Positions 1-64,000 of a DNA stretch of 64,000 bases are shown one piece after another. Position 1 is the first letter of the stretch. Every line of letters begins with the position of its first letter. The stretch covers positions 124,001 to 188,000 of the forward strand of contig JAWMAR010001182.1 in the NCBI GenBank assembly GCA_036785375.1, in the 5' to 3' direction. This DNA comes from Leucoraja ocellata (lineage: Eukaryota). Made by a program: the position numbers and the translations under genes. The notes beneath the pieces are model-generated. The model was given only the letters and a program-made list of their open reading frames with translations. It was not told the DNA's origin and did no database searches.

Positions 1-570
1 ACTGAGAAGTCTGAGGAACTTTGACCTGCCTCTGATTACTCAAACTTGCTGTGCAGATTAGCATAGAACGCATACTGTTGGGTGTATCACAGCTTGTTGT
101 GGGGACATATATGTCCTATAAAGAGTAAATTGCGCAGGGTTCTGGAAGATGCCGTCTCCTTATTACGAAATAGACTCCGCACTGTTGACTGCGTTTGCAC
201 TTCACAATCCCTTGGAAACGGAGACACGTCTCACCCCGCTCATTCCTTCTACTCCCTGCACCCGTCGGGCAGAAGATACAGAAGGCTTAAAGCTCGCACC
301 ATCAGACTCCAGAACCGATTCTTTCCCTCTGTTGTCAGGCTTCTGAGCCGCTCTTCCATATGCGAGGGTATTGCCGTTTCACCTCTATCCCCTTGCGGAC
401 ATTGGGCTTTGTGGATGTGATACGCTGCAGTGCGCTCCCAAACTGGGACTACGCTCTGCACTCCGATTTCCCCTCTTACACTACCTGTTACTGAGATTGA
501 ATTGTTTGTACTGATATTTAATAGTATTTGATCTAATTTGGATTTCTTGCAAACCAATGCTTTTTGCAGC
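1..570 (+). mobile_element. Degenerate Rex/Babar-type LINE 3' remnant in GPCR intron (gene 0)
   Basis: Near-identical to 15365-15930; degraded HPAHSFYSLHPSGRRYR...RLQNRFFPSVVRLL C-terminus typical of this clade. Confidence 0.65.
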
Positions 571-670
571 TCCCGGAAATACATGACAACAATGCACCTA
601 AACCTGAATCTGAAGAGAATTAACCTGTGCCAGATCCTATGAACGACGAACGATCCAATAGCTTAACAAC

Positions 671-800
671 GGAATAGGTGACGTTTCGGGTCGAGACCCT
701 TCTTCAGACTGATCAGTCTCGACCGGAAACGTCACCTATTCCTTCGCTTCATAGATGCCGCTTCACCCGCTGTCTAATTCTCCAGCATTTTTGTCTAGCT
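671..800. mobile_element. Palindromic Penelope-derived/MER6-like element in GPCR intron (copies near 16034, 29407, 45525, 62605)
   Basis: Inverted repeat ggaataggtgacgtttcgggtcgagac ... gtctcgaccggaaacgtcacctattcc (671-742); family assignment is by recall only. Confidence 0.55.
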
Positions 801-985
801 TCGATTTCTCCAGCAACTGCAGTAATTTCTTAAACAAACATTTTCTAGTTAATACCGCCCTAACCTGAAGAATGCAGTCTAGCATTCCCGTGTTTCGCAC
901 ACTATTTACACTTTACCTTTAACAATGTTTTTATCAACACATCATCCCACGACTCAGTCCCACTTACTGCGTTCCCTTCACCTAC

Positions 986-1055
986 CGGGTACTCCGATTG
1001 TTGCCAGAATTGGATAATAATAATATTCAACTTCCAAGTGCCGCTTCCAACCCAT
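986..1055 (-). CDS. Exon 1 of a fifth GPR139-like GPCR paralog (gene 0); exon 2 lies left of the window
   Basis: Minus strand reads ATG GGT TGG AAG...GGA GTA CCC G|GTAGGT = MGWKRHLEVEYYYYPILATIGVP with a phase-1 donor; same peptide as exon 1 of gene A. Confidence 0.85.
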
Positions 1056-2969
1056 TTTTCCTTCAAGCCGTCCGCAGTTATGCAGTGCAAAACTTATAGG
1101 AGTCAAAGTGAGAAGTCAAACAGCGCTATATTTATATTCTTAGAAAAAACTGAAGGACTGCGTGCGTTCACCTCCCCGCGGAAATGTATTGTGGACCGTT
1201 GAACAAATAGTTTGCTCCCATGTGATGCAAAGCGATCAAACTCATTATGCGACCGCTCCCTACTCAGGCACCAGCTGAGCACCAACAGAACTAAGGAACT
1301 GTAAAATACGAGTGAACATTCTATTTTTAAATGTTAACGCGTGGCACACAGATGCAGCAAAATTCGTGTCATGTATCATTTATCCACACATGCTACGATG
1401 TAATACAGTATATTACTTGTCGAATTTGCAATGCATTTTCCAGACACCGTGCCCTTCATTTAACATGCACCCATTAATAATTTCATCTTGCATTATCCGT
1501 GTAGCTGCCTTTCAAACGGAAAGATAATCATTTTTTTGGCAGGGTCTAAATGATGTAAACCACAGGGAACCTACTAGACGACATCGTATACAGTTCAGCT
1601 ACAACAGCAGCATTAATGTATTTCAACTGTTGCCACTTCATGAAGTAAAGAATAGGCGAATATAATGTGTAATGTGATAACTGACTGGAAATATACAACG
1701 GCTAGAAATATTCTTGACCAACAGATTATCTTTAAAGAAATGTGTTAATTCATAAAACACAGAGGTGAACAGCATTTGATGTTATTCCAGATATTAGGGA
1801 GAAATCTTCTCAATTCAATGATCCGTTGGAGATATCAAGAATGTTGATGTACAAGATGATTGAATCGGTTAAGGAGAATCTCACCGGCTGTAAATGTTTG
1901 GGGATAGATCATCCTGAAGAAAGTCTTGACCAAAGAAAGAAATGTCATGTTTGCTGCACTCGACCTAAGCAATTCACAGACAAAAACTTCACAGAGCAGT
2001 ACACCACAGGGGGAGGGATATTATTTTTCGAAATAATTTATTAAGGATCCATTTAAACTAGGGAGTATGCAACTCTCCTCCCACGAATGGTACTAATATT
2101 GGACAGTGTGAATTATGAGATGGACTGCAGAATGCAGAAACTGTATCTCTCAGCAGCGAATAAAACCATGAGGAGTTATGCAGAATTAAAATATAACAAG
2201 GTGATCAGTTGAAATATTTTAATGTGTTCCTCGGATGTAGGTCTCTAAAAGAGGACAGGAGTATAAAATAAGACGGTAAATATTTAAAGGGACGCAGCGG
2301 ATACTCTCCCTCACGGGGGGGGGGGGGGGGGGGGGGGGGGCAGGTATATTGAACCAACTCTCACTGTAAGTGGTATGTTACACAGCACAGAAACAGGGCC
2401 TTTTCACCATCTGGCCTGGGACTTGGCGAGACCGCGCGTGCGATGTTCTCCAGATCGCAATATGTTCGCATTGATATCATTAATCTGGGGAGTGGCAGCG
2501 TATTAACGACAACGTTTTGGCAGGAGTGGAGACATTATATTCCGAGAGAGACTATATAGGTCAGGATATTTTAATACTGTGGAACGAACGATGTTGTGAA
2601 TTGACATTTCACGTTGTGGACGTTACCACGAGAGACAATATAATCAAGACAGACGTCGATATGCCGAATGTTCTTCCAAATTAGCAGAAAGATAGATTTA
2701 GTAACTTTGAAGACTCGGATGTTAACTCCAGAAACGTGTGCCTTGCACAAGCGGAAAGTGACTTGTTGTTCTTCGATGTTGGCATAGAGTTCTAGTGTCA
2801 TACATCGTGAAAAATAGTCCTCCGGCACAACCTGCCCACGATGACCAATGTACCCCATCTGCACACCCCACCTGCCTACGAGTGGCCATATTCCTCTGAA
2901 CATATCTTATTCATGTACCTGTCGCATTATGTCTTAAACGTTGCAACAGTACCTGCCTCAACTACATCC

Positions 2970-3635
2970 TTGAAGATTGGGTCCAAGACGACTGAAAAAC
3001 GTGAATTTATTAAGGGGAACAAGAAAATGGCAGACGAGTTGAACAGTTACTTTGGGAGGACACAAACAATATGTTCGCATTGATACCATTAATCTGGGGA
3101 GTCATCACTAGGGAGGACACAAACAATTTTCCTGATGTAGTAGTGGCCAGAGGATCAGGGTTAACGAAGGAACTGAAGGAAATCCACATCAGGCATGAAA
3201 TGGTGTTGGGTTGACTGAAGGGACTGATGGCTGATAAATCCCTAAGGCCCGATAGTCTGCATCCCATGGTACTTAAGTAAATGGCTCTAGAAATCGTGGT
3301 TGCATTGGTGATAATTTTCCAATGTTCTATAGATTCAGGATCAGTTCCTGTGGATTGGAGGGTAGCTAATGTTTTCCCACAGTTTAAGAAAGGCGGGAGA
3401 GATAAAACAGAGAATTATAGACCAGTTAGCCGGACATCGGTGGTGGGGAAGATGCTGGAATCAATTATAAAAGACGAAATAGCCGCACATTTGGATCGCA
3501 GTAACAGGATCGGTACGAGTCAGCATGGATTTACGAAGGGGAAATCACGCTTGACTAATGTTCTGGATTTTTTTAAGGAAGGTAGTAGGGCAATGGACAA
3601 GGGTGAGCCTGTACATATAGTGTACCTGGCCATTC
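2970..3635 (+). mobile_element. CR1 LINE ORF2 internal fragment (copies 16650-17310, 31830-32450)
   Basis: Translates to DWRVANV.P.FKKG.R....NYRPVS.TSVVGKMLESIIKD...SQHGF.KGKS.LTN. Confidence 0.85.
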
Positions 3636-3779
3636 ATTTGTTTAGTGTTTTTGTATAGTATTGTTTGTGTAATTGTATTTGTTTAGTTTACTTGAACTAC
3701 ACCAAACTAATGTAAACTAACTAAACTACAACGCTGCACAAACTGGTGACCGGCAACAAGGCCATTAGTGAATTACTTT

Positions 3780-4280
3780 GCCAATTCAGCAAGATGGAGA
3801 AACTTGATAAGAACAGCGAGCTTTAGAGCCGCAGTTGCTCAGTTGCGCATGGTGGCTGGATTAGCGGGTATTAGATACAGTGAGAGATTGGTCATGTTTG
3901 GATTTTTATCCCTCTGGAACGTCGGAGATTGCGGGGACAACTGGTTGAGTTATGTAAACTTATGAGACCCGGTAGATTGTCAGAACTTTGATTTTCCCAG
4001 ATTGGAAAAAAATGTATCGAAGAGGGCACAGCTTTATGCTAAGAAGGGCAACATTGAAAGAAAATGTGCGGCGCAACGTGTTACACAAAGTGTGGCGAGT
4101 GTTTATTACGCGCTGCTTGTTAAGGCGGATACGGTAGTAGAGTGTAAAATAGTTTTGGATGGAGATATGATTCTGCAGGGAATGGAAGGATATTGATTAC
4201 GCGCAGGTAGATCGGAGCTGGTCTTGGTATCGGGTCGACAGGAATGTTGTGAAGTAAAAAATCTGTTCTTCAACTGATCC
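3780..4280 (+). mobile_element. Old, highly degraded CR1 3' fragment (copies about 17460-17960, 32600-33080, 58410-58565)
   Basis: Residual similarity to the CR1 ORF2 C-terminus ending MEGY. Confidence 0.55.
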
Positions 4281-5929
4281 ATCTAAATGCTGACCCGAGC
4301 ACCATGTTTGATCGGGCTATGCTGGCTTCACCTTGCATTAAACCTTTTTCCCTTATCATGTATCTATAATACTGCGAATGGCTAGATTACAATAATGTGT
4401 TGTATTTCTGCTGACTGTATAGCACGCAACAGAAGTTTTCCAATGTACCTGGGTACACGAGGCAATAAACTAAATTGAATGTTCTTTTGCTGTATGTTCT
4501 ATATTCTAAATTCCAAAACAGACAGAGTCCGGACCAGGTTTAGGAAGTTTGGTATTAATTTCGCAATGGCTACAGGAAGTCCGAAGAGGTTCAGTGATTG
4601 TGAACAGTGATTGTGCCTGCTGTTAAACGAAGTATTTTATTTTCAGGCAATGGCCGAACCCTGCTTGTTTGGTTTATACAGCAGAACATGCGCCGAATTT
4701 GGACCAGCTGCAATAGGGCGTAGTTTAATAAAATACAAAATACCGCAGATACTGAACATGTACAAATGCACAGAAAATAAATTAAATCTCCAGCGGCAAG
4801 GCAGCAGTTGTAAGGCGAAAAATAAGTTTAATGTTCTAGGCTATTTATTTTTCTACAAAACGGAATTCGCCAGCTGCAATCAGTAAAGTGTATTTGAATG
4901 GTGACTGAACGGAGATTGGCATAATATTAGCAATACAAATACATTCATGTACTGAAGAGAGAGTTCTGACCTAATGTTAAAAAGCAGATTCGATGAAATA
5001 AAGCATTGGGGCACTGTCATATTCTGCAGCGTTTCTACAGCTGCACCTCTGATGTTGTAGATACACATTGACAATGACGGGTTACCGAGGATTTATCTGC
5101 CCCCAGAAGTTGCGCAACTTCTTTCAATACAGGAATAAAAACACCAGGTTTAGTCGATATAGTCCAAGATCTATTTATCATTAACACTCAAATTATGAAT
5201 ACTTAGGTAAAATGTGTTGGCCAAGTTCACCAGGTGGATATGTCTTCGTCGTTGAAGAACAGGAGCAATATGAAACAAGCAAGAGATTCTGTTCAACAAT
5301 TTTAATTATTCAAAGCGAACCAAGGTGCTCTCCGATCAATTCGAATCAATCCCGCATATATCTTTGACTGCGGTTTAATAGGATTTATGTTAAGAACAAA
5401 ATAGTTCTTCATCTTTTGTTCTTTCTATCTAAAACGTACTTGGAAGAATAAAGAATTGTGAAGAGGAAGCCAGAAACATATCATTATCTTTACTTCCGGT
5501 GACAACTCTTCCATCTGCTAGTTACATTTCAGTTACACGATAATGACTTTGAAAGGAAAACAATCTAACTTCGAGCCGTTTCAGAAGAGAGCGAATTATA
5601 AAGTGAACTATAATACATTGCTTGAGTTTTCTTAAGTTGAGTTTACAGTGAAAACTGTCCATTCGCTCCATCTCGTCCGCGCCGACCAGCAAGTACCCGC
5701 ACACAGCCTCTCTCCTGCACACAGGAACAATTACAGAGACCAATTAAACGGCAAACCTGCATGTGTTTCGAATGTGGCCTTAGCGCGGACAAATGCGATC
5801 TACTGCGGCCAAACCCAGCAGTAGGCAGCCCACCGCCAGCCGAGTATCACCGGCTAGGCCAGACCTCAATCGCCTATAACTGATGACTGGCCCGGTATGC
5901 CTGGTTCGCCCGCTGCAGAACGGGGACGG

Positions 5930-6230
5930 AGGCCACGCGACGCAGCGGTAGCGTTGCTGTCGGAAACAGCCAGAGATCCGGGTTTGACCTGGCCACGGTT
6001 GTTGCCTGCACGGCGTTTGTCCGTTATCCACGTGACGAGTGGTCCGTTCTCCAAGAAGCGTTTTATCCTGGTCTCCTCGAATACTCCAAAGACGTATCAG
6101 TTTGTAGTTTCGGTAAAATGGTAAAATATCTCCAGTGCGTAGAATTGTGTTAGTGTGCGGGAATCGCTGATCAACGCGGACCTTGTGAGCCGAAGGGCCC
6201 GTTTCCGCGCTGTATCCCTATACGAAATAT
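5930..6230 (+). mobile_element. tRNA-derived SINE, HE1/V-SINE-like (copies about 19615-19915, 37905-38205); a more degraded inverted SINE lies at about 5640-5920
   Basis: A/B-box-like head (gcagcggtagcgttgctg...gatccgggtttga) and CR1-like tail gccgaagggcccgtttccgcgctgtat. Confidence 0.7.
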
Positions 6231-6799
6231 ATGTGTTTATATACATATTATTGCACAAAGATAGGAGAAGCAGTTTACAAGATGTGAATCAAGAATTGTG
6301 GTCTGGGTACTTACATGGAAAATAGATGGCCACAAAAGGAAAAGAGTGGTGGCCATGGAACGGCTGAAGAACGGAATTGTGGACCTATTGGCATTGAGAG
6401 CTGAAGGCTTGGCTGTTGGATTCAAAGTATGGAGGGTTTGATTGTAAATAATGTCATGGAAAGATTTGTGCAGAAGTTGCCGCCAAGTCAAAAGTCACCA
6501 ATCAACCATAATCCACATAAATATCTTAGCTGGCACTAACAGCAGAAATATTCCTTATTTTTCGTAATCAGTTACATATTAATTGGAAGCATCTTCCATT
6601 ATTCTCAATGTCTTCCCAACTGCGGAGTTCTACGCACGATGCACACGAGTCTGAGACTCATCCTTTCACGTCTTTTCCTCTTGTTTTCATTCCCAACACT
6701 TTGCCTCTGCAGAACTACAGCGTCTGCGCTGGGTAATGGCTTGGGAGATAAATGCCAGACCAATTTGCTCTATGACCAATCACGAACGCGAACCTTCTC

Positions 6800-7310
6800 C
6801 ATATAAAAATTACAGCATGGAAACAGGCCATCCCGGCCCTACAAGTCCGTGCCGAACAATTATTTTCCCTTAGTTCTACCTGCCTGCACTCATACCATAA
6901 CCCTCCATTCCCTTCTCATCCATATGCCTATCCAATTTATTTTTAAATTATACCAAATAACCTGCCTCCACCACTTCCACTGGAAGCTCATTCCACACCG
7001 CTACCACTCTCTGAGTAAAGACGTTCCCCCTCATATTACCCCTAAACTTCTATCCCTTAATTCTGAAGTCATGTCCTCTTGTTTGAATCTTCCCTATTCT
7101 CAAAGGGAAAAGCTTGTCAACTCTGTCTATCCCTCTCATCATTTTAACGACCTCTATCAAGTCCCCCCTTAGCCTTCTGCGCGCCAGAGAATAAAGACCT
7201 AACTTATTCAACCTTTCTCTGTAACTTAGTTGTTGAAACCCAGGCAACATTCTAGTAAATCTCCTCTGTACTTTCTCTATTTTGTTGACATCCTTCCTAT
7301 AATTGGTCGA
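6800..7310 (-). mobile_element. Young CR1 3' fragment
   Basis: MLPGFQQLSYRERLNKLGLYSL; near-identical to 34680-35190; empty site in unit 2 at about 20480. Confidence 0.9.
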
Positions 7311-7794
7311 CTTCGCTTTGCGTCCCTAGACTCTGCTTCCTTAAAATATAATTAGATTCCCTTGCTTGTATAAACACCGTCCGCCGCCGTTGGTTGCAAC
7401 TGGTGAAGAGTGAATATTTAATGTACATTGTAAACTCATTATATTAAGCAGATTTGTAACCTGAGTGCTTACATCAGCAATCAGAGATGGGTTTAGAGAA
7501 GAATAGTGTGATCAGGGGGAAGAGTCGAGGACCGGAATAGTAGAGCTATTGCCATTCAGTTGGAGGCTTGGCGGCTGGATACGATGGATGCAGAGTTTGT
7601 TGGTAAATCCAGTTCAGAACAGATTGCTATGGAAAGTGGCGTCACGTCACAAATGGACATTGATCCCAATGGAGATCACAACTGGCGCTAGCAGCTCAAG
7701 GAAAACACATTTTGTCCCCAAAATACTTTTGTTATCGGTTTATATATCTATAAAAATGTATTTCATCATTCTCCATTTTTACTGCAGCTAACTA

Positions 7795-10230
7795 AACCTA
7801 GGTCCGAGAGGAGAAAATATTTTTTTACACAGAGAGTGGCGAATCTGTGGAATTCTCTGCCACAGAAGGTGATTTAGGCCAGTTTATTGGCTATATTTAA
7901 GAAGGAGTTAGATGTGGCCATTGTGGCTAAAGGGATCAGGAGGTATGGAGAGAAGGCAGGTATGGGATACAAAGTTGGATGATCAGTCATGATCATATTG
8001 AATGGCGGTAGCAAAAGGTGCTGTTGAGCCAAATCCAAAGAGGCCGACGTCAGGCAACGCCGTGGTAGTTGGAAACTCCATTGTGAGAGGTACGGACAGG
8101 GGTTCCTGCGGCAACAGACGAGGTTCGATGATGGAGCGTTGCCTCACTGATGCCAGGATCCAGGTTGTCACGGAGAGAGAGCAGAAAATCCTCAAGGGTG
8201 AATAGGTGAATAGCCGGAAGTGGTAGTGCATATAACCATATAACCATATAACCGTATAACAATTACAGCACGGAAACAGGCCATCACGACCCTTCTAGTC
8301 CATGCCGAACACGTATTCACCCCGAGTCCCATATACCTGCGCTCAGACCATACCCCTCCATTCCTTTCCCGTCCATATAACTATCCAATTTATTTTTAAA
8401 ATACAAAAACGAACCTGCCTCTACCACCTTCACTGGAAGCTCATTCCACACAGCCACCACTCTGAGTAAAGAAGTTCCCCCTCATGTTACCCCTAAACTT
8501 CTGTTCCTTAATTGTACATATCGGCACAAACGATGTCGGAAAGAAGGGGGTGAATATTCTTTAGCGTGACTTGAGAGAGCTCGGAAAATTGTTGAAGCGC
8601 AGGACCTCCAGAGTTGTTATCTCCGGGTTGCTTCCAGTTCCTCGTGCTGGCGAGAGCAGGACCAGGGAGATACAGGTCCTGAATGCGTGGCTGAGGACCT
8701 GGTGCAGGGGGCAGGGATTTAGATTCTTAGATCACTGGGATATTTTGGAGTAAGGGAGAACTGTACAAAAGGGACTGATTGCACTTTATCAGGTGGGACA
8801 CTAGCATTCTGGCAGGCAGGTTTGGCACTGCTACACTGGTGGTTTTAAACTGACTAAGGGGGGGGGGGTGTCAAATGGGATAGCCAAGGATAGAGTTAAA
8901 GGGAAAAAGAGTAAATGGATAGTTAATGACCCCCAGAATTAACGGGAAGAAAGCTCACAAAGGGATAGGAGACTATGGCCAAGTGTAATAGGGATCGATG
9001 TGAAAGGTGAGATGCGTAAGGAATTAAAAGTATTGTATATGAATGCGCAAAGTATAAGAAGTAAAGTAGATGTGCTTGAGGCTCAGTTAGTGGTTGGTAG
9101 ATATGCCATTGTGGGGATTACTGACACGTGGCTGCAGTTGAAGAATTGTAAAGGCAAGAACACTAACTGGTGTTATCTACAGACCCCCAAATAGTAGCCC
9201 GGATGTAGCGTGTAAGTTGCAGCAGGAGTTAAAACGGCCATGTAACTAAGGTAATGCCACTCTGGTGCATCCGAGATGGGTTATTATAGCAGCTTGTAAT
9301 GGAGCCGACCAGAGAATTCTAGATTTAGTGTTGTCCAATCAACCAGATTTGATAAGAGAACTCGAGGTAAGGAACCGTTTGGAGGTAGTGATCATAATAT
9401 GATTAGTTTTAATCTGCAATTTGAGAAGGAGAAGATTAAATCGGAAATGTCAGTGATGTAGTTGAACAAAGGGGATTATGAAGGCATGAAAGGGGAGCTG
9501 GCCAAGGTAGACCGGAAAGGCATCCTAGCAGGAATGACGATGGAACAGCAATGGCAGCAATGGCAGGGCATAATCCGGAAGACGCAGGATAATTTCATTC
9601 GAAAAAGGAAGAAAGATTCTAAGGGGAGTAGGAGGCAACCGCGGCTGACAAGAGAAGTTCAGAATAGAATAAAATTAAAAGAAAAGATGTATGACACAGC
9701 ATAAAGTAGCCATAAGCCATAGGATTGGGAAACGTTCATAGGGCAACAGAAGGAAACAAAGCGTGCAATAGGAGCTGAGAAGATGAAGTGTGAGTGGAAG
9801 TTGGTCAAGAATATCAGGAGGGACTATAAAAGCTGCTTTAGATATGTTAAGGGGTAAAAGTAGCAAAGTCAAATGTGGGTCTCTTGAAGACAGACACGGG
9901 TGAAATTATTATGGGTAATAATGAAATGGCAGAATAGTTGAACTGGTACTTCGGATTTGTCTTCACTGAAGAAGACACAAACAATCTCCCAGATGTACTG
10001 GAGGACAGAGGATCTGAGGGGTAGAGGAACTGAAATACATTTTCTTTAGGCGAGAAATAGAATTGGGTAGGCTAATGGGACGGAAGGATGATAAATCCCC
10101 TGGGTCTGATGGACTGCATCCCAGGGTCCTCATGGAGGTGGCTCTACAAATAGTGGACGCATTGGTGACCATTGTCCAATGTTCAATCGATTCAGGGTCA
10201 GGTCCTGTGGATGGAAGTATAGCTAATGTT
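7795..10230 (+). mobile_element. Degraded CR1 (ORF1 SGNH esterase, ORF2 endonuclease and linker) with nested young CR1 3' end at about 8230-8515 (-)
   Basis: VVVGNSIVRGTD and VVISGLLPVPRA (ORF1); LKVLYMNAQSI..K (APE start); many stops and frameshifts. Confidence 0.85.
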
Positions 10231-10232
10231 AT

Positions 10233-11880
10233 AGTAACATAGAAACATAGAAAATAGGTGCAGGAGTAAGCCATTCGGCCCTGCGAGCCTGCACCGCCAT
10301 TCAATATGACCATGGCTGATCGTCCAACTCAGTATCATGTACCTGCCTTCACTCCATACCCCCTGATCCCTTTAGCCACAAGGGCCACATCCAACTCCCT
10401 CTTAAATATAGCCAACGAACTGACCTCGACTACTTTCTGTGGCAGAGAATTCCACAGATTCACTACTATCAATTTGATTTATTTTACTCATCTCGGTCCC
10501 AAAAGACTTCCCCCTTATCCTTAAACTGTGACCCCTTGTTCTGGACTCCCCCAACATCGGGAACAATCTAGCCTGTCCAACCCGTTATGGATGTTGTAAG
10601 TTTCTATACGATCCCCGCTCAATCTTCCAAATTCTAGCGAGTACAAGCCGAGTCTATCCAGTCGTGCTTCATATGGAAGTCCTGCCATCCCATGAATCAG
10701 TGTGGTGAACCTTCTCTGTACTCCCTCTATGGCAAGAATGTCTTTCCTCAGATTAGGACACCGAAACTGTACGGAATACTCCAGGTGTGGTCTCACCTAG
10801 GCCCTGTACAGCTGCAGTAGAACTTCCCTGCTCCTTTTCTCAAAACCTTTGTGCTATGAATGCCAACATACCATTCGCCTTCTTCACTGCCTGCTGCACC
10901 TGCATGCCTACTTTCAATGACTGGTGTACCATGACACCCAGGTCTCGTTGCATATCCCCTTTTCCTAATCGGCCACCATTCCGATAATAGTCTACTTACG
11001 TGTTCTTGCCACTAAAGTGGATAACCTCACATTTATCCACATTATACTGCATCTGCCATGCATTTGCCCACTCGCCCAGCCTATCCAAGTTACCTTGCAG
11101 CGTCCTAGCATCCTCCTCACAGTAATACAGCCCCCAGCGTCGTGTGATCCACAAACTTGGAGAAGTTGCATTTAGTTCCCTCGTCCAAAACATTTATATA
11201 TATAGTCAATAGCTGGGGTCCCAGCCCTGAGCCATGCGGTACCTCACTAGTCACTGCCTGCCATTCTGAAAATGACCCGTTTACTCCTACAGTTTGCTTC
11301 CCGTCTGCCAGCAAGTTATCTATCCACATCAATACTGAAGCCCCAATACAATGTGCTTTAAGTTTGCGTACTAATCTCGTATGTGGGACCTTGTCGAAAG
11401 CCTTCTGAAAGTCCAGATATGACACATTCACTGGATCTCCCTTATCCACTCTACTAGTTACATCCTCGAAAAATGCTATACGATTCGTCAGACATGATTT
11501 ACCTTTCATAAATCCATGCTGACTGTCCAATGATTTCTCCACTTTCCAAATGTGCTGCTATCCCATCTTTAATAACTGACTCTTGCATTTACCCTACTAC
11601 CGATGTTAGACTAACCTTGTCTGTAATTCCCCGTTTTCTATCTCCCTCCCTTTATAAAAAGTGGGGTTACATTAGCTACCCGCCAATCCTCAGGAACAAC
11701 TCCAGAATCTGAAGAGTTTTGAAAAATTATCACAAATGCCTAGCAGCCTATCTGGCCCTGGGGATTTATCGGCCTTTAATTCATTCAATTTCCCGAGTAA
11801 CATGCATTTCACACCGCTCCTCCATCTTATTTGATCCCCGGTCCCCTGCTATTTCCGGCAAATTATTTGTGTCTTCCTTA
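10233..11880 (-). mobile_element. CR1 RT/3' half, degraded
   Basis: SQHGFMKGKSCLTN, YLDFQKAFDKVPH, RPHLEY, short-repeat 3' tail at about 10235-10255. Confidence 0.9.
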
Positions 11881-12970
11881 TCCCACTTTTTAAGAAAGGA
11901 GCGAGAGAGAAAATGGGGAATTACAGACCAGTTAGCCTGACTTCGGTGGTGGATAAGATGCTGAGTCAATTACTAAAGAGGTAATAATGGGGCAGTTGGA
12001 TAGCAAAAGGATTAGTCCAAATATACATGGACTTATGAAAGGGAAATCACGCTTGACTAATCTTCGGGAATTTTTTGAGGTTGTGACAAGTTAAATGGTT
12101 GGAGGGGATCCGTTGGATGTAGAGTATCTAGACTTTCAGAAAGCCTTTGATAAGGTGCCGCACGGGAGACTGGTGACTAAAATTAGAGCACATGGTATTG
12201 GGGATAGGGTGTTAACATGGATAGAAAATTGATTGGCAGACAGGAAGCAATGAGTAGGAGTGAACGGGTCCTTTTCAGAATGGCAGGCAGTGGGGAGTGG
12301 AGTGCCTCAAGTCCCGGTGTTGGGGCCGCAACCTTTCACCATATATATTAATGATTTGGAAGAGGGAATTAGGAGCAACACTAGCAGGTTTGCAGATGAC
12401 ACAAAGCTGTGTGGCAGTGTGAACTGTGAAGAGGATGTTAGGAGGTTGCAGGGTGAACTGGACAGGTAGAGTGAATCGGCAGTTGCGTGGCAGATGCAGT
12501 ATAATATAGATCAATATGAGGTTTTCCACTTTGACGGCAAAAGCAAGTGGGCAGATTATAATCTCAATGGGTTTAGGTTAGGTAACGGGGGGGGGGATGC
12601 ATCGAGACACGGGCGGCCTTGTACACCAGTCATTGAACGTTGGCGTGCAGGTATAGGAGGCAGTGAAGACATCTAATGGAATGTTGGCCTTCATAACAAG
12701 AGGAATTCAGTAAAGAGGTTCTTCTGCAGTTGTATAGAGCTCTGGTAAGGCCATTTCTGGAGTATTGTGTGCAGTTTTAGTCTCCTAAATTGCGGAAGGA
12801 CATCCTTGTGATTGAGGCATTTCAGCGTAGGTTCACGAGATTGATCCCTGAGATGGCGGGACTGTCACATGAGGAAAGATTGAAAAGACTGGGTTTGTAT
12901 TCACTGGAGTTTAGAAAGATGAGTGGGGGTCTTATAGAAACGTATACAATTATAAATGGACAAGCTAGAT
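11880..12970 (+). mobile_element. CR1 RT fragment, degraded
   Basis: GVPQ..VLGP..F.IYINDL, FADDTKL. Confidence 0.9.
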
Positions 12971-13696
12971 GGAGGTGGGATTAATGCAAAACGATGCAGA
13001 ATATCTGGCTTACCACACCGGCGAACTTACTCACTTTACAGCCATCTACTGGACACTAGCTTGTGACACTCTTCTTCCATTAAACATATAGTTAGTAATG
13101 CCAACTTGTTTGAACGGCACCTTTGGCTGCATCTGGTGCAGAATTACTAATTGTACTGAAATCCGAAGGCCTCTGTAAGAAGCAACGAGACATTATATTC
13201 TGTGCGAGAAGCAAAAATAGAATGGAACTCTCATTAACGTAAATGTTGCAACAAGAATTTTATTAAACACATTGGTGCACTGGGCATTTACATACGTAAC
13301 CATGGAACGTCTCAAAGAATTGTAGAGTCATGGAGCATGCAATGTTTAGGACCATAACTCTATGTCTGTTTTCATTACGTACTGGAGACGTTACCGCTGA
13401 ATTCAAAAGAAGATGGAAACAGTTAACGGCGAGGCTCATTTCCGGAATCATTGGAGATCTGCTCCAGTACAACATAGCACTCGGTTCAACATGGCCGCCC
13501 TCCCCACTGCGCATTTTGAACAACGCCCCAATGTCGCATGTTAAATAGATGGCCAAATGTGCATCCCAGTGCAGGAGACGCGTTCAGATTGTATTTCTCA
13601 GCTATATTTTTGAAAATTAATGCGGAAAGCTTTCAGACAAAACTCCTTCATTACCTCGTTTTTGCACTGACTCACGGTGGGATAAGTAACGTAATG

Positions 13697-14610
13697 TTAT
13701 TTTACACCCGGTTTTCTAGATTTTATTAAACTTACAGTTAGGGTGAAGGGGTACATGAGTACCTGGAGCAGCTGCTCTCTGAACCTCCTCTGGGTCACGG
13801 TGTAAATGAGCGTGTTTGTGCAGGTGTTCAACAGTTGTAGCAGAATTCCAGTTTGTTCAAATGTTGCAAATTGGTTCCTCAACCCCCTGACCCGAAATGC
13901 ATTAGTAATTCGATAGAAAAAGAAATATGCTACATTTGTGCCCCAGAGCACCATAAAACTGCTGGAGATTGCAAGGAGTAAAATTACGGACCGTCTGCGG
14001 TTTGCGATCTCGGGGTCCTCACTACTGAGATCGCGGAGTTTTCTGCGGACACGACTGGCCACTAAAATGCGTCTGACTGTGAGCACGTTCATCAGCATAA
14101 TTAAACAAAATGGAATGACTGGGACGAGCACGTGTTGAGTCCAGGAAAATGCTATCCAAGAGGATTGGCCATAAAACTGATATCTTATTAGGCAGCCCCA
14201 CTGTATACCCTGCTGATCCCTGAAATAATAATTGTACGCAAAGGGCCAGGGGACGTTCAGTAAACAGAAGAACGCAGTTAGGGTCACTATAACCATCAGC
14301 GCGGTTCTCTCGGTGCAGTATCTGGTTCTCAGATTCTGAGTGGAAATGGCGACAAAGCGATCAAATGTGAAAGCGACCGTGAGCCAAACAGAACAGGCAA
14401 CGGCCGCGGGAGCGAGGAACATAATGGACCTGCACACAGTATAGTGGAAGAGGAATGAGTGCGCCCAGTAAAGGTCGGCAATCCGTTGTAATATCACTTC
14501 GCAGACGATCACCAAGAGGTCCACTGTCGCCATGGCCACCAGGTACCGAGTGGTGCATTTGGAGAGACCACAATTTCTGCTGGACAGGATCACAATCGCC
14601 AACAAGTTCA
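13697..14610 (-). CDS. GPR139-like class A GPCR gene A, exon 2 (spliced product 327 aa)
   Basis: ORF 13697-14659 supplies the end of TM1 to TM7: TM1 Asn, AxxD in TM2, Cys at the top of TM3 plus ECL2 Cys (WGC), TFDRF, NTLIY. Acceptor gttttctcttttccAG at 14611-14612; the first 16 aa of the listed ORF are intronic. Confidence 0.93.
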
Positions 14611-14899
14611 CTGGAAAAGAGAAAACTGTCGTTACATGTAAGGGAAACACGATGCTCATTTGGAGGCGGGGGTCAAACTTGGGTACGCTTTGCTTATTTT
14701 TTTGAAAACAACTAGCCTACATACAAACATGGGTGCGTGCTAAGGAGCTGTGCGGATTACGTAGCAGCGGTCTACGCAGGCAACGTAAGCTGTCTCCCAG
14801 CCACACTTGTTACACCGCAGACTGCATATTGCAGCAACGTGTCCGCATCAGATGCCATCCTCCTGGACCTAAACCCTTCCTGGGAACTGCCGAGCAGCA

Positions 14900-15930
14900 A
14901 GGAGTCGAAAGTCAGATTCCCATTCCCAACACTACTCCCATCCAACCCATTGATAAGCTCCCGAGCCTAGCGATCAGCACACCAGCTTCTAATGTTCTAA
15001 TGGACGTACTTTAATCAGTGAGTAGTAGTTATAACACCACTTCCACAATAAATCTCTACAACGGTGCCGCATAAAGACGTCTCATCCGGTTCCGGGTTCT
15101 TCCTCCCATGCACTCACGACCCCGCGGCCAAATGCGGCTGTGACTGCTCCCACAAGCTCCCAGATGATGACAATCTCTATGTCAGTATCAACGAGGCCAA
15201 GGAGCAAGTTATCGATATCAGGAAATGCGGTGGAACACCGGTCAGCAACAACGGTGCTGAAGTGGAAGTGATTGAGGACGTCAAGTTCCTCGTAGTTAAT
15301 ATTACCAACGATGTTTATTGGACGACCACATCGAAGGGACAGCCAGCGGCAGACCAACACCTTTACTGGGAAGTCTGAGGAACTTTGACCTGCCTCTGAT
15401 GACTCAAACATGCTGCGGCAGATTAGCATAGAACGCATACTGTTGGGTGTATCACAGCTTGTTGTGGGGATATATGCCTTATAAAGAGTAAATTGCACAG
15501 GGTTCTGGAAGACGCCGGGTCGTTATTACGAAATAGACTCCGCACTGTTGACTGCGTTTGCACTTCACAATCCCTTGGAAACGGAAACATGTCTCACCCC
15601 GCTCATTCCTTCTACTCCCTGCACCCGTCGGGCAGAAGATGCAGAAAGCTTAAACCTCGCACCACCAGACTCCAGAACGGATTATTACCCTCTGTTGTCA
15701 GGCTTCTGAGCCGCTCTTCCATATGCGAGGGTATTGCCGTTTCACCTCTATCCCCTTGCGGACATTGGGTTTTGTGGATGTGATACGCTGCAGTGCGCTC
15801 CCAAACTGGAACTACGCTCTGCACTCTGATTTCCCCTCTTACACTACCTGTTACTGAGATTGATTTGTTTGTACTGATATTTAATAGTATTTGATCTAAT
15901 TTGGATTTCTTGCAAACCAATGCTTTTTGC
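14900..15930 (+). mobile_element. Degenerate Rex/Babar-type LINE RT/3' remnant in intron of gene A (copies about 28330-29310, 43490-45430, 61560-62500)
   Basis: Remnants resembling VNKTKELVIDFRK and NGAEVEV.EDFKFLGVNI across the copies. Confidence 0.7.
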
Positions 15931-16348
15931 AGCTCCCGGAAAGACATTACAACAATGCACCTAAACCTGAATCTGAAGAGAATTATCCTGTGACATATCC
16001 AATGAACGACGAACGATCCAGTAGCTTAACAAAGGAATATGTGACGTTTCTGGTCGAGACCCTTCTTCAGACTGATCAGTCTCGACCCGAAACGTCACCT
16101 ATTCCTTCGCTTCATAGATGCCGCTTCAACCGCTGTCTAATTCTCCAGCATTTTTGTCTAGCTTCGATTTCTCCAGCAACTGCAGTCATTTCTTACACAA
16201 ACATTTTCTAGTTAATACCGCCCTAACCTGAAGAATGCAGTCTAGCATCCCCGTGTTTCGCACACTATTTACACTTTACCTTTAACAATGTTTTTATCAA
16301 TACATCATCCCACGTCTCAGTCCCACTTACTGCGTTCCCTTCACCTAC

Positions 16349-16418
16349 CGGGTACTCCGATTGTTGCCAGAATTGGATAATAATAATATTCAACTTCCAA
16401 GTGCCGCTTCCAACCCAT
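16349..16418 (-). CDS. GPR139-like GPCR gene A, exon 1 (MGWKRHLEVEYYYYPILATIGVP)
   Basis: ATG at 16418, 70 nt, GTAGGT donor. G+TG joins in frame to VNLLAIVIL and completes TM1; 70+914=984 nt. Confidence 0.88.
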
Positions 16419-19400
16419 TTTCCTTCAAGCCGTCCGCAGTTATGCAGTGCAAAACTTATAGGAGTCAAAGTGAGAAGTCAAACAGCGCTATATTTATATT
16501 CTTAGAAAAAACTGAAGGACTGCGTGCGTTCACCTCCCCGCGGAAATGTATTGTGGACCGTTGAACAAATAGTTTGCTCCCATATCTTATCCATGTACCT
16601 GTCGCATTATGTCTTAAACGTTGCAACAGTACCTGCCTCAACTACATCCTTGAAGACTGGGTCCAAGAAGACTGAAAAAAGTGAATTTATTAAGGGGAAC
16701 AAGAAAATGGCAGACGAGTTGAACAGTTACTTTGGGAGGACACAAACAATATGTTCGCATTGATACCATTAATCTGGGGAGTCATCACTAGGGAGGACAC
16801 AAACAATTTTCCTGATGTAGTAGTGGCCAGAGGATCTGGGTTAACGAAGGAACTGAAGGAAATCCACATCAGGCATGAAATGGTGTTGGGTTGACTGAAG
16901 GGACTGATGGCTGATAAATCCCTAAGGCCTGATAGTCTGCATCCCATGGTACTTAAGTAAATGGCTTTAGAAATCGTGGTTGCATTGGTGATAATTTTCC
17001 AATGTTCTATAGATTCAGGATCAGTTCCTGTGGATTGGAGGGTAGCTAATGTTTTCCCACAGTTTAAGAAAGGCGGGAGAGATAAAACAGAGAATTATAG
17101 ACCAGTTAGCCGGACATCGGTGGTGGGGAAGATGCTGGAATCAATTATAAAAGACGAAATAGCCGCACATTTGGATCGCAGTAACAGGATCGGTCCGAGT
17201 CAGCATGGATTTACGAAGGGGAAATCACGCTTGACTAATGTTCTGGATTTTTTTTAAAGAAGGTAGTAGGGCAATGGACAAGGGTGAGCCTGTACATGTA
17301 GTGTACCTGGTCATTCATTTGTTTAGTTTTTTGTATAGTATTGTTTGTGTAATTGTATTTGTTTAGTTTACTTGAACTACACCAAACTAATGTAAACTAA
17401 CTAAACTACAACGCTGCACAAACAGGTGACCGGCAACAAGGCCATTAGTGAATGACTTTGCCAATTCAGCAAGATGGAGAAACTTAATAAGAACAGCGAG
17501 CTTTAGAGCCGCAGTTGCTCAGTTGCGCATGGTGGCTGGATTAGCGGGTATTAGATACAGTGAGAGATTGGTCATATTTGGATTTTTATCCCTCTGGAAC
17601 GTCGGAGATTGCGGGGACAACTGGTTGAGTTATGTAAACTTATGAGACCCGGTAGATTGTCAGAACTTTGATTTTCCCAGAATGGAAAAAAAATGCATCG
17701 AAGAGGGCACAGCTTTATGCTAAGAAGGGCAACATTGAAAGAAAATGTGCGGCGCAACGTTTTACACAAAGTGTGGCGAGTGTTTATAACGCGCTGCTGG
17801 TTAAGGCGGATACGATAGTAGAATGTAAAATAGTTTTGGATGGAGATATGATTCTGCAGGGAATGGAAGGATATTGATTACGCGCAGGTAGATCGGAGCT
17901 GGTCTTGGTATCGGGTCGACAGGAACATTGTGAACTAAAAATCTGTTCTTCAACTGATCCATCTAAATGCTGACCCGAGCACCATGTTTGATCGGGCTAT
18001 GCTGGCTTCACCTTGCATTAAACCTTGTTCCCTTATCATGTATCTATAATACTGCGAATGGCTAGATTACAATAATGTGTTGTCTTTCTGCTGACTGTAC
18101 AGCACGCAACAGAAGTTTTCTAATGTACCTGGCTACACGAGGCAATAAACTAAACTGAATGTTCTTTTGCTGTATGTTCTATATTCTAAGTTCCAACACA
18201 GACAGAGTCCGGACCAGGTTTAGGAAGTTTGGTATTAATTTCGCAATGGCTACAGGAAGTCCGAAGAGGTTCAGTGATTGTGAACAGTGATTGTGCCTGC
18301 TGTTAAACGAAGTATTTTATTTTCAGGCAATGGCCGAACCCTGCATGTTTGGCTTATACAGCAGAACATGCGCCGAATTTGGACCAGCTGCAATAGGGCG
18401 TAGTTTAATAAAGTACAAAATACCGCAGATACTGAACATGTACAAATGCACAGAAAATAAAATAAATCTCCAGCGGCAAGGCAGCAGTTGTAAGGCGACA
18501 AATAAGTTTAATGTTCTAGGCTATTTATTTTTCTACAAAACGGAATTCGCCAGCTGCAATCAGTAAAGTGTATTTGAATGGTGACTGAACGGAGATTGGC
18601 ATAATATTAGCAATAAAAATACATTCATGTACTGAAGAGAGAGTTCGGTCCTAATGTTAAAAAGCAGATTCGATGTAATAAGGCATTGGAGCACTGTCAT
18701 ATTCTGCAGCGTTTCTACAGTTGCACCTCTGCTGTTGCAGATACACATTGACCATGACGGGTTACCGAGGATTTATCTGACCCCAGAAGTTGCGGAACTT
18801 CTTTCAATAAAGGAACAAAAACACCAGGTTTAGTCGATATAGTCCGAGATCTATTTATTATTAACACTCAAATTATGAACACTTAGGAATGTGTTGGCCA
18901 AGTTCACCAGGTGGATATTTCTTCGTCGTTGAAGAACAGGAGCAATATGAAACAAGCAAGAGATTCTGTTTCAACAATTTTAATTATTCAAACCGAACCA
19001 AGGTGCTCTCCGATCAATTCGAATCAACCCCGCATATATTTTGACTGCGTTTTAATAGGATTTATGTTAAGAACAAAATCGTTTTTCATCTTTTGTTCTT
19101 TCTATCTAAAAAGTACTTGGAAGAATAAGGAATTGTGAAGAGGAAGCCAGAAACATATCATTATCTTTACTTCCGGTGACAACTCTTCCATCTTCTAGTT
19201 ACATTTCAGTTACAGGATACTGACTTTGAAAGGGAAACAATCTAACTTCGAGCCGTTTCTGAAGAGAGCGAATTATAAAGTGAACTATAATACATTGCTT
19301 GAGTTTCCTTAAGTTTAGTTTACAGAGTGAAAACTGTCCATTCGCTCCATCACGTCCGCGCCGACCAGCAGGTACCCGCACACAGCGTCTCTCCTGCACA

Positions 19401-20964
19401 CAGGAACAGTTACAGAGACCAATTAAACGGCAAACGTGCATGTGTCTCGAATGTGCCCAAAGCGCGGCCAAATTTGATTTAGCCGCGGCCAAACCCAGCA
19501 GTAGGCAGCCCACCGCCGACAGAGTATCACCGGCTAGGCCAGACCTAAACTGCTTATCACCTATAACTGATGACCGGCCCGGTATGACTGATTCGCCCGC
19601 TGCAGAACGGGGACGGAGGCCACGCGCCGCAGCGGTAATGTTGCTGTCCGAAACAGCCAGAGATCCGGGTTTGATCCTGACCACGGTTGTTGCCTTCACG
19701 GAGTTTGTCCGTTGTCCGCGTGACGTGTGGTCCGTTCTCCAAGAAGCGTTTTATCCTGGTCTCGAATACTCCACAGACGTGTCAGTTTGTAGTTTCGGTA
19801 AAATGGTAAAATATCTCCAGTTGCAGAATTGTGTCAGTGTGCGGGAATCGCTGATCAACGCGGACTTTGTGAGCCGATGGGCCTGGTTCCGCGCTGTATC
19901 CCTAAACGAAATATATGTGTTTATATACATATTATTGCACAAAGGTAGGAGCAGCAGTTTACAAGATGTGAATCAAGTACTGTGGTCTGGGTACTTACAT
20001 GGAAAATAGATGGCCGCAAAAATAAAAGAGTGGTGGGCATGGAACGGCCGAGGACCGGAATTGTGGACCTATTGGCATTCAGAGCTGAAGGTTTGGCTGT
20101 TGGATTCAAAGTATGGAGGGTTTGATTGTAAATAATGTTATGGAAAGATTTGTGCAGAAGTTGCCGCCAAGTCAAAAGTCACCAATCAACTCAAATCCTC
20201 ATAAATGTCTTAGCGGGCACTAACAGCAGAAATATTCCGTATTTTTCGTAATCGGTTACATTTTAATTGGAAGCATCCTCCATCATTCTCAATGTCTTCC
20301 CAACTGCGGAGTTCTACGCACGATGCACACGAGTCTGAGAATCATCCTTTCAAGCTTTTTCCTCTTGTTTTCATTCTCAACACTTTGCATCTGCAGAACT
20401 GCAGCGTCTGCGCAGGGGTAATGGATTGGGAGATAAATGCCAGACCAATTTGCTCTATGACCAATCACAAACGCGAACCTTCTAGCCTTACCGTCCCCGA
20501 CTACTAAACTCTGCTTCCTTAAACTATAATTAGATTCCCTTGCTTGTATGAACTCCATCCGCCGCCGTTGGTTGCAACTGGTGAAGAGCGAATATTTTAT
20601 GTACATTGTAAACTCATTATATTAAGCAGATTTGTAACCTGAGTACTTACATGAGCAATCGGAGATGGGTTTAGAGAAGAATAGTGTGATCAGGGAGAAG
20701 CGTCGGGGGGCGGAATAGTAGAGTTATTGCCATTCAGTTGGAGGTGTGACGGCTGGACACGATGGATGCAGAGTTTGTTAGTAAATCTAATTCAGAACAT
20801 TACTGTGGAAAGTGGAGCAATGTCACAAATGGACATTGATCCTAATGGATAACACAACTGGCGCAAGCAGCTGAAAGAAAACAAATGTTGTCCCCAAAAT
20901 ATTTTGTTATCAGTTTATATATCTATAAAAGTTTATTTCATCATTCTCCATTTTTTGCTGTTAC

Positions 20965-23555
20965 TAAACCTAGGACCGAGAGGAGAAAATCTTTTTTTAC
21001 ACAGAGAGTGGTGAATCTGTGGAATTATCTGCCACAGAAGGTAGTTGAGGCCAGTTAATTGGCTATTTTTAAGTGGGAGTTAGCTGTGACCATTGTGGCT
21101 AAAGGGACCAGTGGGTATAGAGAGAAGGCAGGTATGGGATACTGAGTTGGATGATCAGCCATGAACATATTTAATGGTGGTGCATGCTCGAAGGACCGAA
21201 TGGCCTACTGCTGCACCTATTTTCTATGTGTCTATGTTTCTGTGTTTCTAAGGTACTGGAAGAGAGACAGTGAGAAAGGGAAGGAAACATGGAATGCAAA
21301 CGTCCCCCCTCTTGAGAACAGCCTCACTCACCTAGAAGCTGTCGGGACAGAACACGTTAACACACTGATCGGCGGACTGGCTTGCGAAGCAAAAAGTGCT
21401 GTTGAGCCAAAACCAAAGAGGCCGACGTCAGGCAACGCCGTGGAAGTTGGAGACTCCATTGTGAGAGGTACGGTCAGGGGTTTCTGCAGCAACAGACGGG
21501 ATTCGAAGATGGAGCGTTGCCTCCCTGGTGCCAGGATCCAGGTTGTCACGGGCAGTGTGCAGAAACTCCTCAAGGGCGTAGGTGAACAGCCGGAAGTGGT
21601 AGTGCACGTCGGCACAAACGATGGCGGAAAGAAGGGGATGAATATTGTTTAGCGTGACTTTAGAGTGCTCGGAAAATGCTGAAAAGTAGGACCTCCAGTG
21701 TTCTTATCTCCGGTTTGCTTCCAGTTCCTCGTGCTGGCGAGAGCACGAACAGGGAGATACATGACCTGAATGTGTGGCTGAGGAACTAGTACAGGGAGGC
21801 AGTGATTTCGATTCCTAGACCCCTGGGGTCTGTTTTGGAGTTAGGGGGAACTGTACAAAAGGGACGGATTAAACCTTAACAAGTGGGCACCAGCATTCTG
21901 GCAGGCAACTTTGCCACTGCTACACAGGTGGCTTTAAACAGAATAACGGGGGCGGAGTGTCAAATGGGATAGTCAAGGACATTCTTAAAGGGAAAGAGAG
22001 TAAATGGTTAGTTAATGACCCCCAGAATTAACGGGAAAGATAGCTCACAAAGGATAGGCGACTATGGCCAAGTGTAATAGGGATCGATGGGGAAAGGTGA
22101 GATGCGGAAGGAATTAAAAGTATGTTATATGAATGCGCGAAGTATAAGTAAAATAGATGAGCTTGAGGCTCAGTGAGACGTTGGTAGATATGACGTTGTG
22201 GGGATTACTGAGGCTGCAGGAGGATCGGTCCTGGGAACTTAATTTATGCATCCTATAGAAAGAACAGGCAGGTGGGCAGAGGAGGGGGTAACTCTGCAGG
22301 TGAAGGATTGCATTCAGCCCCTTGCGAGGGAAGACATGGGGACAGACTTGGTAGAGTCACTGTGGTTTCAGTTGAAGAATTGTAAAGGCAAGAAGACACT
22401 AATTGGCGTTATCTACAGACCCCCAAATAGTAGCCCGGATGTACCGTGTAAGTTGCAGCAGGAATTAAAACTGGCATGTAACAAAGGTAATGCCACTGTG
22501 GTGATGGGGGATTTCAATATGCAGGTCGACTGGGACAATCAGGTTGGTTCAGGACCCCAAGGAAGCGAGTTTGTAGAATGCCTCCGAGATCGATTTTATA
22601 GCAGCTTCGAATGGAGCCGACCAGAGAAAAGGCAATTCTGGATTTAGTGTTGTCCAATAAACCAGATTTGATAAAGAGAACACGAGGTAAGGAACCGCTT
22701 GGAGATAGTCATCATAATATGATTCGTTTTAATCTGCAATTTGAGAAGGAGAAGGTTAAATCGCTAGTGGCAGTGATGCCGTTGAACAAAGTGGACTATG
22801 AAGGCATGAGAGAGGAGCTGGCCAAGGTAGACTGGAAAGGGATCCCAGCAGGAATGACGATGGAACAGCAATGGCAGGAATTTCTGGGCATAATCCGGAA
22901 GACGCAGGATTATTTCATTACAAAAAAGGAAGAACGATTCCAAACGGAGTAGGAGGAAACCGCGGCTGACAATAGAAGTTCAGAATTGAATGAAACTAAA
23001 AGAAAATATGTATGACACAGCAAAAAGTAGCCGGAAGCTATAGGATTGGGAAACTTTCATAGGACAACAGAAGGAAACAAAACGGCAATACGGGCTGAGA
23101 AGATGAAGTGTGAGGGGAAGCTGGCCAGGAATATCAGGAGGGACTATAAAAGCTTCTTTAGATATGTTAAGGGAAAAAGAGTAGCAATGTCAAATGTGGG
23201 TCCCTTGAAGACAGACACGGGTGAAATTATTATGGGTAATAATGAAATGGTAGAACAGTTGAACTGGTACTTCGGATCTGTCTTCACTGAAGAAGACATA
23301 AACAATCTCCCAGGTGTACTGGAGGACATATGATCTAAGGGGGTAGAGGAACTGAAATACATTTTCTTTAGGCGAGAAATAGAATTGGGTAGGCTAATAA
23401 TACGGACGGATAATAAATCCCCTGGGTCCGATGGTCTGCATCCCAGGGTCCTCAGGGAGGTGGCTCTACAAATAGTGGACGCATTGGTAATCATTGTCCA
23501 ATGTTCAATAGATTCAGGGTCAGTTCCTGCGGATGGAAGTATAGTTAATGTTATA
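20965..23555 (+). mobile_element. Degraded CR1 (ORF1 esterase + ORF2 endonuclease); duplicate of 7795-10230
   Basis: GDSIVRG and VVHVGTND; GVIYRPPNS and VVMGDFN APE motifs. Confidence 0.9.
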
Positions 23556-25250
23556 GCAACATAGACACATAGAAAATAGGTGCAGGAGTACGGCATTCGG
23601 CCCTTCGAGCCTGCACCGTAATTCAATATGATCATGGCTGATCATCCAACTCAGTATCCTGTACGTGCCTTCTCTCCATACCCCCTGATCCCTTTAGCCA
23701 CAAGAGCCACATCCAACTCCCTCTTAAATATAGCCAATGAACTGGCCTCAACTACTTTCTGTGGCAGAGAATTCCACAGATTCACCACTCTCAGTGTGAT
23801 TTCTTTTTTCTCATCTCGGTCCTAAAAGACATCACCCTTATACTTAAACTCTGACCCCTTGTTCTGGACTTCCCCAACATCGTGAACAATCTTCCTGCAT
23901 CTAACCTGTCCAACCCCTTGAGAATTGTATACGTTTCTATAAGATCCTCCCTTAATCTTCTAAATTCTAGAGAGTACAAGCCGAGTCTATCCAGTATTTG
24001 TTCATATGGAAGACCTGCCATCCCATGAATCAGTCTGGTGAACCTTTTCTGTACTACCTCCATGGCAAGAATGTATTTCCTCAGCTTTGAAGACCAAACT
24101 GTATGCAATACTCCAGGTGTGGCCTCACCAAGGCCCTGTACAACTGCAGTAGAACCTCTCTGCTCCTATGCTGAAACCCGTTTTGCTATGAATGCCAACA
24201 TACCCTTCGCTTTCTTCACTGTCTGCTGCACCTTCATGCCCACTTTCAATGACTGGTGTACCATGCCAACCAGGTCTGGTTGCATCGCCCGTTTTCCTAA
24301 TCGGCCACCATTCAGTCTACTTCCCCGTTCTTGCCAACAAAGTGGATAACCTCACATTTATCCACATTATACTGCATCGGCCATGCATTTGACCACTCAC
24401 CCAACCTATCAACGGCAGACTGCAGCCACCTAGCATCCTCCTCACAGCGAACTCTGCCCCGCAGCTTCGTGTCATCCGCAAAGTTGGAGATGTTGCATTC
24501 AATTCCCTCGTCCAAATCATTAATATGTACTGTAAATAGCTACGGTCCCAGCACTGAGTCTTGTGGTACCTCACTAGTCACTGCCAGCCATTCTGAAAAT
24601 GACCCGTTTACTCCAACACTTAGCTTAATGTCTGCCAGCCAGTTCTCTACCCACATCAATACTGAAGCCCCAATACCGTGTGATTTATGTTTGCATACTA
24701 ATCTCTTATATGGGACCTTGTCCAAAGCCTTCTGAAAGTCCAGATATAATACATCAACTGGTTCTCCCTTATCCACTCTACGAGTTACATCCTCGAAACA
24801 TTCTATAAGATTCGTCAGACATGATTTACCTTTCATAAATCCATGCTGACTGTCCAATGATTTCACCACTTTCCAAATGTGCTGCTATCCCATCTTTAAC
24901 AACTGACTCTACCATTTCCCCACTACCGATGTTAGACTAACTGGTCTGTAATTCCCCGTTTTCTCTCTCCCTCCCTTTTTAAAAAGTGGGGTTACATTTG
25001 CTACCCTCCAATCCTCAGGAACTCCTCCAGAATCTGAAGAGTTTTGAAAAATTATCACTAATGCATCCACTATTTCTGGGGCTACGTCCTTTAGCACTCT
25101 ATGTTGCAGCCTATCTGGCACTGGGGATTTAACGGCCTTTAATGCATTCAATTTACATCACACCACTTCCTGACTAACATGCATTTCACTCCGCTCCTCC
25201 ATCTTATTTGATCCCCGGTCCCCTGCTATTTCCGGCAAATTATGTATGTC
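23556..25250 (-). mobile_element. CR1 RT/3' half, degraded
   Basis: NYRPVSLTSVVGK, LDFQKA, FADDTKL. Confidence 0.9.
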
Positions 25251-26365
25251 TTCCTTATCCCACTTTTCAAGAAAGGAGCGAGAGAGAAAATGGGGAATTA
25301 CAGACCAGTTAGCCTGACTTCGGTGGTGGATAAGATGCTGGGGTCAATTAATAAAGAGGTAATACTGGGGAATTTGGATAGTACAACGATTAGTCCAAAT
25401 ATACATGGATTTATGAAAGGGAAATCACGCTTGACTAATCTTCGGGAATTTTTTGAGGTTGTGACAAGTTAAATGGTTGGAGGGGATCCATTGGATGTAG
25501 AGTATCTAGACTTTCAGAAAGCCTTTGATAAGGTGCCGCACGGGAGACTGGTGTCTAAAATTAGAGCACACGGTATTGGGGATAGGGTGTTGACATGGAT
25601 AGAAAATTGATTGGCAGACAGGAAGCAAAGAATAGGAGTGAACGGGTCATTTTCAGAATGGCAGGCAGTGGCGAGTGGAGTGCCTCAAGTCTCGGAGTTG
25701 GGGCCGCAACTTTTCACCATGTATATTAATGATTTGGAAGAGGGAATTAGGAGCAACACTACCAGGTTTGCAGATGACACAAAGCTGTGTGGCAGTGTGA
25801 ACTGTGAAGAGGATGTTAGGAGGTTGCAAGGTGACCTGGACAGGTAGAGTGAATGGGCAGTTGCGTGGCAGATGCAGTATAATATAGATAAATATGAGGT
25901 TATCCACTTTGCCGGCAAACGCAAGGGAGCAGATTATTATCTCAATGGGTTTAGGTTAGGTAACGGGGGGGGGGAGGGGGGGGGGGTGCATCGAGACCTG
26001 GGCGGCCTTGCACACCAGTCATTGAACGTTGGCGTGCAGGTACAGGAGGCAGTGAAGAAAGCTAATGGAATGTTGGCCTTCATAACAAGAGGAATTCCGT
26101 ATCGGAGTAAAGATGTTCTTCTGCAGTTGTATAGAGCTCTGGTAAGGCCATATCTGGAGTATTGTGTGCAGTTTTGGTCTCCTAAATTGAGGAATGACAT
26201 CCTTGTGATTGAGGCATTTCAGCGTAGGTTCACGAGATTGATCCGTGAGATGGCGGGAATGTCATATGAGGAAAGATTGAAAAGACTGGGTTTGTATTCA
26301 CTGGAGTTTAGACAGATGAGGGGGGTCTTATAGAAACATATACAATTATAAATGGACAAGCTAGA
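25250..26365 (+). mobile_element. CR1 RT fragment, degraded
   Basis: FADDTKL, VRPYLEYCVQFWSP. Confidence 0.9.
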
Positions 26366-27101
26366 TGGAGGTGGGGCATTAATGCAAAACGATTCAGAAT
26401 CTCTGTCTTACCACACAGGCGAACTTACTCACCTTACAGCCATCTACTGGACATTAGCTTGTGACACTCTGCTTCCATTAAAAATATAGTTAGTAACGTG
26501 AAATTGTTTGAACGGCACCCATTACCTTTGGCTGCATCTGGTGCAGAATTAAGATTTGCAATGGAAACCGAAAACCTCTGTAAGAAGCAATGAGGAATTA
26601 CATTCAGTGCGAGAAACAAATATAAAATGGAACTCTCATTAACGTAAATGTTGCAGCAAGAATTTTATGGAACACATTGGTGCACATGGGCATTTACGTA
26701 CGTAACCATGGAACGTCTCAAAGAATTGTAGGGTAATGGAGCATGCAATGTTTAGGACCATAACTCTATGTCTGTTTTCATTAAGTGCTGGTGACGTTGC
26801 CACTGGATTCAACGGAAGGTGGAGACAGTAAACGGCGAGGCTCAATTCCGGAATCATTGGAGGTCTGCTCCAGTACAACATAGCACTCGTTCCACATGGC
26901 CGCCCTTCCCACTGGGCATTTTGAACAACGCGCCCGTGTCGCGTGTTATATAGATGGCCAAATGTGCATTCCAGTGCAGGGGACGCGTTCACATTGTATT
27001 TGTAAACTATTTTTTTGAAAGTTGAGGCGCACACTTTTCAGAGAACACACCTTCATTACCTATGTTTTTCACTCACTCACGGAGGGATTAGTATTGTAAT
27101 G

Positions 27102-28015
27102 TTAATTTACACCTGGTGTTCTCGATTTTATTAAACTTACAGTTAGGGTGAAGGGGTACATCAGTACCTGGAGCAGATGCTCTCTGAACCTCCTCTGGGT
27201 CACGGTGTAAATGAGCGTGTTTGTGCAGGTGTTCAACAGTTGTAGCAGAATTCCAGTTTGTTCAAAGGTTGGAAATGGGTTCTTCAACCCCCTGGACATA
27301 AATGCACTCGTAATTCGATATAAAACGAAATATGCTACATTTGTGCCCCAGAGCAGCATAAAACTGCTGGAAATTGCAAGGAGTAAAATTACGGACCGTC
27401 TGCGGTTTGCGATCTCGGGGTCCTCATTACTGAGATCGCGGAGTTTTCTGCGGACACGACTGGCCACTAAAATGCGCCTGACAGTGAGCACGTTCATCAT
27501 CATAATCAAACAAAATGGAATGACTGGGACTAGCAGCTGTTGAGTCCAGGAAAATGCTATCCACGAGGATAGGCTGTAGAAGTGATATCGTATTTGGCAA
27601 CCCCACAGTATATCCTGCTTATCCCTGACATAATAATTGTACGCAAACGGCCAGGGGACGTTCAGTAAACAGAAGAACGCAGTTAGGGTCACTATAACCA
27701 CCAGCGCGGTTCTCTCGGTGCAGTATCTGGTTCTCAGATTCTGAGTGGAAATGGCCACAAAGCGATCAAATGTGAAAGCGACCGTGAGCCAAACAGAACA
27801 GGCAACGGCCGCGGGAGCGAGGAACATAATGGACCTGCACATAGTATTGTGAAAGAGGAAAGAGTACATCCAGTAAAGGTCGGCAATCCGATGTAATATC
27901 ACTTCGCAGACGATCACGAAGAGGTCCACTGTCGCCATGGCCACCAGGTACCGAGTGGTGCATTTGGAGAGGCCACAATTTCTGCGGGACAGGATCACAA
28001 TCGCCAGCAGGTTCA
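27102..28015 (-). CDS. GPR139-like class A GPCR gene B, exon 2
   Basis: Intact paralog, about 89% aa identical to gene A by manual count; same acceptor; 914 nt. Confidence 0.93.
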
Positions 28016-29724
28016 CTGGAAAAGAGAAAACTGTCGTTACATGCAATGGAAGAGCGATGCTCATTAGGCGGCGGGGGTTAAACTTGGGTTACGCTTTGTT
28101 TATTTGTTCCAAAACAACTGGCCCACATGCACACCTGGGTGCGTGCTAAGGAGATGTGCGCATTATTTAGCAGCGGAATACGCAGGCAGCGTGAGCTGTT
28201 TCCCAGCCACCATTGATCTACCGTAGACTGCATATTGCGGCAGCATGTCCGCATCAGACATAATCGTCCTTGTAATAAACCCTTCTCGGGAACAGCCGGG
28301 CAGCAAGCAGTCGAACGTCCGATTCCCATTGATCCGCTGAAGTACTTGCCTTCATCAATGCCCCCATCCAAACACGTTGATAAACTCCTGAACCTTGCGA
28401 TCAGCACCTCAGCTTGCGAGTGGATACTCGACTTTCTGATGAACATACTTTAATCAGTGAGAATTAGTGATAACACCCCTTCCACAATCATTCTCTACAA
28501 CGGTGCCACATAAAGATGTCTGCTCCTTCCCCGACTACACCCTCTACACTCACGACCCCGCGGCCAACTGTAACTGCTCCCACAGGTTTCCAGATAATAA
28601 CAATCTCAACGTCAGTGTCAACAAGACGAAGGAGCTAGTTATCGATTTCAGGAAAATGCGGTGGATCACCGGTCACCATCAATGGTGCTGAAGTGGAGGT
28701 GGTTGAGGATTTCAAGTTCCTCGGAGTTAATATCTCATTAATATCTATCTCCGATATCCAGACCAACACCTTTACTGAGAAAACTGAGAAACTCTGACCT
28801 GCCTCTAATGACTCAAACCTTCTGCTACATATTAGCATTGAACGCTTACTGTTGAGTGTATCATTGCTTGTTGTGGGGACATCTCTGCCTTTTAAACAAT
28901 ACATTGCAGATGGTTCTGGATGAAGCCGGGTCCATATCACGATGTTGAGCCTGGGATACGGAGGCGACATGTTTAAATACATGTCTCACCCCCGCTCATT
29001 CCTTATACTTCCTGCACCCGTCGGGCAGAAGATACAGAAGGCTTAAAGCTCACATCACCAGATTCCAGAACTGCCTCCTCCCCTCTGTTGTCAGGCTTCT
29101 GAGCCGCGTTTTCATATACCAAGGTGTTGCCGTATCACCTCTACCCCCTTGCTGACATTGGGCTTTATGCGCGACCATACTTGAACTGTGCTCTGCATTC
29201 CGATTTCACCCTTTACATTACCTGTTGCTGAGATTGAATTGTTAGTACTGGTATTTAATATTATTTGATCTGATTGGATTGTTTGCAAACCAAAGCTTTT
29301 TGCAACTCCCGGAGAGACATGACTACAATGCACGTAAATCTGAATCTGAAGAGAATTAACCTGTGCCAGATCCAATGAACGACCAACGATCAAGTATATT
29401 AACAAAGGAATAGGTGACGTTTCGGATCGAGACCCTTCAGACTGATCGCTCTCGACCCGAAACGTCAGCTATTCCTTCGCTTCTCAGATGCTGCTTCATC
29501 CGCTGAGGTTCTACAGCATTTTTGTGCGGCTTCGATTTCTCCAGCAAATGCAGTTCTTTCTGATGCAAGTATATCAACATGTTCTGGTTAATACCGCCCT
29601 AACCTGAAGAATGCAGTCTTGCATTCCCGTGTCTCGCACACTATTTTCACTTTACCTTTAACATTGTCTTTATCAACACAGCATCCCACATCTCAGTCCC
29701 ACTTACTGCATTCCATTGACCTAC

Positions 29725-29794
29725 CGGGTACGCCGATTGCTGCCAGAATTGGATAATAATAATATTCAACTGTCAAGTGCCGCTTCCAACTCAT
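29725..29794 (-). CDS. GPR139-like GPCR gene B, exon 1 (MSWKRHLTVEYYYYPILAAIGVP)
   Basis: ATG at 29794, 70 nt, GTAGGT donor, phase 1. Confidence 0.88.
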
Positions 29795-32700
29795 TGTTCC
29801 TTCAAGCCGTCCGCAGTTATGCAGTGCAAAATTTGTGAGAAAGTCAAAGTGAGAAGTCAAACAGCGCTATCTTTATATTCCTGGAAAAAAGTGAAGTACT
29901 GCGTGCGTTCACCTCCCCGCGGACATTTATTTTGGACCGATGAGCAAATAGTTTGCTCCCATGTGATGCAAAGCGATCAAACTCATTATGCGACCGCTCC
30001 CTACTCAGGCACCAGCTGAGCACCAACAGAACAAAGGAATTGTAAAATACGAGTGAACATTCTATTTTTAAATGTTAACGCGTGGCACACAGATGCAGCA
30101 AAATCCATGTGATGTAGCATTTGTCCACACATGCTGCGATGTAATACAGTATTTCATTTGTAGCATTTGTAATGCATTTTCCAGACACCGTTCCATTCAT
30201 TTAACATGCACCCATTAATAATTTGATCTTGCGTTTCGTGGAGCTGCCTTTCAAAAGGAAAGATTATCATTTTTGGGCAGGGTCTAAATGATGTAAACCA
30301 CATGGAACCTTCCAGAAGACTTCGTATACATTCAGATACAACAGCAGCATTAATGTCTTTCAACTGTTGGCACCGCATGAAGTAAAGGATAGGCGAATAT
30401 AATGTGTAACGTGACAACTGACTGGAAATAAACAGCGGCTAGAAATATTCTTGATCAACAGGTTATGTTTAAAGAAACGTGTTAATTCGTAAAACACAGA
30501 GGTGAACAGCTTTTGATGTTACTCCAGATATTAGGGCGAAATCTTCTCAATGCATAGATCCGTTGGAGATATCAAGAATGTTGATGTGCAAGATGATAGA
30601 ACCGATCGAATCCGTTAAGGAGACTCTGACCGGCTGTACATGTTTGGGGATAGATAATTTTGAAGAAAGTCTTGACCTACGAAGAAAATGTCATGTTTGC
30701 TGCACTCAAACTCAGCAATTCAAAGAAAAAAAATCTTCACAGAGCAGTACAGCACAGGAAGAGGGATATTATTTTTCAAAATAATTCATTAAGGATCCAT
30801 TTAAACTAGGGAGTATGCAACTCTCCTCACACGAATGTTACTAATATTGGACAGTGCGAATTATGAGATGGACTGGATAATGCAGAAGCTTTTTCTCTCT
30901 GCAGCGAACAAAACAGGAGGAATTATGGAGAATTAAAACATGACAAGGTCATCAATTGAGGTGTTATATTTTGTTCCTAAGATATAGGTCTCTACAAGAG
31001 GCAGGAGTCTAAAATAAGTAAATATTTAAAGGGCACGCAGGGCCAACTCTCCCTCACGGGAGGGGCAGGTATATTGAACCAACTCTCATTGTAAGTGGTA
31101 GTTGCATGTCACACAGCACAGAAACAGGGCCTTTTCTCCATCTTGTTCATGAACAATTTGAAATTTGAATGTGGATGGTAGGATTCTTTCCCCTCAGCCA
31201 GCTTGATGTGTGGGCTTATTTCACTGCAGGAGTCGTACGCAGTTGGGTATAAGTGGAGTTTAACAATCTGGTCTGGGACGTTGGCGAGACCGCACGTGCG
31301 ATGTTCTCCAAATCGCAATATGTTCGCATTGATACCATTAATCTGGGGAGTGGCAGCGTATTAACGACAACGTTTTTGCAGGACTGGAGACGTTCAATTC
31401 CGAGAGAGACTGTATAGGTCAGGATATTTTAATTCTCTGGAGCGAACGATGTGGTGAATTGACATTTCACGTTGTGGACGTTACCACGAGAGACAATATA
31501 ATCAAGACAGACGTCGATATGCCGAATTTTCTTCCAAATTAGCAGAAAGATAGATTTAGTAACGTTGACGACTCGGATGTTAACTCCAGAAACGTATGCT
31601 TTGCACAAGCGGAAAGTGACTTGTTGTTCTTCCATCTTGGCATAGAGTTCTAGTGTCATACATCGTGAAAAATAGTCCTCCGGCACAACCTGCCCACGAT
31701 GACCAATGAACCCCATCTGCACACCCCACCTGCCTACGAGTGGCCATATTCCTGTGAACATATCTTATCCATGTACCTGTCGCATTATTTCTTAAACGTT
31801 GCAACAGTACCTGCCTCAACTACATCCTTGAAGACTGGGTCCAAGAAGACTGAAAAAAGTGAATTTATTAAGGGGAACAAGAAAATGGCAGACGGGTTGA
31901 ACAGTTACTTTGGATCTGTCATCACTAGGGAGGACACAAGCAATGTTCCTGATGTAGTAGTAGCCAGAGGATCTGGGTTAACGAAGGAACTGAAGGAAAT
32001 CCACATCAGGCATGACATGGTGTTGGGTTGACTGATGGAACTGAAGGCTGATAAAGCCCCAAGGCCTGATAGTCTGCATCCCAGGGTACTTAAGGAAATG
32101 GCTCTAGAAATCGTGGTTGCATTGGTGATAATTTTCCAATGTTCCATAGATTCAGGATCAGTTCCTGTGGATTGGAGCGTAGCTAATGTTTTCCAACTTT
32201 TTAAGAAAGTCGGGAGAGATAAAACAGGGAATTGTAGACCAGTTAGCCTGACATCGGTGGTGGGGAAGATGCTGGAATCAATTATAAAAGACTAAATAGC
32301 CGCACATTTCGATAGCAGTAACATGATCGGTCCGAGTCAGCATGGATTTACGAAGGGGAAATCACGCTTGACTAATGTTCTCGATTTTTTTTAAGGAAGG
32401 TAGTAGGACAATGGACAAGGGAGAGCCTGTGCGTGTAGTGTAACTGGTCATTCATTTGTTTTGTTTTTTGTATAGTATTGTTTGTGTAATTGTATTTGTT
32501 TAGTTTACTTGAACTACACCAAACTAATGTAAAATAACTAAACTACAACGCTGCACAGACTGGTGACCGGCAACAAGGCCATTAGTGAATGACTGCCAAT
32601 TCAGCAAGATGGAGAAATTAATAAGAACAGCTTGTTTTACAGCCGCAGTTGCTCAGTTGCGCATGGTGGCTGGATTAGCGGGTATTAGATACAGGGGGAG

Positions 32701-33626
32701 ATTGGTCATATTTGGATTTTTATCCCACTGGAACGTCGGAGATTGCGGGTACAACTGGTTTAAGTTATGTAAACTTATGAGACCCGGTAGATTGTCAGAA
32801 TGTTGATTTTCCCAGAATGGAAAAAACTGTATCGAAGAGGGCACAGCTTTATGCTAAGAAGGGCAACATTTAAAGAACATGTGCGGCGCAAGGTTTTACA
32901 CAAAGTGTGGCGAGTGTTTATAACGCGCTGCTGGTTAAGGCGGATACGATAGTAGAATGTAAAATAGTTTTGGATGGAGATATGATTCTGCAGGGAATGG
33001 AAGGATATTGATTACGCGCAGGTAGATCGGAACTGGTCTTGGTATCGGGTCGACAGGAATGTTGTGAACTCAAAATCTGTTCTTCAACTGATCCATCTAA
33101 ATGCTGACCCGAGCACCATGTTTGATCGGGCTATGCTGGCTTCACCTTTCATTAAACCTTGTTCCCTTATCATGTATCTTTAATACTGCGAATGGCTCGA
33201 TTACAATAATGTGCTGTCTTTCTGCTGTCTGGATAGCACGCAACAAAAGCTTTCCAATGTACCTCGGTACACGAGGCAATAAACTAAACTGAACGTTCTT
33301 TTGCTGTATGTTCTATGTTCTAAGTTCCAATACAGACAGAGTCTGGACCAGGTTTAGGAAGTTTGGTATTAATTTCGCAATGGCTAACAGGAAGTCCGAA
33401 GAGGTGCAGTGATTGTGAACGTGATTGCGCCTGCTATTAAACGAAGTATTTCATTTTCAGGCAATGGCTGAACCCTGCATGTTTGGCTTATACAGCAGAA
33501 CATGCGCCGAATTTGGACCAGCTGCAATAGGGCGTAGTTTAATAAAATACAAAATACCGCAGATACTGAACATGTACAACTGCTCAGAAAAGAAAAGAAA
33601 TCTCCAACGGCAAGGCAGCAGTTGTA

Positions 33627-34111
33627 ATAATAATAATAATGTTTATTTATATAGCACTTTTCAACGAAACCAGTATTTGAACCAAAGTGCTTTACAGTGA
33701 TTGATTACATTAATTGAACAGATCAAATGTCAATAAATCCATACAAAACAAAAAAGAGAAAAAGAAAAAAAGACACAGAACAGTACACTATAGTAATCAA
33801 CATGAAACGTCCCCCCACAGCAGAATTCACTGTGAGGGAAGGCACTAAAAATATCCAGTTCTCCCCCTCATAGTCCACCCGAGGTCGGGGTCTATATGTG
33901 GCCTCCTCAGCCAACTCGATGTTCTCAGGCCCTCTGCCGCGAAGCTGGATCATCGGCGTCGGGTGAACATTCTTCAGCGGCCTGGGCTGAAGCGGCCGCT
34001 TCCTCCCTGAAGACTGCAATGTCCAAAGTTCTCAGGCCGCGCTGGCCGGACATCTGACACTGGAGAACTCGGACACCAGGCCCCGCGGTGTTGAAATCCA
34101 GTGCCGCCCGC
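33627..34111 (-). mobile_element. Unit-specific retroposon-like insertion with (TAA)n end
   Basis: Interrupts gcagttgt|aagg, which is contiguous at about 4810 and 18490. Confidence 0.65.
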
Positions 34112-34656
34112 AAGGTGAAAAATACATTTAATGTCCAAGGCTAATTATTTTTCTACAAAACGGAATTCGCCAGTTGCAATCAGTAAAGTGTATTTGAATG
34201 GTGACTGAACAGAGATTGGCATAATATTAGCAATACAAATACATTCATGTACTGAAGAGAGAGTTCGGTCCTAATGTTAAAAAGCAGATTCGATGAAATA
34301 AAGCTTTGGGGCACTGTCATATTCGGCAGCGTTTCTACAGCTGCACCTCTGTTGTTGCAGATACACATTGACCATGACGGGTTACCGAGGATTTATCAGC
34401 CCCCAGAAGTTGCGCAACTTATTTCAATACAGGAATAAAAACACCAGGTTTAGTCGATTTAGTCCAAGATCTATTTATTATTAACACTCAAATTATGAAT
34501 ACTTAGGAATGTGTTGGCGAAGTTAACCAGGTGGATATGTCTTCGTCGTTGAAGAACTCTGAACACGAGCAATATGAAACAAGCAAGAGATTCTGTTTCA
34601 ACAATTTTAATTATTCAATGTGACCAAGGTGCTCTTGATCAACTCGAATCAATCCC

Positions 34657-37320
34657 ATATAACCATATAACCATATAACAATTACAGCACGGAAACAGGC
34701 CATCTCGGCCCTACAAGTCCATGCCGAACAATTTTTTTCCCCTTAGTCCCACCTGCCTGCACTCGTACCATAACCCTCCATTCCCTTCTCATCCATATGC
34801 CTATCCAATTTATTTTTAAATGATACCAATGAACCTGCCTCCACCACTTCCACTGGGAGCTCATTCCACACCGCCACCACTCTCTGCGTAAAGAAGTTCC
34901 CCCTCATATTACCCCTAAACTTCTGTCCCTTAATTCTGAAGTCATGTCCTCTTGTTTGAATCTTCCCTATTCTCAAAGGGAAAAGCTTGTCCACATCAAA
35001 TATGTCTATCCCTCTCATCATTTTAAAGACCTATATCAGGTCCCCCCTTAACCTTCTGCGCTCCAAAGAATAAAGCCCTAACTTGTTCAACCTTTCTCTG
35101 TAACTTAGTTGCTGAAACCCAGGCAACATTCTAGTAAATCTCCTCTGTACTCTCTCTATTTTGTTGACATCCTTCCTATAATTTGGCGACCAAAATTGTA
35201 CACCATACTCCAGATTTGGCCTCACCAATGCCTTGTACAATTTTAACATTACATCCCAGCTTCTATACTCAACGCTCTGATTTATAAAGGCTAGCATACC
35301 AAAAGCTTTCTTTACCACCCTATCTATATGAGATTCCACCTTCAAGGAACTATGCACGGTTATACCCAGATCCCTCTGTTCAACTGTATTCTTCAATTCC
35401 CTACCATTTACCATGTACCTCCTATTTTGATTTGTCCTGCCAAGGTGTAGCACCTCACATTTATCAGCATTAAACTCCATCTGCCATCTTTCAGCCCATT
35501 TTTCCAAATGGCCTAAATCACTCTGTAGACTTTGGAAATCCTCTTCATTATCCACAACACCCCCTATCTTGGTATCATCTGCATACTTACTAATCCAATT
35601 TACCACACCTTCATCCAGATCATTGATGTACATGACAAACAACAAAGGACCCAACACAGATCCCCGAGGCACCCCGCTAGTCACCTGCCTCCAACCCGAT
35701 AAACAGCCATCCACCATTACCCTCTGGCTTCTCCCATTCAGCCACTGTTGAATCCATCTTGCTATTCCTGCATTTATACCCAACAGTTGAACCTTCTTAA
35801 CCAACCTTCCATGAGGAACCTTGTCAAAGGCCTTACTAAAGTCCATATAGACAACATCCACTGCTTTACGCTCGTCAATTTCCCTAGTAACCTCTTCAAA
35901 AAATTCAAGAAGATTAGTCAAACATGACCTTCCAGGCACAAATCCATGTTGACTGTTCCTAATCAGACCCTGTTTATCTAGATGCTTATATATATTATCT
36001 CTAAGTATCTTTTCCATTAATTTGCCCACCACTGAAGTCAAACTAACAGGTCTATAATTGCTAGGTTTACTCTTAGAACCCTTTTTAAACAATGGAACAA
36101 CATGCGCAGTACGCCAATCCTCGGGGACTATTCCCGTTCCTAATGACATTTGAAATATTTCTGTCATAGCCCCGGCTATTTCTACACTAACTTCCCTCAA
36201 TGTCCTAGGGAATATCCTGTCAGGACCTGGAGACTTATCCACTTTTATATTTTTCAAAAGTGTCAGTACTTATTTTACTTTGAACCTCATAGTATCCATA
36301 GCTACTCTACTAGTTTCCCTTACCTCACATAATTCAATATCCTTCTCCTTGGTTAATACCGAAGAAAAAAAATTGTTCAATATCTCCCCCATCTCTTTTG
36401 GCTCTGCAGATAGCTGTCCACTCTGTCTCTCCAATGGACCAATTTTGTCCCTCCTTATCCTTTTGCTATTAATATAGCTGTAGAAACCCTTTGGATTGAC
36501 TTTCACCTTACTTGCCAAAGCAACCTCATATCTTCTTTTAGCTTTTCTAATTTCTTTCTTAAGATTCTTTTTACATTCCTTATACTCCTCAAGCACCTCA
36601 TTTACTTCATGCTGCCTATAATTATTGTAGATCTCCCTCTTTTTCCGAACAAGATGTCCAATTTCCCTTGAAAACCAGGGCTCTTTCCAATTTTTACTGT
36701 TTCCTTTCAACCGAACAGGAACATAAAGATTATGTACTCTTAAAATTTCCCCTTTAAATGTCCTCCATTTCTCTTCTACATCTTTCCCATAAAACAAAAT
36801 GTCCCAGTTCACTCCTTTTAAATCATCTCGCATCGCATCAAAGTTAGCCTTTCTCCAATCAAAAATCTCAACCCTAGGTCCAGTTCTGACCCTCTCCATA
36901 GTTATATTGAAACTAATGGTATTGTGATCACTGGACCCGAAGTGCTCCCCAACGCATACCTCCGCCACCTGTCCAGTCTCATTTCCTAACAGGAGGTCCA
37001 GCACTGCCCCTCCTCTAGTAGGTACCTCTATGTGTTGCTGCAAAAAACTATCCTGCACACATTTTACAAACTCCAACCCATCCAGCCCATTTACAGAATG
37101 TGTTTCCCAGTCTATGTGTGGAAAGTTGAAATCTCCCACAATCACTACCTTGTGCTTACTACTAATCTCTGCTATCTCCTTACATATTTGCTCTTCCAGT
37201 TCTCGTTCCCCGTTTGGCGGTCTATAATACACCCCTATAAGTGTTGCTACAACTTTCCCACTTCTCAATTCCACCCAAATAGCCTCCCTAGATGAGCCCT
37301 CCAATCTATCATGCCAAAGC
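34657..37320 (-). mobile_element. Young 5'-truncated CR1 LINE (partial APE, complete RT, 3' UTR, 8-nt tail repeat)
   Basis: ORFs 36270-37304, 35031-36257 and 34743-35021 share one frame separated by two stops; YADD motif; (ATATAACC)n tail; empty sites at about 5352 and 19030. Confidence 0.97.
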
Positions 37321-38780
37321 CTCCCCGCATATATTTCTGTCTGCGATTTAATAGGATTTGTGTTGAGAACAAACTAGTTTTTCATCTTTTGTTCTTTCAA
37401 TCTAAAAAGTACTTGGAAGAATAAAGAATTGTGAAGAGGAAGACAGAAACATATCATTATCTTTACTTCCGGTGACAACTCTTCCATCTGCTAGTTACAT
37501 TTCAGTTACACGATACTGACTTTGAAAGGGAAACAATCTAATTCGAGCCGTTTCTGAAGAGAGCGAATTATAAAGTGAACTATAATACATTGCTTGAGTT
37601 TCCTTAAGTTTGGTTTACAGAGTGAAAACTGTCCCTTCGCTCCATCACGTCCGCGCCGTCCGGCAAGTACCCGCACACAGCCTCTCTCCTGTACACAGGA
37701 ACAGTTACAGAGACCAATTAAACGGCAAACCTGCATGTGTCTCGAATGTGTCCAAAGCGCGGCCAAATTTGATTTAGCCGCAGCCAAACCCAGCAGTAGG
37801 CAGCCCACCGCCGACAGAGTATCACCGGCTTGGCCAGACCTCTATCGCCTAAAAAGGATGACCAGCCCGGTATGACTGCTTCGCCCGCTGCAGAACGGGG
37901 ACGGGGACCACGCGCCGCAGCGGTAATGTTGCTGTCCGAAACAGCCAGAGATCCGGGTTTGATCCTGATCACGGTTGTTCCCGGCACGGAATTTGTCCGT
38001 TATCCGCGTGGCGAGTTGTCCGTTCTCCAAGAAGCGTTTTGTCCTGGTCTCTTCGAATACTCCAAAGACGTATCAGTTTGTAGTTTCGGTAAAATGGTAA
38101 AATATCTCCAGTGCGCAGAATTGTGTTAGTGTGCGGGAATCGCTGAGCAACGCGGACTTTATGAGCCGAGGGGCCTGTTTCCGCGCTGTATCCCTAAACG
38201 AAATGTATGTGTTTATATGCATATTATTGCACAAATTATAGTAGGAGAAGCTGTTTACAAGATGTGAATCAAGTATTGTGGTCTGGGTACTTACATGGAA
38301 AATAGATGGCCGCAAATAGAAAAGAGTGGTGGGCATGGAACGGTTGTGGAACGGAATTGTGGACCTATTGGCATTGAGAGCTGAAGGCTTGGCTGTTGCA
38401 TTCAAAGTATGGAGGGTTTGATTGTAAATAATGTTATGGAAAGATTTGTGCAGAAGTTGCCGCCAAGTTAAAAGTCACCAATCAACCCTGACCCTCATAA
38501 ATATCTTAGCTGGCACTAACAACAGAAAGATTCCTTGTTTTTCGTAATCAGTTACATTTTATATTGGAAGCCTCTTCCATCATTCTCAATGTCTTCCCAA
38601 CTGCGGAGTTCTACGCACGATGCACACGAGTCCGAGAATCATCCTTTCAAGCTGTTTCCCTTTGATTTCATTCTCAACACTTCGCATCTGCAGAACTTCA
38701 GCGTTTACCTGGGGTAATGGCTTGGGAGATAAATGCCAGACCAATTTGCTGTATGACCAATCACAAACGCGAACCTTCTC

Positions 38781-40430
38781 CATGTAACAATTACTGCATG
38801 GAAACAGGCCATCCCGGCCCTACAAGTCCGTGCCGAACAATTATTTTCCCTTAGTTCTACCTGCCTGCACTCATACCATAACCCTCCATTCCCTTCTCAT
38901 CCATATGCCTATCCAATTTATTTTTAAATTATACCAACGAACGTGCCTCCACCACTTCCACTGGAAGCTCATTCCACACCGCTACCACTCTCTGAGTAAA
39001 GAAGTTCCCCCTTATCCTTAAACTGTGACCCCTTGTTCTGGACTCCCCCAAAATCGGGAACAATCTAGCCTGTCCAACCCGTTATGGATGTTGTAAGTTT
39101 CTATAAGATCCCCCCTCAATCTTCAAAATTCTAGCGAGTACAAGCCGAGTCTATCCAGTCGTGCTTCATATGGAAGTCCTGCCATCCCATGAATCAGTGT
39201 GGTGAACCTTCTCTGTACTCCCTCTATGGCAAGAATGTATTTCCTCAGAATAGGAGACCAAAACTGTACGGAATACTCCAGGTGTGGTCTCACCTAGGCC
39301 CTGTACAGCTGCGGTAGAACCTCCCTGCTCCTATTCTCAAAATCTTTTTGCTATGAATGCCAACATACAATTCGCCTTCTTCACTGCCTGCTGCACCTGC
39401 ATGCCTACTTTCAATGACTGGTGTACCATGACACCCAGGTCTCGTTGCATATCCCCTTTTCCTAATCGACCACCATTCAGGTAATAGTCTACTTACCTGT
39501 TCTTGCCACTAAAGTGGATAACCTCACATTTATCCACATTATACTGCATCTGCCATGCATTTGCCCAATCGCCCAGCCTATCCAAGTTACCTTGCAGCGT
39601 CCTAGCATCCTCCTCACAGTAATACAGCCCCCCCCCCCCCCCCCCCCCCCCCCAGCTTCGTGTGATCCACAAACTTGGAGACGTTGCATTTAATTCCCTC
39701 ATCCAAAACATGTATATATATAGTCAATAGCTGGGGTCTCAGCACTGAGCCATGCGGTACCTCACTAGTCACTGCCTGCCATTCTGAAAAGGACCCGTTT
39801 ACTCCTACAGTTTGCTTCCCGTCTGCCAAGAAGTTATCTATCCACATCAATACTGAAGCCCCAATACAGTGTGCTTTAAGTTTGCGTACTAATCTCTTAT
39901 GTGGGACCTTGTCGAAAGCCTTCTGAAAGTCCAGATATGACACATTCACTGGATCTCCCTTATCCACTCTACTAGTTACATCCTCGAAAAATTATATAAG
40001 ATTCGTCAGACATGATTTACCTTTCATAAATCCATGCTGACTGTCCAATGATTTCTCCACTTTCCAAATGTGCTGCTATCCCATCTTTAATAATTGACTC
40101 TAGCATTTACCCCACTACCGATGTTAGACTAACTTGTCTGTAATTCCCCGTTTTCTCGCTCCCTCCCTTTTTAAAATGTGGGGTTACATTAGCTACCCGC
40201 CAATCCTCAGGAACAACTCCAGAATCTGAAGAGTTTTGAAAAATTATCACTAATGCATCCACTATTTCTGGGGCTACATCCTTTAGCACTCTACGATGCA
40301 GCCTATCTGGCCCTGGGGATTTATCGGCCTTTAATCCATTCAATTTCCCGAGTAACATGCATTTCACTCCGCTCCTCCATCTTATTTGATCGCCGGTCCC
40401 CTGCTATTCCGGCAAATTAATTATGTCTTC
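38781..40430 (-). mobile_element. Fused CR1: young 3' end joined to older CR1 RT half
   Basis: 38781-39010 matches 6800-7030, then the sequence jumps to match 10510 onward. Confidence 0.88.
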
Positions 40431-41520
40431 CTTATCCCACTTTTCAAGAAAGGAGCGAGAGAGAAAATGGGGAATTACAGACCAGTTAGCCTGACTTCGG
40501 TGGTGGATAAGATGCTGAGTCAATTACTAAAGAGGTAATAATGGGGCAGTTGGATAGCAAAAGGATTAGTCCAAGTATACATGGATTTATGAAAGGGATT
40601 TTTTTGAGGTTGTGACAAGTTAAATGGTTGGAGGGGATCCATTGGATGTAGAGTATCTAGACTTCCAGAAAGCCTTTGATAAGGTGCCGCACGGGAGACT
40701 GGTGACTAAAATTAGAGCACATGGTATTGGGGATAGGGTGTTGACATGGATAGAAAATTGATTGGCAGACAGGAAGCAAAGAGTAGGAGTGAACGGGGCA
40801 TTTTCAGAATGGCAGGCAGTGGCGAGTGAAGTGCCTCAAGTCTCGGTGTTGGGGCCGCAACTTTTCACCGTATATATTAATGATTTGGAAGAGGGAATTA
40901 GGAGCAACACTACCAGGTTTGCAGATGACACAAAGCTGTGTGGCAGTGTGAACAGTGAAGAGGATGTTAGGAGGTTGCAGGGTGACCTGGACAGGTAGAG
41001 TGAATCGGCAGTTGCGTGGCAAATGCAGTATAATATAGATAAATATGAGGTTATCCACTTTGCCGGCAAAAGCAAGGGAGCAGATTATTATCTCAATGGG
41101 TTTTGGTTAGGGGGGGGGTGGGGGGGGTGCATCGAGACCTGGGCGGCCTTGTACACCAGTCATTGAACGTTGGCGTTCAGGTACAGGAGGCGGTGAAGAA
41201 AGCTAATGGAATGTTGGCCTTCATAACAAGAGGATTTCAGTATCGGAGTAAAGAGGTTCTTCTGCAGTTGTGTAGAGCTCTGGTAAGGCCATATCTGGAG
41301 TATTGTGTGTAGTTTTGGTCTCCTAAATTGAGGAAGGATATCCTTGTGATTGACGCATTTCAGCGCAGGTTCACGAGATTGATCCCTGAGATGGCGGGAC
41401 TGTCATATGAGGAAAGATTGAAAAGACTGGGCTTGTATTCATTGAAGTTTAGAAAGATGAGGGGGGGGGGGGGGGGGTCTTATAGAAACATATACAATTA
41501 TAAATGGACAAGCTAGATGG
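40430..41520 (+). mobile_element. CR1 RT fragment, degraded
   Basis: Duplicate of 11880-12970; FADDTKL. Confidence 0.9.
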
Positions 41521-42251
41521 AGGTGGGATTAATGCAAAACGATGCAGAATCTCTGGCTTACCACACAGGCGAACTTACTCACCTTACAGCCATCTACTGG
41601 ACACTAGCTTGTGACACTCTGCTTCCATTAAAAATATAGTTAGTAATGCCAACTTGTTTGAACGGCACCCACTACCTTTGGCTGCATCTGGTGCAGAATT
41701 ACTAATCGTACTGGCGACAGAAAGCCTCTGTAAGAAGCAACAAGGCATTACATTCAGTGCGAGAAGCAAAAATAGAATGGAACTCTCATTAATGTAAATG
41801 TTGCAACAAGAATTTAATTAAACACATTGGTGCACTGGGCATTTACATACGTAACCATGGAACGTCTCAAAGAATTGTAGATTAATGGAGCATGCAATGT
41901 TTAGGACCATAACTCTATGTCTGTTTTCATTACGTGCTGGAGACGTTGCCGCTGGATTCAAAGGAAGGTGGAGACAGTTAACGGCGAGGCTCAATTCCGG
42001 AATCATTGGAGATCTGCTCCAGTACAACATATAACTCGGTTCCACATGGCCGCCCTCCCCACTGGGCACTTTGAACAACGTGCCCGTGTCGCATATTAAA
42101 TTAATGGCCAAATGTGCATTCCAGTGCAGGGGACGCGTTCAGATTGTATTTCTCAGCTATGTTTTTGAAAATTGATGCGGAAAGTTTTAAGCCAAAACTC
42201 CTCCATTACCTAGTTTTTGCACTGTCTCACGGTGGGATTAGTAATGTAATG

Positions 42252-43165
42252 TTATTTTACACCAGGTGTTCTCGATTTTATTAAACTTACAGTTAGGGTG
42301 AAGGGGTACATGAGTACCTGGAGCAGATGCTCCCGGAACCTCCTCTGGGTCACGGTGTAAATGAGAGTGTTTGTGCAGGTGTTCAACAGTTGTAGCAGAA
42401 TTCCAGTTTGTTCAAATGTTGCAAATTGGTTCCTCAACCCCCTGACCCAAAATGCATTCGTAATTCGATAGAAAACGAAATATGCTACATTTGTGCCCCA
42501 TAGCACCATAAAACTGCTGGAGATTGCAAGGAGTAAAATTACGGACCGTCTGCGGTTTGCGATCTCGGGGTCCTCATTACTGAGATCGTGGAGTTTTCTG
42601 CGGACACGACTGGCCACTAAAATGCGTCTGACTGTGAGCACGTTCATCAGCATAATTAAACAAAATGGAATGACTGGGACTAGCAGCTGTTGAGTCCAGG
42701 AAAATGCTATCCACGAGGATAGGCTATAAAACTGATATCTTATTAGGCAACCCCACTGTATACCCTGCTGATCCCTTTCATAATAATTGTACGCAAACGG
42801 CCAGGGGACGTTCAGTAAACAGAAGAACGCAGTTAGGGTCACTATAACCACCAGCGCGGTTCTCTCGGTGCAGTATCTGGTTCTCAGATTCTGAGTGGAA
42901 ATGGCCACAAAACGATCAAATGTGAAAGCGACCGTGAGCCAAACAGAACAGGCAACGGCCGCGGGAGCGAGGAACATAATGGACCTGCACACAGTATTGT
43001 GGAGTAAGAATGTGTCCCACCAGTAAAGGTCGGCAATCCGATGTAATATCACTTCGCAGACAATCACCGAGAGGTCCGCCGTCGCCATGGCCACCAGGTA
43101 CCGAGTGGTGCATTTGGAGAGACCACAATTTATGCGCGACAGGATCACAATCGCCAACAGGTTCA
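42252..43165 (-). CDS. GPR139-like class A GPCR gene C, exon 2
   Basis: Intact paralogous ORF, same acceptor, 914 nt. Confidence 0.93.
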
Positions 43166-44062
43166 CTGGAAAAGAGAAAACTGTCGTTACATGTAAGAGA
43201 AACGCGATGCTCATTTGGAGGCGGGGGTCACATTTGGGTTACACTTTGCACATTTTTTCGAAAACAACTGGCCCACATGCAAACCTGTGTGCGTGCTAAG
43301 GAGCTGTGCGGATTAGCTAACAGCGGTATACGCAGGCAGCGTGAGCTGTCTCCCAGCCACCCGTGATGCACCGCAGACTGCATATTGCAGCAAAACATGT
43401 CCGCATCAGATGCCATCGTCCTGGACCTAAACAGTTCCCGGGAACAGCCGGGCAACAAAGGAGTCGAAAGTTAGATTCCCATTTCTCCGCTGGAGAACTT
43501 GCCTTCAACACTATTCCCATCCAAACCATTGATTAACTCCCGAACCTAGCGATCAGCACCCCAGCTTGCGAGTGCACACTTGACGTTCTAATGAACATAC
43601 CTTAATCAGTGAGAATTAGTATTAACACCACTTCCACAATAATTCTCTACAACGGTGCCGAATAAAGATGTCTTCCCCGTCCCCGACTGTTCACCCTGTG
43701 CACTCACGACCCCGCGGCCAAATTTGGCTGTGACTGCTCCCAGAAGTTTCCAGATAATGACAATCTATACGTCAATATCAACTAGTCGAGGAGCAAGTTG
43801 TCGATTTCAGGAAAAGCGATGGATCACCGGCACAATCAATGATGCTGAAGTGGATGTGATTGAGGATTTCAAGTGCCTCGGAGTTAATATTACCAACGAT
43901 ATTTCATGGACGACCACATCGAAGGGAAAGCCAATGGCAGAACAACACCTTTACTGGGAAGTCTGAGGAACTTTGACCTGCCTCTGATGACTCAAACATG
44001 CTGCTACAGATTAGCGTAGAAAGCATACTGTTGGGTACAATACAGCTTCCTGCGGGCACATC

Positions 44063-44775
44063 TCAATACACAATACACAATACACAATACAATTTATTTG
44101 TCACTTGAACCTCATAGAGGCTCAAATGAAATGTTGTTTCTGCGGTCATCCACACAAGAAAAAAAGACCCAACACAACTTACACAGACATCCATCACAGC
44201 GCATCTCCTCCTCGCTGTGATGGAAGGCAAAAAAAAAAACGTATCTCTCCCCAGCACTCCCCATTTACCTCCCGATGTCAGAGGCAAAACCCCCGGCGGT
44301 CGATGGCAATTGTCCCGCGGCCATTAACGCCGCGCCGGGTGATGCAAGGCCGCGCTCCGGGTCTTGTTGTTGGAGCCTCCGGCGGGCGCTAGAAAAGTCC
44401 CGCAGCCGTTGAAGCCACGCCGGGCGATGATGTAAGGCCCCACTCCAGGAACTCCTCGACCCCGCGACTCGGGCAGGAGAAGTCGCCGTTGCGGAAGCCC
44501 CGAAAAGCGGTCTCTCAGCAGGGACCCGCGGGCTCCCGATATTACTGTCTGCCAGACCTGCGGTAAGCCTCCGAATCTCCGGGGGTCGGGTCGCAGCAGC
44601 GCGCCACCACAGCTCCACCCGCTCCGGATTCGGCCAGCTCCATGATGGTGAGTAGCTCCGCAGCTCCGCGACTGGAGCCCCAGTTCGTTCCTGCTGGAGG
44701 CCGCCCCACGTGCAGCCCCAACGACAGGGAAGAGGTCGGGTTGGCCGTGCAGGGGAAAGAATTTAAAAGTTTCCG

Positions 44776-44806
<31 letters not shown>

Positions 44807-44835
44807 ATACCACATCAAAAAATAAATTAAAACCA
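44063..44835 (-). mobile_element. GC-rich non-autonomous retroposon with simple-repeat tail, in intron of gene C
   Basis: Absent from the other introns; inverted similarity to 55875-56702; (CAATACA)n end. Confidence 0.65.
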
Positions 44836-45830
44836 CATGTATTTATTTATTTATTTTATTTATTTATTCCGAACAAGTAAAGATATTAAAGACATTCATA
44901 GTAACAAAATCGAAATTATCAAACAATTGGACATTACAATCAATGTTTACAAGGAATGAAAAGAACAAAAAGCAAATGTCCAATGTCCAACTCTGTGTCT
45001 GTACAAGCTCGAAAAGCAGGGAGAAGAAGAATAATTCATTAAATCTCACCCCCTTTATTAAAACGGGACAAAAATAACAACCGCTCATTCCATCACCCGT
45101 CCCTGCACCCGTCGGGCAGAACATACAGAAGGCTTAAAGCTTGCAACACCAGACTCCAGAACAACTTCTTACGCTCTGTTGGCATGATTCTGAGCCGCTC
45201 TTCCATATGCCAGGGCGTTGCCGTTTCACCTCTATCCTCTTGCGGACATTGGGCTTTGTGGATGTGATACGCTGCAGTGCGCTCCCAAACTTGAACTACG
45301 CTCTGCACTCCGATTTCCCCTCTCACACTACCTGTTACTGAGATTGAATAGTTTGTACTGATATTTAATATTATTTGATCTAGGTGCATTGTTGTCATGT
45401 CTCTCCGGAAGCTTTTTTGCAGCTCCCGGAGAGACATGACAACAATGCACCTAAACCTGAATCTGGAGAGAATTAACCTGTGCCAGATCCAATGAAAGAC
45501 CAACGATCAAGTAGATTAACAAATGAATAGGTGACGTTTCGGGTCGAGACCCTTCTTCAGACTGATCAGTCTCGACCCGAAACATCACCTATTCCTTCGC
45601 TTCATAGATGCCGCTTCACCCACTGTCTAATTCTCCAGCATATTTGTCCACCTTCGATTTCTCCAGCAACTGCAGTAATTTCTTAAACATTTCTTAATAC
45701 CGCCCTAACCTGAAGAATGCAGTCTAGCATTCCCATGTTTCGCACACTATTTTCACTTTACCTTTAACATTGTCTTTATCAACACATCATCCCACATCTC
45801 AGTCCCACTTACTGCGTTCCATTGACCTAC

Positions 45831-45900
45831 CTGGTATTGCGATTGCTGCTAGATTTGGATAATAATAATATTCAACTGCCAAGTGCCGCATCCAACTCAT
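45831..45900 (-). CDS. GPR139-like GPCR gene C, exon 1 (MSWMRHLAVEYYYYPNLAAIAIP)
   Basis: ATG at 45900, 70 nt, CAG|GTAGGT donor, phase 1. Confidence 0.86.
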
Positions 45901-47159
45901 TTTTCCGTCAAGCCGTCCGCAGTTATGCAGAGCAAAACGTATAGAAGTCAAAGTGAGTAGTAAAACAACGCTATATTTATATTCTTAGGACAAAGTGAAG
46001 GACACCGTGCGTTCACCTCCCCGCGGACATTTATTGTGGACCATTGAACAAATAGTTTGCTCCCAGGTGATGCAAAGCGATCAAACTCATTATGCGATCG
46101 CTCGCTACTCAGGCACCAGCTGAGCACCAACAGAACTAAGGAACTGTAAAATACGACTGCACATTCTATTTTTAAATTTTAACGCGTGGCACACAGATGC
46201 AGCAAAATTCATGTTATGTAGTATTTATACGAACATGCTGCGATGTAATACAGTATAGTATTTGTAGCATTTGTAATGCATTTTCCAGACACCGTTCCCT
46301 TCATTTAACATGCACCCGTTAATAATTTGATCTGGGATTTTCCGTGGAGCTCCCTTTCAAAAGGAAAGATAATCATTTTTGGGCAGGGTCTAAATTATGT
46401 AAATCACAGGGAACCTTCTAGATGACATCGTATACAATTCAGCTACAACAGCAGCATTAATGTCTTTCAACTGTTGGCACTTCATGAAGTAAAAAATAGG
46501 CGAATGTAATGTGTAACGTGACAACTGACTGGAAATATACAACGGCTAGAAATATTCTTGATTAACAGGTTATCTTTAAATTAATGTGTTAAATCGTAAA
46601 ACACAGAGGTGAGCAGCTTTTGGTGTTATTCCAGATATTAGGGCGAAATCTTCTCAATGCATTAATCCGTTTGAGATATCACGAATGTGGATGTGCAAGA
46701 TAATAGAACGAATTGAATGGGTCTGATCGGCTGTAAATGTTTGGGGATAGATCATTCTGAAGAAAGATTTGACCTAAGAAAGAAGTGTCATGTTTGCTGC
46801 ACTCGACCTAAGGAATTCACAGGAAAACAAAAACTTCACAATGCAGTACAGCACAGGAACAGGGATATTATTTTCCGAAATAATGAATTAAGGATCAATT
46901 TAAACTAGGGAGTATGCAACTCTCCTCACACGAATGATGCTAGTATTGGATAGTGTGAATTGTGAGATGGACTGGATAATGCAGGATTGTTTTCCCTCTG
47001 CAACGAACAAAATCATGATGAGTTATGGAGGGTTAAAATATGACAAGATGATCAATTCTGGTATTACCTACTGAACCTTCTGATTTTTGAAGTAGGCAGG
47101 GCAGTACTCTGCATATCGCCAAGTTGGATAATTTAACGTTTTTTTATCAAGCGAATTAA

Positions 47160-50150
47160 CATAGGAACATAGAAACATAGAAAATAGTTGCAGGAGTAGG
47201 CCATTCGGCCCTTCGAGCCTGACCGCCATTCAATATGATCATGGCTGATCATCCAACTAAGTATCCTGTTCCTGCTTTCTTTCCATACCCCCTGATCCCT
47301 TTACCCACAAGAGCCACATCAAACCCCATCTTAAATATAGCCAATGAACAGGCCTCAACTAACTTCTGTGGCAGAGAGTTCCAGAGATTCTCCACTCTCT
47401 GTGTGAAAAAATGTTTTTCTCATCTGGGTCCTAAAAGAATTCCCCTTGATCGTTAAACTGTCACCCCTTGTCCTGGACTTCCCCAACAACGGGGACAATC
47501 TTCCTGCATCGAGCCTGTCCAGCCCCTTAAGAATTGTGTACGTTTCTTTAAGATCCCCCCTCAATCTCCTAAAGTGTAGCGAGTACAATCCGAGTCTATC
47601 AAGTCTTTCTTCATATTAAAGTCCTGTCATCCCAGGAGTCAGTCTGGCGAACCTTATCTGTACTCCCTCTATGGTAAGAATGTCTTTCCTCAGATTAGGA
47701 GACCAAAACTGTACGCAATACTCCTCGTGTTGTCTCCTATACTCAAATCATTTTTTCTATGAATGCTAACATACCATTCGCTTTCTTCACTGCCTGCTGC
47801 ACCTGCATGTCTACTTTAAATGACTGGTGTACCATGACACCCAGGTCTCGTTGCATCTCCCCTTTTCCTAATCGGCTACCATTCAGATAATAGTCTACTT
47901 TCTTGGTTTTGCCACCAAAGTGGATAACCTCACATGTATACACATTATATTGCATCTGCCATGCATTTGCCCACTCACCCAGCCTAGCCACGTCACCGTG
48001 CAGTCTCTTAGCATCCTCCTCACAGCTAACATTGTCCCCAGCTTCGTGTCATCGTAAACTTGGAGATGTTGCATTCAATCCCCTCGTCCAAATCATTAAT
48101 ATATATTGTGAATAGCTGAGGTCCCAGCACCGAGCCTTGCGGTACCCCACTAGTCACTGCCTGCCATTCTGAATAGGACCCGTTTACTCCTACTCTTTGC
48201 TTCCTGTTTGCAAGTCAGTTCTCTATCCACATCAACACTGAACCCCCAATACCGTGTGCTATAAGTTGGTATACTAATCTCTTATGTGGGACCTTGTCGA
48301 AAGCCTTCTGGAAGTATAGATATAACACATCCACTGGTTCTCCCTTATCCACCCCATTAGTTACATCCTCGTTAAATTCCATAAGATTCGTCAGACATAT
48401 AACCATATAACCATATAACAATTACAGCACGGAAACAGGCCATCTTGGCCCTACAAGTCCGTGCCGAACAACTTTTTCCCTTAGTCCCACTTGCCTGCAC
48501 TCATACCATAACCCTCCATTCCCTTCTCATCCATATCCCTATCCAATTTATTCTTAAATGATACCAACGAACCTGCCTCCACCACTTCCACTGGAAGCTC
48601 ATTCCACACCGCTACCACTCTCTGAGTAAAGAAGTTCCCCCTCATGTTACCCCTAAACTTATGTCCTTTAATTCTGAAATCATGTCCTCTTGTTTGAATC
48701 TTCCCTATTCTCAAAGGGAAAAGCTTGTCCACATCAACTATGTATATCCCTCTCATCATTTTAAAGACCTCTATCAAGTCCCCCCTTAACATTCTGAGCT
48801 CCAGAGAATAAAGATCTAACTTATTCAACCTATCTCTGTAACTTAGTTGTTGAAACCCAGGCAACATTCTAGTAAATCTCCTCTGCACTCTCTCTATTTT
48901 GTTGACATCCTTCCTAAAATTGGGCGACCAAAATTGTACACCATACTCAAGATTTGGTCTCACCAATCCCTTGTACAATTTTAACATTACATCCCAGCTT
49001 CTATACTCAATGCTCTGTTTATAAAGTCTAGCATACCAAAAGCTTCCTTTACCACCCTATCTATATGAGATTCCACATTCAAGGAACTATGCACGGTTAT
49101 TCCCAGATCCCTCTGCTCAACTGGGTTTGCCTTTTGTAAATCCATGCTGACTTTCTCCAATGATTTCAACACTTTCCAAATGTGCTGCTATCCCATCTTT
49201 AATAACTGACTCTAGCAGTTCCCCCACTACCGATGCTAGATTAACTGGTCTGTAATTCCCAGATTTCTCTCTCCCTACTTTTTTAAAAGTGGGGTTAAAT
49301 TAGCTACCCTCCAATCCACAGGAACTACTCCAGAATCTAAGGAGTTTTTAAAAATTATCACTAATGCATCCAGTATTTCTGGGGCTACTTCCTTAATTAC
49401 TCTGGGATGAGGCCTATCTGCCCTGGGGGTTTATCAGCCTTTAATCCATTCAATTTACCTCACACCACTTCCCGGCTAACCTGGATTTCACTCAGTTCTC
49501 CATCTCAATTATCCCGCGGTCCCCTACTATTTCCGGCAGATTATTTATGTCTTCCTTACTGAAGACAGAACCAATGTAGTTATTCAATTGGTCTGCCATG
49601 CCCTTGTTCCCTATGATCAATTCACCTGTTTCTGACTGCAAGGGACCTACATTTGTTTCAACTAATCGTTTTCTCTTCACATATCTATATAAACTTCTGC
49701 AGTCCGTTTTTATGTTCCCTGCCAGTAATCTATGTTCCAGTTCCTAGTTAAGCCCTTTGTCCTCCTCTGTTGGACTCGAAAATGTTTCCCAGTCCTCTGG
49801 TAGGCTGCTTTTTCTTGCTAGTTTGTACGCTTCATCTTTTGTTTTGATACTATCCCGATTTCCCTTGTTATCCACGGATGCACTACCTTCCCTGATTTAT
49901 TATTTTGCCAAACTGGGATGAACAATTGTTGTAGTTCATCCATGCAGTCTTTAAATGCCTTCCATTGCATACCCACCGTCAACCCTTTAAGAATCAAATG
50001 CCAATCAACCTTGGCCAATACACGTCTCATACCCTCAAAGTTACTTTTCTTTAAGTTCAGAATCCTTGTTTCTGAATTGAAAATGTCACTCTCCATCCTA
50101 ATGAAGAACTCAACCATATTATGGTCACTCTTGTCCAAGGGGCCACGCTC
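47160..50150 (-). mobile_element. Degraded CR1 with nested young CR1 3' fragment (about 48398-49120)
   Basis: CR1 ORF2 peptides (SDHNMVEF, FQKAFDKVPH, WQMQYNV); nested copy has an (ATATAACC)n tail and matches 34657-35390. Confidence 0.9.
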
Positions 50151-50389
50151 AACATGACTTGTTGTTCTTCGATCTTGGCATAGAGTTCTAGTGTCATACA
50201 GCGTGAAAAATAGTCCCCCGGCCCAACCTGCCCACGATCAAAAATGTACCCCATCTGCACACCCCCACCTGCCTACGATTGGCCCATATTCCTGTTAACA
50301 TATCGTATCCACGTCCCTGTTGCAATATTTCTTAAACGTTGCGACAGTACCTGCCTCAACTACCATCACCGGCAGCATGCTCCATACAC

Positions 50390-51290
50390 AGGTGGTGGAG
50401 AGAAAGCTGGGTCTTTACATAAGAACTTGGATAGGTTTGGAGAGTGGGCAGAGAAGTGGCAGATGGAATATTGAGTAACAAAGTGTGGAGTCATGCATTT
50501 TGGTAGAAGGCATAGAATATTTCAAAACATCGGGAGAGAATCAAGAAATCGAAGGTGCAAAGGGACATGAGAGGGCTAGTGCAGGATTCCCAAACCAGGT
50601 AATTTGCAAATCGAATTGGTAGTAAAGAAGGCAAACGCAATGCTAGCATTTACTTCAATCGGGAAAGAATAAAACAACATGTATGTAATACTGAGGCACT
50701 ACAAAGGCGCTGGTCAGCTCGCATTTGGACTATTGTGAGCAATTGTGGGCACCATATCTCAGGAAGGATGAGCCAGCTGCGGAGAGGGTCCAGAGGACGT
50801 TTACAACAACGATTTCAAGAATGAGGCAGTTGAAATATGTTGATCGTTTGAAGACACTGAACCTGTACTCGCTGGAGACTGGAAGCATCAGGGGGGGGGG
50901 GGGGGGGGGGACCACATTGAAACTTACCGAATCGTGAAATGTTTGCATAGAATGGTCGTGGAGAGGATGATTCCACTAGAGGGAGAATCTACGACTATAG
51001 GCCATAGCCTCAGAATAGAATGGCGTTACTTTGGCAATAAGGAGGACGAATTTATTTAATTAATGGGAGGTGAATCTGTGGAGTTCTTTGCCACACCAAG
51101 CTGTAGATGCCGTTAATTTATATATTTAAGGCAGAGATAGACAGATTCTGGATTAGTACGAGTGTCTGGGGTTATGGGGAGAAGGCAGGAGAATGGGGTT
51201 GGGGGGGAGGGGGAGATGGATCATCCATGATTAAATGGCAGAGTAGACTTGATGGGCCCAGTGGCCTAATTCTGCACGCATCACTTATGA
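50390..51290 (+). mobile_element. Degraded CR1 3' fragment
   Basis: LDRFGEWAEKWQMEY, YCEQLWAPYLRKD, CR1 3' UTR. Confidence 0.85.
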
Positions 51291-52759
51291 CCTTGTCATC
51301 ACTTATCAACACATGCTGCGATGTAATAATGTATTTGCAACCTTTCTACTGCTCTTTCCAGACACTGTTGAATTCACTTGACATTTAACCAGTGATAATA
51401 TTTTCCTGGATTTCGCTTGGAGCTCCTCTTCAAAACAAACGAGCATGGTTCCTGTACAGCGGTCTAAATCATGTAAATCACATGGACCTTTCTTGTTGGT
51501 AGTGAATACAATTGGATACAGCAGCGGCATTAATATATTTCACCTGTTGACACTTCATGATGAAAACGATAAGAAAATATAACGCATAACGTGCTAAATG
51601 ACCAGGAATAAATATCCTTGATCAAAGAGTTATATTTCGAGCTATGTTTTTATCAATAAAACAGACAGGCATGTGACGTTATTACAGATATTAGGGGGAA
51701 ATCATCGGAATGCGTTGATAATGCGTTGATGTGGAATTACTTGGCTAACCTCACATTAATTAAGTGGCTCACCCTACATTTACCCACATTAAATTGCTGC
51801 TGCCATGCATCTGCCCACTCACCCCACCTGTCGAAGTCATTCTCACCGCATCCTCCTCACTGTTCACACTGTCACCCAGCTGTGTGTCATCTGCAAATGT
51901 GCTAATGTTATTTGTGACCCCTTAGGTGGGAGGTGAAATTGTGTAATTTGTGTAAACAGTATTGGATGTATGCTTAGCCTCCGTGAATGTCGGATGGGGT
52001 TTTGTAAGGATCATGTATTGGACATATTAATTTCTCGCATAAAGTATATTTTGAAATTCAAAAACGTGACGTACTATAATTCCACAATTCACAATAATCG
52101 CAGTTGTTTTTCCCATAGTCGAGATCTGTGAAGGCGGAACCATTTCCATGTAAAGACCTAGCCAAATGTTACGATTTCTCAATGTATGGCTGCTCCTCCC
52201 CAACTGCCCTGATATCCACGCCATTCCGCGAACAAGTGTTACATGTAGTTTACATGACGCACAACACGTTGTATAGTTAGCATATTCGAAAAGATGATTT
52301 GTGGGCCATTGTTGGCATATATTTTCTTCGATTTTGGAGATATATTTTTAATGTGAATCTCAATATTAATTTGTATCTGAACGCCCTCGCCGCCTGATCC
52401 TGATTATGGTGTTGTTAGCCGTTGGTAGCAATAATGTTTGTGTATTTTGCATAAGTGCATTATTTTAATGTTAATCAGCTGCTGACTGTTCACGTGGTGG
52501 AGGCGACGCTGAAACTATACAGAGTGAACGATGCGCGGTCTAATAATGTTTCCACTGGAGGCAGAAATAAACCGCCCTATTCCCTGACCACGAACCGAAT
52601 CCAGGCAGCAGCGGTCGGTGCGCAGAATGCAGATCACTAGACCACTCGATATAATGCTGAAACTCATGGACATTACAAACCTATTTTGCCGGCTAGCTGT
52701 GGTTAAAGTTCAACAATCACCCAGCTGCAATCTTTATAAAAACAAATCACACATTTTGT

Positions 52760-53040
52760 CGGTTCAGTGGCGCAGCTGCTGCCTCAAAGCTTCAGAGATC
52801 CGGGATCAATCCTGTCCTCGGGTAATGTCTGAGTGGAGTTTTCCCGTCTCGCTGTGACCGTGTCGGTATCGTCCAGGTGCTCTGATTTCCTCCCGTATCC
52901 AAAACACGTGTGGTTATTTTAGGTGAATTGGCCTGTGTAAACATGCACCAAGTGTGTGAGGAATAGATGGAAAAGTGGAATAACATGGAACGAAAGTGAT
53001 CGGGTCATCGATGGTTGGCGTGGACTCGGTGGGGTGAGGT
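52760..53040 (+). mobile_element. tRNA-derived SINE, degraded
   Basis: gtggcgcagctg...gagatccgggatcaatcc head and tttcctccc core, as in 5930-6230. Confidence 0.65.
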
Positions 53041-53309
53041 CCTCAGGAATTAATTTCATTGGTCAAAACATGGCAGATGGAGGGGAGTGGAACTGAAAAC
53101 TGATTGAAATTGGCTCCTTGCACATCCTTCCGGCTTTGCGTGTAATTTACTTCGTATAAAAACCACGTGCATTTCTCAATGAAAACATCAAAACGTCGTA
53201 ATGACTCCCATGTTCTCGACAGGGCCGAATCGACTGTAGATCTGACCACTGCCTGTCGCCTTTGGACGGATGCCGATAATACTGTGGTGTTTTTGTTTTA
53301 GAATCAAGG

Positions 53310-53700
53310 CATCATAGAGTCTTACAGCGTTGAAACATACCCTTCGGCCCAGCATGCCAACACCGGCCAACATGTTCCATCCACACCAGTCCTACCCGCA
53401 AGCGTTTCGCCCATATCCCTCAAAATCAGTTCTATTCATGTACATGTCAATGTTCTTTTTAAACTTTGCTATTTTACCTGCCTTAACTACTACCTCCGCC
53501 AGCGCGTTCCATGCGTCAAGCCCCCTTTGTATGAAAAAGTTACCCTTCTGGTCTCTATTAAATCTTCCTCCCCACTCAACTTCAATCTATGTTCTCTGTT
53601 TGTCGATCCCCCAATCCGGCCAAGAGACTCTGTGAGTTTACCCGATCTATTCCATTTGTGAATATGCACCTTATTATTGTTTCGCTTAACAATCTCAGGC
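53310..53700 (-). mobile_element. Old CR1 3' end
   Basis: Similar to the CR1 3' UTR pieces at 2790-2970 and 6810-7130. Confidence 0.6.
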
Positions 53701-53858
53701 TTAGCACCTTCACTACCGGTTTCCAAGAACAAATATGCCTTCCTCAATCAAGGTTTGTTCAAGCGGATGCGACTACTCTCGGGGGGGGGGGGGGGGTGAG
53801 CTGGATTCCGGCTACGTGTATTTCAATTGGCTGAGACCCCGTTGCCCACCCACATCTC

Positions 53859-53869
53859 TGACGACATCA
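53859..53869 (+). promoter_or_regulatory. Possible CRE-like element of the TCR V promoter
   Basis: TGACGACATCA about 120 nt upstream of the leader ATG; TCR V promoters often carry CRE-like motifs, but the match is imperfect. Confidence 0.3.
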
Positions 53870-53983
53870 CTGGGGCCACAGGGCAGTGACAGGGAGACCA
53901 GCAGACGCCCTTCGACTGAGAAAACGATCCAGTTTGTGTCTCTTCAAGTTTAGAACTCAGCTAGTACAGAGTGAACGGGTAAA

Positions 53984-54029
53984 ATGCGTTTCCTCGGCAT
54001 CTGTGTTGTGTGGGGAGCGTTTCTCACAG
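53984..54029 (+). CDS. TRAV/DV: T-cell receptor alpha/delta V segment, leader exon (MRFLGICVVWGAFLT)
   Basis: ATG 53984, hydrophobic 15-codon leader, phase-1 donor G|GTAATT, 118-nt intron to acceptor tttacAG (54146-54147). Confidence 0.85.
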
Positions 54030-54147
54030 GTAATTCTGGATCAATATTTTCAGTTCCCCTCGCCCTCCGCAGTGAGATTTTGGCTTGAGAAGTGCAATCT
54101 CATGGCACTCCGGTGTCTGTTACTATCTCAATATATTTATTTTACAG

Positions 54148-54454
54148 TCACTATTCACGGAGAATCTGTCACACAGCCACTACCCTCGGCGACGAAGACA
54201 AAAGGAGAAGCGGTGACTTTAACCTGTAACTATGATACCACATGGACAGCATATACTTTATTCTGGTACCGGCAATATCCAGGTATGCAGCCCGAGTTTA
54301 CTATGAGCAGAGACACCTACAACAATGAAGATAAGGCCCAATACGCTGACACTCGTTTCTCTATTGAGCTCAATACCGCGACTAAGTTCACCAGCTTGAG
54401 TATCTCAGGGCTGGATCTCAGCGACTCTGCAGTCTATTACTGCGCACTGAGGCG
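54148..54454 (+). CDS. TRAV/DV: T-cell receptor alpha/delta variable gene segment, V exon (germline, unrearranged)
   Basis: Ig V-set signature ESVTQ...VTLTCNY...LFWYRQYPG...RFS...SLSISGLDLSDSAVYYCALR with both Cys and the core Trp; no stops; directly followed by an RSS. Alpha versus delta cannot be resolved from the V alone. Confidence 0.93.
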
Positions 54455-54492
54455 CACAGTGATGGAAACAAGTTAAGCCCCTTACAAAAACA
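54455..54492 (+). promoter_or_regulatory. Recombination signal sequence (23-type RSS, 22-nt spacer)
   Basis: Perfect heptamer CACAGTG 54455-54461, 22-nt spacer, nonamer ACAAAAACA 54484-54492 (8/9 match to ACAAAAACC). Confidence 0.92.
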
Positions 54493-55334
54493 TCGCCTTT
54501 GTCTTGCTCTCTGTTCCGCTGATGCGGTTGGATGTGCCTGCTTTCCTGTTCTCTCTCATTTGGCGGTTTGCTTTCATTGTGTGCAGGTGTCCTGGTGGTT
54601 TTATTGTTTCCAACTGCGAGCTGCTTCTCCGGAATCCGTTTCCATAACTTTAGCCGCTAGCTGCAGAGAATTACAAGAGCTCTTATGACAGGGGGATAGA
54701 ACATGTGACCAGAGATCTGAAACGTGTGTTCTGTTTCATTCTCTCTCAGTCCTGGATAACCTGGTTAATAACTGCAGATTTTACAATTTTAGTTATTAAA
54801 ACGAGGGTGTCTCTGGATGGAGGATGGGCTGGCCCGGAATTGTCACAATTACGTTACCCAATTCCACTTCACAGACACCCTGACAGACTTTCCAATTTCA
54901 GGTGATGATTGACCTTCACTAATAGCAGCAAAATCGTCCCGGACGCGGGAAGAATAGGAAGTCAATAAAACAAACTATTTACCGCAAATGGCGGATAAGC
55001 TGTAATGCAGATGGATATTTCACCATTGGGCCCTACTGAGTAATCCACATCTGTGTCGCAGGATATATCACTGGACACCAGATACATAGCTACAGCAACT
55101 GCTGAAATAAATCCCCTGATGGATATTCACGTGAGGGCATTAAAATTAAACACTTTAAATACGCATGGCGCCTTTCCCAATGGGCGACTGCACAAATGTG
55201 CAAATACCTTAAGGCCGTGATTACTGTTTTTGCTCAATGATCCGGTACTGAATTACTTCTCGACATCGCTGTAGTGTTGGAATTCCTCCACAACAGGAAC
55301 ATGACAACACCTCCACTAGAAGGTTGTTCCTTCG

Positions 55335-55750
55335 GTAGAATTTAGTAGATTGAGGGGGGATCTTATGGAAACTTATACAATTCTTAAGGGGTTGGACAGG
55401 CTAGATTGAGGAAGATTATTCCCGATGTTGGGGAAGTCCTGAACAAGGGGTCACAGTTTAAGGATAAGAGGGAAGTCTTTTAGGACACTCATTATTTTAC
55501 ACAAAGAGTGGTGAATCTGTGGAAATTTCTGCCAGAGAAGGTAGTTGAGGCCAGTTCATTGGCTATATTTAAGATGCAGTTAGATGTGGCCCTTGTGGCT
55601 AAAGGGATCAGGGGGTATTGAGAGGAGACAGGTACAGGATACTGAGTTTGGATGATCAGCCATGACCATATCGAATGACGGTGCAGGCTCGAAGGGCCGA
55701 ATGGCCTACTCCAGCACCTATTTTCTATGTTTCTATGTTTCTATGTTCCA
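55335..55750 (+). mobile_element. CR1 3' end with (TTTCTATG)n tail
   Basis: Reverse complement of the 10235-10640 type sequence. Confidence 0.85.
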
Positions 55751-55874
55751 GATCATAGCTCTACTATACTACCTCCATGGACTTCGCTGAAAGGACAGGT
55801 TGAACAGGCTAGGAATAAATTAGGCGGCGTAGTGTCGTAACTGTCGGCAACGATTTTGCAAGTTCTCACGGTTG

Positions 55875-56702
55875 GACAAGAAGGCGGCGCCTCGCGGCAA
55901 TGGCCTCCGCAGTCTGTCTCTCTTTTCTTTCTTTTTGTCTTGTTAGATGTATGTTTTGGTTTAGTTTTATATTAGTTTTAGATGTGTATATGTGGGCAGG
56001 AGGGGGGGGGGTGCAGGGGGGATTTTTAAATATCTTCCCCGTTCCTGGACTCGACCTTTTCCCTCTCGAGTGTCCGTTGTTGTTGGGGCCTAACATCGTG
56101 CAGCAGGCGGCCTCCAACCGGAATCGACCTGGGGCTCCAGTCGCACAGCCTGCGGACTCGCTATCGCGGAGCTGGCCGACATCGGTGCACGGAGCGCTGC
56201 GGTGGCGCGCGGTTGCGATCCGACTACGGCGCTTCGGAGGCTCCGGCTGCAGGCCCCGTGGAAGGTAACATCGGGAGCTCGCGGGTCCCTTGTGGGGGAC
56301 CACTTTTCGGAGCTCCCGCAACGGCAACTTCTCCCGCCCGAATCAAGGGGTTTAAATCGACCGGTAGCAGGGCCTTATATCGCCCGGCACGGCGTAAACG
56401 AACGCGGGACTTACCATGGTCCGCCGGGGTCTCGAACATCAAAAGCTTCGATCAGCTTGATGCAGCAGTTTGACTGCTTGACTGCGGGACAAGAATAAAG
56501 AACAGAGAACAGGGAAGAGATGAGACCTTTGCCTTCCATCACAATGAGGAGGTGTTTGGAGATTCAATGTGATGGATGTTTGTGTGGAATTGTGCTAATT
56601 GTGTGTGTTTTGTTGTTGTTGTTCTGTCTGCAGGAACGTAATTTCGTCCGAACCTACTTTAAAATGACAATACACATAATTCTGATTCCGATTCTGATTC
56701 TG
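55875..56702 (+). mobile_element. GC-rich non-autonomous retroposon with (ATTCTG)n tail, apparently splitting a SINE that continues to about 56900
   Basis: Inverted similarity to 44063-44835; 3' aaatgacaata plus microsatellite tail; SINE core resumes at about 56703. Confidence 0.65.
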
Positions 56703-57259
56703 ATGACTGCCTGGGTTTTCTCCGCGTGCTCCGGTTTCCTCCCAGACTCGAAGCACGTACAGAAATATAGTTTATTTTTAACGTCTATAAATAGTAAATT
56801 GTTTCCAGCTTGTAGTAGAGTGCTACTGTATGGGGTGATCGATGGTAAGCGCAGATTGTGTGGGACGAAGGGCCTGTGTGCACAGCGGATCTCTGATATC
56901 TTGAGCCTATGTTCCTTGGGCGCACGAGGCAGAGTGTATGAAGTCATTAGCGGATTGGACAACGTGAATCACACCTGAATCACAGTGGGAAACTTTATTC
57001 TGCTGTGTGGGGATGTTTTATGTTGGACTCTATCGTGTGTTGTGTTCTTTATTTTATTGTATGGCTGTATGTTGACCACACATTTCACTGTACCAACTGG
57101 TACATGAGACAAGTAAATGCATATTGTATCTTGTCCTTTACCCAGAGTTGGAGAATCAAGAACCAGAGGAATTAGGTTAAAGGTGAGAGGGGAAATGTTT
57201 AACAGGAACGGGAGGGAAACTTTTGCACTTGAGAAGGTGATGGGTATCACTTGGTGTCC

Positions 57260-58750
57260 TTGTTCATCACTCACTGAAAATAAGCATGCGGGTACAGCAG
57301 GCAGTGAAGAAAGCTAATTGCACGTTGGCCTTCATAACAAGAGGAATTGGGTATTGGAGTAAAGAAGCCATTCTGCAGTTGTGCAGGGCCCTAGTGAGGC
57401 CACACCAGGAGTATTGTGTGCAGTTTCGGTCTCCAGATTTGAGGAACGACATTCTTGCTATTGAAGAAGTGCACCGTAGGTTCACGAGGTTAATTCCCGG
57501 GATGGCGGGACTGTCATATGTGGATATAACGGAGCGGCTGGGCTTGTATACACTGGAATTTAGTATGCTGAGATTAGCTCTTTTTGAAACATAAAATATT
57601 ATTAAGGGATTGGGCACGTTGGAGGCAGGAACCATGTTCTCGATGTTGAGAGGGTCCAGGCCTAGGGACCACAGTTTAAGTATAAGGTGTAGGCTATTTA
57701 GCAATCGAGAGAGCACCCTAGCTTAAAAAGTAACACATGTGTTTGTGCAATAAATTAGTTTATGGGTCTGGAAGCGGAGAGAGAAGGTCCTGCAGATATG
57801 ATAGTTGGAAATTAGCTGATAAGCTTCTTTTCAATAGACAATAAGTGCAGGAGTACGCCATTCGGCCCTTCGAGCCACCACCGCCATTCAATGTGATCAA
57901 GGTTGATCATCCACAATCAGTACCCCGTTCCTGTCTTCTCCCCTTTTCCCCAGGCTCCACTATCTTTAAGAGACCTATCTAGTTCTCTCTTGACAGTATC
58001 CAGAGAACCGGCCTCCACAGACTCAGTACTCCATGTGTGAACATTTGTTTCGGCATCTCCATCTAAATGGCTTACCCCTTATTATTAAACCGTGGACCTG
58101 GTTCTGGGCTCTCCCAACATCGGGAACATGTTTCCTGCCTCGAGCGCGTCCAAACCCTCAATAACATTATATGTTTCAAAAAGAACCCCTCTCATCCTTC
58201 TAAATTCTAATAAATACAAGGCCAGTCACTCCATTATTTCAACATCTGCCAGACCAGCCATCCCGGTTAGAACCGACCGTTGGGAAAATCAAAGTTCTGA
58301 CAGTCTACCCTGTAGACGCCTATCATGAACTAATGTAAACTAACTAAGCTAGCACGCTGTACTAATTGGTGACCAGTAATAAAGTCATTAGTGAATGTCT
58401 TTGCCAACTAAGCAAGATGGACACCTTTAATAAGAACAGCGTGTTTTGGAGTCGCAGTTGCTCATTTACCGGAGTGGTGGCTGGATTAGCGGTGCAGGGA
58501 GAGATTGGTCATATTTGGATTCTTTCCCACTGGAATGTCGGAGATTGCAGGAAGATCTGGTTGAAGTATAGAAACATAGAAACATAGAAATTAGGTGCAT
58601 GAGTAGGCCATTCGGCCCTTCGAGCCTGCACGGCCATTCAATATGATCATGGCTGATCATCCAACTCAGTATCCCGTACCTGCCTTCTCTCCATACCCCC
58701 TGATCCCCTTAGCCACAAGGGCCACATCTAACTCCCTCTTAAATATAGTA
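57260..58750. mobile_element. Cluster of CR1 3' fragments (about 57260-57700 +, 57830-58265 -, 58567-58750 -)
   Basis: VQQAVKKAN...LVRPH.EYCVQF and CR1 3' UTR matches. Confidence 0.8.
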
Positions 58751-59534
58751 TATAACGTTATGAGAGGCTACGATAGGGTCTGCTCCCCCAACGCACCCGT
58801 TCCCTACCCGTAGCCCCCACAGGAGGCGTGGTCCCCCAACTCAAGCCGTTCCCGAACGTAAGTGAAGCTGATCACTGCTAGCCAACACATTGTGACGTCA
58901 CCAGTTGAAGCTAGTCGTTTTCAATTCAGTCTTTTGATTTTTTTTTTTACTTTAATCAGTAATGGCGAGAAATAAAGCATAACATGTTCAGCGAAGGTAT
59001 TTTCGGCCTCGAGAGGGAAAATGTCAATCAGAATATGTAAAAATGTAACCGTTACCACGTCGGGAGCGGACGATTTGGGGAGAGAGTACTCAACTCAAAT
59101 TTGGAGCTATACAAATCTCAGCCGCCATCGGTGAAGAAAATAAATTAATGAATTTCTCACATTTCCTTGCCCTGCAGGAGGAGATAAATCCGACTGTGAG
59201 CACTCATTAGAATCTCCATTAGGCAGAGTTCCAGCGTCGGCGCTGCATCAATGGAGGTGGGACATTAATGCAAATCGATTCAGCATATCTTTACCACACA
59301 GGTGAACTTACTCACTTTACCGCCCTCTACTGGACACTCGCTTGTTACTCATTGCTTGCATTAAAAATATAATTAGTAATGCCAACTTGTATGAATAACA
59401 CCCACTCACTACCTTTGGCTGCATCTGGTACTGAATTACTAATTGTACTGAAAACCGAAAGCATCTGTAAGAGGCAATGAGGCATTACATTCAGTGCGAG
59501 AAACAAATATAAAATGGAACTCTCATTAACGTAA

Positions 59535-60082
59535 TGTAAAGTTGGTCAGATCCTAACCAACTTTTACCGCTGTACCATCGAAAGCATCCTGATCACCTGC
59601 TTCACGGTATGGTACAGCAGTTGCACCGTAGCGGACAGGAAGGCACTACAACGGGTGGTGAAACCCGCTCAGTATATCATCGGTGCCCCGCTCCCTGCCA
59701 TGGATGCCCTGCACCGAAAACGGTGTCTGAGACGGGCCGGGAAGTTCATCAAAGACCCCTCCCACCCTAACCATGGACTGTTTGCCCACCTCCAATGAGG
59801 GAGGCGGTACAGGAGCCTCGGGTCTCGTACTAGTAGGAGGAGCTTCTACAAGAACACTATCACATTGCTGAACTCGGAGTCCCGCCGATAGATTCTCCAG
59901 TCTCTCCGTCCGCATTGTTTGCTTATTCTGTATGTTTTATTTCTATATTGCACTATTACTGCGGACTGAAACTAAACTGCATTTCGTTGTACCCGTACTT
60001 GTATCTGTGCAATGACAATAAAGTTGAATTGAATTGAATTGAATTGAATTGAATTGAATTGAATTGTATTGAATTGAATTGA
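59535..60082 (+). mobile_element. Rex/Babar-type LINE 3' fragment with (GAATT)n tail, downstream of gene D
   Basis: Encodes ILTNFYRCTIESIL...WY...DRKALQRVVK; tail 60024-60082; site empty in genes A-C; possible AATGT target duplication. Confidence 0.85.
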
Positions 60083-60345
60083 AAATGTTGCAGGAAGAAT
60101 TGTATTAAACACATTGGTGCACTGGGCATTTACATACGTAACCATGGAACGTCTCAAAGAATTGTAGAGTAATGGAGCATGCAATGTTTAGGACCATAAC
60201 TCTCAGTCTGTTTTCATTGCGTGCTGGAGACGTTGCCGCTGGATTCAAAATAAGGTGGAAACAGTTAACGGCGAGGCTCAATTCCGGAATCATTGGAGAT
60301 CTGCTCCAGTACAACATAGCACTCGGTGGGATTAGTAATGTAATG

Positions 60346-61259
60346 TTATTTTACACCAGGTGTTCTCGATTTTATTAAACTTACAGTTCGGTTGAAGGGG
60401 TACATGAGTACCTGGAGCAGCTGCTCTCTGAACCTCCTCTGGGTCACGGTGTAAATGAGCGTGTTTGTGCAGGTGTTCAACAGTTGTAGCAGAATTCCAG
60501 TTTGTTCAAATGTTGCAAATTGGTTCATCAACCCCCTGACCCAAAATGCATTCGTAATTCGATAGACAACGAAATATGCTACATTTGTGCCCCAGAGCAC
60601 CATAAAACTGCTGGAGATTGCAAGGAGTAAAATTACGGACCGTCTGCGGTTTGCGATCTCGGGGTCCTCATTACTGAGATCCCGGAGTTTTCTGCGGACA
60701 CGACTGGCCACTAAAATGCGTCTGACTGTGAGCACGTTCATCAGCATAATTAAACAAAATGGAATGACTGAGACTAGCAGCTGTTGAGTCCAGGAAAATG
60801 CTATCCACGAGGATACGCTGTAAAACTGATATTTTATTAGGCAGCCCCACTGTATACCCTGCAGATCACTGAAATAATAATTGTACGCAAAGGGCCAGGG
60901 GACGTTCAGTAAACAGAAGAACGCAGTTAGGGTCACTATAACCACCAGCGCGGTTCTCTCGGTGCAGTATCTGGTTCTCAGATTCTGAGTGGAAATGGCC
61001 ACAAAGCGATCAAATGTGAAAGCAACCGTGAGCCAAACAGAACAGGCAACGGCCGCTGGAGCGAGGAACATAATGGACCTGCACACAGTATTGTGTAAGA
61101 GGAATGAGTGCACCCAGTAAACGTCGGCAATCCGATGTAATATCACTTCGCAGACGATCACCAAGAGGTCCGCCGACGCCATGGCCACCAGGAACCGAGT
61201 GGTGCATTTGGAGAGACCACAATTTCTGCGCGACAGGATCACAATCGCCAACAAGTTCA
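60346..61259 (-). CDS. GPR139-like class A GPCR gene D, exon 2
   Basis: Intact paralogous ORF, same acceptor, 914 nt. Confidence 0.93.
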
Positions 61260-62919
61260 CTGGAAAAGAGAAAACTGTCGTTACATGTAAGGGAAACGCG
61301 ATGCTCATTTGGAGGCGGGGGTCAAACTTGGGTACGCTTTGCTTATTTGTTTGAAAACAACTAGCCTACATACAAACATGGGTGCGTGCTAAGGAGCTGT
61401 GCGGATTACGTAGCAGCGGTCTACGCAGGCAGCGTGAGCTGTCTCCCAGCCACACTTGTTGCACCGCAGACTGCATATTGCAGCAACATGTCCGCATCAG
61501 ACGTCATCGTCCTGGACCTAAACCCTTCCCGGGAACAGCCGGGCAGCAAGGAGTCGAAAGTCAGATTACCATTCCCAACACTACTCCCATCCAACCCATT
61601 GATAAGCTCCCGAGCCTAGCGATCAGCACACCAGCTTCTAATGTTCTAATGAACGTACCTTAATCAGTGAGAAGTAGTTATAACACCCCTTCCACAATAA
61701 ATCTCTACAACGGTGCCGCATAAAGACGTCTCATCCGGTTCCGGGTTCTTCCTCCCATGCACTCACGACCCCGCGGCCAAATGCGGCTGTGACTGCTCCC
61801 ACAAGCTCCCAGATGATGACAATCTCTATGTCTGTATCAACGAGGCCAAGGAGCAAGTTATCGATATCAGGGAATGCGGTGGATCACCGGTCAGCAACAA
61901 CGGTGCTGAAGTGGAAGTGATTGAGGACGTCAAGTTCCTCGGAGTTGATATTACCAACGATGTTTGTTGGACGACCACATCGAAGGGACAGCCAGCGGCA
62001 GACCAACACCTTTACGGAGAAGTCTTAGGAACGTTGACCTGCCTCTGATTACTCAAACATGCTGCGACAGATTAGCATAGAACGCATACTGTTGGGTATA
62101 TCACAGCTTGTTGTGGGGACATATATGTCCTATAAAGAGTAAATTGCGCAGGGTTCTGGAAGATGACGGGTCTCATTCCTTCTACTCCCTGCACCCGTCG
62201 GGCAGAAGATACAGAAGGCTTAAAGCTCGCACCACCAGACTCCAGAACAGATTCTTACCCTCTGTTGTCAGGCTTCTGAGCCGCTCTTCCATATGCCAGG
62301 GTATTGCCGTTTCACCTATATCATCTTGCGGACATTGGGCTTTGTGGATGTGATACGCTGCAGTGCGCTCCCAAACTTGAACTACGCTCTGCACTCCGAT
62401 TTCCCCTCTTACATTACCTGTTACTGAGATTGAATTCTTTGTACTGATATTTAATAGTATTTGATCTAATTTGGTTTTTCATGCAAACCAATGCTTTTTG
62501 CAGCTCCCGGAGAGACATGGCAACAATGCACCTAAACCTGAATCTGAAGAGAATTAACCTGTGACATATCCAATGAACGACGAACGATCAAGTAGCTTAA
62601 CAAAGGAATAGGTGACGTTTCTGGTCGAGACCCTTCTTCAGACTGATCAGTCTCGACCCGAAACGTCACCTATTCCTTCGCTTCATAGATGCCGCTTCAC
62701 CCGCTGTCCAATTCTCCAGCATTTTTGTCTAGCTTCGATTTCTCCAGCAACTGCAGTCATTTCTTAAACAAACATTTTCTAGCTAATACCGCAATAACCT
62801 GAAGAATGCAGTCTAGCATTCCCGTGTTTCGCACACTATTTACACTTTACCTTTAACAATGTTTTTATCAACACATCATCCCACGTCTCAGTCCCACTTA
62901 CTGCGTTCCCTTCACCTAC

Positions 62920-62989
62920 CGGGTACTCCGATTGCTGCCAGAATTGGATAATAATAATATTCAACTTCCAAGTGCCGCTTCCAACTCAT
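62920..62989 (-). CDS. GPR139-like GPCR gene D, exon 1 (MSWKRHLEVEYYYYPILAAIGVP)
   Basis: ATG at 62989, 70 nt, GTAGGT donor, phase 1. Confidence 0.88.
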
Positions 62990-64000
62990 TTTTCCTTCAA
63001 GCCGTCCGCAGTTATGCAGTGCAAAACTTAAAGGAGTCAAAGTGAGAAGTCAAACAGCGCTATATTTATATTCTTAGAAAAAACTGAAGGACTGCGTGCG
63101 TTCACCTCCCCGCGGACATTTATTGTGGACCGTTGAACAAATAGTTTGCTCCCATGTGATGCAAAGCGATCAAACTCATTATGCGACCGCCCGCTGCTCA
63201 GGCACCAGCTGAGCACCAACAGAACTAAGGAACTGTAAAATACGAGTGAACATTCTATTTTTAAATTTTAACGGGTGGCACACAGATGCAGCAAAATACG
63301 TGTAATGTAGCATTTATCCACACATACTACGATGTAATACAATATATTACTTGTCGCATTTGCAATGCATTTTCCAGACACCGTTCCATTCATTTAACAT
63401 GCACCCATTAATGATTTAATCTTGCATTATCCGTGGAGCTGCCTTTCAAAAGGAAAGATTATCATTTTTGGGCAGGGTCTAAATGATGTAAACCACAGGG
63501 AACCTTCTAGACGACATCATATACAATTCAGCTACAACAGCAGCATTAATGTATTTCAACTGTTGCCACTTCATGAAGTAAAGAATAGGCGAATATAATG
63601 TGTAATGTGACAACTGACTGGAAATATGCAGCGGCTAGAAATGTTCTTGATCAACAGATTATCTTTAAAGAAATGTGTTAATTCATAAAACACAGAGGTG
63701 AACAGTTTTGACGTTATTCCAGATATTAGAGCGAAATCTTCTCAATTCAATGATCCGTTGGAGATGTCAAGTATGTTGATGTACAAGGTGATTGAATCGG
63801 TTAAGGAGAATCTCACCGGCTGTAAATGTTTGGGGATAGATCATCCTGAAGAAAGTCTTGACCCAAGAAAGAAGTGTTATGTTTGCTGCACTCGACCTAA
63901 GCAATTCACTGACAAAAACTTCAGAGCAGTACACCACAGGGGGAGGGAAATTATTTTTCGAAATAGTGCATTTAGGATTCATTTAAGTATGCAACTCTAT

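What the first reader, a model, noticed from the sequence alone, without database searches (positions are those of the whole stretch)
13697..61259. Paralog differences concentrate on the extracellular, ligand-facing surface
ECL1: YWAHSFLFHY / YWMYSFLFHN / YWWDTFLLHN / YWVHSFLLHN. ECL2: YFRDQQGIQWGCL / YVRDKQDILWGCQ / YERDQQGIQWGCL / YFSDLQGIQWGCL. ECL3: NAFRVRGLRNQFA / SAFMSRGLKNPFP / NAFWVRGLRNQFA / NAFWVRGLMNQFA. TM3-ICL2 (CRSIMF...TERTAL) and TM7 are invariant. By manual count about 23 of 32 A-versus-B exon-2 substitutions fall in loops or outer helix ends, and the residue after YW differs in all four copies. Inference: diversifying selection on ligand specificity with shared G-protein coupling.
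Basis: partly seen in the sequence, partly recalled or inferred. Interest (0 to 1): 0.72.

Follow-up and report, generated by a model that had tools for sequence, protein, structure and literature searches.

The report
Skate receptor copies diversify outer loops
Four near-identical copies of an orphan cell-surface receptor gene from a likely skate differ mostly in the loops outside the cell, probably because selection keeps new or swapped-in loop variants while the core stays uniform, but only a few loop positions carry a firm signal and the binding partner is untested.

Summary
Four intact two-exon class A GPCR genes of the chondrichthyan 'probable GPR139' family carry every quoted motif; 19 of 45 variable residues lie in the three extracellular loops, which are 15% of the protein (P=8e-7).

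The inference is partly supported. The proposed M7/M8 test looks decisive (2dL 140) but gene conversion inflates it: 20 of 24 neutral simulations were nominally significant in the matching M1a/M2a test.

Selection still looks likely. Loop piN is twice the synonymous diversity elsewhere in the gene (0 of 150 neutral simulations reach this). In young duplicates the loops diverge over three times more than the intron. Codons 49, 50 and 140 stay flagged in the strictest model. A sister subfamily has loop piN/piS 0.110/0.016.

The deep pocket is fixed within the subfamily and varies across the family; the rim varies. Ligand, tissue and G protein are untested. The cluster lies among TCR alpha/delta-type V segments. 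The scan noted this family, loop pattern and location before, on other DNA.

The parts
16349..16418 (-). Copy A exon 1 (ATG, short N-terminus, first half of TM1; phase-1 donor)
13697..14610 (-). Copy A exon 2 (rest of TM1 to stop; Pfam 7tm_1)
14444..14467 (-). Copy A ECL1 (residues 48-55); codons 49-50 at 14459-14464 are the best-supported selected sites
14165..14236 (-). Copy A ECL2 (residues 125-148); codon 140 (14189-14191, next to the ECL2 cysteine) is robustly flagged, 129 and 142 less so
13868..13906 (-). Copy A ECL3 (residues 235-247); codons 240 and 246 and neighbouring 234 and 248 are flagged in simpler models only
29725..29794 (-). Copy B exon 1
27102..28015 (-). Copy B exon 2
45831..45900 (-). 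Copy C exon 1; open, but with an Asn in TM1 and three other changes
42252..43165 (-). Copy C exon 2
62920..62989 (-). Copy D exon 1
60346..61259 (-). Copy D exon 2
986..1055 (-). Exon 1 of a fifth copy whose exon 2 (L013) lies just before the window
53984..54492 (+). Open TCR alpha/delta-type V segment between copies C and D: leader 53984-54029, intron, V exon 54148-54454, heptamer 54455, 22-nt spacer, nonamer 54484

Best explanation
These are tandem, recently duplicated class A GPCR genes that exchange sequence with each other, and selection likely keeps the helical core and deep pocket uniform while favouring new or imported variants on the extracellular rim, so that each copy probably presents a different docking surface to a peptide- or protein-sized partner. 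Shown: intact genes, the 7TM fold, a recombination signal, loop-concentrated divergence at both nonsynonymous and synonymous sites, and a fixed deep pocket within the subfamily. Inferred: conversion tracts landing in loops are retained and carry silent changes with them, which would explain loop dN/dS near 1 despite excess divergence. Also inferred: point-mutation selection at a few codons (49, 50, 140). Untested: the partner, the tissue and the G protein.
For: Region dN/dS: TM 0.35, intracellular 0.55, loops 0.87. Loop piN 0.128 against piS 0.065 in the rest of the gene (bootstrap P=0.001); the ratio 1.97 was reached by 0 of 150 neutral simulations with uniform or homology-dependent conversion (maximum 1.45). 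Young C128/C3159 clade, 11 of 15 copies with an alignable intron: intron pi 0.024, non-loop piS 0.013, loop piN 0.080, loop piS 0.090. That excess stays significant when neutral imports are allowed to be twice as divergent in loops (P=0.006 for N, 0.018 for S; 15 copies). 13 of 45 loop codons are invariant, so an average near 1 implies some sites above 1. Loop-only M1a/M2a 2dL is 35.1 against at most 21.3 in 38 null simulations. Codon 49 has six amino acids and no synonymous change. Sister subfamily (13 sequences, about 65% identical to copy A): loop piN 0.110, piS 0.016; 34 N and 2 S minimum changes, P=0.002; flagged sites include 49, 136, 147, 240, 244 and 247. Recombination test P=0.001. 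Loop polymorphisms of the young clade are shared with the other cluster more often than non-loop ones (15 of 33 against 8 of 40, P=0.025). CpG density is lower in loops (0.039 against about 0.10). Deep-pocket entropy is 0.09 bits within the subfamily and 1.65 across 96 family members, where other TM sites give 0.87.
Against: Loop piN equals loop piS in this subfamily (P=0.45) and in the four window copies (P=0.55). With site-to-site rate variation, 2dL falls to 31.1 and 1 of 4 null simulations exceeded it (34.5); that null fits better than M2a without rate variation. On one set of contigs only (C471+C128, 23 sequences) the loop-only 2dL is 20.3, inside the null range. The number of codons with five or more amino acids (6) is not unusual against the nulls (means 3.6-14.9). 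A null with fully neutral loops and doubled loop mutation rate gives a similar diversity ratio (0.168/0.093 against observed 0.136/0.062). Among distant pairs, loop divergence only matches the intron (0.150 against 0.149). My selection simulations gave a mean loop/non-loop piS of 1.1, not the observed 1.9. The sister-subfamily result rests partly on only two synonymous changes.
Confidence: 0.62

Rival explanations
1. Relaxed constraint plus concerted evolution. Loops drift at the neutral rate, while gene conversion, favoured where it restores the working core, homogenises the helices and lowers their synonymous divergence. No loop variant is advantageous.
For: Loop dN/dS 0.87, not different from 1. 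Overall intron divergence (0.104) is close to loop piS (0.124), and fourfold sites outside the loops are lower at 0.062. 20 of 24 neutral-conversion simulations gave nominally significant site tests. The rate-variation null removes most of the signal.
Against: Loops exceed the intron more than threefold in young duplicates. Homology-dependent conversion simulations did not reproduce the loop excess. Sister-subfamily loop piN exceeds both its loop piS and its non-loop piS (P=0.002 and 0.011). Codons 49, 50 and 140 persist in every model.
Confidence: 0.22
2. The selection is real, but it is escape rather than ligand tuning. All copies keep one ligand in the conserved deep pocket and vary the exposed rim to evade pathogen toxins, inhibitors or entry proteins. 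This is a variant of the best explanation and overlaps with it.
For: The deep pocket is fixed and the rim variable. In FPR1/FPR2 the selected sites are in extracellular loops and affect binding of bacterial proteins (10.1101/2021.08.02.454796, passages seen). The genes lie within an immune locus.
Against: No pathogen binder or immune-cell expression is shown. The pocket is highly variable across the wider family, which fits a ligand repertoire.
Confidence: 0.25
3. The loop codons sit in local mutation hot spots, which raises both dN and dS.
For: piS is high even at amino-acid-invariant loop codons (0.163 against 0.03-0.07, 13 codons). A doubled-rate neutral null comes close to the observed diversity.
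Against: It needs three separate hot spots that coincide with protein topology. Loops are CpG-poor. The sister subfamily has low loop piS (0.016).
Confidence: 0.06

Closest known systems
Human GPR139 (PDB 7VUG/9M42; PMC8807744)
   Same: Best PDB sequence match of the family profile (E=1.5e-18, next 1.7e-12); source of the database name; class A fold, W6.48 kept.
   Different: GPR139 is described as highly conserved across vertebrates (PMC12208981 abstract). Its ligand residues E108, F109, H187, R244 and N271 (PMC8807744 part 1) align to A66, P67, Q158, N225 and I255 here. These genes have C3.25 and an ECL2 cysteine where the aligned GPR139 has none, and lack P6.50. At least 130 relatives occur in this one genome.
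Formyl peptide receptors FPR1/FPR2
   Same: Class A GPCRs with gene gain and loss whose high-dN/dS sites lie in extracellular loops (10.1101/2021.08.02.454796).
   Different: Not among the 60 best PDB sequence matches shown. Their selection was measured between orthologs; ligands and immune expression are known.
Chemosensory GPCR repertoires (OR, TAAR, V1R/ORA, V2R) and MRGPRs
   Same: Birth-and-death tandem arrays with diversified binding surfaces (recalled). Sharks have very small OR, ORA and TAAR sets (PMC11979771 passages).
   Different: Pfam finds only 7tm_1. No sensory expression is shown. Within this subfamily the variation is on the rim, not in the helical pocket where odorant receptors vary (recalled).
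Olfactory receptor genes among mammalian TRAV segments
   Same: GPCR genes interleaved with TCR alpha/delta V segments (the mammalian case is recalled and named in earlier notes e1-8587776 and e1-9078790).
   Different: A different receptor family. Here all 12 closest V matches lie 5.6-7.5 kb from a receptor copy, which suggests a co-duplicated unit.

Membership tests
Class A (rhodopsin-like) GPCR | 7tm_1 domain above the curated cut-off | tested here: met
   66.5-68.2 bits against cut-off 30.5 in 4 of 4 copies
Class A (rhodopsin-like) GPCR | Seven-helix fold plus helix 8 | tested here: met
   Exon-2 model, pLDDT 84.8; TM-score about 0.7 to peptide receptors
Class A (rhodopsin-like) GPCR | Micro-switch motifs (D2.50, D/ERY, CWxP, NPxxY) | tested here: inconclusive
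   D30, DRF, F218, W222, N265 and Y269 are present; prolines 6.50 and 7.50 are replaced by Thr (sequence; generic numbers are my own assignment)
Chondrichthyan 'probable GPR139' expansion | Close relatives so named from sharks, rays and chimaeras | tested here: met
   948 hits at E<=1e-20; of the 120 listed, 119 are named, all from cartilaginous fishes; best named hit 91% (Leucoraja erinacea). The other 828 were not shown.
GPR139/GPR142 orthologs | Ligand-pocket residues E3.32, F3.33, H5.43, R6.51, N7.38 | tested here: not met
   0 of 5 kept; only W6.48 is shared
GPR139/GPR142 orthologs | Activation by L-Trp/L-Phe, Gq/11 coupling | not testable with these tools
   Needs cell assays
GPR139/GPR142 orthologs | Phylogenetic placement and synteny with true GPR139 | not tested
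   No tree with named GPR139/142 orthologs was built
Positively selected receptor repertoire | Region-wide loop dN/dS above 1 | tested here: not met
   0.87 in this subfamily; met in the sister subfamily
Positively selected receptor repertoire | Site class with dN/dS above 1 that survives recombination and rate-variation controls | tested here: inconclusive
   Exceeds 24 of 24 whole-gene and 38 of 38 loop-only nulls; borderline against 4 nulls with rate variation
Chemosensory or immune receptor repertoire | Expression in sensory epithelium or leukocytes | not testable with these tools
   No RNA holder listed

The most novel reading that the evidence does not exclude
Cartilaginous fishes have an undescribed germline GPCR repertoire with two tiers. 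Subfamilies differ in the deep pocket and so in ligand class, while paralogs within a subfamily diversify and shuffle ECL1, ECL2 and ECL3 by selected gene conversion, as MHC genes do, to recognise variable foreign peptides or proteins. This subfamily sits in the TCR alpha/delta locus and serves lymphocytes.
Probability: 0.12. Interest if true: 0.9.

Novelty: new member of a known kind. Interest (0 to 1): 0.5.

Why it matters
Loop-focused selection in tandem GPCR arrays is a familiar pattern. This family, however, has over a hundred members per genome, and I found no paper on it. Sharks and skates are thought to have small classical chemoreceptor sets, so a diversifying repertoire outside those families would matter for their sensory or immune biology. 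The result gives specific residues to test (49, 50, 140, then 129, 234, 240). It also shows that a plain M7/M8 test on these paralogs would overstate selection.

Tried and rejected
codeml and MEME were not available; M0, M1a, M2a, M7, M8 and M8a were written in Python with fixed trees and one scale factor, and posteriors are naive empirical Bayes. The nominal p-values (1e-28 to 1e-31) were rejected as evidence once nulls showed inflation. The nulls carried more neutral diversity than the data (fourfold pi 0.09-0.11 against 0.062), so they were recalibrated. The 9-segment tree analysis timed out. The count of hypervariable codons did not separate data from nulls. The intron figures came from a misalignment (4 of 15 introns do not align) and were discarded; one search replaces them. 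Expression: no RNA holder listed. One polyA run of a related organism, of unknown tissue and 6% read, gave almost no exon coverage and no exon-joining read among the joints shown; I draw nothing from it. No model coordinates were on hand, so pocket positions were assigned by generic numbering, not by geometry. The ESM Atlas search with homologue P0002 returned only 7tm_1 and Srw-like clusters. Literature: (GPR139 or 'coupled receptor 139' with shark, cartilaginous fish, expansion or selection; TCR locus with GPCR; gene conversion with extracellular loops) listed no paper on this family. The library lacks most subscription journals, and no supplementary files were read; gene-family tables in genome-paper supplements could hold it. 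Three method or precedent papers were not held and are not used. Dropped before counting: L012 (early stop), L021 (6-nt deletion), L049 and L050 (81% outliers) and one partial match that was not fetched; 9 sequences within 4 nt of another were collapsed (46 to 37). Sister subfamily: 20 of 35 matches fetched; 6 with a 4-residue ECL2 deletion left out.
Full report
What is there. The window holds four complete copies of a two-exon class A GPCR gene on the minus strand, and exon 1 of a fifth. They lie in a tandem segmental duplication. All four pass Pfam 7tm_1. The exon-2 model shows the TM1 remainder, six further helices and helix 8 at pLDDT 84.8, and resembles peptide receptors. A protein search gave 948 relatives; the 119 named ones among the 120 shown are all from cartilaginous fishes, mostly 'probable G-protein coupled receptor 139', and the best named one is 91% identical and from little skate. 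The organism is therefore likely a skate. The own genome has at least 130 matches, 48 of them at 87% identity or more, on five contigs, some of which look like alternative haplotypes.

The observation. Every motif is present. The 32 A-versus-B differences, the four different residues at position 49 and the invariant TM3-ICL2 and TM7 are correct. With regions taken from the model, 21 of 32 differences fall in loops or outer helix ends (P=1.6e-5) and 19 of 45 variable columns in loops (P=7.8e-7). This is more than chance, but loops are less constrained in most GPCRs (general knowledge), so the enrichment alone does not show selection.

Region-level test. For 37 non-redundant paralogs (46 intact, collapsed at 4 nt or fewer; 299 codons), dN/dS is 0.87 in loops, 0.87 at outer helix ends, 0.35 in TM and 0.55 inside. 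Loop piN is 0.128 and loop piS 0.124 (P=0.45), while piS elsewhere is 0.065.

Site-level test and its inflation. My implementations give 2dL of 127.5 (M1a/M2a), 139.9 (M7/M8) and 122.8 (M8a/M8), with 8-9% of sites at omega about 4.5. The genes recombine (permutation P=0.001). Separate trees per segment lower 2dL to 80 and 69. Neutral simulations with conversion gave 0.1-38, or up to 87 with doubled loop mutation, and 20 of 24 passed the nominal 5% cut-off; the observed value in that pipeline, 125.7, exceeds all 24. Calibrated on loop codons alone, 2dL is 35.1 against at most 21.3 in 38 nulls; three simulations with true selection gave 22.8-33.2. Allowing each site its own overall rate cuts 2dL to 31.1, which 1 of 4 nulls exceeded, and leaves only codons 49, 50 and 140 above 0.95. 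On C471+C128 alone the loop-only value is 20.3. The firm core is therefore small. Codon 49 shows six amino acids with an invariant third base, and codon 50 shows seven.

Tree-free evidence. Loop piN is 1.97 times piS elsewhere. None of 150 neutral simulations, with uniform or homology-dependent conversion and loops partly or fully relaxed, exceeded 1.45; selection simulations averaged 1.3-1.4 and reached 1.9. In the young C128/C3159 clade the intron has pi 0.024 and non-loop piS 0.013, but the loops have piN 0.080 and piS 0.090 (11 copies). Duplicates start identical everywhere, so this excess needs loop-specific retention or loop-specific mutation. Loops are CpG-poor. Their polymorphisms are more often shared with the other cluster (15 of 33 against 8 of 40), and ECL1, ECL2 and ECL3 types occur in mixed combinations, with 21, 31 and 30 variants in 37 genes. 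A sister subfamily about 65% identical, on other contigs, shows loop piN 0.110 against piS 0.016 (P=0.002), with flagged sites at overlapping positions. Against this, distant pairs show loops no more diverged than the intron, the count of hypervariable codons is unremarkable, and none of my models reproduces the doubled loop piS on average; that part stays unexplained.

Where the variation sits. By generic numbering, the deep pocket (3.32, 3.33, 3.36, 5.39, 5.42, 6.48, 6.55, 7.36, 7.39, 7.42) is invariant in all 37 copies; among pocket positions only 2.61, 45.51, 6.51, 7.31 and 7.32 vary appreciably. Across 96 family members the 25 deep-pocket positions are about twice as variable as other TM sites (1.65 against 0.87 bits). 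Subfamilies thus differ in the pocket, and paralogs differ on the rim. That points to a large partner, by inference. ICL2 and the TM5-TM6 inner ends carry mostly singleton changes, which fits shared coupling, but positions 196, 279, 293 and 299 are polymorphic and coupling was not tested.

Context. An open TCR alpha/delta-type V segment with leader and recombination signal lies between copies C and D. On contig C471 more than 100 V matches span 1.7 kb to 1.31 Mb and the receptor matches lie among them from 0.50 to 1.23 Mb. The 12 closest V matches are each 5.6-7.5 kb from a receptor copy. No V match was listed on C128 or C10 among the 150 of 498 candidates scored, so the loop pattern does not appear to depend on this location. 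Earlier scan notes describe the interleaving, the family and, in another genome, loop selection. I reached the interleaving and the selection results before reading them, and they are not independent support.

Comparison and verdict. The genes work like other diversifying GPCR arrays such as FPRs, whose selected sites are in extracellular loops (passages). They are not GPR139 orthologs by pocket residues. Ten searches listed no paper on the family. I saw passages of PMC12294341, PMC12208981 (passages and section 8), PMC3221663 and PMC11979771; none of those passages describes it. Verdict: a real pattern, with selection on the outer rim likely (0.62) but weaker than a naive test suggests, and function open. 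New member of a known kind; interest 0.5.

Noticed in passing
window 53984-54492 (+): Open TCR alpha/delta-type V segment with a 22-nt RSS spacer, tail-to-tail with copy D; close V copies recur 5.6-7.5 kb from receptor genes, and the cluster lies inside the V array of contig C471.
   Followed up: partly
window 45831-45900 (-): Copy C exon 1 has an Asn in TM1 and a changed GVP motif; it may be impaired or functionally distinct.
   Followed up: no
L015-L020 and related C128/C3159 loci, ECL3 residue 247: Asn247 in 11 of 37 paralogs often creates an N-x-T sequon at the top of TM7; glycosylation so close to the membrane is doubtful.
   Followed up: no
L058-L062, L070 (C10, C2073): Six sister-subfamily genes share a 4-residue in-frame deletion in ECL2 just before the cysteine.
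   Followed up: no
exon-2 residues 289-299 in all copies: Helix 8/C-tail positions 290, 293 and 299 are flagged by site models and include Ser/Thr gains and losses; this may reflect phosphorylation differences or a conversion artefact.
   Followed up: partly
L012, L021: One paralog with a stop at exon-2 codon 3 and one with a 6-nt deletion in TM5; only 1 of the 48 close copies has an early stop.
   Followed up: no
window 35034-37373 (-), and other fragments: Long reverse-transcriptase/endonuclease-like ORFs of LINE type (label recalled, not tested) lie between the receptor copies.
   Followed up: no
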